NCBI GenBank assembly: GCA_045837725.1
Contig: JBEWZL010000267.1
Span: 1-64,000, forward strand
Length of the DNA: 64,000 bases
Direction of reading: 5' to 3'
DNA from: Vermamoeba vermiformis
Taxonomy: Eukaryota
Shown piece by piece: positions 1 through 64,000 of this stretch; within the stretch, counting starts at the first letter, position 1; each line of letters begins with the position of its first letter. The translations under genes were made by a program, and so were the position numbers. The notes below the pieces were generated by a model. It was given only the letters and a program-made list of their open reading frames with translations, was not told where the DNA came from and made no database searches.

Positions 1-2029
1 GATCACGGCTCGAATTCGGTCGTTCTCGGACTGCACCTTTTTGGATCCTTTTCGTGGCTTTATTCCAGAAAAAGACTTGTAAACTTTTTGCTGCCTGTTT
101 GGAAGTGTCAGCGTGGTCATCAGATCGTTCTTTTCCTACTTACTTTTCCTTGATCTCCTTCTTGACAGAGTCATTGAGATCGGAGCAATCGATCATCAAG
201 TCCAGCGGCAATGCCACGGCAGAATACCCGGAGTCAGCGTATGGAGTTTGATTCGAGTGCCGCCAAACATTGCTGCCAGCAAAATACATCTTCACCGCTG
301 CCAGACTGTTTCTGTTGGAGTTGAACTTTATCATCGAACTCTTCAAGCAACCGATGCCCAAGTTTGGGAAGGACTGCACGGAAGCTCCCAGCGGAACGGA
401 GGGATCATCCCCTTGTTCGAAGTTACGATCGTTTGGGATGAAAAGCTTCGAAAAAGATGATATTGAAGCATCGTTCATCGAGGCAACAAAGTTGGGGTTC
501 CAGATGACCGAATGAGTCTGCTTCGCACTGACGCTCCTGCGCAACTTAGGTGTGAGCAGCAGCCTTCACGAGCGTTACCATCGTACCTGAGAGTAATTGC
601 TATATCCTGGTAGAATTTGGTGCCTTCGAAATATTCGTTCTCCTTGTCGCATATCTCGTCGACTTCGAACACACTCGACACGTTGTTCATGAACCAATTG
701 AACTCGGAGGCGTCTTTCATCACCTCTTTACCACCGAAAAATTGCACCACAAAGACGACAGGAACCCTGAACAGAGGTTGAGAAAACGGAGGTAGATAGG
801 CTTTTTTTTTGTACCTAGATCCACGAAAGTGGAATCGTGACTTAAGCTTTTGAATCTCAGTCAGGCAGTCGGCAGAAACCGTCTCCATCCTCCTGACATC
901 TTGATTTTCGTTTAGGTGCTCCTCCAAGTCGTCCCAAATGCCAATGTCTTTGGCAGCATCGGAGTTTTTGATCCCGGTCAAGATGACATCCTTGTAAAAC
1001 GCTCGGAACATAGAAGGCAACAACGAATCATGCGACTTCCAGCCCAGGAAGCAAGCATACACGTCATTCTTGCCATCCACGGCCCTGATCAAAAGTGGTC
1101 AGAACTGTAGGGACTAGCAGCCACTAGCGAGAACATACCCAATTTTTAGGTTGGCAGTTGTCGACAATGAGGACCCTGCCCAATCACCCTTTATCTTGTC
1201 GGCAGAAGAACCATACTGAGGATGGATGTACAGACGAGGTAGCCTACGGAGCACTCCCAGGGTGTCGGTGACGATCGAGGTCGCATCCAAATCCATTCGA
1301 GAATGCAAATCAACTTTTGATTTGAGATCGGGATAGTGAGCAGCTGCACCATAGTAGGTTGTGCTATTGAAAAACTCCATAGGGTTATTCGGGAGGTCGG
1401 AAGAATCAGACACTTCCTTGTAATCCTCAATCAGGTGTGCCGAGTAGACGGTCGGCCTGCAGGAACGAGTTTGCAGCATTGAAGCAAGCTCGTCTGACGT
1501 TGCTTTCGGCAAGGAACAACCCGCCAGAGATGGGATAACGGTGTTGAGGCTAGAAAGTTGTCAATCAGAGTGCTTGCAGCATGAGCAATCTGTTTGTTGA
1601 TTACCGTTCCACGTTGGATAGAAAATTAACTTGCTCCTCTTCTTCCATGTTCAAAAACCATTGCAGATTGGAAATGACTTGGTGTTGCCTAACAATGCTC
1701 ACCATCTTGTCGAATGAAACGGCCTCAGGGGATGACAGTTCCTTCATTGCAAAAAAATTAGGATCCAGGAGCTGCGTCTTACTGATCTCTGTTACCTCTG
1801 ACCCTTCCTCTTCAGCAATCGAGTCGTTGAACTGGAACAGGCAATCGTCGGAGGGACTCGACTCTGCCTCGTCGACCAAAAGCTGCTCGTCGTTCGACCA
1901 GTCAATGCTGCGCTGCCGCTCCGAACTGGACGACAGCTCATCATGGGGATTGGAATTGGGAATGTTGTCGCTGGACATCTCGGGGAGTCTGCTCATTCTC
2001 CTGGTGAAGAAAGGCGTCAGAAATAGCAT
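1..2029 (-). CDS. Orphan multi-exon protein, 3' end runs off the window
   Basis: ORFs 1601-2029, 1114-1512, 475-1092 and 140-544 join in frame across GT..AG introns (~1550-1604, ~1084-1138, ~539-585, ~95-143), most with a CTGAC/CTAAG-type branch site. Spliced text includes LKIGAVDGKNDVYACF, FYQDIAITLRSVSAKQTHSVIWNP and KMYFAGSNVWRHSNQTPYADSG. Confidence 0.7.
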
Positions 2030-2090
2030 TCTCCCGTTTTTGTTTACAAGAACTCTTTATAAAAAATATTGTATAAAATCAAGGATACAA

Positions 2091-4070
2091 TCATTCAGAC
2101 AGATAAGCGGGGATTCTGCTGGCGTTGACCGTTTCAAACAGTTCAGGCTGCAACATGTATGTCTTTCCTTTGTAAGACACCACCCGATCCTTGGCAGATT
2201 CGATATGCTTTTTCCAAAGCTCATCAAAGCCTTTGCCTATTTTCTTGGCAATCGTTGAGAACGACAGGTTGCAGAAAAGCAAAGCCGGGATCCTTCGTGC
2301 AGCTGCCTCGAACTTGGTGCAATTGTACTTGAATCTGGCAGGGCAATGATTATCAGTCTGGTTTGCTGTTAAACCTAGCAATGTTTACCTTCGAAAAGAG
2401 TTGCAGGATCCGGTCTTGTCCTTTGTGTCGAAGATCCGAGCCTGAACAAACGTCGATCCCTTGAGCTGCCAAAATGCCTTGTTCTTGATCACTGCTTGGT
2501 GAAGCTTTGCATTGACCTCTTCTTTTTTCTTTTGCTCAGTCATTGAAGAGCTCCAATTGGCCTCGCATTCTGCCCGAATTTGGGACTGCCAATGAGTGAG
2601 AAAAGAAGATAGTGTGAACAATTTCATTTTGGTGGCTATCTAGAAAAGTGCAACATAATTAGTCAGGTTGCAAGCACTGAAAACTACCTGATCCACTTAC
2701 TTTCACGCTCCTGTCATCCCGGTGCAATTTTGTGAGGTCTGCGGCAATGCTAGTGAGATAGCTATTGTAGTCCGCTTCAGCAGTCTTGCATTTGAACCAG
2801 GCATTCAGGAAGGAGCAATCCACCAAATCAAAATGATCTGAAGAAAGAGCGGCATCCACCTCAAAGGTTTGCGACGACTTCATCCCGTTTACGAATTTCG
2901 TGTAGGCGGCATAATCGATAGAGCAGTCGGAGAGCTTGTCGAGCAGTGCACCAAAGTGATCAACTGCGTCAAAAGATTAACAGGGGACTATGACGTATCT
3001 ATTGACTCGCTTACCCTCAGGAGTTGCTGGTTTTGCTTGCAACTCCTTTGCTGGAAAGATTTTCTGGGGGGCAATATCTCTTTGAGCAGATGGGGGCTTG
3101 GCTTTCTGGCTAGTCTCACACTGAACGGCTGGTGCGCAATCTTCTTCGTTTCCAGCGTGGTCCTCGACGGTTACCACCTGCGGAGGTGCCTTCTTGAACA
3201 ATTTGTCCATCATTCCCTGACTCAGCTCAATTGGCAACTCTCCTTCAACCATTGCTGTAGAAATGGGTTGAGCCAGTGCAATGCAGCAAAGTGCCACAAA
3301 CAAACTCACCGATGAAGAGGTTCTCTTCGTGCTTGAGTGTATCTGCCAAGAAGCCACCGTTGACAAACCTAGCAGTCAGTGCAAAGCCGTTCTTGACAAG
3401 GTAGTTGACGCACTTGACTGCCTTGCGAGCTGCTCCTATCAAACATTTGAGTAAAATTGCATGTACCTTCGGCTGCTACTCACTGGACTCTGTAGTATCA
3501 TCAATACGCTCCTTTCGAGCCTTCTTCTTCTTTCCGGCAGGGGAACAGTCATTGTCTCGACTGTCTCCTGCTTGGTGGCCCATGTCATCCGCTTGGGGTT
3601 CTTCACCTTGCTCCGCCAATGCCGTGCCATCGTTTGGACCATCCCAGCCATCCAGCTGTCCTTCTGGGTTGTCTGATGCTCTTGCAGGCACATCATCAAC
3701 ATGGTGCTGAGACTCCTCCTCTGCCGATAGAGACAGAGCCTCGGCGACCTGCAGTGTGGCAATGCATTAAACAAGCTGCTTTTATTGAAGGCAATGTGAT
3801 TATTCGATTTACCTTAAACCTCTTGGCCGGTCTCTCCGAGGACTCTTCATCGTCCTCAAGCACCCTCTTCCGCTTCTTGCCTGCTTGGGCCCAACAGGAC
3901 TGAGCGTCTGCAAGCTGCTTTTCGGAGTACTCCAACTCTCCGTAACTAAAATAAATCGGTTCAGATGACGGTTACAACCCCAGTTAAAACACTTACTATT
4001 TTTTAATAAGGGCTCTCAAGTCGCTCTCAGACCCCCATGTCTCTCCGGCTACTAGGGCAAGGTAAAAAAT
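2091..4070 (-). CDS. Orphan multi-exon protein with basic NLS-like and acidic low-complexity segments
   Basis: Successive minus-strand ORFs (3696-3935, 3476-3691, 3245-3442, 2977-3366, 2659-2883, 2385-2627, 2091-2381) are separated by GTAAG/GTGAG/GTACA..AG introns. Contains KKRKR and KKKKARK motifs. Start not resolved. Confidence 0.6.
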
Positions 4071-4558
4071 GCACATCCAAAGGCGGGAACTTTTTGTCGG
4101 TTGGATTTTTGGATGCGGATTTTTACTCCAAAGACCGACTCTTCTCCCTATAATTAAATCTATTCTAGGCCCTGAAGCCTTTGACAGCCTCGGCTCAATT
4201 AATGAGATTTGAGTGAGAAAAATAACAATTTTGGATTTTGAATCCTGCGGTCTTGCGTGCTCGGATAAAATTTTATCGACCAAGCCTACATAATTTTCCT
4301 TTCGTGTAATTTTATCAGTCATAACTTACGTAAATCTTTCAAAAGTTGGTGCGTGGTTGTGCGTACTTGATTTTCGGCAAAAATAACGGTACAAAAAAAG
4401 CGCGCTGCTGGCCATTGGTGGGTAAGCCAAAAAAGGAAACCCTTGTCTTGGGCAAACATATTGAATATAAACACGACCATTAGAAGGTGGTTTATTTATG
4501 CAACGTATTTTAATGCGTTAAACAGAATGCACTCAAAGAAAGCATCCAGATCCTTCGT

Positions 4559-5070
4559 TTACCATTCGTGCAGTTGGTCTCCTCGGATTCTTCTGGCCAA
4601 TTGCATATCCTTTGGCATTATAGTTACTCTCTTGGCATGGATGGCTGCCAAATTGGAGAGCTCCAGCAGAGTGACGAGAAATTCCTCGGCCGATTCCTGC
4701 AAGGCGAGCATTGCATTTTTCTGGAAACGAAGATCCGTCTTAAAATCTTGGGTAATCTCTCTGACCAATCTGCAGAAAGGAGCAAAGGGCAACAGCAGGT
4801 TATAGGACTTTTGGTACTTTCGGATCTCGCGAAGAGCAACTAAAGGTAATTATTAAAAAAAATAATTCAAAATATTAGCAAATAAATGATTATAATTAAG
4901 TATTAGTTATGCTAAATTATTTTCTTCAATATCTTACCAGTCCCGGGTCTAAATCTGTGCGGTTTTTTAGCGGATCCCTTCGGAATTTTACTGCGCTTCT
5001 TCGGTGCATTGTTCTTACGTGGAGCCTTGCCTCCCGTGCTTTTTCTTGCGTGTTGTTTCGTTCGTGCCAT
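4559..5070 (-). CDS. Divergent histone H3 variant (2 exons)
   Basis: Exon 1 (5070-4938) [44 protein letters not shown]; intron 4937-4840; exon 2 [40 protein letters not shown]...[22 protein letters not shown]. Unmistakable H3 histone fold. Confidence 0.95.
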
Positions 5071-5123
5071 ATTATTACATGTATTAAACCGAGTTTTTGG
5101 TTAGTTTATTTTTTGACCAGATC

Positions 5124-6178
5124 ATGGAACACAAAATCAATTTTAGGTAAGCATTAATACAACTTTATTTATTAATAATAATATTTCAATATAATTATTA
5201 GACAAGTGGGCAACCCAGATTTATTCGATTATTTTTACCTGGATGCGGCCCGGCAAGAATTTTTGCTCACTATCAATGGTGCTGCTAGAATCCTTGGCAA
5301 AACTAAGTTTGCATGGATGAAAGCAGCGAAGAAAGGTAATAAATTTAATTTTTAAAATATTATTTATTTCTGATCTGATCATTAACCAGATCCCGAGTAC
5401 GCCAGCATTGTAGTCGAAAATGTTGCCATTGATTGGTTTGAGGGGGAAAGGGTTGACGGCAATGCTTTGCGTGCCAAGTGGATCAACTTGCAAGGGTTGA
5501 ACAAACTCGTTCCCCTGTACATACGAAACAAAAACTTGAATGCAGTGTGCAGTGTGTTGACGTAAGTATCGTTATTCTTTATTTTAACTTATCCACAATT
5601 TTTAGTGAGCAACTCTTCACCTTGGGACTTGAAAATGTTCTCCAAGTCCAAATAGATGCCGAGAGCAATCGAGTAAAGGTAAGTCGTATCATGCATTAAA
5701 TATCCATTTATTAACTTTTGGACAGTTTGCCCTGGTTGACGACCTTTCCAAAGCCTATGCTCCATATCAGAGGCCTCCTACTGAAGTTGAGCTGCTTCCA
5801 GATGGAGTGGAAGTGCTCAATTTGGTTGCCAAACGCGTTGACGAGCTCACGGATAACTGGCTGGCTGAACAGTACCTAACAGCTGACGATAAGGCTTTGC
5901 TGGATAAAGCCCCTGATTTGCCTTTCGATGATAGGTGCCGTCAGCGGTTGCGCAATACCATTGCCAACCTCTTTGCCTCCTTCTCTGAGGAGGAACGAAG
6001 ACTCAGAACCTTGCGAGCAAGCGACACCGAAGATGATGAAGAGGATGAGGAATCAGAAGAGGAAGAAGAAGAGGAGGACGATGACGAAGACTACGGTGAG
6101 AGCAATGACCATTCCAGCTCCTCGGTGGAGGAGAAGTCAAACGATGAGTCTTCTGTTGACTCTATGGATATTGATTAA
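5124..6178 (+). CDS. 5-exon protein with possible Bro-N-like N-terminal domain and long acidic C-tail
   Basis: ATG at 5124; exons splice in frame (MEHKINFRQVGNPDLFDYFYLDAARQEFLLTINGAARILGKTKF...KWINLQGLNKLVP...) into ORF 5807-6178 with a D/E-rich tail. The Bro-N resemblance is by eye only. Confidence 0.75.
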
Positions 6179-7593
6179 GTATGAAATATAAAGCGTCTTT
6201 TCTTAATTTAGCTTACCGATTATCATCTTGGAAATGCAACGAACAGCTTGCTTTTGCGAATTGCCACCTGAATAACGCTTTTCAACTTCCGCCACCGATC
6301 TTTGCTCGTTGTGGGCAATCAATTTAAGATATGCTCCTGATATAATTAGTAATGCATATTGGTGAATAGAGAGTTACTTACCAGTTGTTATTCCGCCAAA
6401 TCCAACGATCCCGTATCTCGAATCGAAAACTTTTTTGCTTTTACTGCCTTAATTGATGTTTGCTATTAATAAAAGTAATTAAAATATTATAGGGATATAT
6501 TTTAATACGTCTGCAACTTCAACAATTGCAGATTTGACCCGGATCAAAAAATTGATCAGTACCAAAAATTGATAGAAAATCGATATTATTATTTTTTTAA
6601 CGTGTAATATGTTATTTTTATGCTATTCTAATATAATTTATATGAAATTAATCATTAAAAGACTTACCAGTCGCAAAATCCAAAAAAAAAATTAAATCTG
6701 GCTTGCATTGGAAAAAAAGTTTTTCTACTCTGCTGCTAGGTTATTTAATCTCGTGGTAAATTACACCCCACGAGATTTTGACCCTTTGTGCCCCTCTGTT
6801 GCGGCTGCATTGGATCCCGGGATAGAAATACTAACGGCCACAGGTGAAAATCCTCCCAAAAACCGCGAGGGAGGATTTTACTGGAACGCACTTTTCTCGG
6901 TTCGGCGGTCTCCAGTATTAAAAGTAATTACATAGTGATGATCAGCGACGTTTACTCTATAACGTCAATTGTTTTGAGGCCAATTGGTAAGTGTTTTTAA
7001 TAAATTTTTATTCGGTTGCACAAATTCGTTTCTAAATCTGGCAACGCTGGATCAAAGATTAAAAACCTTCAAATTTAACGCTTCTTTTCACTTCATTATA
7101 TTATATTGACAGTAATTAATACTACTATGCTTCTCCCATCAATATTCATTGCCTACTAACATGTGGGCAATGAAGCAGATCCTGAATCCGAAAATTTTTG
7201 GCTTAATAATGACTCAGTACAGTTACTAATACGGTGAATATCTATTAAACAGACTGCTTTTTACATTGGCAACGCGATTATTCATTTTTGCTCGGGCGTA
7301 CGTACTTTGAACTTTCTCATCCCGAATCTGCAACCAAACTCTCTATCAAAAAATTGGTAACACTTCAATATTTATTCACATTGCATTTCTGATCATTATT
7401 TTGCATTCAGGCAAGTCTAAAACTTTTGTGCCCCCAATCCCAAGTTGTAACCACAGGTTTAAAACTTTAAAGTATCAAACAGATAGCTTTCGATGAAAGC
7501 AATGCGATTAATGTATTATTTAACTTTGCTCAATAGGTCTACACGAGTTTCCAAAGCTTTCATTTTTTGTTTTTCCCAAAACGTAGCAACACA

Positions 7594-8232
7594 ATGGACC
7601 GTCGCCTGAAGCTCTTCTCATATATGTAAGTGCTTGAATTATCTAATTGTACATTATTTAATGCATAATACAGCCCGCCCAGAGACCCTGGTGCACCTCG
7701 CATACTGCTTGGACCCCGCCGTGCATCCACGACCAACGATACACCCTCCGCACCCAGCAAGCGCGGCAAGTACGAGCAGGTAGTAGGTGCTCCTCTTTAC
7801 CCACCTTCTTAACAGATCTTTTCGTAGCCTTTGTTGCCGATCATTCCAAGCCAGGTAATCCTCCCCAGGATTGCCTTGTTATGGAGTCAGTCGTTTGATT
7901 CTTCACCTGGTGGTTGCCAATGGAGCCTTGGATCACTAAGACTTGTCAGCCGCAATTGCAAACATATCTGTGATGAATACTTGTTGGATCGAGCTGCTTC
8001 GCTGGGATCTGTTGCTGGAATGGTCAAGCTCTCTGGCCTGCGCTTTCAGCCCACCAACAATACCTGTCGCTTGGCTGCTGCTCAAGGGCACTTGGAATGC
8101 TTGGTCTTTGCCTACTGCAACCTTTACGTTCCCTTGGAAGATGCATTGAGCATTGCTCAGTCATCAGGCTTTGTCCACATCCTTGCTTATGCCAAGAAAG
8201 CTGCATGGCCAGTACCGAAGAAACTACAATAG
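7594..8232 (+). CDS. Small protein with ankyrin-like repeats and a possible degenerate F-box
   Basis: Three exons (ATG 7594) join ORF 7831-8232. TCRLAAAQGHLECLVFAY matches the TCxxAAxxGHLECL ankyrin style. LRLVSRNCKHIC resembles an F-box end. Confidence 0.65.
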
Positions 8233-8343
8233 TCATTATTCTGTTAATGCTTAGTAGCAGACGTAATGCAGCCAAAATGCAATAAACAGGTTTCTTTCAT
8301 CGAGTGCAGCCTGTTTGATACACTTTCAGCCCACCCAAGCAGC

Positions 8344-8700
8344 AGGGCATCCTCCAGAGATGATACCTTGTGTATTCACTGGTCCTTGTGGGGGAGGGCG
8401 TCCGCCATGGAGGACGCCCTATGGTACGTGTTTGTCTCAGCAGGGGAGGGCGTCCTCCATGGAGGACGCCCTATGTACTTATCCATGCCGGTCTGAGGGG
8501 GGAGGGCGTCCTCCATGGAGGACGCCCTATGTACGTGCCTGTCCGAGTCAGGGAGGGCGTCCTCCATGGAGGACGCCCTATGTACGTGCTTGTCTCAGCG
8601 GGGGAGGGCGTCCTCCATGGAGGACGCCCTATCTACTTACCCGTGCCGGTCTGAGTCGGGGAGGGCATCCTCCATGGAGGACGCCCTATGTACGTGCCCA
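8344..8700. repeat. Tandem array of a 26-bp perfect palindrome AGGGCGTCCTCCATGGAGGACGCCCT
   Basis: Six near-perfect copies (~8395, 8447, 8503, 8554, 8605, 8663) plus one degenerate copy (~8344), separated by related 25-32 bp spacers. Confidence 0.95.
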
Positions 8701-8831
8701 ACTGACCTCAAAACTCCCAGCCCTAGCCCTATTACCAGTATAATGCTGAACCTATCAGGTTGAGGTATTTGCTACAAACCTGATGCAGGAGGTAAAGGTA
8801 CATGACAGCGATCCCGAGGTGGATACAGCAC

Positions 8832-9056
8832 CCCCCGTCCGCCAGGCGGACGGGTCCTTATTAAATTAATATACCCCCGTCCCCCTGGCGGACGGGGTCC
8901 TATTAAATAAATATACCCCCGTCCGCCAGGCAGACGGGTATCCATCAATTTTATAACTGGGTATACCTCAGGCTGAACCTGGCAGGTTAGGTACTATTTA
9001 CCTTCCCAGTGTAGCATGGGTTGATAACGTGCCCCCGTCCACCTGGCGGACGGGGT
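8832..9056. repeat. Array of palindrome CCCGTCCGCC(A/T)GGCGGACGGG
   Basis: Four copies at ~8832, 8874, 8916 and 9032. The first three are at 42-bp spacing with AT-rich spacers. Confidence 0.9.
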
Positions 9057-9160
9057 CAGTTATCAACTAAGGTACCAATTTCCCAGTATACAGGCTACTC
9101 CAAACATCTTGTTTATTTAATGTCACATACATTGGCCATGGGTGGCGGCTGATTTGTACA

Positions 9161-9318
9161 AATGTTTGATTGGCCTCTGTGGCTGACTTGCCTCACACCC
9201 AACCGCAGCCCCACCAGCCCTAACCCTAAAGGGTATATAATGTTTGATTGGCCTCTGTGGCTGACTTGCCTCACACCCAACCGCAGCCCCACCAGCCCTA
9301 ACCCTAAAGGGTATATAA
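9161..9318. repeat. Perfect 78-bp tandem duplication containing CCCTAACCCTAAAGGG
   Basis: Unit starts at 9161 and 9239; also visible as the 26-aa repeat in ORF 9162-9359. Confidence 0.95.
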
Positions 9319-10036
9319 TTTTCTCTCTTCAACTCTACTGCCAAAGCCCATCTACTTAGTACAAGTTGTTAGTACCCTTCAAGCACTAACTGGGGGGACT
9401 ATTGCTTATGCCCCTTCAGTCCCCATTGCAAGGTGCAAGTCAAGTCAAGTCATGCTCATTGGTGAGCTGAGGCAGGGCCTTCTTCCCTGCCTCAAAACTA
9501 TTACAACCTCTACAAACACGTTATATAGACTTGTATCAATGCTATTATATCATTTCCCTCTGATTGCAGGCAGTCTTACAGCCTGCCTGGTAACTGGTAT
9601 CAGAGGAACCAGCTAAATTGCACCTTCTGCAACCAAATCTGCAAATTTGCAGATGTACTATTTTATTAAATTTGTCACCTTTTTCAGGCATTTTCATTCT
9701 CTTTATTCATATTTTGAACCTTTTTTACAAGCAGCGCATCAATTGCGCAATTCGAATATTTTAATTTTTTTTGCACTTTGCCGAATCCTTTCCAAAATCA
9801 ATTTTTAAGCTTGTAACAGCATATTTACATGTATTAAAGGTATTATTTTATTATTCTGATCATCTTTTTTTACCAAAGCCTGTCATCAGCAGTGTCATCT
9901 GCCCCGTCTTCAGTTGTTGTCAACGGCACCCAAATTTTCGCAAAATTATTTCGGACTTACCTCAACTTTCTCATTGTTTTTGATAATTTGGGCATAATTA
10001 GCCTCCTCTGAAGTATATTTGTGCAAATTTTGAGAC

Positions 10037-10070
10037 GCGCTGCCCTCGGCCTAGCGGCCTCGGACAGCGC
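10037..10070. other. Isolated GC-rich hairpin GCGCTGCCCTCGGCCTAGCGGCCTCGGACAGCGC
   Basis: GCGCTG/CAGCGC outer stem and GGCC-TAGC-GGCC inner stem, in AT-rich context. Confidence 0.6.
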
Positions 10071-10088
10071 CGAAGATCCCATTGTATA

Positions 10089-11733
10089 CCCCGGCAAAAA
10101 ATAAATCAGCCTTGCCTTGCTCGTAGAGGAAGGAAATCGGCCTTACCTTGCCCGATCAGCAAGGCAAGGCACCTTCCCTTTTTGACGGAGCAAGGGAAGG
10201 CGATAGATTTGTGGCATAGCGATGGGAGCGAGGAATTTTGTGAAAGCATTGATAATAGTACCAACAATGATGGATGGTACATTGAATTCTCGTGATCCCA
10301 GATCGTTTGGAGGTTCAAGATCTAGAGATTTGAAAACGATTTATTTTTCAGGGGACAATTATTAATAGCTTAAATGTACGGACACTAAATAAACCGAGAC
10401 TAATTATTTTGCTATGAATTTGTTCAAGTTTGATGATTATTGTATCGCTGATTTGTCAGCTGGATCAAGTGCGCTTTGCAAGATTTTATACTTGACAAGC
10501 TTCAATATCATATAAAGTGTTAGCGCAGCGATGGCAGCGTTCAACAGTGAATGCTTGATCCAGATTGAAAAAGTCCCCGAGGAAATTATAGTTTGGTGAG
10601 CATTCTTTGCATAGTTAAAGGAGCTCAAGAATTATTTATACTGCCTTGTTTAATTTGAACAGCTTAACATTCTTTATAGCAGCGGTTCGATCCAGATTGA
10701 AAAGTTCAAGAGACGGATTCAAGAACAAGGGTCATATTTTTTCGTAATTACGCTTTAGAAATTTTTGTATTATGTTAGGATATAGATTTTGATTGCCGAG
10801 CTGCCTCAGTAGTAATTCAAGCTAAAATTTCGAACGCAGTTTTAATTTCTCAACGCAATCTAGCAACACAAGTGCAAGTGAAATCGTAATGGCGCATATT
10901 GTAGCGCCATTTATATTACAATTATTGGTTAATCGAGTTTTGCAGCGATAGTCCACTGTTGAAGCGACGGACGACCCGTTACACGATTGAAGATGTGGCC
11001 TTGCGAGCTGAAGAACGGTATGAAAACAATTTTAAAAAAATAACAATGCAATAGCAATGGCACAATCCATATTCCAATTCTTTCAAAAGTAAATAGAATT
11101 AAGAAAAAATTATTTCCTAATTCAAATCCGTTTATGTTAATTAATACAGTCGCTTTGAGTGCCAAGAATCGCATTTAATAACAATCGCACATAATAACAA
11201 CAATTTATATTAATTATTTATTAGAGTCGCTGCCGAACAAACCAAGACCAAAAGTCCATCCGCCGAAAACCAGCATGATCGTTCCGCCTCGTACCGTTGT
11301 TGGTAAGCCAGTAGCTGTTAGAATGCCAACTGAAGTTAATTAATTATTTGAAATTAGATCTGAACCGGATGCCTTAGAAGCAGAGCTGTTGCCTTGATAC
11401 TCGCTTATGGTACGCAACAATGCAATGGAACTATATATTAATATTTCTTTTCAGGTCATAGTTCCAAGGTGCCATCGATCCGTCTGAAGTACTAGAAGAT
11501 CTAGGTCGCCGCATCCGTACAACGCTGCATGTATTAAACTTTGTATTTTAGTAAACGCGCGTTCATTAATATCAGACAATTTATTTTACAAATATGGAAG
11601 GTGGTATACGTCTGTCGCTTACCACCGATCGCCTTCCCTTGCTCTGGGCGCAAGGTGCCTTGCCTTGCTCTCAGGGTGTATACAACTTGCCTTACGCTAT
11701 GAGCAAGGCAAGGCTGATTTATTTTTTGTTGGG
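10089..11733. mobile_element. Non-autonomous TIR DNA transposon (~1.65 kb), probable TA target duplication
   Basis: Left TA|CCCCGGCAAAAAATAAATCAGCCTTGCCTTGCTC matches the reverse complement of right GAGCAAGGCAAGGCTGATTTATTTTTTGTTGGG|TA. Inner inverted blocks: AGCAAGGCAAGGCACCTT (10158/11652) and GAGCAAGGGAAGGCGAT (10188/11628). No intact transposase ORF seen. Confidence 0.85.
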
Positions 11734-12280
11734 TAATTACAATTTTTAATTCTACTGCACTCCAATTTTAGGCAACGAGTTCAATCCGATATTAAATACA
11801 TTTTTAATCTGCTGATTAGACCATCTACAGAAGAAAATGCAAATCAAGATCGAGATCTTGAATCCATTCGCGATAACTGCGCAGCACTAGCTATTGTAAG
11901 CAAATCAAATACGCCAGCTTGAACAGCTGTAATTGGAATAAATGAAATCATTCTTCAATTTTTAGTGAAGTCCGACACAGCAGGATTTATTCTGTGTGTG
12001 CAAATCCTGTAAGGATTTTTTCTGTTCGTTTGTTTTGTTATCAGGATTTTTCCTTGGCAGGATTTTGTGGAGTATTCCTGCAAGGACTCCAGCCACCGTG
12101 ATAGTGAGCAAAGTGTTGATTGAGAATTGCAGAACAATTGACCCTAAACAATCTGCAACGAGACATAGAGCAATTAAAGGACAACACGACCCAAGAACGA
12201 CTCACTAAACTACAACAGCGAGCTGAAAGCTTTAAAGCTCAATTACAAAACAAACACCTTTAAATAAACCATAATCTTAC

Positions 12281-12601
12281 TTACCTTGGATAAAGCCTTT
12301 TTAGTTGTACGCGTCGTTCCAAAGCCGAGCCAAGTCGTTCCTGCTGCCGTTGAATGAATTCAATTTTGTAGTCGGTATCTTTCTCTGGGCGTTCTCCTAG
12401 TTCTTGCAAGGGCTGCATCCAAACGATTTGTTTCACTTTGTAGCTTACAGCTTGATAAAGAAGCCTGTCAAAGACCCGAAACTTCTTTGCCACCATGCAT
12501 TCATAGCATCGCCGCTCATTTCGATTGAGGTTGAGACCTTCAAAGGGATCTGGCACTGCTGTGGCGAGTTTGACGAACAAGTCGTACTTCCAATCTTCCA
12601 T
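12281..12601 (-). CDS. Small hypothetical protein, possibly the first exon of a longer gene
   Basis: Coding-like ORF MEDWKYDLFVKL... ending at a GTAAGT donor-like site. No recognisable motif. Confidence 0.35.
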   Translation of the reverse strand: MEDWKYDLFVKLATAVPDPFEGLNLNRNERRCYECMVAKKFRVFDRLLYQAVSYKVKQIVWMQPLQELGERPEKDTDYKIEFIQRQQERLGSALERRVQLKRLYPR

Positions 12602-12839
12602 GTTGTAAGTTAAATAATTATTCAATGACTACCAAGTGTTTAAATATTTTAAATATCTAATAACGGCTACTTAAATCTGAGAATTTTCTTCGATTTCAAA
12701 CTTTAATCAACAGATCGAGCGGGAATTAATTGGTTAAAATGAGCGGCAAAAAACCGCTCTTTATGACCGTTGGTCATAAAATCATAAATGGCGTTACAGG
12801 AAACATAATACAAACCAACGAAAAATTAGTTGCATTTAT

Positions 12840-15800
12840 TTACACGTTCGTCCATTTCTTTAAAATGTCGCCAATTTTGTCTAACGTAGCTGGCTTGCTA
12901 ACAAAATCGTTCATTCCGACCTTGATTGCTTCCAAAACTTTTTCTGGCTGTGCGTATGCACTAAGTCCGATGATCCGCACTGGATGTGAAACATTTTTGT
13001 TTGCTTCAATTTCTCTGATGAGTCGGGTGACTTGAATTCCGTCCATTTCTGGCATGGCAATGTCCATCAAAATGAAGTCGTAAACGTCGGGCTCATACTT
13101 CTCCACAGCCTCGCGTCCGTTGTTCGCGATGACGCACTCGTAGCCTTTCTTCTTCAACAAACATCTGCACAGTACTTGATTGATGTAGTTGTCTTCAGCT
13201 ACGAGGGCTCTTCGCGTTGGTGCTCGCTCTCTTGTTGGTGGTTGTGTATTGGCAACTGTACTTTGAGCGTTCGATGCCACGACACGACAGTTGATGCTGA
13301 ACTCAAATCCGGTGCCAAACGCAGCAGACTCGTGTGGTATGACTGCAATGGCCTCGCCACCCATAATCTTAACCAAGTTGTTACTAATTGCCAGGCTGAA
13401 ACCAGTGTTGCTATAGTGACTTCCAACGCTTCGATTGGCAAAGGAATGCTGATGCATGGCGATAAGGTTGGCAAACTGTTGCGGGTCTTGTTTCAAACTG
13501 TCCGATGTTATGCGCGTTGTCAAACGACCGCATGAATGGTCGTCAGTTGTAGACATTGACTGTGAAATAGTCACCGTGCCTCCTTCGCTGACGTGTTCTA
13601 TTGTGTGAATAAACAAGGTGGCCAATATGTGATTCAAGCACCTTGTATCAACGAGGATCGCTTCCGCCTGAATCGGTTGCAATTGAACTCGAATGCTTCG
13701 AGCTTCTGTTTTTACGCTGAAGCGCTGAACGACGTCTTCAATCATTTTCTTCGCGTTGCATTCTGTTGGTGACAACTCAAACTTGTTGGAGTACATCTTA
13801 CTCAGGAACATGGCTTCATCGACCACTTGAGTTTGGTAATCCGTGCACTCTTCGATGTTGTTCAAATAATCCTTCATTTCCGTAACGTTATCAAGGATGG
13901 ATTGCTCTTCTTCGAAGACTTCTTTTTGAATGACATTTTGTAGCGCGAGTTGATGTGATGTTAACCGCTCTGAGAGAAGCTCCCAGTTACCAGTAATGCC
14001 GTGAAGAGGGTTTCTAATCTCGTGGCAAATCATGTCGATGAATTCATAGAGGGCTTCGTTAAGCTTTCGCAGTTCGTTAGTTTTCTTCTCGACTTCTTTT
14101 TCCAAATGAGCACGGAGTCGTCCTAACTCAAGATGATTTCGCACGCGCGCTAAGAGCTCTCTTTCCGAAAAAGACGTTTTAACGAGGTAATCGTCAGCAC
14201 CTAGACAAATATTTGATTATCACTGTGTCATAATAGCAGCATTGTGAATGTGTGTTACCTGCTCCTAGTCCTTCAACTTTAGCTTCTTCACCAGCACGAG
14301 CAGATAATAGGATCACTGGTATTCTCTTCGTTACCGCGTTATCGCGCAATTTCTTGATAAGTCCAAAGCCGTCAAGACGAGGCATCATAACATCGCTCAA
14401 AATGAGGTCAGGAGGGTCGTCACACGCGAGAAGATAAGCTGCCTCTCCGTCAACTGCTGTGGTCACAGTCCAGAACTTTGATAAGATGTGTTTGATGTAA
14501 TTGCGCATGTCAACATTGTCATCAGCGAGTAGAATTCTGTACGGCATTCGCTGTTGGCCAACGACTTCTTGCTCTTCGTGTGGCGCGTCTTCTTCAAGAG
14601 CATCGCTTGAGTTGAGCCAAGTCTTGGCTTCTTCAAGCATGTACTGCCTCGTGTTGGCGAGAACGTGTCGCTCGTTGCTCTCTCCAATCTTCTCTTTTGG
14701 CAAATGGGCGCTGCCGAGAGGTATTCTAACAGTGAAAGTTGTGCCTTCACCTAATTTACTTTCGGCTGTAATTTCTCCACCGTGCAACTTCGCGAGTTCT
14801 TGAATCATAGCCAGGCCGATTCCCGATCCTTCAAAGCTTCTTCCTTGCATGTTCTCGATGCGATAGAATCGTTTGAATAGATTCGGCAGTTCGCTTTCAG
14901 CAATGCCAACACCTGTATCAGCCACACTGAAGTAAACGCTGTCTTTTTCTTGTCTGAAGGTTATCTTGATGCTTCCGTTTAAAGTGAACTTGTACGCGTT
15001 GGAAATAAGATTCATGACGATTTTCTCCCACATGTCCACGTCAACGTAGACAGGCTGATCCACCGGGTGGATGTTGACAGTGTATTCCAACGAAGATTGA
15101 TGCATTAGAGACGAAAATAGTTGACAAAGTTCTTGCGTCAATTTGCCAAGGTCAGTTGGCACAAAAGCCACTTGTGCACGTCCAGCTTCGATGCGCGAGA
15201 AATCCAAAATTGCGTTGACCAACTTGAGAAGTCGCAATGCGTTTCGCTGAATCATGAGCTGGCGGACTCGTTGTGTAGACGGCAATGGATGACTTTCATC
15301 AGCGAGTGAATCAGCCAAAGGACCAAGCATCAAACTGAGCGGCGTTCTGAACTCGTGACTAATGTTGGTGAAGAATACTGTCTTTGCTTGGTCAATCTTT
15401 GCGAGTTCATCCAGTCTTCTTTGTTGCGATTCGTAGGCCCAGACTGCGTCGAAAGCTTGACCAATGTTAGAAACCACCAACGACACGAACGACTTATAAT
15501 CTTGATCGCATTCAATACGCGGACTTAGGCCGGCAATGAAGACTCCAACGGGAGCGCTCTTCGTTGTGGAAATTATAGGCGTGACAAGTGCATGTCTGCA
15601 AGGCTCGGGCCAAACTTTGCCGTAGATCTCGCCAACTATAGCCACCAAATCATCAATCTGCACTGTAGTCTTTTGATCCATAACATTCCACAACGACCAG
15701 ATTCCTGCTGTTTCACTGTCTTCAGTCACTTCTTCGGCACTGTACGACTTTCCTGCCTCAACTCCGGTGATGACTTGAAGTTTCAACTTGTTCTCTTTCT

Positions 15801-17190
15801 CGTCGTGCAAATACATCAGGGTGAATGGCAAGTCGGACGGATAGTTAGCGACGACCTTTGACAGTGACTGAACGAACTCTTTTGTCGTGCTTGTTTTGTT
15901 GATGTTGCTGAGTGCACGAACGGCAGCCAACCTTCTCGTTTGGTACACGTTCTTCGTTGTCTCCACGCCAGTATTGAAAACACCACCAACCTTCATGTTC
16001 TCCTCGTAGATCGGACAGAGCGTGTAGATGAAGTAGCACTCTTCGGCAAATCCTTTCCGTTCCATGACGAGCAGTGCGTCTTCATAAAAACTGGACGCTT
16101 TGCCATTCATTGCGCCTCTTAGCGAGTGGCCAATAGTACCTTCGAGTTCGCGCCAAACTTCTTCAATGGCTCGCTTTCCTAAAACTGGATGCTTCGCGCC
16201 AAGGAACGGCCTGTAACTGTCGTTGTAGAAGAATGTGAAATTAGGTCCCCACCAAATGCTCATCGGAAAGGAGTTCTTCAAACAAATGCTGATGCTGGAC
16301 ACCAAGCTCTGAGGCCAATTCTCCATTGGGCCAACGTCGGTTTTGGACCAATCAACGGCCAGAGTTAGCCGACCCATCTCTCCGCTCTGAGCAAGAAAAT
16401 TGACCAAGTCGGCGGTGTATCCTGTCATGGAGCGGTCAATGTACGTTGTTAGCCTCGTGGACCTCTTCGGTGATGAAACGACATCTGTCACAGCCGTTGT
16501 CTCTTGAGACGGGATTGTGAGTGTGAATAGCGTATTTCCGTGCATTGAATTGACGTTGATAACTCCATTCAGTGTCTTTGCGAGTATTTTACACGCTACG
16601 AGACTGAGCTCGAACGATTTATCAATGTGATCAGACCCAAAAAAGAAAGCTAGTCGCTGGATCTCTTCTGTGCTGGTAGTATGCGCAAGCTCCACGACGA
16701 ATGTCAACTGGGCAACATTAGATTTGTTCGCATACTCTTCTGATAGCGTAATCCTTGCTCGTGGATTTAGATCGCGGGCAGTGTTTATGAAGTTAATAAG
16801 AATAAGCTTGAGGTGCTCTTCTTTCAATTCAACCGATATCGCGTTTTCTTTTGCAGCCCGAATTGATATTAAATGATCGTTATTCTGAAAATACGATTTG
16901 GCATCTGCCACAATTTTTGACGGATTGAGCTGGCTTGATTGACAGTGAAGCGTATTTGTTTGCCATTTGGTCAAAATTAAATAATTCTCGGTGTCTATTG
17001 AAAGTTGTGTTGCCCTTCGTGCCAAGCAATTGAGGTATTTCTGTGTCTCGTTGGACAAATCTGAATTTGCTGAATTGTGTTTGAAGGTTTTTGCTTCGTA
17101 TTTTAGTTGACCTATATTTCGTAATATTTCTTGGTAGGGTTTTTGCAATTTGTTACAAAATGCTTCGATCTGTTGGTGAACTTCCGCCAT
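12840..17190 (-). CDS. Dual hybrid sensor histidine kinase (PAS-like/GAF-HisKA-HATPase-REC-HisKA-HATPase-REC)
   Basis: H-boxes ISHEFRTPL and ICHEIRNPL; N/G boxes NLISNAYKFT, DTGVGI, GSGIGL; receivers ILLADDN..DVMMP and LVAEDN..DIAMP..KP. A single coding intron (~14201-14258) joins GLGA|GADDYLVK. Confidence 0.95.
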
Positions 17191-17968
17191 CTGAAAAACA
17201 AAAATCAATAATGATATCAAATGAAACGATATTATCTCTATTTTTTATCATCCTTATTATTTCAAAAATGAGCGACATTAAACGAGGCAATTACCTAGCA
17301 GCAAGCAGGAAAATGCTGAACCGTTGTATTTCGTATTTCAAAAAATAAGATCCAAGATAACGGGGCTACGACTGCCGCCGTAAGTGTCTACCGGAAGAAT
17401 AATGCCAAAATAAATTGCGAGGCCAAAAATGCACGACCATTGCGCTGTTTTGAATAATTGAGGAGATCTACCACCACAGCTCCGAGCCAAACTGAACAAG
17501 TTAGTAAATAGTACTTCGGCGCCAAGAATAATTAGCTTACAAGCACAACGCTTTCTCGATCTCTGAATTGTGTTCTCGAGCCATTGCGTAATTTTTTTAT
17601 TTCCGTTTATGATCGAGCAGAAACGATTAATCTTCTCTCCGAATCGAATAACTAGCCTCGAACAATGACAAGTTAGGTTTATTAATATTTCAAGTAAAGG
17701 CTTCAATCGTTTTCGACGTGCCAAACTAATCCCGAGGAACGACCTCAAATTGCAACCTAAAAAATTCTAAGACACCGGCCAAAGTGGTGGAAAGAAAGAA
17801 GGTAATTAAAATTCGCGATATTTGGCAACCTAAATTTTGAATTAATTTTCGATCTAATTTTCGGATGAGCGCGCCCAGCACTGGAACGCGTACTAAAAAT
17901 AAAATGTTGTTTATGTATATCCTTTACTTTTTTAGTCGTCAATTGTAATGACCAGTACGTATAGATTC

Positions 17969-20240
17969 TTAGAAAGGTTGCTCGTTGAGGAATCGTTCAA
18001 ACATGGCTGCAAAAAACCGAATTAAAATACGTATTCCTAATAACGAAATAACGCCACAAAATTAACTTACTGAAGGCAGGAACAGGCTTGAATTGAGGCA
18101 CCATGTGGCCAGCACCCTTGACGGTCAAGAAGGCGAAGTTGTGCCAGTACTCAGTGACCATGCCGCCGACTTGTTGGTTGTTGTCGTAGTACCATTGGCG
18201 CCAAGGAGTTTTCTCGGGCAAGCCCATCATATTCGAGGTCCAGTACTCGGTGCCAGTGTAAGGCACAGCTGCGTCAGTGTCACCGCTGAAGATCAAGATA
18301 CGCACGCCGTTTTGCACGAGCTTTTGATGGTATGGCACCACAGAGTTATCCAAAATATCGCTGTTGTAGTTGTTGTTAACAGTTTCGCTGCAAATACTCC
18401 ACTCAATGTTTTGTTTGTCCACGTGGATCGCGCGTTGAACTTCGGGTTTCTAAATAAAACCTCTTAATTAATCATATGAAACAATATTCGACGATAGTAT
18501 ATACACCATCGGTGTAAATATAATGCGGTAATCAATCATTACAAATGAAGAATTTGACGGTCAAGTCACCGTTCTAGATCGCGAACTTACGTTCAAATAG
18601 CGAGTGGCCTTCTCAGCGTTAGAGCAAGGAGGAACCAACATAGTGCTGCGTTTATTCATAGGCTTCTTAGTCACGAGCTTGCCACCGGGAGAGCGGTTAT
18701 CATTGGGGCGTTGATGGTAGCACTCAGAGTAGATGTCGTAGACCTGCATCCAGAAATTTTACTTTAAGTAAAATTCGTTGTAAAGCAAACGAATTTATGT
18801 TATTTATCGAATAGAATTATGTATAACCACCAATCATGTCCAATATTTAAATATATAGCGTCACTTACGTCAATATCGTTCATCATCTCAGTAATCGTAC
18901 TGACAGCGTCTTGACACTGAGGGCTCGTGGTGTCGTTGCAGTATTCGTAGACTTCGTTCCAAGTCTTAGTGCTGATCACACCGTGGCCGTACAGGAAAGG
19001 AATCAAAGCGACGTTGGCCGAATCCGCGTAAGGATCAGTAATTCCGTTACCAACCATAATACTATTGTTTCAAATTATAATCTTAATACGATGTTCCAAT
19101 ATATATTACTATTGTTGCTTACCCCTTCAAGTTAATTTGAGGGTTACCATTTTGGTTGCCAGTGATGACGGCAACAGCAGTGGTAGGAACGTAAACTCCG
19201 GCCTAACAATTCAATACATAAATATACGGTACTTAATGGCTAATGCTTCGTATTAATTTACGTCCTTAAACATATTTGTAAAATTGAGTGGATGTGCTTA
19301 CGTAAGACTCGCCAGTAATGTAGAAATCGTTATCGCGGTATTGAGGGTACTTGGCCAAGAAGGCTTGGATGGCGTTGTAGTTATCGGCAGCTGTTCGTAT
19401 ATTCCGTTAATATTGGACTTAACAAAGATCCGCTGGGATCGCGTGCTCGGATCACCCTGAGGTCGATTCCAATATGATAAAATATAACGTACCGGTTTGA
19501 GTATCACTGTTGGAGGTGTAATCGGAGGAAGTGTTGCTATAGCTGAATCCAACACCGGCAGGGGATTCTAAGTAGAGCATGTTGGCAAGCAGGTTCCAGC
19601 TAATTTGCGAATGTCAGCTACTATAACCGGTAATATTTAAAATATAATACGTTACCTTTGAGGCCGGGGAATGAGCTTTAAGTCGTCAGTGCTATCGTCG
19701 AACATCATGGGACCGTGTTCCTTTCAAATTCAGCGGTTAATAACCGAATAATTTATTAAAAGCTTAACTTACATAGAAGAAACCGTCCATAGAAGAGCAA
19801 CCAGGACCACTAACAATAGTTAATTACTGAAACTTTCCGTTCTGATGCTCGAAATTTAATTGGTCATGCATCGAAATGTCCCGAAAAACTTTGTCACCGG
19901 AAAATTCCAAATAACATTTTAAGAGTACTTAAAAATATTAAAATATTAAATTTACGTACCCGTTCAACCACAGAATAAGAGGAGCACTAGTAGAATTGCT
20001 TTGCGCTTCAGTGAACCAATAATGGAACGCACGACCATTTGAACTGTTCACGGTCAAATAACCTGAATATTGAGGGGCCAAAGTAGGACCGCTCTATAAA
20101 TAAAAATTTATTATTAATTATTTAAATCGAGGATCTCACAAATAACTTACGTAATAAGGCAAGTTCTTGATCAGATCCGAGTTTCGCGCCAACACGGCGA
20201 GGGCAGCAAATGCGGCCAACAAGATCAATTGTGCTTTCAT
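17969..20240 (-). CDS. Serine carboxypeptidase, peptidase family S10 (secreted)
   Basis: Signal peptide [68 protein letters not shown] and [10 protein letters not shown] motifs across many exons. Confidence 0.95.
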
Positions 20241-20385
20241 GGTGATTCGAAGATCGCTAGAATCAGAAGACCAGACAAGGAAGTCGACAAGGCAGGTGAA
20301 TTTCGAGATCAGAAACTTTTCGGAAAAGAATCTTCTTTGCGTAATTCGTGGCTTGATGTGCGGGGTGATTATGATTTGCCGAACC

Positions 20386-22759
20386 TTAAGCCACCTTATT
20401 CGTAACGTCTTCTAATGGTTTTCCACCCGCGACAGTCGCGTCCTTTTTCTGGGTCAAGTCGCACAAAAATTTGTCTTGCAGCATTTCAATTGCAGTTGGC
20501 CTGGCACTTTCGTCCTCTTCCAGGCATTTCGAGATGAACTTTAGTAATTTTTCATCCTTTACCAAGCTGTTCATGATTAGTAAATATTTTGAATGCCCGC
20601 GAAGTACTTACGCAGCGAGTTTGTGCTTGATCCATTCAATAATTTTCAGTTCATCTTTTTCGTTTGTGAATGAGTAAATAGGTTTACCAATCAACTACCA
20701 ATAATGTTAGTGAATGCAGAAAGATCGATGGACTTACCACTTCAATAACAAATATTCCAAACGCGTAAATATCTGCCTTCTCGGAATAAAATTTTCTCTT
20801 TACGACCTCTGGTGCGCGGTATCCTGTTGTTCCGCGCGAGGTGGGCTGATAAACCTGAAAAAGTTACGAACCCTTAGATCCGCGACTTCTGAATGCTTCG
20901 CTACCAACTTACTTTCGGCTCGTAAGACAAATCGAAGTCTACCAAATATGCCTGGTCACCCGTATCAATCACGTTGTCGAACTTCACGTCTCCGTGGCAC
21001 AGACCAACAGCGTGCATGTCCGCAAGTGCTTCGAGGACTTGTTTGGCTATTCTTCGTACTTGAGAGATATTCGAACGCGCTTCGTGAATCTTATTTTCCT
21101 TCCATTCGAATAGAGTTATGTGCACGCCATCAACGAGCTCTGTGACCCAGGGGTGAATGAACTTTTTGTTGTCGGATCCAAGTCGCTTGAGAACTTTCAC
21201 TTCAATCGGAGAGTCACGGAGATCAAGCTACATTATAAACGTGAGTAAATGGTGTTTAAAAAAACGAAGACATACTTTGGCCAAATACTTTTCGCCGGAT
21301 CCATTGTAGCGGACAACCTTCCTCGCGTGCTTTGTCAACTGAGCTAGTACCAAGAACATGCCAATTGAACGAAGCAACATCTCTGGATCGTTGACGGTGT
21401 ACAACTGCTCGGGTTGAATTTGCTTTTTCTTCGTGTTGATGTTCGTTGCGGTGCCTTTATTTTGATGGTCGCCGCCATTGTCGCCATCGTTGTTATCATC
21501 GTCCTCGCGCTTTTCCGACAGCTCCATCGAGGCCATTCTTTGGGCCACTTCACCGACGCTTGTATCGGACGTCGAAGAATTGATGCGGCTGTTGTCTGAC
21601 AATCTAGAAGGTGATTTGTTACTCGAAGATCGAGGTGCTGTTTTTTTGCCCCACGGCACTTGCAGCAGGACGGATAGCATGATTGAAAACACGCTGTTTA
21701 ATGAAGCGTAAATGTCTCGGGCTGACAGTGCCAAAGCGAACGTGCAACGAGCTTCTTCTTCTAAAAACACGCAGCAGTTATATACATCGTGCACGATATC
21801 ATATTCCATTTGAAATACGGTCACAGTGTCTGCGCCAATCAGGATACCAAAAATAGGACCGAACACCGACCTCTTCGGGAAATCCAATTGCCATCGCCGA
21901 ATCATTGAGCGCATTGTTTGAAGCAACTTGAATAAGTCCTTGTGGGTGGCAGACTTCTTTTTTACTCCGTATTCAGCCACAAGAAACGGTCGTTCATTCG
22001 AGCTGCAGAAATCTGGCTTGACGATCGGCGTAATCCAGGGAGGAAAATGATCGGAATTAATGTTGGAATTTCTGATGTGTACGAATATATCAGCATTATT
22101 GTCATGGTTAAAAATATTAGTACTTACGACCGGTTTTCAAACGACCAAAAAAAATTTTGCAACGCTGCGTAGATAGCAGTTGTCCAGTCCGTTTCAGTCC
22201 ACTTATCCTTTCTAGCGTATTTTAATCTCACCAAGGCATTGATATAAGTACTAAGGCTCTCTTTAACACGTAGATTCTCTCGTTCTTTAAACTCCGAAGG
22301 CAGCGCTGAATAAATGAGGTCGGCCAACTTAGCAACATCTCCTTCTGTCATGTAGTCTTCTTCATTTAATTGAGATATCAACTCGTCTATTTTTGCAAAA
22401 CGATGCTTTGGCAATTTCTGCGGATGTGGCTCGACGACGGGACAAATCCGCCACTTTGCTAATACTTGTGCCCCAGTGGACCTAAAATAATATATTAATT
22501 TACTTGGCAATAATAGTATTGATAATTTTGGTAAATACTCTGATAATTTTTTGTTTGCTACTGCACGCCAAAACGAATCTGTCCGATTCTCCGCTATGTG
22601 CCTCCAAATATTACGGCAATAATTTGTTCCATTTGTTTCAAGCTCAAATCTATTATCTAAAGAATAAATTAATTCGATCTGACATTTTTTGATTTTTTTT
22701 TAGATCAGTTGAGTACCTAGTTTGTCGGGCTCCTCGTCGTCTAAATAACACTCACTCAT
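20386..22759 (-). CDS. REase-like nuclease-kinase fusion, copy A (apparently intact)
   Basis: Exon 1 MSECYLDDEEPDKL; VKPDFCSSNERPFLVAEYG..HKDLFKL..M..IFGILIG; kinase YLAK, HGDVKFDN, DFD, RPTAIEML; tail PLEDVTN. Confidence 0.8.
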
Positions 22760-23165
22760 TCTACCATTCAATTGGTAGATGTTATTGCGGCCGCGTGTTA
22801 CTGCGGAGATTTTAAAACACAAATTGGCGCAATTATTTTATTTTGATTTAAAATGCAGTAAAATGTAACATGGCACTAACTGATTGTAAGTATTTGCTAT
22901 TTGGTATGTTTAGCATTTTCTAACAGATCATAGGCAAGGCAAAGGTCCTGGTTTTTGATGCGAACTCGAATCTTGTCTTGACCCGTGGTTCCGGGCGAGT
23001 ATGACTTGCGCATGGTAATTAGATCACTCGATGGATTAATAGAGCCAATTTGAAGGATATTCGCAAGTTCTATTTGGTGTCGAATCCCGATCAAGATCTT
23101 CAAAACTCAAAATTCGAACTAAAAACTGGTCTTCATGCATTCGAAGTGCACACGAAAGGTGTCTA
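22724..23165 (+). pseudogene. Inverted copy of 30395-30840: shared promoter plus truncated 5' exons of a copy-C paralog
   Basis: GTCGGGCTCCTCGTC...TTATTGCGGCCGCGTGTTACTGCG...ATGGCACTAACTGATTGTAAG...CACACGAAAGGT is the reverse complement of 30395-30840, with indels. Confidence 0.85.
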
Positions 23166-23499
23166 ATTTGATTAAAACAGGCCACATAATTAATTTTTAA
23201 GTTTTAATTTGCATTTTGATTTTCAATGCCGAATAAACGTTTAATAGTAATACTCATAGCGATTAAGTTATTAATTATTAATAAATATTAAAGATCCGAC
23301 CAAAGCATCGATGTATTTATCAGCTTAATACAAGGTGCGCGGTAATAGCGATTTTAGAGTTCACACGAGGAGAAAAACACGAGCGACGAGGGAGCTGACG
23401 AAGAGGACGTGCCAGAAAAACAAGTATCGAGTTCTTCGACTGAAAAATCTATCCACCAAGAAAAAGACCAAGAAGAGCGCTAAGACTGAGTCGAACAAA

Positions 23500-24130
23500 T
23501 CGATTAATGCTTCTTTGCCAACCATTGTTGCACGTGCTACTTTTAGCGACAAATTTAGTTTCTAATATGATAATTTCATTCAGAGCCTTAACAGCGGTGC
23601 AGATGACAACGGTAGTGGTTTTGTGTCAGTCTTGGAATTGGCACGCTTGTTCAGCAAGCTGTACGCGAGCAGTGAAAGAACACACTGCGTCGATACAACT
23701 TGTTGTTCTTGTTGACCGCCGGTGATAGCGCTAAAAGAATATTTACAACTCGCAGTGGGACGTTAGCTGGCAGCACGAGCGCTTCTCTCGTCCCAGAATT
23801 GCTGCAGGCACTGTTTCGGCGCACGCTGCTGCTGTTCCTGTTCACTTGCGCCGTGGTTTGTTTGACGATGCGTAAGTACTCGACAGCTATATAGTAATCC
23901 ATAGCATAATACTATTATCTGCCTCAACCAAGAGTTGAGAAGTTGTTGGATCTGGGACGATCCGCGAGACTTACTCAAACATTTTTCGGGTTCTGATACT
24001 TTTTTATTATCAGTCGTCATGCTAATGTCGATCGCTTGACCAAGAACATCAAGTTCGTTGCCGAATCATTGGCTAAATACGGTACGGACACCCAGACCAA
24101 CATCTTGTCCTTTACATTCTCATCAGAGTA
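23500..24130 (+). pseudogene. Nicalin-like (M28 family) gene fragments
   Basis: SLPTIV, SGADDNGSGFVSVLELARLFSKLY, RYNLLFLLTAG (after a frameshift) and VDRLTKNIKFVAESLAKY, with large internal portions missing. Confidence 0.7.
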
Positions 24131-24221
24131 CGTACTTTTGCTTCGTAGGCCTTAGTTTGTAATTACCATTTACGCAAATCAATACTCATTTTAATAATCG
24201 ACATTGTCAACTAAATAACAG

Positions 24222-24310
24222 AATTGGCCCTCGCTCACGAGAAACGATTGCTCCAAGAACTGCTCCCGCCTCATATTCTTCTGACCATGAACAACGAAGA
24301 ATACAAATAA
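24222..24310 (+). pseudogene. Orphan copy of the GSK3 terminal exon
   Basis: ELALAHEKRLLQELLPPHILLTMNNEEYK* is almost identical to 43280-43368. Confidence 0.9.
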
Positions 24311-24609
24311 GACCCCTGCTCCAGCTCTGTGAGAGCGAGTTAATTATTTAAACGCTTATGCAATATTTAAGAAGTTTGAAAGATCTCATCTTTTTTTTTT
24401 TTTTTTTTTTATCTATTTTTGCCCAACCAAATTATCTGTCAATGATTTGTTGCAACAGAACCAAATTAAACGTTCGCTTTCAATAACCAATCAACAACGC
24501 GTTAATTGCGTATGTAGGTTAACAGGACCTCAACCTACGTTAACTGAATACCAGATGTGATTTCCCTCATTTTGATATTGCCCTTTAGTGCGATTAGAAC
24601 TGCCAAAAA

Positions 24610-27600
24610 ATGGAGTCAGTAAGACGCCGAATAACAAAAAAGCCAAAGAAGCTCGATATTAAAGAGGAAATGAAGATCGCAGCCGGGAATAAAAATACAT
24701 CTGTCTCAAAACCAACCAAAAAAAGAAAATTGGAGGATTCCGATACTAATAATAATAACAGTAACAACAAAAAAAGAAAAACAGATAAATCAGGGCCGAA
24801 GAAATCAAGAGTTGCAAAAAGAGCGCCAAATCCGAAAACAAAGCCAGAGACAAAATATACAGCTTCGCAGCCTAACAACTATTATAATAAACAAGGAGGA
24901 TCCGATAAAAAGGATTCTACAGAAATAGCAGCCCAGAAATCCCGCCCGCCGAATCCGGATTTGCCAGAAAACGAAGCCAAAGAACCCAGTAAGTTTTCAA
25001 TCACACTTCTATCGGTGGTAAACTAACAAATATGAACGATGCCAGTGCCAAAGATCACGTTGGAAAACAAAGTCCTGACTGAACCCCTAAACTTCAGCGG
25101 TGCTCTTAGCAACCTAGAAAACTCAGTAGCGACCACGAGCGATGGTGAAAAGTAAGTCATCTGCACATGTACTTCCGCATTAATACCAATGCTTGGAAAG
25201 AGTAACGTTGCTAGAACTTTGTGAAGAGTTGAGTATACGTCCCATGGAGAACGGTATTCCAATGAATCTTAGCACCGTTCGGTTATTATGGAACGGAAAA
25301 ATGGAGAAGGGTGTGCTCCCCTTCGTCGAAAGTTTAATACCCAAACTGGTAACGACCGTACGTGTTATTAACCCAACTGCGAGGACGCTAACTTTAAACA
25401 GATCATGGAGTTCAAGCCGCACCAACAACAAGACACGTTTGCTGAACTACGCAAACCGATTGCCAGCAAAATTGCTGCGCACAATTCTGCCTTTGAAACG
25501 AATTTCAAACAGATTTTGCCCGATTTGGTCACCATTGTCGCATTCTGGGGACAAAAGCTAAAAATACGTTCCGACGCCTCAGAACAAGACTTCACGACCC
25601 TACTGTACGCCAGGCTATTCGAGCCGTTCTTTCAAGATCTCCCGTCAACACGATGCTCGGCCATGAGTCTTCCCGTCCCGTTTGAAAAGTTCAAACGTCA
25701 TCCTGACGCAAGCTCAGTTTGGAAAGACAAGGTTGAATTCGTCTACTTCATTCGGGAAGACTGTCCTGCCAAAGAAAGTAATGAGTATCACAAGCTCGTA
25801 CAACTGATGCGGTGTGCACTGCGGTTGCAACTCTTGCATTTACAACCATCAGAAGTACCGAGGACACTCTACTGCTTTGGCATTCTTACATCAGGCTACT
25901 TCGTACAACTACTGCAAATGCGAGTGGAACTTAATTCTGAAAAAGACTACGACAACCCACTCTACGAGCTCTGGGCCAAGTCCGAACTCGATCTTGCCGA
26001 ATTTGACGAAGCCTCTTTGACCAAGTTAATGACGTGGCTCATTGCTATTCGCACTTACCATTTCCATTTGAAAAACTTACTTAAGTCCTGGCCGGTAGTG
26101 ACAACCGCGCGTGAATGCCTGACAAGCAAAAGGTTCAACCATGCGAAAACTTCCACAACTTCACAAGGTGGAGGGAAATCCAAAAAGGATGATTGATCGG
26201 AAAATATTGAAGGAAGTTGGAGGATAGGGATAAGAAGAAAAAAAAAAGCCAAAGAAGAAGTCGATCAAGAAACGCTCGATGCGATTGTTTATGGTATCAA
26301 CAACAAAGAGTACGGTGTCCTACACGAGGTAAGCACTATGCGCTCAATGACAGTACTGGTGAGCTAACGGCCTTATTGTAGAATGCAAAGTACAACAAGC
26401 GAGTGCTTCTCGTGTGCACGACAGTCAAGCACATGAGACTGTTTGTCGTCAAGCTCTACGGTGCTGAATGTGACAACATGCACGAATTTGAAGTACTGAA
26501 AGTGCTTGGGCAACATCCAAACGTTTGCGAACTTCTCGCCGTTACTAAGCTCGAGAGTAAGTCTGGTATACGACATAATACGTATTATGAACTAATCATT
26601 TTAAACAGCTGGTGAACTTCTGACTGTACAACCGTACTACAGAGACAGCGATGATTGGTACAACGGCTACACGAAAAGAGAGATGTTTCCGTTAGTGTTT
26701 CTTCAGCTAGCAAAGGTTCGTGTCCCATCTATCCAAACAACAATACTAACAGCACCTATTAACAGGGTTTATCGCACGTGCACGATTGCGGTGTCATTCA
26801 TGGCGACATCAAGCCCTACAACTTCATGGTGGACTCGGATTGTAACACGCGCATCATCGACTTTGACTTCAGTGCTCGTGTGGACTCTGGTAAGCTCTCT
26901 TAAACGCTTTAAAAGGTCGTATATTAATTGATAATAGATGACATGGAGAGGCTTGGCGGAACAGAAGGCTATTACGCACCTGAGTGGTACGAGCGATACA
27001 AAAAAGAGACTGGAGATGCTCCGGTGACATTCAAGTTCGATATTTGGAGCTTGGCTATTACCATGTGCCAATACGTATGTTACAAATCATGCGTTCTAAA
27101 CTCTTAAAATCTAACTGGCATTACTTCAGGCTGGAGTTGAGTTCGATCAAATGGTAGATCCGCTCGAAAGACGTGCACAGATTCTTGAGGACATCAAATC
27201 TAAATCGTAAGATTATAATGCTGTACCATTGACGCTGTCAGTTGTTAACAGTGTTCTCGTTGACAGGTTCCTTTTGTGGCCAGTTGGCAGTTTGATCAAG
27301 CGAATGCTGGCAACTCATCCAGACGACAGACCAACTGCTTCAGAAGTGTTTGATGAGCTTGTGAAAGTGTACGGCGATTGTGGAATTGCTCGAAATGAAG
27401 TCAAAAGTGACCGAGCTGTTGTGCAACAGAACAAACTTCGTGAAGGTAAAGCAAGAATTGCTCAACAAGAGCCAGCAAACAAAACGTTGGAGACCAACAA
27501 TAGTCAAACTGCAAAGAAGCGTCAGTATGCGGATGATAACGATGAAAACAGAGACCAAAGCAATGGTCCAAAGATTAGACAACGAGTACCAGCAGCTGGC

Positions 27601-27666
27601 AAGAGAAACAAAGATGCCAAGAGCACTCGAGGTATTCTAAACGACATCACTAATGTTGTAAAATAA
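24610..27666 (+). pseudogene. REase-like nuclease-kinase fusion, copy B (in-frame TGA in linker)
   Basis: RHPDASS..IRED..YHKLVQLM..CFGILTSG; TGA at 26194-26196 is in frame with downstream KEEVDQETLD; kinase VVK, HGDIKPYN, DFD, YYAPE; tail RGILNDITN. Confidence 0.8.
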
Positions 27667-27851
27667 TGTTTTATGTTGTATATAATGTAAATATGTATCA
27701 TAGCTGCTTTGATTGACTTTATTTTTCCATATTGTACAAATATAAAGTCTAATTAATGACGAGATAACAGGTGTCGAAATATTATTTTAACGGATTTATA
27801 ACAACTTACAAGACTGTACATTACTATTCACAAATATTTACAAAACTATCG

Positions 27852-30698
27852 CTAAATTACTCGTCCTCGCGGGCCATGCCTGAATTCGTAGAATAACGGC
27901 TCTTGCAGTGCGTACGATGCGTCATAAACTAGACACAATTAACAAAATGGCTCGAACTAAGCTTGAAGCATGTTACCTTGCGTGACGTCCAACATTACAT
28001 GAACAAATGAAATTACTGCAGGACTAACGGGGAACAACGTTTGTGCAAGCTTTTCGTGCGTCATTTCAAGTAGTCTATCGTAGCCAACTTCACTCGGATC
28101 CACGCCGTAGATCTGCACATAAGTATTAGCAGCAGTCAAGAACGAAGTTAGGACCTTACCAGTTCGCACAACACGACACCAATATTGCAAAGATCATCGC
28201 GGAATCTCATTGGTTGATAATAATACTGCAAGAACCCTGGTGTTTGACCACGCCGATGAGTGCTAATGGCAACTCTTAGATAAAACAGGTACAAAATTAT
28301 AATACGTACTAATCTTTTTCAATAAGGATCTCTGATAATCCAAAATCGAGTAGCTTCACTTCGTTAAGCAGCTCATCGTACATGATATTCGATCGTTTAA
28401 TGTCGCCGTGAATGACATGGCACGCGTGCAACTTTTCAATCGCCTAAAGAAGCATTATTAAACGATAGAACCATTTTCAGCCATGAATACCTTTAATAAT
28501 GCGACGGTGAACGAGAGCAATGCACGCTCCGAGTTTATACGGAGCTTGTGCTGTCCTGTTAAACATTCAAGTACCAAACCTCGAATCATCTTCGTCTCAA
28601 ACCAGCGGACCAGCTTTGGTTTGCTTGAAAACGACAACTCTGCTAGTGTTAATGGTATATCAATTGAAATAACACGCTTACTTTCAAGCCATTCGTATAT
28701 CTTCTTTTCGTTCTCAAAATCCTCTTTGTTCGCGTACAATTTGACCACAACCGGACTCGAATCAGGCCCAATTGCTTTGACTACCAACGAATCGTCGTTG
28801 CTCTACGTAATTCGTTAATAAATATTTATATCTTCGCTAACTTACGTTTGGAAACTGCTCCACAAATGTCAAATCGAGCTGACTCAGCGCAACTTTCAGT
28901 TTGTTCAAATCGGACGCAAAAATGTCAACATTCGCGTTGTTATTGTTGTTGTTACTAGCGTTGCCTTGATTATTAGTGTTGTTATTATTGTTCGAGTTCG
29001 TTCGTTCTCCATTGCCAGTTGATGAGACGGCCTGTTCCACTTCGTCTTGGTCTGGTAGCGTCGAATAATACCATCTCAAATTCATATCCCTGCAAAGAAG
29101 AATTGATTAATGGATCTTTCTTAGCGACAAACAACTCAGGCTTGGAAATAGATCGCTTTTGGGTAATCCCTTGTTTCTTGCCTTCTTCGATTATATTTTG
29201 CATAGTTTTATGCTCTGACTGCTTCTCGTAACTTTTTTCTTTTTCGTTCGAGCGCAGGGCGTAAAATCTAAATTGTGGACCTGATGTCGTAATGCCAAAC
29301 ACGTAAGGGTTGTAACTCAACGCTTGAACAAAGCACTGCGATGCAACAGCCATTTCTCCTATCAACTTATCTCTGGAAGAATATTTCGGTCAGATCCGAT
29401 TTGACTTCAACTTGTAGTTCCACGCACCGGTCGTGCTCGACGTTGAGATCATCTGAGCCTTTAAACTCGGCGAGCAAATCGAGCATTAAAATATTAGAGT
29501 CTCCGCAGAGGTAGTCATATTGAGCAACGGGCAGCGTCTTGGCGTCGTAGACCAATTTGTTGAATAAAATTTTAGCTGGTCTTTTCTCCTTGCCTACTTG
29601 CGTGTACGATTTGACGAACATCCAGCCATCGCAAGCATCAGGCAAAATGCCCGAAGAATTGGACGAGAATAAATGTCGCGCTGTTGGTCCCAAAGTAATT
29701 TTGTCTGAGACTTGAAATTTCAGCAAGCTGGGAATAGAGTATTTTGAGTAAAATAACCGAACCATAAATGGTAATCATACCCTGATGGAACTGGTGCGAG
29801 ACAACATAGCGACAAAAGCGGCATGTAGAGGTTGACGTGCCAAAATATCTCCGCTCTCGGTTCCGTGAATACAGCTTCGAACTAATACAGTATTAATACT
29901 CCTTACTAGTAAGATACAGCTAGCTTACCTTCTTCCATAATTCAATGCCTTTACTAAGAAACGATTCAAATTCGGCATTGACGGTGTATCCAACAGCCTC
30001 CGAATCTCCGATCGCGCAATGTGGCAAACTTGCAAAAAGATCCGCGTGTTTCTAGGATACACTTAGTATTAATAGACAATAGAATTAAATTAGAAGCGTA
30101 CTTTGGCGAACTCTGCGCTGACCTTGAAGTCTTTGAGAATGATCCGTTGCAAAGTAATATCTAAATCCTGCTCGAACTCGTGTATTCTAATTTTCTCTTC
30201 CCGAAGAACTTTCGTTGATTGTTGCGTGGTACTCTGTTTTGGGTGCGGAGGCGCTGGTTGGCCTGAAAAATTAAATACGATTGTGTTTAATCACATTGGT
30301 CGGCTTTAATTATGAATAGTAATAAAATTTGAGCTCTTAACGTATTTTAAAATCAAAAAAATTATTTAGCCTTTGTTAGTAATAAAATACGATACCTTTC
30401 ATGTGTACTTCGAATTCATGAAGACCAGCGTTTAGTTCAATTTTTGAGTTTTGAAGATCTTGATCGGGATTTGACACCAAACAGAACTTGCGAATGTCTG
30501 TCAAATTGACCTCTCTTAATCCATCCAGTGATCTAATTACCATGCGCATGTCATACTCGCCCGGAACCACGTGGTCCTGGAGGGTTAGGACAAGATTCGA
30601 GTTCGCATCAAACACCAGAACCTTGGCCTTGCCTATTTTCGTGCGTTAGAAAATTATAAAATGCCGAATAACACATACTTACAATCAGTTAGTGCCAT
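27852..30698 (-). pseudogene. REase-like nuclease-kinase fusion, copy C (frameshifted)
   Basis: ATG 30698 MALTD; LPDACDGWMFV..QVEVKSD / (frameshift ~29390) RDKLIGEM..VFGITTSG; second apparent frame change ~29000-29090; kinase VVVK, HGDIKRSN, DFG. Confidence 0.75.
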
Positions 30699-30866
30699 GT
30701 TACATTTTACTCATTTTAAATCAAAAATAAAATAATTGCGCCAATTTGTGTTTTAAAATCTACGCAGTAACACGCGGCCGCAATAACATCTGAATGGTAG
30801 AATGAGTGAGTGTTATTTAGATGACGAGGAGCCCGACATACTAAACGACGTTCGTAGTTAATTCTT

Positions 30867-33055
30867 ATGGACAAAAAGCAAAAAGAGAAGGAAAAGAAGA
30901 AGGTTAAAGCGAAAGACAAACGCAAAAAGCCAAAAAAATCTAGTAAGTTGATATTATACGTAATTTAAAATTATGAAATTGGGTAAATATTAATTTTACA
31001 ATTTTGGAAGAATTAAAAGAAAAAGATCGAGGTGATCCAGCATCGGGCGGCCCCAGCCTTCATTGTAAGCTTCTAACTGCATTATAATTTAATAATGAGC
31101 ATTCTAGCTACCGATCAAACCCGGCTACAAGCACTAAGGAACAGCGTCGTTGCAGATGATACTAACCTCTACCTGTATAAGGCACAAGTATTGTATCCGC
31201 TTCGCATTCCAACAGAAGAGATAATGGACGAGATTCGCAAGAAATTGGAACGCACGCACCACTCCGATTTGCCATTTTTGAACATTCTCACTGAACTCTC
31301 TCTAAGAGCGACCGAGGAGTCACCTGATTATTGCTTGGAGTTTTTTTATGGCTTCTTTAAACACTGGCGCAAGATAATATACTACACGGACACAAAGAAC
31401 AAGTACAACGAATGGAGCCAGTTGATCACGTGCCTTGGCTTGGAGATGTTTTTCTACACGGACTTATTCTGCCCTTACCTACTGAGACCTTGCTTCAACG
31501 ATGATATGGACATATTTATCAAAGCAAATGCTTTCTTTTCAACTGTTAGGCCGGACATTAGCATCGGAGTTGCATTGCCCGACAAAATGCTCTGGATCTT
31601 GGCTGGCGAAGCGGCACGCCAAAATTACGAGCATTATTTGTTACACAAAGATGAAGGCAAACTTCGAGATTGTATGCGCGCTTGTATCGATGAACAGATC
31701 GAGCACTTGCCGTTGGAGTACTGTTGTGTGTTTGGTTTATTGCACGGTAGGACGTTTAATTTATCGATTCGAAGGGATTTTAATTCAAGTTTTAGGTGGT
31801 TCTTCGATAACAGTCTACATTATGCAGCCAGAGGCTACCGAAAACTCCGATCTGCTTTATTACAAGCGTCAAGTTGTCAAGGACCGACTACGTTTGACCG
31901 TTGCACAAGATTTGTTGGATTTTTTTAGTATAATGCAAGAAATAGAGCGACGTGCACGTTTAATGGTGGATAATTATGGCAAAAGAAACGAGCGTAATTA
32001 CAAGATTCCAGCACGTAATAATTTCATCGAAAAAGGGTCGAAAACACATTCCAAGAGCTCTTCAAAAAAGAGAAGGGGGGGCCGATCAAAACGAAAACAA
32101 TACCAATATCAAACCATCCAAGTCAAACAACGAACAAAACAAAGACACACTAGAATTAGAGGCCAAGTTGTTTTCACTACTGCCGGGAAGAGTCATTGAG
32201 TTAGGTTGGTCTTGGACTTTCATAGACGATAATTTCATTCGCGTTGGACAATACACTTTGGACAGCTCCGATCCAATTCACATTGCTTTGGTAGAAAAAA
32301 CATGTAGCCATGATAGAGAAACTATTTTCCTTAATACTTTGCGGCACAAGAACATTGTAACTTGCTACGGATCCTACGTGCGTACACAAAGTGATGGTAA
32401 GTTTCGGGTAGCATTGGAAGAGTATTATTAACTTTTTATGGCAGAACAAGGACGGATCAAATACATATTGATGCTTGAGCGATTAAAGCACATCGAAGCA
32501 GGCGATGACCCGAAGCGTTTTCTCCTACTAGCTCGCGATATTGCAAGTGGTCTAGCGTACCTTCACAGCTTAAACATCATGCATCGAGATCTCAAGCCGA
32601 AAAATATATTGCAAACACCATATCGAAATGGATGCGCTAAAATTGTGGATTTTGACTTAGCAAAAGAACTGAAGCACGAAAAAGGATTCAAAGCCTTTGG
32701 AGAAGGTGTTGGTACAACAGGATTTATTGCACCCGAAGTTTTAAAAGTTGACCCGAAAGTTGGCTACGATTTTAAGGCAGATATATATAGCTATGGAAAA
32801 ACATTGGAAAAGATATTTGGGGACAATGTAAGTTGCGCTTCCAAACATGTAGTTGCTGATTTTGTTCAGAGCAAGTTATATCACTCAACACTGGCAAAGC
32901 TTGTTGATGCGTGCATCAAAGTGGATCCAACACTTAGACCTAGTGCTCGTGCTATCGTAAAATATTTGACAAAGAAGATAGCAAAATACAGTGAAAGTAC
33001 TGTAGCGAGCAAAGCAGATGCCAGCATTGCAGAACCATCTTCTCGACAAACTTAA
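30867..33055 (+). pseudogene. REase-like nuclease-kinase fusion, copy D (frameshift in linker)
   Basis: Lys-rich exon 1 MDKKQKEKEKKK; VRPDISIG..ILAGEAA..HKDEGKLRDCM..VFGLLHG; frame change near AAAAAAGAGAAGGGGGG (~32064-32081); kinase HRDLKPKN, DFD, GTTGFIAPE. Confidence 0.75.
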
Positions 33056-33067
33056 ATTAATCATGTT

Positions 33068-33320
33068 TTAAACATTGTTCCCCCGTTATCCTGCAGTACT
33101 TTCGTCACTATCGGACGTCACGCAAGGTGCGTATCATGCTTCAAGCTTAGTTCGAGCCAATTGTTTAACTGATGTGTCCAGTTTATGATGCATCGTACGC
33201 ACTGCAAGAGCCGTTATTCTCCAAATTCACAGGCGTGGCCCGCGAGGACGAGTACTAATTTAACAGTTTTAATAAAGCCGTTGTTAAAGAAAATTATCTC
33301 GTCACTAGTTAGACGATAAT
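33068..33320 (+). pseudogene. Inverted remnant of the 3' end of a copy-C paralog
   Basis: Reverse complement of ~27745-28045, e.g. GCATCGTACGCACTGCAAGAGCCGTTATTCT, GGCCCGCGAGGACGAGTA and CATGCTTCAAGCTTAGTTCGAGCCA. Confidence 0.85.
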
Positions 33321-33363
33321 CGGACAGCCTAATCCGATTTATGTACGACAGCAGGTTCTTGGG

Positions 33364-35460
33364 TCAATCTAACCATTCATCAGTCCAATCTTCATCGTCC
33401 AATTCATTATCCCAAGTAGGAAACATAATACGACCGCCTGTCCAACCAGGTTGGTTGTCTATTGTCGGCAGTTTCCACGGGACAGGGCTAAACACGACGC
33501 ATCTACCCATTTGGACATAACTTTGTAGCGTTGCTTGGTCTTTCACTGTTAGCGCATTAGCACCGTCCAATTACTTGAGCTTGAAAAAACAAAACGTACC
33601 TCCATAGACATCTTTGTAACAGACGTTGCAGTGGCCCACACCCTCAGTTCGGGCACCTTCCAAACTCTGCCAAATTAACGGGCATTGAAAGTCAAACTCG
33701 CAGTTTTCTGCAATAAATACGATTAATATGCAGTAACAAAAAATAATAAGCTTTAATGATCCCAACATTACCTATTGGATGACTCGGCTTTTGCTTGGCC
33801 TCTTTCAACGCTTGCTTTCTTTTGCGATAAAACTGTTTCCAGTCGCGTATTTTTGCTCGAGGATTTTGATATCGCCAGCGGTGTACAAATGCATCGCGCC
33901 ACAAGTTGTTATCGCTCAGTAAATCTCTCCAAGTTTTGCACACCTAATTGACGTTAATCTATTTGTAGGTATCATATTAATTGTCGTCGTACTAATTGTA
34001 ATTGAGCGAATACCGGGAGTGGAGTTCTCGCCATACATTGAAGGAACAACTCCATGACTTCATCTGGCAATAATTCGAAGTAATTAACGAAATCATTTCG
34101 ATAATCAGGCACTGATTTTAAGTCGAATTTGAACGATCCTTTGAAGTTCGTTTTGAAATGTACGAGCGACTCTTTCGTGAAACAAATTCCAGGATAACAA
34201 TTCATGCCGTTATGAACGGCCAACCGCTTATCTAACAATTAAATAAGTAAACCTGTACTAGTACTATTATTATTCTTGCTGCGTACCGAGAATTTTGCCA
34301 TTTAGCGTAAAATAGACTTGTCGCTGAGAATAATTGTCTAATAAGATACCACAGCCAACAGTATCACCTTAAGAATTATCATTATTATAAATATAATACT
34401 AGCATGGAATTTACTCACCTTGATGAAATTCTATTGCGTTTCGTTCGACGCGGACGTTTTTACGGATCTGATCAAAGAGATAAAATTAAGTATTATATGA
34501 ACAAATATTATTATGCTACTTACTTCACCGTTGTTATAATATGCAAATGAGTTTTGTTGATTTCCCAGCAATGCGTGCGAAGTAAATATTTCGTTGCCGA
34601 TTCCAATGCCCACTACAGCTTCAGAATTGAACGATAAAAATTCAACTTCAAAGTACGCGTTATCAACTGGCTTAAGTGATATTTGACTGAGGTCCCAATA
34701 TCCTTCGGTAATGAGGCTGACGTTGGCAGGCAACTTGAGATCCGGCTTCATCGAAATTTCTTGCTTCGATTCATCGACGTGCAAAAGTTCACTGAAATAC
34801 TTCAAATCTAACGCTTCATCGCCGCACGTGTTCAGTGCTTTGAAACATTGTGCGCACTCGATGTAGTCCAAACACTCGAGGCAATGAAACGTCGTTCTGT
34901 TGAACTGGTCTTCCTCGCCGCAGACGTTATTGCATTTGCTGCAATTGAAACTTTTTTCGGTTAATTTCTTCGCTGGTGGCTCGTCGAATCGATAAAGCAC
35001 GTGCTTGTGTGAATCGGATCGAACAGATCTGCTCAACATCGAGTCCACTCGTCTGTAACACTCGTAGCAAAGCATATCGTGATTAGCGCAAAGTTCGCAA
35101 GTAAAACTGCCTATTATAAAATAATAAAATAAATTATTTAATTGAAATTTGACTCGATCCGACTTACGTTGATCTACTCGATTATGTATAACAGTTGAGC
35201 ATGCTTTGCAAGTGCCTTGTCCATAATCGAGCATTTTTAGCGGATGCGCGTGCCTTCGGCGGGTAAGATCTCGCACCAAATAAAAATTGATCAACTTCAC
35301 CCACTGACGAGCATTCTACAGGTTTGGTCAGTATAATATTTAATATTTAATCGCAATAAGTAATATTGCTTCGCACCTCTCCGGTTACAATTGTGAACTG
35401 GCAAGAATCTGCGTGCTGGATGTGAAAGCCTGTCGATTGGTGGTTCAAAATAATAGCCAT
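33364..35460 (-). CDS. Cys-rich zinc finger (ZZ/C1-like) + SPRY + F-box protein
   Basis: HAHPL..CKAC..FTCELC..CYEC and FHCLECLDYIECAQCF; AYFEVEF..VVGIGI..SFAYYNNG, GDTVGCGI (SPRY); LLPDEVMELFL..VCKTWRDLLSDNNLW (F-box). Confidence 0.8.
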
Positions 35461-35922
35461 TGAGTGGGTAAATTGTATTCTTATTTTCTGCGCGAAGTAG
35501 TAGTCAGAATGAGTCAGTTAATTAAGTAGGTAATTATTCGATCTGGACAATTGTAATTAAATTAATTTAATATCTTACCATTTTATTTTCAGTAATTATG
35601 ACTAGCTTGTTTTTGTAAAGCTTAATCTTGCCTTCAGCGATCTCATTGTTGTTATTGCTGAATTCTACTCGCTGCCGCGCTATCGCCTTTGACATGGTGC
35701 TTAACCTTGTTATAAATCTCTACACACTAGAAGTAATTGAGAGATTCGGTTATCGTTGTCTCATTACTTAAAAATTCCAAAATAATGAAATTTCTCCAGG
35801 CCAATATTTAAAAACAGCTTTTTACACTTTACACAAATAATACAAAACACTATTTTCACCACTTGTTCGTTCGAACTACCGCCTCGGCCATTCCTCTAGT
35901 ACTCCGATCTCTAAATCTTACT

Positions 35923-38771
35923 TCATTTGACACGAACGACGTTTGTTATATCTCTCAACGGAGTACCTTTTGGTTTTGCTGCTAATTTCTCCGGTAACTT
36001 GACGCCCTTTTCCTCTTCGGTCAGACATTCAGGGTCTTCGTCGTCAAAATTCAACATGTTGCCAAGAACACACTTTGTGATGTAACTCGGTTTGATGTGT
36101 TTCATCGAGTAAAAGAATGGATGATTCAACGCTTGTTCGGCCGTGAGACGCTCCTCTGGATCCGATTTCAAACATTTCCAAATCAAGTCGAATAAAAGCT
36201 CTACAATCGGATACATCGGCATGGTACTAATCAAGCCAATTCAGATTAGATCAATGCAGAAAACAAGTACTTAATCCTTACTTTTGCTTTTGTTTGATTT
36301 CTTGAAACACATCCGCCACGCTGGATTCTTGCGTAATGTTACGGAAGCGGAAGAACTGTAAATGAGTTAGCTGTTGTTTGACCACTTACTAACGTTAACT
36401 TACGGTATCAAATACGTATAAACCCCATGCCCACATGTCCATTGCAGGCGACAAATGGCCTTGGTTTACTTCTGGCGCAACAAACGGAGGCGTTCCACGG
36501 CAATCATTCGCTGCGTATATATGTTAGAACGAGCGAATAACATTAACATAACTTACGATTGTTATTTACATCAAAAGAAAGCCCAAAGTCGATGAGGTAC
36601 GGCTTCATATCTTGCGACCAAGTGTATCTTTCATAGCCTGACGATCTCATGCTCGCAACGACGTTAGCTCTCTTAACGTCTGCGTGCACAATGCCCTGGC
36701 GGTGAAGATAATTCAACGCATCGAGTACACCCAGCACCATATTCACATTGTCATGAGCACATCGACGTAGAGCACCAATATCACCGTAACACTCGAATAT
36801 GACCCAACACTCTTTGTCATATTTGATCATATGGATTGGCTTGATAATATTAGGATGATTTAACTTCATCAGCAACGTATACTCGTTTGGCAACGATCCA
36901 TTGGCATCAAGAGGCAAGATCTGAAGCCCGATTAGCAAACCTTAAGTTGTCATAATAACAGCAATGACTTACCTTGGCAAAACGTACAACATGACCCCTA
37001 ACCAATGTTCGTGTGGTCGGTGTCGCGTAGATGACCTTGTACATGTTCTGATCTAGACAAAGAGTTTGCACGTTTGTTTGACCAGAATAGTTTGTGCCAG
37101 ATTGCGAGGATGAATTGGTGTTGCTGGACGAGGGCTTATTTGGCTGAGATTTGCTCGTTTTGGGAGGTTTGAGCGAATTAACGTCCTCTATTCCTGGCGT
37201 GTTTTGCTTGGAGCTGAAAGACAGAGGACTTTCTCTGACTTCGTACTCTGTCATTAATTGTAGATGAAAGTGAATGTGGACAAAGAGTTGTATGATTTGC
37301 TTGTAGTTTTGAAGGGAGTACTCGAGCGTGAAATTAGTCATCTCTGCATGGATATATCTAGCCGTATAAGACCGCGAAACTGCTCCAGGCTCGTCCCAAA
37401 GAAAGGCCCGCATAAGCGTCACTGACATTTTAGAGCCACCGTTGACAACGCCGTAGCAAAATGTCTTCTTAGTGTCAAACATGCCCAGAGAAAACGTCGT
37501 GGCCATGCGAGTCTCGGCAAGTACTTTGGTAGTATCTTTGTGCTCGTCAAAGACTGCGTCCACACTGCCATTTTCAACGATAATTGCAGGAACAAACTTT
37601 GGCGGAACTGGCTTTCCTGACACGATTGGAGCACGAGATGGCACTGAGATCATGAGATCCGGAAAAAGAGTCACATCCGCGAACTTGTCACCGGGAGGAA
37701 TGCAATCCATCACTTTGTCACTGCAGGTATCAACGTTATATTTAAAGTTGCTTTACGATTGTTATCTTAACTTACGCTGCTTGGTGATAATCCGCAAAAA
37801 AGTGGTGCCAAATTGAATACCATTTGACTTCTTTATCCAATTCGGACCACTGCTCTTGCGGCTCGCTGTGAATTCGTAGAATGTCCCATACCATCCGAGC
37901 CTTGGTAACGAATTCTGCAGGCAGAGCTTTTCGTACACTCGAGTCAAGGTCCTCGTAGAACTCAACTAAACCAGCGGGTAGTCCACTACCGGATGCAGCG
38001 AGGTTGATTTCAACCCTTTTCCATTTTCTTGAGAATAGCTCCAAGTGTTCATTTTGCACCAATTCTTCGTATACATCCATCTTATAACTCTGAGGATCAA
38101 TACCCCAGTTATATAAAAAGTCCTTAGCGCTGTTTAATCAAGTCAGATCGAATACGGAATTGCTTCACTACTTATGGACTACCTTGCATACGGTGCTCTA
38201 ATTTTGCTTTCCATGTATTCTTTCCAAGGAGAAGATATGTTGACGAAGGAAGGCTGAATGACAGACCTTTCGACTGTCAAATCTGCGCGGATGTGAGGAA
38301 ACGAAATCGACTCGATTTACCTAAAAACTTACAAGGTACCATTAAGCTTATTTCAGGTACGTGAAGTCGTTGGAACAGGTTCGCCCAGGTCTGGCCACTA
38401 TATTTGGCTAGCACATTTATTAACACTTGCTTATTTGTGGGCGTTGGCGTATTTTTTTGCAGCTGCTTGTAGGCGTTTTGTAATGTTCTAACCTTAAATC
38501 TTTGCAAATAAGCTTAAATGAAATAAATTAGATTTGGATTTGAAATTAAAAAGCGGATTCTTACTTTGCTTTTGGCTTTCGGTCATTACGGTCGGATCAA
38601 CTGGAAATAATAACTAGTTAGCAAATTAATTATACTCAAAAATTGAAACTTACAGTCCAGTAAGTAGATGTTAATCTTTTCATTCTGAAGCAGCGCATCG
38701 CTTCGTTCCGTTCCTGTTTTCGTTTGACTCGCGAAAAATTCTTCGCCAGGAAGCAAGTCGTCCTTCTCCAT
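35923..38771 (-). CDS. REase-like nuclease-kinase fusion, copy E (no lesion seen in nuclease or kinase)
   Basis: LFPDLMIS..IIVENG..HKDTTKVLAETRM..CYGVVNGG; RFAK|ILPL, HADVKRAN, DFG, GTPPFVAPE, RLTAEQALNHPFF; tail PLRDITN. Confidence 0.8.
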
Positions 38772-39034
38772 ATTACAATTTAAACAAATAAAACAAAATT
38801 AAAAACTCGTAAAAATGGCGGTCTACGTCGTACGCAACAAATAACCCCGAAAAAGCACTGTTGCCACCTGTGTTACAATAATAACAAGATTACATAACTT
38901 GGCGCTAATTCTATTGATTGGGTGTTCAACTGTTTTTCTGGCTACTAATACCGCGATCCTCGTGGTGTAAGTTAGCTCTGCGAGTCAATTACGTGCCTTG
39001 AACAAAATTGGTACTTAAACCTCGATCCAATTTA

Positions 39035-40447
39035 TTAATGCAGTGGTACTGCAAAAACAAGCGGTTGTTTCGAATCTGTTGTGGATGTAACCACACGAGA
39101 ACTGAACTGCGGCATAAACGCACGACGGTAACTGTTGCTCTTGTTCCCAGTACTCCTATGTAACATTTGGCTGGCTATTATAATCATAGAGCCTGCCGGT
39201 ATGTACATGGGAACCTCGATCTCTTTCAGGGACGGATCTTGCTTCTAAAAATAAAACGTAAGCTTAAACGATCGATAAAAACTAAATAAAGTAAGATTTA
39301 TTTAATATTTGCCTGCAAATAAAGCTATTCCCAGTAATTGATTGGGATCGAGATCGGGATCGGATGCATTTCTACTTACGAGTTGCTTTTGTACGAGCGT
39401 GTATTTAGGCGGGTATCTATTAGCAGCCTCTCTATGATGTTTAATATAATTTTCGTTGAGTAGTCCAACGTAGTTCGTTTCTTCAGGCGTGTCAAAGTAC
39501 GGCACCATTTGCAACGCACCATTTTCCTAATTAAACCATTTAGCTTCATTTTTTCATATTAATTAGCAACACTTATATGAAGTATATGATACGATAATAA
39601 CAATGGACTTACAGGAGTAGTATCATCTAGACACATCCAGCACGATACAAACGGAATGTTATCGTCTTCTAAATACTCTCCGTCCTTAATATTATATTAG
39701 ATATATGTGAAATATTATTATTTATGTCGATTAAATGCCAAGCAAGCCCTAGTAACGTACCTGATGATAATTGAAAATGGATCCGTCTTCGCTTTTTGGT
39801 GGCTTCACAATATATTGCTCATTAAACTAGAATAGAGATGCAAAAAGTCAATTTCGTGATTATTAAGATATAGGGAACATAATGAGCAACGGATTTGGGC
39901 CACTTGGATGCAATGCTATTCCGTCCATTTCATCAGGATATCAACAAAACTTACCAGAAAAACGTTCGGTCCTATTATCGAGGAAACTATGTCTAGCAAC
40001 AATTTGCTGCAAATAAATTGAGTGACTTCGTCTCGTAAACGCTTTGACCGAGTGGATTTGTACTCTTCCTGGCTAGTTGGATGAAACGATTTTAAATCAG
40101 GATTTAGTTGGTGACCTAGAGGCTCTATACTACGGGAACTAGTATTAGTAACGAGCTTAAGTAGCGTTGCTCAAATCTGTTACGGGTGACTTTTAGAATT
40201 TGGCGGATTTACCTAAAATGCAACCATAATTCTCCACTACGTCTTCTTTGTCAACCATATCGAGCAATATATCGCATTCTGCACGCATTGCTACAAACAG
40301 GTCAGATGCGGTTACTTCCATTCTGCTTAAAAAATTCTATTCCGCAGTATTCAGGTATTTACCTTCTATAATATTGTTTGGTATTATTTTCTCTAATAAT
40401 AAAAATCCTCTACGATGAAATTCATTGATCTGTTGCTGTGACAGCAT
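39035..40447 (-). CDS. Phytanoyl-CoA dioxygenase (PhyH) family 2OG-Fe(II) oxygenase
   Basis: MLSQQQINEFHRRGFLLLE; EQYIVKPP..YHQD; CWMCLDD..ENGALQMVP; PAGSMI..LHRSTGNKSNSYRRAFMPQFS. Confidence 0.9.
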
Positions 40448-41089
40448 GATTTTTGGCGGGATCTTCGACAATAGGCAAGATGCAGCAATATATGATTAAA
40501 TTTGAATCAACGAATATGTGGTATCGTTGAACAACAAATAATGCTAAAATCGGCGAGATCTGGCAAAAAAATATAGGCGATATAATTTTAACGAAAGGCG
40601 ATGTATCTCGAAAATTTGGCGAGACTGGCGGCAAAATCAACTAAAACCCAAAATTTCCAACAGCACAAAACGAAGACTACACGCAACGTTATTTATTTGA
40701 TCTATTGATAGTTAATTGCGTGCTAGAGTGATTGGAAATAATTGGGGCAGATTTGCACGACGTTTTGATTTTTCAATTTGGCTTAAAAACGCTTGATTGA
40801 TGACTTATTGAAGCAAAAAATATTAAAAAATATTTGGAGTATTGTAAAAAATGGACAGAAATCAAGATAATAATCGGATGAGCATTGCGAGCGAAAACGA
40901 CTCGAATGCGCCAAAGAAAACCAACGACATTGACCAAAAGATAAACGACATGAAAATATCGAGTAAGTATAACGAGGTGATATTCAGTATAAATTTCGTT
41001 TAGAACACAAGTGACAAAGAGAGTCAAAAAAAAAGATCTTTTTTTTATTTTATGAATGCGATGCGAAAAATAGCCCTTAACTAACGCAA

Positions 41090-43368
<2,279 letters not shown>

Positions 43369-43754
43369 GACCCCTGCTCCAGCTCTGTGAGAGCGAGTTA
43401 ATTGTTTAAACGCTTAAGCAATATTTAAGAAGTTTGAAAGATCTCATCTAGCTTTTGCGTTTGAATTTTTGGCTCGTTCAGTCAATTTTTGTTATTTAAA
43501 ATATTTTTCTTGTATAAAGACCTCAATCTCAATCGTGTTATTTTTTGGCCTATTTTTGCCTTGAGCCAAATTATCTGTCAATGATTTGTGGCGCATAAAG
43601 AACCAAATTAAACGTTCGCTTTCAATAACCAATCAACAACGCGTTAATTACGTATGTATGTTAACAGGACCTCAACCTACGTTAACTGAATACCAGATGT
43701 GATTTCCCTGCTCGTTTTGATACTGCCCTTTAGTGCGATTAGAACTGCCAAAAA

Positions 43755-46700
43755 ATGGAGTCAGTAAGACGCCGGATAACAAAAAAGCCAAAGAAGTTCG
43801 ATATTAAAGAGGAAATGAAGATCGCAGCCGAGAATAAAAATACATCCGTCTCAAAACCAAACAAAAAAAGAAAATTAGAAGATTCCGATACTAATGATAA
43901 TAATAACAGTAACAAAAAAAGAAAAACAGATAAATCAGGTCCGAAGAAATGGCAAGCACGAGTTGCAAAAAGAGCGCCAAATCCGAAAACAAAGCCAGAG
44001 ACAAAATATACAGCTTCGCAACCTAAAAACTCGCGTAATAAAATAGGAAGATCCGATAAAAAGGATTCTATAGAAACAAAATCCCAGCGAACTGCGCTGA
44101 ATCCGGATTTGCCAGAAAACGAAGCCACAGACGAAACCTGTAAGTTTCAATCACTTCGACGGTGTTAAACTAACAACGACGCCAGCACCAAAGATCACTT
44201 TGGAAAACAAAGTCCTTACTAGCCCCCTAAACTTCAGCGGTGCTCTTAGCAAACTAGAAAACTCAGTAGCTACCACGAGCGATGGCAAAAAGTAAGTCAT
44301 CTGCACATGAACTTCCGTATTAATACTAATCCTTGTAAAGAGTAACGTTGCGAGAACTTTGTGAAGAGTTGAGTATACGTCCCATGGAGAACGGTATTTC
44401 AATGAATCTTAGCACCATTCGGTGGAGCGACACAATGGAGACGGATGTGCTCCCCTTCGTCGAAAGTTTAATACCCAAACTGGTAACAAACGTACGTATT
44501 ATTAACCCAACTACGAGGACGTTAATAACTTTAAACAGATCATGGGGTTCAAGCCACACCAACAACAAGACACGTTTGCTGAACAACGCAAATTGATTGC
44601 TAACAAAATTGCCACGCACAATCCTGACTATGAAAAGAATTTCAAACAGATTTTGCCTGATTTTGTCACCATTGTCACGAACTGGGGACAAGCTTCCAAC
44701 GCCTCCAAAGACTTCACGACCTTCACCAAGCTATTCCAGCCGTTCTTTCAAGATCTCCCGTCAACGCGATGCTCGGTCATGAGTCTTCCTGACACAAGAA
44801 GCTCAGTTTGGAAAGACAAGGTTGAATTCGTCTACTTCATTCGGGAAGACAGTCCACACAAAGACTTGCACAAGCTCACACAACTGATGTGGTGTGCACT
44901 GCGGTTGCAAATCTTGCATTTAAAACCGTCAAAAGAACTGAGGACACTCTACTGCTTTGGCATTCTTACATCAGGCTACTGCGTACAACTACTGCAAATG
45001 TTTGTTCGACTTAATTCTGAAAGAGCCTACGACAACCCACTCTACGAGCTCTGGGCCGAGCCTGAACTCAATCTTGCCAAATTTGACGAAGCCTCTTTGA
45101 CCAAGTTAATGACGTGGCTCCTTGCTATTCGCACTTACCATTTCCATTTGAAAAACGTACTAAAGGCCTGGCCGGTAGCGACAACCGCACGTGAATGCCT
45201 GACAACCAAAATGATCGACCTCAGAAAAAATTCCATGACTGACGACAGTGATTATGACGATGATAAGCAAGGCAAATTTGATCCAGCTCCAAGTAACAAT
45301 AATACCAATCGGCCACGAGGTTGTGAGACTAGTACGCCACAACCGAGTCCTTATAAAGCTTCCCAGAAACAAGGCTCAAAGGGCAACAAAGAAGAAGTCG
45401 ATCAAGAAACGCTCGATGCAATTGTTTATGGTATCAACAACAAAGAGTACGGTGTCCTACACGAGGTAAGTACTATGCGCTCAATGACAGTACAAGTGAT
45501 CTAACAGCCTTATTGTAGAATGCTAAGTACAACAAGCGAGTGCTTCTCGTGTGCACGACAGTCAAGTGCATGAGACTGTTTGTCGTCAAGCTCTACGGTG
45601 CTGAATGTGACAACATGCACGAATTTGAAGTATTGAAAGTGCTTGGGCAACATCCAAACGTTTGCGAACTTCTCGCCGTCACTAAGCTCGAGAGTAAGCT
45701 TGTTAATATTTCATGATACATACCATGAACTAATCATTTTAAACAGCTGGTGAAATTCTGACCGTACAACCGTACTACAGAGACAGTGATGATTGGTACA
45801 ACGGCTACGCGAAAAGAGAGATGTTCCCGTTAGTTTTTCTTCAGCTAGCAAAGGTTCGTGTCCCTCACCTATCATCAAACAACAATGCTAACGGCACCTA
45901 TTGACAGGGTTTATCACATGTACACGATGGCAGCGTCATTCACGGCGATATCAAGCCCTACAACTTCATGGTGGACTCGGATTGCAATACCCGCATCCTT
46001 GACTTTGACTTCAGTGCTCGTGTGGACACCGGTAAGCTCTCTGAAATGTTTGAGGGGTCACATATTAATCAACAATAGATGACATGGAGAGGCTTGGTGG
46101 AACAGAAGGCTATTACGCACCTGAGTGGTACGAGCGATACAAAAAAGAGACTGGAGATGCTCCAGTGACATTCAAGTTCGATATTTGGAGCTTGGCAATT
46201 ACCATGTGCCAATACGTATGTTACAAGTCATGCGTTCTAAACTCATAAAATCTAACTGGAATTATACTTCAGGCTGGCGTTGAGTTCGGTCAAATTGTAG
46301 ATCCACTCGAACGACGTGCACAAATTCTTGAAGATATCAAATCCAAATCGTAAGATTATAATGCTGTACCATCGATGCTGTCAGTTGTTAACATTGTTCT
46401 CGTTGACAGGTTCCTTTTGTGGCCAGTTGGCAGTTTGATTGAGCGAATGCTGGCAATTCATCCAGATGACAGACCAACTGCTTCAGAAGTGTTTGATGTG
46501 CTCGTGAAAGTGTATGGCGATTGTGGAATTGCTCGAAATGAAGTCAAAAGTGACCGAGCTGTCGCGCAACACAACAAACTTCGTGAAGATAAAGCAAGAA
46601 TTGTTCAACAAGAGCCAGCAAACAAAACGTTGGAGACCAACTATAATCGAACTGCAAAGAAGCGTCAGTACACAGATGATAACGATGAAAATAGAGACCA

Positions 46701-46809
46701 AAGAAATGGTCCAAAGATTAGACAACGAGTACCAGCAGCTGGCAAGAGAAACAAAGATGCCAAGAGCACTCGAGGTATTCTAAACGACATCACTAATGTT
46801 GTAAAATAA
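43755..46809 (+). CDS. REase-like nuclease-kinase fusion, copy F (open linker; close paralog of B)
   Basis: SLPDTRSS..IREDSPHKDLHKLTQLM..CFGILTSG; ORF 44542-45504 reads through the linker into the kinase exons (HGDIKPYN, DFD, YYAPE); tail RGILNDITN. Confidence 0.8.
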
Positions 46810-47039
46810 TGTTTTATGTTGTATATAATGTAAATATGTATCATAGCTGCTTTGACTATTTATCATTTCCTACTAAGTGTTTCGATCAAAAAAAAGTTTG
46901 GAACATTCCTACCAAGAAATTTCCGCTAAAATGTGTGCAGGGCACTTTCAAACGTCAGCTACCCAGGTTGGATATTACCTACAGACTACGACAATAACGT
47001 TCGATGGAAAGGTGCGACATTTTATTGTGAGCTTCTACA

Positions 47040-50000
47040 CTATTTACGAGGTTGATATTGAGGAGGTTGCTGTGGCTGTTGCTGTTGCATCATATACGGA
47101 TTGGCGATGTAATATGCTGGTTGTCCAGGGTAATGATATTGACCGTAGATCATTTGCTGCGGCTGTTGTTGCGGCGTAGGTTGTTGCAACACTGAAAAAA
47201 AACGACGTTTAGAACGATGTTGGCGGTGTTATGGAGGCATTTCTAAATATGGTAATTGAACTTACTCGTCATGGGAACGCTGAAGGGGCCGCTCGGAGCA
47301 ATTCCGACTGGTGCGGGGTACGGTGGTGGGGCTTGTTGCGAACCAGGTGCGTGATAATATACAGGCATTTGAGTGCTCGGTTGTGACTGTTGCGAAGGCT
47401 GTGCTGCAACACTGGACGAGAGGGACGTGCTTTGCGACATCACGCTCGAACTGCCAAGCGATGAGGACGCGTTCGTAGATTGATTTTGCGACTGGATCTG
47501 CGAAGCAGCTTCTTGCGCTCGAATGTCACTATAAAAAATCCATTATCAATACTAGTCCTAATATTGTTATAACACGTGTCACATCGGCCAATTTGGCATG
47601 TAAAAGTTTTTGACCGAAGTTGTTCGGGGTCGATTTTGACACGTTGACACGTGTCATTAAAGCGTTGTTGAACGTACCCTAACAAATCATCCTTCTCCGT
47701 TCGTCGGGCAAAGATAAAATCTTGACATTTTGAGCGGAATTTCTTCAAGGCCTCTTGGAAATCAACGTAGAATTGTGCTCCTTCACTGAGATCCAAAATT
47801 AATCTCAGCTCTATTGCCTAATAAATGTATCTCGGATACTTACGTAAGATGGAATTTCAATTGATTATAAATGCTAAACGCGTTGTCAAATTGACTGAGA
47901 ACTTCTTGGCGTTTTGCGAGATCCATGTTGCTCTTACGTTGTTCGACCAACTTCTGATTCTCATTCTATAATATCATTAATATCACGATAAGTATTTATA
48001 TAGCTTCACTTACTGTAATATCGATTAATAAGCTCGCTTGAGTGGTAAAAGTGCTGCGGATTTGAGAGATCAGATGCGCGTACTTTTGCAACTCGTGATT
48101 GAATAGCGCTTCGAATTCATTTTCAGGAGTACGGATAATTTTATCAAGGATGTCGTCCTAGTAAAAACATGAGTAATTTGATTGACAGGAGCAGGGATCA
48201 CCTCGCGCAAGAACGGATTCGCTTACTTTTGTCGAAATTTCTTTCACTTGCGACAACTTTTGTTCACGTTCATAAAGCAAACTGTCCAATTGGGACAATC
48301 GTTCCTTTAATACTGAGACGTTCAATGTCGGAGTTGTGCCCGAAAGTAGATCTGCCGTCGGCAACAATCCTGAGATCTGTTCCTTCTCCCACGATAATCT
48401 TTGCAAGAATTCAGCGCCGCTTTCTAATTTTGACGCAATGAATCGATCGGATTTACGGGCGTGATCGAGATTTCCTTGATGTTTTTGCGCTTCACCTCGA
48501 AGTTGATCCGTCAACATGTGCGAAGGAGTTCTAAATACAACATTAGAACAAGCTTAATATGAATCATCTTATATGAACTAATACGATTTTAAAAAATACG
48601 GCAAATGTGAAATTTTAAGGGCGAAGTGTCAAAAGTGTCATTTGCTGACCTGTTCCATTTGTTCTTGTATTGATTTCTTAAGTCGTTATCCTCGCGCTCC
48701 TCCTCGTCTAATAATTTAGTCGATTCTGACAGGGCCAGTTGAGCTTGTTGCGCCAATTTGTCGAGCAACTTTAACTGCTCGCGCAAGAAGTTGACACCGC
48801 CCTCAAGCTTGACAACACGAAGACGCTCCAACAAACTCGATGGAATGCCTATAGGTGTCTCCATCGCTTCAATGGCACCGGGTAAGCCCAATGCAGTTAG
48901 CGCTCTATAGTCAAAAAATTAGTCAAAGTGACACCTAAAAAACTGAAAAAAACCAGATCTCGAATCCGGCAAAACTCTCATTTGTGAATGATAATGCAAC
49001 CTTAGTAATGATATAATACTTACCCTTTAGCGGTGTCATTTTGTTGTTCCATCTCCTTGTTAATCTCGCGAAGTAACTCGGCTCGTTTTTCCTTTACAAA
49101 ACAACGTTAGATCCAAACCGCAAATTTATATTTCTATTATCACTTAGTTAATATATTATGCCATCGGTACTTACGCAATAAAGAGAATCGGCTTTTCTAG
49201 CACCAGTTGGAACGAGATTAACGAACGGATCAACGACCAAGCCAAATTTCTCTTTTTCAAGGGGCATTGCCTTGACCATTGATTTTTTTTCTAGCGGCTT
49301 TAATTTGCTCTCGGGAATAACCATGTCGTGGTAGATTTCATCGTTATCTTTTTCAGCCTTTTGTAACGCCACTTGAATTTTCTACATAAATTGTTAAGTT
49401 AATATAGCCCCATGATATTAATTCATACGCTATTATATTTAAAATTCAAAGCAATAATTAATCAAACGAAAGACCGATGTTTGTAAAGGATTTCCATAAA
49501 AGGTAATCCGGATTATTGTCGAGATCTGACTTACTGATAAGTTCATAGTGAAGTATTCGGCCATTTCAGGCACGTTCTTAGTCAATTTTGCAGTTTGACA
49601 AGCAATTAACAAACTGTAAGCCGTGCGTAGTCGTCCGATCTGTTGGCCGAATAACTCCTCAGTGGCCAAGTCACGTGAGTCTTCATAATGAGCAATAGCC
49701 TTGAACATGTTCAATTTTAACTCGCAATAGCTCGAGTATTTCTATATAAATCGTTAGTGACGTCCAACAGAAAAAAACCACATCCGGATCTTTCATAATT
49801 TGCAACGCAAATTTAAGAAATATATACCGTATAATTATATCATAATAGGTATTCATAATAAAATTGATAAAATATTCACCTTGGGTACGACGTTTTTCAA
49901 TTCAGTAGTGGTGATCAGATTATTCGTAACTTCGTAATATTCAGCGACTTGTGCGGCTAATTTGGACAATACTCCGGCCTTCATATTTCCTTTTATGGCT

Positions 50001-51019
50001 TTTTCAAGCACGCATTCTTGCGCTTGAGCCAACATCAGATTGCTGAGCATGAGCAATGAAATACCGGTCAAATCGTTGCCTGCAGCTGCTGTTGGTGAAT
50101 GTTCCAGCTCTTCTTCTTTCAAATTTAGAAAAGCGCCCGATGCTAGCTATTAAATAAATAATAAAATTAATAAAAAAAATTGCATTTGCAAATGAAAAAA
50201 TTAACGCTAAGGAAGGGATCACTAACGTAAAAAATGTTTCATACCAATCCTTAAAACAATCGAAAATTATTTTGGTTGCTATTAAAATATTTGTATTGAT
50301 GGTATTTGTGATTAAATTTGCCTCGAAATTGTCTATTTAAGGGAGATCAAGATCACATCTGAACTTTTCGTACCTGAAAATATTTGCCAGCGTTCTTAAT
50401 TCCTTCATCAGTATTTCTATTTTGCGCGGCAGCAATTTGGCTCATAAATGCAGCGGTATTAAACAAGACATTGGCTCGTTCGTAGCGAACATTATACAGA
50501 CCTAAAAAAAACAAATTTTGTTAAATTTCCGCAAAGAATTTTTTATATTATCCCTACTCACCAACTTTCTTATTTTTATAGACATCGTACCAAGTAAATT
50601 GGATCCGGACCTGTAAATTTCGTGAGCAAATTACCGAAAAAACGAAAAATATTCTCAAAAATACAAAAATAATTAAATACTTACGTCCTTCTCTGATATA
50701 GGTATTCTCCTTTCGAGGGATGCCAATAATCCATAATATCTAATAAGCAAATTAATTTTTGAAAATTTTTTCAGATTTGTAATTGAATAATTTCCACGTC
50801 ATCAATGATGGCATACCTGTAATGAATAGGAAGTGTATTTTCAGATTTTTCTACGGCATTTCTAACGTCCTCGCGTAATTTATCGAGTTCATTTAAAGCC
50901 TCTTGAAAATCTGCTACTTTGTAACTTTCTTCTTTCTCGATCCACTTTGATAATGGCTTCTCAAACGAGACTTTATCAGTCCGTTTCTTATCTACACTAA
51001 GCATATACGAAGTCGCCAT
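47040..51019 (-). CDS. Alix/Bro1 family ESCRT adaptor (Bro1, V and Pro/Gln-rich domains)
   Basis: FTWYD, YERANVLFN, LMLAQAQECVLEKA, AEKDNDEIYHD, LGLPGAIEA, EGAQFYVDF, and a P/Q/Y-rich tail. Confidence 0.93.
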
Positions 51020-51120
51020 TGTGTTGCGCGTTTAATTTTAAATTGAAAAAATAACCACGAATGCAACATTTTTTATTGCGGATCTCGCACTAATTACATA
51101 TGTACAAACACCAAGTAAGA

Positions 51121-53697
51121 CTAATCCGACTCGTCCATAGTTACAGTGATGTCGTCAAAGTAAGGATGCTCTAAGCACACCTCAGCGCTGGGTCGCTCTT
51201 CCGGATCTTCCTCCAACATGGTTCGCACGAGATCCACTGCAACAATTAGCAAATATTAATTATTTTTTACTTTACGTACCTAATTTAGGTGTCGCTAGCT
51301 CTGTATATTCGCCACTGTTAACCCTCTCGATGAGTTTCTCTCTTGCTGCAAACGAGTCTATTCTCGTGTTGTACATCTGCTTGCCTGTTAGTGCTGCGTT
51401 GAAAATTATTGACCAATACCTTTTCAGCACAAACAAGTCCTGCTGCAAATATATCGACCTTGTTGCTCTCAAAGTCACCGTCTAGTCTTTCTGGTGACAT
51501 ATAAACGTACGTGCCGCCAAATTTGTACTTGAGGGTCTGACCAGGGTAAAGCGTTGTTGCGAACTAACAAATTGTTATTTTACAGCTATAAAAACGAATA
51601 ATTATGTCTTACCGCGAAATCGATCAATTTTACGTGGTTGCTAGCCGAAAGCATTACATTCGCATGCTTTATATCTCCGTGAACGCAGTAACGCGAATGC
51701 ACATGCAGTAATGCCTAAAAGAATCATAAACGACTTTTCTTATTACTGACGATAGAACGTACCTGAAGTAACTCCCAAATGAACATTTGTAACTGGCTGT
51801 GCGTAGTGAATTCTGGCAATGGATTTAATTTCTCCATGATCAATCGTGCCTCGTTTTTCGCATCCAAGTGCAAAAGTTTAACTACATAACGGCCTAAAAT
51901 CAGCATTAGTACCTTTCGATAGTTACACCACGACCTTACCTTGTAATTTGTGAAGCATGGTGGCTTCGTACAATGCTTCGCTTTGACTTTTAATGAACTT
52001 CACTGCTACTTCGTAACCGCCGCTTGTTACAGCCAAACAAACACGCGTCGAAGGGCCCTAATAATTTGTTAGAACTTTACGTAGTAACTACTAAGTCTTA
52101 CAGAATACAGCTCTCGGGTTATAACTGCATCACTGACATCAATACAAATTCGCTGTTTCGTTTCTTTGACGGCATTAATATTAGGAGCAGACTTCGTATT
52201 ACTTATGCTCGCTGTCGAAGGAGAATTTACGGCTTGATTTTTGCTTCTATTTGAAGGTTTTGGCTTCTCATTAACCGCCAACTGCTTAATTTCATCAATA
52301 AGTTCGGCTTGCTCTGCTTCAGAAATTAATTCGAGCCGACATGTGCACGACAAATTGTAGGCTGCCAACCGCTGCAAAATAACTCCAAGTTGTAACCAAG
52401 ATAAATAGCTTTTTGTGAGCTTGTGCGTGTAGATGTGATGCGCTTTGTAGACGAAATCGGGTGAATCGCTGCCTTGCAGTACGTAAAAATGCCAATTTAG
52501 ACCAAGGCAGTAAGCACCGAGTGTATAACGTCTATTTTTTTTAAATAAGCGCCTCTCGATGTCGCGAGCGATGGCTAACTCGATTAACAACTTGCACCTT
52601 GAGAACGTGTTAGAAAATAACGCAATTGATTTGATTGCTTACACGTCATTGGTCCCCGTGCCTCCTGAACTACATTCTGCGATAAAACTCGGAACAAACA
52701 CGCGACTTGCGTTGGGTGTCCATCCATCGGCCTTGATAATGCGATACAAAAGATCGATCATCGCCGAATCCTCTGCAAAAAAGCACACCATATTACCATC
52801 TGGATTAATACGCCAATGTCCGGCAACTAAGTCTGGTTTGACTTCGATCGGGGCATCAGCTTTCACGTGGACTGGAAATGTCGGGTACTGATGAAGTGTG
52901 TAATATCGCCTATGTAAGCGATAATACTTTAGAATATATTGGCCAACAAGTAGATTTAAGATCCAAACTTACGACACTGTGAATCCAAAATAATGACAGA
53001 GGTGCTCCGCCATTGTCTCGATTTTTGCATCATTTTTGGAGTTCTTATCGATCGTTAGGTAATTAGTGCGCACTATACTAAAATAGTCGCGCCATTGTTC
53101 ATTAATGACGTGATCTATTGTCCAGTTGTCTGCAAATTGCTGGTAAGTTCCCTCGTTTTTTATCACAACCTTGTCTTTCTCCTAATAACAATATCAATAA
53201 TGTAACGGCAAATTATTATTTCTTACTTGAGAGCGCAGATGCTTGGCGTGCTCATCTGTAACCGGAATTATGGTGGTATCGAAGATTGACCAAGGAAAGT
53301 GCGGCAGAGCTTCTCGCTGAACTGTGAAACTTCGTTCGGCATTAATATCAAAGTCTATCTTCGCCTGATCCAAGTGTGTCTTTGTAAACTTCAAGCTGGA
53401 TACCTCCGCGAACTGTTGCGGTTGTCCTTCTTGTAAATTTAACGCTAAGCCTAAGTGTTGAACGGAAAACATTCTTACGCTACTCATTCCAATATATTTA
53501 TCAGGAGTTTCTTCGTGAAGGGCTGTCTCATCCGGAGATTGCGGAGGAGTATTTAGATCTTCCTCAATAACATCAATAATTTTTCCTAGCCAATGTGTGG
53601 ATAAATAATTTTCTTGTCGCATAATTGGAGAAGAACAAATTGAGGTAAATCCGAATTTTGGATCGGATTTTGACTGGTCCGGCAGATTCTGCTCCAT
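51121..53697 (-). CDS. REase-like nuclease-kinase fusion, copy G
   Basis: VKPDLVAG..FIAECSSG..DVCKLLIEL..TLGAYCLG; kinase VAVK, HGDIKHAN, DFA, GGTYVYMSPE, RPSAEVCLEHPYF. Confidence 0.78.
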
Positions 53698-53917
53698 CTA
53701 AACATCTTTCTCCACAGAAATATTATCAAGGTACGTGGTTTGGTTATTAAAGTGATTTATGGTGCAGTGTTTGGGAATGAAGGAAGACTATTTTAATTTT
53801 TTGGCGGCGTTTTTCTATTGACGCACCCGGCTGCGAAGAGACTCGCATAAACTGCGACTAATATACTACACAACTGTCAATAATTTACTGCCATCTAATT
53901 CCCTCGTGTACATCAAA

Positions 53918-55459
53918 ATGTTGTGCCTCATCCACCAAAACGTGCTAATCGGCATTTTGTAAGCAAAAACCGAGGCTCAAATCTGAAATAATCAATCCTT
54001 TCAGAGACCACGCCCACACTGACCCGAGAAATGAAATTATTGGCAATCTTGGAGGCTATTATGAGCCTGAAGAAGATACAGTCTATGTCACACAATTTTC
54101 TGCGAGTGTAAGGTAAGTCAATAATTATACTATCTCGATTTTATTGTTTTTGGCGCTTAAGAACAATTAAAATTCATTATTTCAAAAAATAAGGAAATAA
54201 TAATTCTGTGCCTTTGATCTAGTTTCTGAGCGGTTTATTGAACGGTTTAGATTATCATCTGAAATGGATCCCTCGTCCGTTGAAGGGCAGCCAGCTGAAT
54301 TGCTTCGTGCACGAGAAGAATTTGCGGCGCAGGGTTTGAGCTTTGTTGGGTGGTATCACAGTCATCCTGGCGATACGCAACCACGACCTAGCGAGAAAGA
54401 CGTGCAAATGCAAACCGAAATGCAAAATCAAGTACGTAAAATGTAACACCGGATCTCAAAATCGATCGAGATCAAACTGCTCCAGACACTTGACGCTTAC
54501 CCAACATTGTTCAGATTCCACATTGCGTCGGTGTAATATGCTCTCCGCACCTACGAGAAAACGGCTGTCCAGAAGTGGCTTTCAATGTCTTTAGAACAGT
54601 CCTGCACATGGTAAGCCGCCTGAAAGATAGGCCACGACAGTTGTTAAGTTTACTTTCGAAAGGGCGAGCAGAAGGCCATGAATATTGAATATATGGTTAC
54701 TAAAAACGACTTAATGAGTCCTGAAATATTGGAGCAAATGACAAAAACGTACGGTGTAAGTAGTGCAGATCTTGCAATTGGCACGAGCGTGAGCTTTGAT
54801 TACCATTCTCACTTTACCGTCGTCCATAGGTTGTGCTTAAAGAAGCCGATGGCATATATCAATCTCACATTGATAGACTGCCACTGAAGACAAGTGATCA
54901 AAAGAAAGTTGAGCGGATCTTCAAGCTGGCGCGGATCAAAGAGAACTACAAGCTGTTCTTGAACGAGTACATAAGGAAGTGCTCATTATCGGTAAGCACT
55001 AACCATAAGTGGACTCATAATCAGCAATATTGAATTTAAACAGATGAACTTGCTACTGAAAAAGAAGATTATCGAATTGCGAGCTGAGAAAACGCGACTC
55101 GAGAAAGCAACCATGGCAAGATGTGAAAAGAATGATATCGCACTCGAAGAGCAAGTAAGTACTATACCGGCTTATGTAATATTATGATCGCTGGGTACCG
55201 CCAGCTGACCGATCATCTGATTCAATCTCTGACTGTTATTATGTGCAGCAAATGCTATTACTTACGCTCGATGAGAACGACAATATGTTGTGCCCAACTA
55301 TAAAGCCAATAGTGCACGTTATGGCGGAGGCGGTAAGTCAAACGTGTGACCCAGATCTGCTTTGGCTACAATGCGTCGTACTGATTTAATTAATAGCCAA
55401 CAGTGCCCGAGCTCGATCACAACGATTACAATACGAACGAATCTATACGAATAGATTAG
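53918..55459 (+). CDS. MPN/JAMM metalloprotease-domain protein (MPND/MYSM1-like)
   Basis: HAH..NEIIGNLGG, EMDPSS and FVGWYHSHP..PSEKD JAMM motif; multi-exon. Confidence 0.85.
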
Positions 55460-55990
55460 ACGTGACAAATGCCTAAAGCGTGGCGATCTGGATGATCCTG
55501 GATGATCTCCGGCTGATCATCAATAATACCAGTCCTCGATTAATAGTACTTTCAGAGCTCTTGCTTAAGCAGATGCTGTACTTATGGTCCCTTCTACTTT
55601 TCAATAAACACGAATAGGTGATTCAATGGAATCCGTTGCGTCTCCGAGCTATTTGACTACGTTTTGTACAAAAATAATATTGGCTTGTCATATTTTAATC
55701 ACCTCGCTTTGGAACGCGTGCTGATGTTTGTTTTAAAGTGGGTGCGTAAATCCAAGATCGAAGGTTCGGTTCTTGCCCAAACTAAACTAGTGCCTGAATA
55801 GTATTCCAGGTAATGTAGCAACGAGATGGAAGACGATAAATAAATAAGGCCAGAACAGCCACAAATGTAGCTTCGAAATTTGACGGTCAAAAATTGAATT
55901 TTGACGACCAAAACCTGGACAATTTTGTTTTTCGTTTCTTGCATCCTCGTCATTCCGCATCGTTGCCTCCGGACAAGAAGAGATTTAAAG

Positions 55991-57652
55991 ATGGTACGAT
56001 ACCGTGGACGAATTGCATCAATCACCCAATTAAATAATCAATATATTGCACGATATTATTGCAAGAATGGATTTTTAGAGGGTCGATCAGCGATGCATTA
56101 ATCCAAAAATATCTCCAATAATTGTTAGAAAATAATCTAAAATTTATAATAATTAGGCCTCACGCCCGTTAGTCACCGTTCAATCCGTCTCCAAGGACGC
56201 CAAGAAGCAGCAAGTTACCTTGCCTTATGTGTTGACTTCCCCCATCCGTTCTGATGTGGTCAACTTTGTTCACACTCAAATCAACAAGAACAAGAGACAA
56301 GCTTACGCTGTTACCAAGACTGCTGGTATGCAATACTCTGCTGAGTCCTGGGGTACCGGTCGTGCTGTTGCCCGTGTTCCTCGTGTTTCTGGTGGTGGTA
56401 CTTCCCGCTCCGGCCAGGGTGCCTTCGCTAACGTAAGTATTACGTACTGTGATTATTGGGATTTTTGTGGCAATTATTTCAACACACTCGATAATAATTA
56501 TTTTGGATCGCCCGCATCGAGCGCAAATCTCCTATTTTTCAACATGTTTTCTTCTCTGAAACATATAACTAATGTAATTCATAAATAGATGTGCAGAGGT
56601 GGTCGTATGTTCTCCCCCACCAAGGTCTGGAGAAGATGGCACAGACAAGTCAACAAGAACCAACGCAGATACGCTGTTTGCTCTGCTTTGGCTGCCTCAG
56701 CTTTGACTCCTCTTGTTATGGCTCGTGGTCACCGCGTCGAGCAAGTCGCTGAGATCCCCTTGGTTGTCTCTCAAACCGCTTTTGACGGTATTGTCAAGAC
56801 CAAGAAGGCTGTTGAGCTCCTCAAGACTATCCACGCCTTCGAGGACGTCCAAAAGGTCAAGGACTCCCACAACATCCGCCGTGGTAAGGGCAAGATGAGA
56901 AACAGACGCTACGTCCAACGCCGTGGTCCCTTAGTTGTCTACAAGAACGAGGGTTCCATCGTCAAGGCCTTCCGTAACATTCCTGGTGTTGAATTGGCCA
57001 ACGTCTCTCGCTTGAACTTGCTCCAACTCGCTCCTGGAGGTCACTTGGGCAGATTCATCATCTGGACCCAAGACGCCTTCGAGTCCCTCGACTCCATCTT
57101 CGGCTCTCGCAAGCACGTCTCCACCCAAAAGAAGGGCTACCAACCTCCTCGCTCCATCTTGACCAACCCCGATATCTCCAGAATCGCCAACTCTGATGAA
57201 GTCCAATCTGCTCTCCGTGACAAGGTAAGTCTTAACGATCCACATCCATTTTTGACTTGCACATTTAACTCCTTACGTGTTCCCTATAGACGTAACGGGG
57301 GTCGTCTGTGCATATAATTCTTTTATCACTCGCGTTAGTGTTATAAAATCAGCAATGCTAATAATATTCTGTACAGATCGTCGAGCGTCGTCTTCCTCGC
57401 AAGAAGAACCCTCTCACCAACTTCGGTGTTATGGTTAGACTCAACCCTCAAGCCCTCGTCGCTCGCCGACGTGCTATCCTCGCTGCTCAAAAGAAGGCCG
57501 CTGCCAAGCCCGTCGCTGGTGGTGTTAACAAGAAGGCTCGCAAGTTGAGAAGACGCCAACGCTCTCGCTTCTACAACCAAGTCCTCTTGAAGGAAGAGGT
57601 TGACGAGAGAGCCAGAAAGCTCGCTGAGGCCAAGAAGAACAAGGCTGAATAA
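55991..57652 (+). CDS. RPL4: 60S ribosomal protein L4 (uL4)
   Basis: [47 protein letters not shown]; strong codon bias; exon 1 is the ATG alone. Confidence 0.98.
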
Positions 57653-58625
57653 ATCTTCTCTTGTTAGTATTAAAAAAGTAAAAAAAATCTGAAAATTCAG
57701 ATGCGGTCTATCAATATGGAGTTTATTAAATTGGAATACTACAAATGTTACAGATATGTGAGAAATAGTCGATGCAATGCATTTTCAGGAGATAGATCTA
57801 GCTTACGAAAGCTTCACCAAGGATTTAACCGATCTTACCACTCCCTACATCTAAATACCGTCCAACTTTAATCATTACCATTTAATAAGTTCCTTTTACC
57901 ACCTTTCATCACGCAAGGCACCATTATATTGCTCAACGCCTTATCGGAGCTGATCCGGTTCGAATTCTGATCGCACAAACTATAAACATTTATTATCGAC
58001 TAACTACACTATATTAGCATATTAAACTACAAGACTGGCCCGAAGATTCACTCAATGGGCCGTCATCAATCAAGCCAACTTTTCTGATCGAATTAAATTG
58101 GCGGGCAGTCGTCTTTATTTGTTAGGGCTATCAAAGATGACGACTTTGTGGTCAAAATCAGATGTAAGGTTTCTGTATTAAATTATATTAGTATTGTTCA
58201 TTGTTTATTCTTACGTTGTGAATTATTCGAGTACCTTTTAGCATTAGATGCTTTTCTTTTCTTAGCCATCAATTGTTTTGTGCAAGGAGAAAGGAGCTTG
58301 TCTGTCGGACTCGAAAGCACGGGCGAGGCACTTTTTTACATTATTAAGGTGAGTTTAATTGAATCTGCGGATCGTGGAATACGTACCTGTAGACATTAGT
58401 GTCAAGGGGTTGCAAGGGCTTAGAAGGGCTTGATTGATTCTCCATAGTGTTAGTTTAGTTGTGTTGATAACAAGACTTGTGAACGTCAAAGTCACGTTTT
58501 ATACGTAATCTCCTAAAATCACATTTGGGATCTAACCGTTGAAAAAAGCGCGCGAACAAACTTTTTGGCGCTTCTTCCTCCTTTGTCCTTATCACGATCC
58601 TAGCATTACCACAAGCTCACTCATA

Positions 58626-61328
58626 ATGAACAATAACAAGGACGATAAAATAAAGGAGGAGGAAGGTGAAGAAGAGGAAGGTAAGTTTGCTTGCCTTGGA
58701 GCGAATCTCCATTTTTGTCTTTTATTTAACGAGCAAATAAATTAATGCGAGCTAAATAGTTAAATTAAGACAGATCGCAAAGCAGATACGCTGAGGTCAT
58801 CGCAGGAAATCGCAGCGCATTTGCCCCATTGGAAAGAAGGTATTAAAATAGATTTTTGGGCACATGTCTCCATAAGAGAAGTTAACGAGACCAAATGCAA
58901 GAGGTACGCAGATTTAGAAATTAATGGATCGATTATTTATTTTATCGTAGTGTCCAGGAATTATTTGCGCGGTGGAAGATTGTTCCTAAATGGAAGAGTA
59001 TCGACGATCTGTTTTATGAGTCTTTAAGGGACTTCTTTCCTGAGCACAAAAACAAATCTGGTGTCGATCTTGAGTTGGCATTTGGCAGTTTAACAACGTA
59101 TTTGGACTCAATGCTTAAGGTAGATTAGACTATCACGTTAGTACGGATTTGGCTAAAGATTTTCTTATTAGCACGTCTTTGGCGGGGCTAAAGGAAAGGT
59201 CAACCCGATCGCATCCAAAACAAAAGAAGAAGTTTGCAATAAGCTGCAAGAATACGCCAATAAGTTGGTATGTAATAATATATTATATAATATATTTTAT
59301 CAAACTACGTATGATAACGGTCCTACTATTAGCCAGAGAAATACCGATCGTTGTTTCCAACACCATTCGGGTACCATTTGCAAAACTTGTACATGGCGCT
59401 GTCGCAATCAAACAGAGATAAGTGGAGCGAGCGAACGTGGGACAACATAGTTTATGCCAATGTCTTCCATCGTTATTTTATTGACGACTTCGATCCTGTG
59501 CAAAAAAGGTCGGTGGAACTCGATCAAAAAAGTTGCTTTGCAGCAACTAATAATATTTGTTTAGTGACCAATCAGTGAGTGACTACTTGCCAACTTCACT
59601 GCGGAACTCGGTAGCCCCAGACCTTGTATTTCTCTCGGACAGATCTCCTTTTTTGATTTCCGAGTGGGGGGAGCTGGAACACGCTAGTAACCACACAGAC
59701 TTGACGAAAATAGTCGAGACGAAACGTGGAGTGCTGCTTAAACGATCAGAGCAATACTTAAGCAGTACAAACTACGTTTATGGCGTGCTTGGTGGTGGTG
59801 AGAAATTGACGATATTCCGCATGGAGCACGATAGAGCAGCGAAGTTATACGATTGCTACTTCATCTCAGATTCTCAAGACGACTTGTGCACAACGACTTT
59901 TTCTTTCGAAAATATCGCAACGATACTACGGATCAATATCATATTGATGATCGGCGGCAAGCTGCAAAAATTGGGCGTCGGAAAGCGCGGCGCGGAAAAA
60001 AGCTCAACGCGCCTGTGACTACGGCTACGCCGGATAAAATCGACAACAGCAATGCGTTGAAGTCTACAGTGACCACTAAAAAGCGCAACATAAAGAAGTG
60101 TCGTTCAATGACCGATCTGCAAAAAACAAAGTCAAGTAACGGTGAAACTGACTCCATGTCACGTGACTTTGCCAAAAAGTTGTTATTTGGAACGACCGAT
60201 ACGAGCACTAATACGACCACTACCAACACAAATGTAATGCAAGATGAAGGAAAAAAGAAATCGAGAAGTGGCAGTAGGAAAAAGCCAACAGAAGCTGTTG
60301 AAGAGGATCCAGATCCGAGTCTGATCGGAAAAAAGCTCTACAATAACAAATACACTATTACAAAGAAGTTGACGTCGTTCGTTTACATCGTTTCGCATTG
60401 GGATAATCACTATATCGCTAAGGTAAGAATATTTATACATACTCAAAGCTGATTAAAATTAACTAATTTTGGATCCGGATCCAGTTCAATGTTACGTCGA
60501 AAGATTTGGCGAAAGAAGAGAAGATATTGGCAGAGCTTAGCAACAGGTTCCTCAAGCCGATAGAATCATTCAAAATGAATGATAAAGTACGGTGCTTAAT
60601 ACTTCCGTACGTCCGATCGGTTGAGTGGAAGGATACGAAGGATTTCACTGAACGAGCCTTTGCAATAATTTCCGCAATCAATGAGCTGCACGAGAAGAAT
60701 ATATCACATAGTGATATCAAGTACTCTAACGTCATTTGCGGACGAGAAGGAACTTACCTGATCGACTTCGATCTAGCTTTACGAATGAACGGTACGTTAT
60801 AATAATTTTTGATATTAATTCTAATAATTCTAATAGATCTATGGCAAGGAAAATTCAATGGAACATTCGGTTATAGAGCTCCTGAAGCAATGCGTTACGG
60901 AAGATTATCGTTGAAAATGGATATTTATTCTTATGGAATTCTTTTGTTCGAATTGGCAAGCTTTGAGAGTATTTACGATAATCCTCTAATATACGATGAT
61001 AATGAAGAGCAAATGGCTGCAAATGTTCGCGTCGAAATTCAAAAGTAAGATCCGATCTCGCTTACGAGAACTTAAAACTAAATTTAATGTTGAAATTAGG
61101 ATGGGCCTTGCTACATCATGGCATGCTAAATTAGTAGCATTAATTAACAAGTGCATGACTGAAGATCTGGACAAACGTCCGACAGCTAAAGCGATCATGG
61201 AAGATCCGTTTTTTAATAGCGCTCGTAATGCTCAAACAAAAGAGGCAAGCGATAAAAAACAACGTGGCGTTGTTAAGAAGCCTTTCCAAGACGTCACTAA
61301 CACTTGGCAAAACTCAAAATTTGTATAA
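58626..61328 (+). pseudogene. REase-like nuclease-kinase fusion, copy H (frameshift after nuclease domain)
   Basis: VAPDLVFLSDRSPFLISEWG..HTDLTKIVETK..VYGVLGGG; frame change ~59930-60015; kinase YIAK, HSDIKYSN, DFD, GTFGYRAPE; tail PFQDVTN. Confidence 0.75.
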
Positions 61329-61399
61329 ATTGTAAATAGATCTGTACGTAGTAAATTTCGATTATTCTTGCGTATCTTCTATTTCATTATTAATAATAT

Positions 61400-63471
61400 A
61401 TATCGCTTAAGCGTTTGCTTAAGAGCTTGTGCAATCAGCTGTACCTGAAACATTACAAAATATTTACGTTCTCTTGAGGCTAGATTCGTTAAAAATTTAT
61501 TTTAATTTCAAGTCGTTTTTCTTCTTAAAATCTCGCTGCAAGCATATTAACGTATCTTTCAAGTCATAAAATTGAATCATTGCTTTCTCTTCGTTCCAAA
61601 CAATCAAAGTCTTTTCATCGTGCGTTACATCCAGTTTGATTTCCTTGGACCAAACATTAACTCTGCATACTGACACAATACGAGCACCAGATATAGCTGA
61701 GTACATTAGTACCACTGGACTAACAGAATGTACTGCGATGAGTAAGATCGGGCTGGATCTGCTCGCACTCATCCAAACAATATTTTTGCACTTATATCCC
61801 AGGACGGCACTGTTTGCCACCGTAAATCGCGAAATAATCTTCCGTTGATAAATATCTACGACCTCTACTTCATCATCCATGGCCACCGCAAAATAGCCTA
61901 ATAAGGAAATTTCTGTTTAACAATCTTTCTAACGTTCCTTTGAATTGAAATGATTATAAATGATTTCTATACTTACATGTGTTAGGAATCCATTTATAAA
62001 TAGGCCAATGCTTCACTGCTATTAATATTTTTTTGTTGGTCAGATCGTAAAATCGATGTTGTTTTTCAACGATGCAATGTACAATATGATGTAATGTACC
62101 ATCTATATTAATTTGCTGTTCTTCAGCTATTGACCAAGAATGAGCTGATTTGACAGATTTGACACTCTGACACGTGTCATCATTTTCAATGTCAAAAGTT
62201 TTATGCTCGAAAGGCCTAATCACGTGCTAAATATTTTTTAGTTCATGAATTAGATTTGTACCGTCGTATACTTTATAAAATAAGAAACTTACGAGACTGA
62301 GTCTCATGGGCACCAAAATCAACTTTGGATTGATTTGCGAGCAAATTGCACCGTGATAATGATCGTTATCCGGCTCACAATACAAATTGAATAGGTACGC
62401 ACAACTATATATTTGAAAGATTAGAGACCGGATCCAGATCCAATCGCCAATGTTGTACTGACTCGTTGCAAAGTTCTTTCTTTTTCGTTGCTCTCTTCCA
62501 TAACGTATCGCTAGTATGTTTGCACATTACATTTAAATTCCAAATTGAAATTTCCGATTGGAAAGGGTGGTTCTGTAGGATAATTTCCTTATTTAGAACG
62601 TTGCTTCGTTGATCCGAATCTAAACTTACCAATACCATAAAATTCTTATTAAATGTCTTCAACGTACCCTTAGTAGTTGTATATAATTTTTTGCTATTGA
62701 TTGCGGGATTATCGCTCAAAAGATCAAAGATCTGATAACCACCAAGCTGATCCGGTTCAATTTTAGCAGCATATGACCCTTAATATTCAATATCAGTTAT
62801 TCATAATAGTATCTATGATATTTACCTATTATTAGGTGCTCTTTGTACTGTTTGGCCGCATCGTACTGTTTTGTTTTCAGAACGGATCTGCATCCGAATT
62901 AGTTCCATCTTGATAAGACAGCAGAACTTACGAAATATTCATTATAGTATCTCCATTAATTACGATGCACTTCTTATCTACTTTTAAGTCCTTTAGGGGC
63001 CTTCCTGTTAGCACAAAAAGAGGCTGGCCTAATCCACGACTGAGACAGTTGTAATAAGGATTGGTTAATATTCATGCGTGCATAATGTAAATAGAATTAC
63101 TTACGAATGTTTGGTAAGCGTGATTAGGCGATTCATCTGTTTTGATCAGAGTTAAAAATTATCTCAAACGAATCTGCATTTAAATTTCAGTTTACCTCTT
63201 CGCTCCAATTTATATAATCATCAATATATTGAGATAAGGTAAGTATCTTCTGAAATCGGTGGTTGAATATTATTCTCAGCGCTGTTGGATTTTCTAACGA
63301 ATTATTTAATATTTTGCTGGTCTGTTTCAATCTGACCAATTCTAATCCGTTTAAGTAACTCAAAATCTGCTCTAATAATTCCACTGGTATATGGCTTATA
63401 TAATCTATAGGATAAATTACTAACGGACTCGTCGATCGCAACGGATTTCTAAAGAGGTACGTACCATGCAT
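61400..63471 (-). CDS. F-box protein with a probable beta-rich C-terminal region (ends uncertain)
   Basis: ISHIPVELLEQILSYLNGLELVRLKQTSK F-box; downstream minus-strand exons 62405-62719, 61954-62223 and 61497-61886. Confidence 0.6.
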
Positions 63472-63789
63472 TTGACGGCACTGAAATGATATAAAGCGTT
63501 TATATATTGTGAAATAACCACAAATAACGTCTCTTCGGTTTTGTTGGCTGAGGCTGCCACAATAGCGAGAAAAAAACCGGAGAAGTTACTTGATCCCACA
63601 AAAGAATCACAAGACTATTAATTGTGGTCATTATTAATTAAAAAAAAGTGGCTAATTTGAAGTACGTGAACTGATGAGACCATCTTTTTGACATGGTGAA
63701 CCAGATCTCTTTGGCGAAACGAGAGCTTGTATCATCGTTGATTAACTTAGTTTAATTACAATCTATATTTACAAAGTAGTTCTCTTTCG

Positions 63790-64000
63790 TTAACGCTTCT
63801 CTTCCATGTATCGATCCAATATGTCGCATATTTGTTCCATTGTGGGTCGTTCTTCTGGATCCATTTGCCAGCATTGTTTCATGATCTCTTTCAACACCGG
63901 ATCGCAGTCTGATGGAATTGTCGGAGTTACTCCGTGATCACGAATCTCGAGACCAATTGCCATTTGATCTGCTTCTGAGTGAGGCTCTTTACGAGCAACA
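63790..64000 (-). CDS. C-terminus of a tyrosine-kinase-like (TKL) protein kinase (partial)
   Basis: VARKEPHSEADQMAIGLEIRDHGVTPTIPSDCDPVLKEIMKQCWQMDPEERPTMEQICDIL. Confidence 0.85.
   Translation of the reverse strand, partial: VARKEPHSEADQMAIGLEIRDHGVTPTIPSDCDPVLKEIMKQCWQMDPEERPTMEQICDILDRYMEEKR

Follow-up and report, generated by a model that had tools for sequence, protein, structure and literature searches.

Eight genes (A to H) arrayed in a 64,000-nt window of Vermamoeba vermiformis (contig JBEWZL010000267.1, positions 1 to 64,000 of the forward strand) encode protein kinases, and profile searches place one and the same domain ahead of the kinase in six of them (A, B, D, E, F and H). In structural models this pre-kinase domain has a restriction-endonuclease-like (REase-like) fold, and it is fused to the kinase in one protein. 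We tentatively favour the reading that the array encodes a rare and fast-diverging two-enzyme protein family, in which an REase-fold nuclease would be combined with a kinase that gates it, a mechanism that we infer.

The array and its gene models

The eight spans, all of which have an ATG start and a stop codon on the strand given, were resolved as follows.

Gene A, 20386..22759, minus strand: 675-aa spliced model, 6 introns (GT-AG, 43-99 nt); alpha-1 helix in exon 22124-22699, REase-like core 21621-22136, kinase 20386-21227
Gene B, 24610..27666, plus strand: entire REase-like domain in the single exon 25372-26196, with PD at 25699-25704 and a degenerate HKD motif; kinase exons 26382-27666
Gene C, 27852..30698, minus strand: kinase with a probable, though divergent, REase-like domain (ILPDA ... 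VEVK ... VFGITTSG, 28985-29774)
Gene D, 30867..33055, plus strand: REase-like domain at about 31407-32000 with a 49-nt intron (31747-31795) inside; kinase 32200-33055
Gene E, 35923..38771, minus strand: 792-aa spliced model, 9 introns; alpha-1 helix in exon 37772-38137, REase-like core 37198-37752, kinase 35923-36941
Gene F, 43755..46809, plus strand: open spliced model of 863 codons; REase-like domain in exon 44506-45504
Gene G, 51121..53697, minus strand: kinase and N-terminal region (VKPDL ... FFAED, 52069-52968); spliced model of 717 aa
Gene H, 58626..61328, plus strand: helix alpha-1 59333-59578, REase-like core 59554-59979, kinase 60467-61328

The frames of A, E, F and G are open across 6-9 introns, mostly with GTAAGT-type donors. 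The initial annotation had claimed that the genes share no DNA similarity apart from B and F, and blastn (word size 11, E<=1e-3) confirmed this, with similarity in 1 of the 28 gene pairs. Gene F is a duplicate of B, with 85-93 % nucleotide identity and 9 splice sites in common. The neighbours of the array are housekeeping genes (RPL4, a GSK3-like kinase, ALIX and JAB), and there is no transposon-like block.

A diverged pre-kinase domain and its fold

We ran leave-one-subfamily-out profiles over the 1248 ORFs of the window. The left-out exon was retrieved in each case (E-values: A 6.4e-19, H 1.1e-17, E 4.7e-12, B 7.3e-9, F 9.1e-7 and D 9.3e-4), and at the level of sequence profiles A, B, D, E, F and H therefore form a single family with one shared pre-kinase domain, its subfamilies being about 15-27 % identical. 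Gene C is a probable member, its piece 28988-29389 always coming next in the ORF ranking (E 0.0017-0.064, rank 8-9 of 1248); the piece from gene G reached E 0.3-7 with the same profiles. In hhalign comparisons the probability was below 3 % for all four C and G pieces and below 1 % for those from G. Of the eight-gene family of nuclease-kinase fusions proposed initially, the kinase stands in all eight genes and the common pre-kinase domain in six, with C only probable and G not placed. The motif strings quoted in support of that family for A, D, E and H are indeed present in the sequence, as is the EVK of C. The strings ILPDL and ILPDF of B and F were considered as the PD motif and rejected, as the model places them within a helix; RHPDA (B) and SLPDT (F) hold the PD that aligns with the rest of the family.

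The domain matched no Pfam family, even at E<=10, and had no sequence match to any PDB chain. It is also rare, with 27 matches among 1.84 billion representatives. By these searches the sequence family fits no described family; with Crinkler-type (CR) proteins it was compared by architecture and header motifs.

Two AlphaFold (AF2) models were obtained, one for the gene B exon itself (mean pLDDT 78.9, pTM 0.74, core blocks above 90) and one for P0028, an orthologue of D. Both contain the alpha-beta-beta-beta-alpha-beta core of the restriction-endonuclease fold, with the following elements assigned by DSSP.

Gene B exon: helix 71-87, strand 92-94, strand 112-118, strand 121-130, helix 137-156, strand 164-174
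P0028: helix 102-118, strand 136-138, strand 152-158, strand 161-170, helix 182-199, strand 209-217

In the gene B model, PD lies just ahead of the second strand, the third strand ends in ED, and FG is found in the last strand. The initial annotation had agreed in advance to be judged by whether the domain models as a restriction-endonuclease fold. At the fold level it passes, since both models adopt such a fold.

Structural comparison against 48,161 chains using VIA-align gave 3j7y_5 (Z 9.5, 171 residues aligned) and 7a5f_s3 (Z 9.2) as the first two matches of the gene B model, which we take to be the mitoribosomal proteins mL65 and mL37. They were followed by DrdV (7.7), BpuSI (7.5), TT1808 (6.6), BbvCI (6.3), HsdR (6.2), a putative REase (6.2), a protein annotated as 'REase-like fold' (6.0) and EcoRI (5.5), and about 13 of the 19 rows with at least 100 aligned residues were nucleases of the REase fold. 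The P0028 model recovered the same set of neighbours, with BpuSI at Z 8.4 and the mitoribosome chains at 8.2 and 7.8. Over both models, EcoRI scored 5.5-6.2, the Holliday resolvase Hjc 5.0-5.2 and the HsdR fragment 3h1t 5.7-6.2. The best Z values, 7.5-9.5, are middling and, according to VIA-align's own note, near those that unrelated models can attain. Foldseek searches with both models returned nothing at E<=0.001.

The domain shares its core fold with BpuSI, DrdV and HsdR (type IIG/IIL and type I enzymes) and with TT1808/DUF820-type proteins (Z 6.2-8.4), in which the PD aspartate and the strand-3 acidic residue have equivalent secondary-structure positions. These proteins, however, come from prokaryotes, combine the fold with other partner domains and have the lysine of the canonical ExK. 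The mitoribosomal chains are the best structural matches, with 171-172 residues aligned including the core-flanking helices. In contrast to the domain described here, whose acidic residues are conserved and to which they are 8-9 % identical, they bind rRNA and have no kinase.

The kinase, the fusion and the C-terminal motif

In each of the eight genes, one exon ORF matched Pfam PF00069 (Pkinase) above its gathering cut-off of 31.7 bits (A 32.8, B 43.6, C 40.4, D 96.2, E 59.0, F 40.9, G 34.0 and H 36.0 bits). The catalytic motifs HxD and DxKxxN (read as H[GRAS]D.K..N) and DF[GDA] are intact in all eight, at a mutual identity of just 21-40 % in comparable pairs of models. The kinase is a eukaryotic protein kinase (ePK) of ordinary type and, judged from its sequence, apparently active. 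For the kinase exon of gene D, the top PDB sequence match was IRE1 (E 2.5e-16), with STE20 and RAF kinases barely behind.

Regarding the fusion, the gene models of A, E, F and G run from the domain through a disordered linker into the kinase within one spliced frame. Single ORFs span the domain into the kinase in the relatives P0004, P0005 and P0028, and both domains are carried by P0025, a transcript-derived relative of 605 aa (hhalign probability 94.8 %, E 5e-8). In a further relative, contig L001, the domain, the kinase exons and the C-terminal motif all lie on the same strand. The spliced frames and P0025 thus bear out the earlier proposal that a disordered linker and a kinase follow the domain.

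A motif of the form [LF]xD[IV]TN sits 1-8 residues from the stop codon in five of the eight genes.

Gene A, 20398-20409, minus strand
Gene B, 27643..27654, plus strand, RGILNDITN
Gene E, 35941-35952, minus strand
Gene F, 46786-46797, RQVLGDITN
Gene H, 61290-61301

The C-terminal end of L001 reads RQVLGDITNQIN. The motif was not found in C and D, and gene G ends in DDITV. The destruction box recognised by the APC/C has the consensus RxxLxxxxN, which is fitted by B, F and L001; A, E and H keep the L/F, I/V and N positions without the arginine.

Putative function and relation to known systems

In the reading that we prefer, the protein would consist of a helical N-terminal region, the PD-(D/E)xK-like domain, a low-complexity linker of 100-150 residues, the kinase and, in most members, the C-terminal motif. 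The REase-like domain would act as a metal-dependent nuclease on DNA in the nucleus, with acidic residues supplied by a glutamate of helix 1, the PD aspartate where strand 2 begins and the glutamate at the end of strand 3, and with a lysine from the start of helix 2 (HKDxxK) in place of that in the classical ExK position. The fused kinase may gate the nuclease in cis or in trans, as proposed for the REase-kinase modules of Crinklers and as genetics has shown for Spok, and the D-box-like C-terminal motif may restrict the presence of the protein to some phases of the cell cycle. The data show the fold, the fusion, the family and the conserved residues, whereas catalysis, gating, a nuclear location and any role in conflict or as a toxin are put forward as predictions, and a toxin/antidote, driver or defence role would follow by analogy only. 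An improbable extension would make the genes Spok-like self-contained killer/protector elements outside Ascomycota. A variant PD-(D/E)xK nuclease would then damage DNA if the fused kinase did not neutralise it, and the presence of the protein would be timed by a cyclin-like C-terminal degron; the family would have split into eight specificities within one array, and a heterolobosean would share it patchily.

Residue conservation across the family is evident in the sequence alignment. The counts, over rows with a residue in the column and with near-identical orthologues among the rows, are P 29/31, D 25/30, strand-3 E 32/33, H 31/36, helix-2 K 34/35, G 34/37 and helix-1 E 9/11. In the models, the conserved Asp and Glu occupy the canonical strand positions. 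Two residues past the strand-3 Glu, the lysine expected for (D/E)xK is missing from A, B, D, E, F and H and kept in C (EVK) and P0025 (EDK), and an alternative, near-invariant lysine is found at the start of helix 2. The PD aspartate is lost in some relatives (PQ in P0010 and PN in P0011).

It is possible, in our view somewhat less so than an active nuclease, that the REase-like domain has been repurposed to bind nucleic acids or to dimerise, without catalysis, and that the proteins are simply nuclear kinases, perhaps cell-cycle-regulated via the D-box-like C-terminus. Such a role would agree with the intact kinase motifs in all eight genes, the lack of the canonical lysine in six, the fit of B, F and L001 to the destruction box, and the top structural matches being mitoribosome chains, which are described as rRNA-binding 'repurposed endonucleases' (PMC8998825). 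However, the acidic residues in canonical positions and one lysine are almost invariant despite the low identity between subfamilies (about 15-27 %), and the arginine of the destruction box is missing in A, E and H. REase folds without catalysis usually lose the acidic residues and the lysine at the catalytic positions.

Three of the eight genes (B, D and H) are not a single open frame in this assembly, and every break lies in the linker. Gene B has an in-frame TGA at 26194-26196 (codon 479), its only internal stop. Gene D has a frameshift near 32066 and gene H one near 60009, where residues 1-141 of the orthologue P0002 correspond to frame +1 and the remainder to frame +3. These breaks, the degenerate HKD of B, the replaced helix-1 (alpha-1) Glu of F, the dN/dS of 0.82 for the domain exon of B versus F and the open spliced model of C, which was obtained only with weak donor sites, could indicate an array made up mostly of decaying pseudogenes with no present function. 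We regard this as quite unlikely, as A, E, F and G remain open through all their introns, the kinase motifs are kept in all eight genes at 21-40 % mutual identity, and open orthologues with 95-98 % identity occur in other assemblies. The low-complexity linker, which holds all three breaks, is where assembly or allelic indels are likely. Among short-read contigs, that of run X2 is 16 nt shorter at 32066 (depth 395.5 of 395.5), which brings gene D into frame, and one contig skips 54 nt containing the stop of gene B.

The two-enzyme reading has precedents in architecture. According to a review (PMC5289972), REase plus kinase accounts for approximately one sixth of Crinkler-type C-termini, and the combination also occurs in Spok proteins (PMC6660238). 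The initial annotation had called the family Crinkler/Spok-like. The architecture does match these precedents; membership of either family is not supported, as neither the Crinkler header motifs nor the Spok cysteine cluster were found in the eight genes and the kinase is an ordinary one rather than ELK-like.

Spok proteins of Podospora likewise combine an N-terminal domain, a PD-(D/E)xK-fold domain, a disordered linker and a kinase, and form multiple diverged paralogues. In Spok, the nuclease is canonical with a QxxxY motif, the kinase is ELK-like, and a Cys/His cluster of the form C-x3-C-x13-C-x5-H-x7-H precedes it (PMC6660238). In the array, by contrast, the lysine position is shifted, the kinase is of the Pfam Pkinase type, and a relaxed six-frame regex scan of the eight genes found no match to the cluster. 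We consider it very unlikely that the genes are selfish elements of the Spok type, each combining a killing nuclease domain with a protecting kinase domain, although the domain order is identical, the paralogues are multiple and very diverged, and the structural matches include the HsdR fragment 3h1t of Vibrio vulnificus (Z 5.7-6.2), named in PMC6660238 as the best HHpred hit of Spok. Besides the absent cluster and the ePK-type kinase, the genes lie amid housekeeping genes and not in a transposon-like block.

Crinkler C-termini of the REase plus kinase type (e.g. Phytophthora CRN8) resemble the proteins of the array in having the REase fold followed by the kinase in one polypeptide, in forming large, diverged and lineage-specific families, and in a nuclear site of action, proposed in both cases. 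Unlike Crinklers, the eight genes have no header and no detected sequence relation to them; a six-frame regex scan for the LxLFLAK and HVLxxP motifs of the ubiquitin-like LFLAK/DWL header, as defined in PMC6131194, gave zero matches in the eight genes, and the N-terminal exons that were scanned matched no Pfam family. That the genes are secreted Crinkler effectors delivered into a host is highly improbable given these absences and the lysine-rich, basic N-termini of B, D and F, which are NLS-like and not signal-peptide-like, even though Crinkler C-termini commonly combine REase and kinase (PMC5289972) and the language-model neighbours come from Mucoromycota, a group with reported Crinklers.

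IRE1 and RNase L differ from the proteins of the array in the reversed order of the domains and in a nuclease fold (the KEN domain) that is unrelated, and the sequence likeness to IRE1 is limited to the generic kinase domain. They resemble them in carrying a kinase and a nuclease in one chain, and in IRE1 and RNase L the kinase controls the nuclease.

Array members and their domains

The eight gene spans proposed by the initial annotation all run from an ATG to a stop codon on the strand assigned to them, and DNA similarity is, as had been proposed, restricted to the pair B and F, which share 85-93 % identity. The genes are listed below with the results that bear on their two domains and on their C-termini.

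Genes A-H: span, strand; score of the kinase exon ORF against Pfam PF00069; E-value in the leave-one-subfamily-out search (1248 ORFs); position of the C-terminal motif [LF]xD[IV]TN
A: 20386-22759, minus; 32.8 bits; 6.4e-19; 20398-20409
B: 24610-27666, plus; 43.6 bits; 7.3e-9; 27643-27654
C: 27852-30698, minus; 40.4 bits; see text; no motif
D: 30867-33055, plus; 96.2 bits; 9.3e-4; no motif
E: 35923-38771, minus; 59.0 bits; 4.7e-12; 35941-35952
F: 43755-46809, plus; 40.9 bits; 9.1e-7; 46786-46797
G: 51121-53697, minus; 34.0 bits; see text; see text
H: 58626-61328, plus; 36.0 bits; 1.1e-17; 61290-61301

A kinase had been claimed for every gene, and each of the eight indeed has an exon ORF above the PF00069 cut-off (31.7 bits), with readable catalytic-loop and DFG-type motifs. 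Identity over the kinase region was 21-40 %, mostly 21-30 %, among the comparable model pairs other than B/F (B was left out of this comparison). The kinase exon of D lies at a similar distance from kinases of the IRE1, STE20 and RAF types (E ~1e-16 to 1e-13). The kinases of A-H are ePKs.

Upstream of the kinase, a common chain of motifs had been described. We searched all 1248 window ORFs of at least 30 aa using profiles of 25-31 family rows, from which one subfamily at a time, meaning the window copy and its database relatives, was omitted to avoid circularity. The chain held for A, B, D, E, F and H, is probable for C and could be neither supported nor dismissed for G, whose piece reached only E 0.3-7 in these searches and less than 1 % in hhalign. 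The sequence does contain the motif strings given for A, D, E and H, as well as the EVK claimed for C (within VEVK). A piece of C at 28988-29389, containing VFGITTSG, was the next-best ORF in all five leave-out searches (E 0.0017-0.064), and because of this rank and its ILPDA and VEVK strings, C is a probable divergent member of the family. Neither hhalign nor BLASTP could demonstrate the domain in C or G. In B and F, the strings ILPDL and ILPDF resemble a PD motif but sit in a helix of the model; aligned with the other members, the PD of B falls in RHPDA and that of F in SLPDT.

Modelled fold and putative active site

The REase fold foreseen for the pre-kinase domain was recovered in two AlphaFold2 models, both with family alignments as input. 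The model of P0028, the orthologue of gene D (443 aa including a 16-residue intron read-through, 41 rows), had a mean pLDDT of 52 with blocks of 60-91 over residues 140-300. The model of the gene B exon (253 aa, 34 rows) had a mean pLDDT of 78.9 and pTM of 0.74, and its residues 110-250 fall in blocks above 90. Both models show the same order of elements: helix 1, a short strand, a strand directly after PD, a strand with the conserved Glu in last position, helix 2 starting from HKD, a strand with [FY]G, a hairpin and a long helix. Both were searched against 48,161 PDB representatives.

Best core-covering structural matches of the gene B model (Z score)
3j7y_5, mitoribosome chain: 9.5 (rmsd 3.7, 171 aligned)
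7a5f_s3, mitoribosome chain: 9.2 (172 aligned)
DrdV 7.7; BpuSI 7.5; TT1808 6.6; BbvCI 6.3
HsdR fragment 6.2; putative REase 6.2; "restriction endonuclease-like fold" protein 6.0
EcoRI 5.5; NucC 5.3; Hjc 5.0; McrBC 4.9; Kpn2I 4.8

Judged by entry title, about 13 of the 19 rows with at least 100 aligned residues are REase-fold nucleases, counting TT1808, which we take to be one; many short rows cover the N-terminal helical hairpin only. The P0028 model gave the same set of matches (BpuSI at Z 8.4), with REase-fold nucleases in about 20 of 33 rows of that length. The two mitoribosome chains are presumably mL65 and mL37. PMC8998825 terms these mitoribosome proteins "repurposed endonucleases". Foldseek returned nothing at E<=0.001, the best hit being a mitoribosome chain (probability 0.97, E 0.028), and the search tool warns that an arrangement common to many proteins can give Z below ~8. 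What carries the fold assignment is thus not one score but the consistency between two independent models, together with the make-up of the match lists. Taken as a whole, the fold, the fusion and a family of six to seven members are very probably real.

Conservation was counted in the family alignment over rows with a residue in the column; these rows are not independent, since near-identical orthologues and a few upstream exons that are misaligned count among them. The Pro of PD is conserved in 29/31 rows and its Asp in 25/30, the strand-3 Glu in 32/33, the helix-1 Glu in 9/11, the His of HKD in 31/36 and its Lys in 26/36, the second Lys (HKDxxK) in 34/35 and the Gly of [FY]G in 34/37. In an antiparallel hairpin, the start of strand 2, with the PD Asp, would adjoin the end of strand 3, with the Glu, which matches the canonical arrangement. 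At the classical position, two residues beyond the Glu, Lys is absent in A, B, D, E, F and H and present in C (EVK) and in the relative P0025 (EDK), which lacks both helix-2 lysines. This complementary pattern of classical and helix-2 Lys suggests that the lysine of the domain may have been relocated. Phospholipase D carries an HKD motif of the form HxKxxxxD; a motif of that type was rejected for the family, as the spacing of HKDxxK is different and the modelled fold is REase-like.

Substitutions occur within the array as well: the HK of HKD is gone from B, as is the helix-1 Glu from F. The chances that the domain is an active nuclease appear roughly even. The favoured, tentative reading, somewhat less likely than not, is that the proteins of A-H act as kinase-gated nucleases; a non-catalytic scaffold is a less likely rival.

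Gene integrity and surroundings

Spliced frames of A (675 aa, 6 introns), E (792 aa, 9 introns), F (863 codons, 9 introns) and G (717 aa, 9 introns) are open from the ATG of the initial annotation to the stop. Introns in the window are short and of GT-AG type, mostly 43-60 nt, with GTAAGT-type donors in most; the window is eukaryotic DNA with a G+C content of ~41 %. The model of B, built on nine splice sites common to F, is open except for a single in-frame TGA at 26194-26196 (codon 479, in the linker). The model of D, built on an intron seen from its orthologue, has a frameshift in the linker near 32066 in the window assembly, and H has one in the linker near 60009, where its 95 %-identical relative P0002 follows frame +1 to residue 141 and frame +3 beyond.

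In the window assembly, three of the eight genes are thus broken, each time within the low-complexity linker; other data lack at least one of these breaks. We compared the sites in B and D with contigs of X2, a DNA run labelled as the same organism and possibly from the source sample. At 32066 they lack 16 bases at full depth (395.5/395.5), and with this form D is open across 654 codons; one X2 contig omits the 54 bases at 26194-26247 that hold the stop of B. These differences are either assembly errors or alleles in low-complexity sequence. Decay of the array, of which the breaks in B, D and H would be signs, is improbable given the open frames and the X2 contigs.

In two RNA-seq runs labelled as the same species, X10 and X12, reads over 20386-38771 were found only at 24220-24314, ~95 nt; there is no housekeeping gene in this region to serve as control, so the absence of reads is uninformative on expression. 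The covered piece, between A and B, has 35-60 reads with two fixed differences and loose ends on both sides, and is probably a ~95-nt piece common to an expressed locus elsewhere.

The strands of the genes alternate strictly along 20386-61328. The ATGs of C and D lie head to head with 168 bp between them, 185 bp separate the stops of B and C, and from D onwards ordinary genes are interspersed in the array. The B/F duplication (24010-27716 and 43155-46859) reaches ~450 bp upstream of the ATG, and dN/dS between the two copies is 0.82 on the REase-like exon versus 0.53-0.55 on the N- and C-terminal exons. The neighbours are ordinary: hybrid histidine kinases, a carboxypeptidase, a GSK3-like kinase, ALIX/BRO1, a JAB protein, RPL4 and F-box proteins. 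No Rfam family was found within the window.

Some neighbouring features
1-12000: eight ORFs of 134-234 aa with no Pfam family at E<=0.001, which may be further lineage-specific coding sequence
12840-17244, minus: tandem hybrid histidine kinases, adjacent ORFs of 458 and 1016 aa, each with HisKA, HATPase_c and Response_reg
33692-35315, minus: gene between D and E, F-box-like at its N-terminus, with a cysteine-rich region that matches C1_2 weakly (E 7e-4)
63187-63585: second F-box gene

Relatives and comparison with Crinkler and Spok proteins

Among 1.84 billion representative proteins, the domain profile found 27 relatives at E<=0.001, 17 at <=1e-10 and 4 at <=1e-30. They are mostly exon-sized ORFs, which group with the subfamilies of A, B/F, D, E and H; P0004, P0005 and P0028 carry domain, linker and kinase within one ORF. 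The only full-length relative found beyond the close kin of the window is P0025, a complete 605-aa ORF from the EukProt transcriptome of the heterolobosean Pharyngomonas kirbyi, in which a Pkinase match (E 8.6e-33) comes after the domain (hhalign probability 94.8 %, E 5e-8). As this ORF comes from a transcriptome, at least one organism has domain and kinase fused within a single transcript. The family is distributed patchily, over a fungus-like genome, that of the window, and a heterolobosean.

A metagenome scan with the relative P0016 recovered one contig, L001, where kinase exons and the C-terminal motif lie on the same strand as a domain of the B/F type; a scan with P0031 gave no match. Word-indexed protein searches returned nothing new (no match, the query only, or P0017 only), Pfam has no family for the domain even at E<=10, and the domain profile had no match among PDB sequences at E<=10. 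As leads only, the language-model neighbours in the ESM Atlas that score highest (0.94 and 0.91) are unnamed Mucoromycota clusters; among named families, PF20516 PDDEXK_12 comes closest to both A and B, at 0.79 and 0.75.

Two conflict systems with REase-kinase fusions have been described, Crinkler toxins and Spok drivers, and in neither is it settled how the kinase restrains the nuclease. According to the review PMC5289972, roughly one in six CR C-termini is of this type, the REase being held responsible for toxicity and the kinase for regulation; for Spok, PMC6660238 reports that K240A in the nuclease abolishes killing and D667A in the kinase abolishes resistance. Of the Crinkler/Spok-like architecture claimed for A-H, the REase-kinase order stands and is the same as in Crinkler REase-kinase C-termini and in Spok, but membership in either group fails on the header, the Cys/His cluster and the kinase type. 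The Spok Cys/His cluster was found in no frame of A-H, and their kinase, in contrast to that of Spok, is an ePK; Spok-like drive is, despite the common architecture, very improbable. LxLFLAK-like and HVLxxP Crinkler motifs were likewise found in no frame and no Pfam family on the N-terminal exons scanned, so that secreted Crinkler effectors, for which the domain order would speak, are highly improbable.

The genes appear to form a third REase-kinase family, unrelated in sequence to Crinkler and Spok. It would be a new sequence family with a known architecture, and full-text searches on REase-kinase families in Mucoromycota, Crinkler or Spok contexts yielded no description of it; the CR-REase listings in the supplements of Zhang et al. 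2016 might already include it. Its own features are the apparently relocated lysine, the ePK, the cyclin-like C-terminal motif and the patchy spread. Its domain is compact and modelled with confidence, its kinase is an ordinary ePK, and some natural variants lack single catalytic-site residues; the family thus offers a set of constructs for asking whether kinase-gated nucleases are a general design.

In five genes, A, B, E, F and H, the conserved C-terminal motif [LF]xD[IV]TN is separated from the stop by 1-8 residues; in L001 it is found at ~2480-2524. The looser pattern D[IV]T[NV] has 11 matches in a six-frame scan of the window, of which six are at the ends of A-H genes, counting G, which ends in DDITV; the chance expectation over all frames is, by a rough estimate, ~5. 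The destruction box of B-type cyclins has the consensus RxxLxxxxN. The Arg of this consensus is absent in A, E and H. If the motif is a degron, it would tie the nuclease-kinase module to the cell cycle. A fit to the full consensus is seen in RGILNDITN of B and F and in RQVLGDITN of the distant relative L001.
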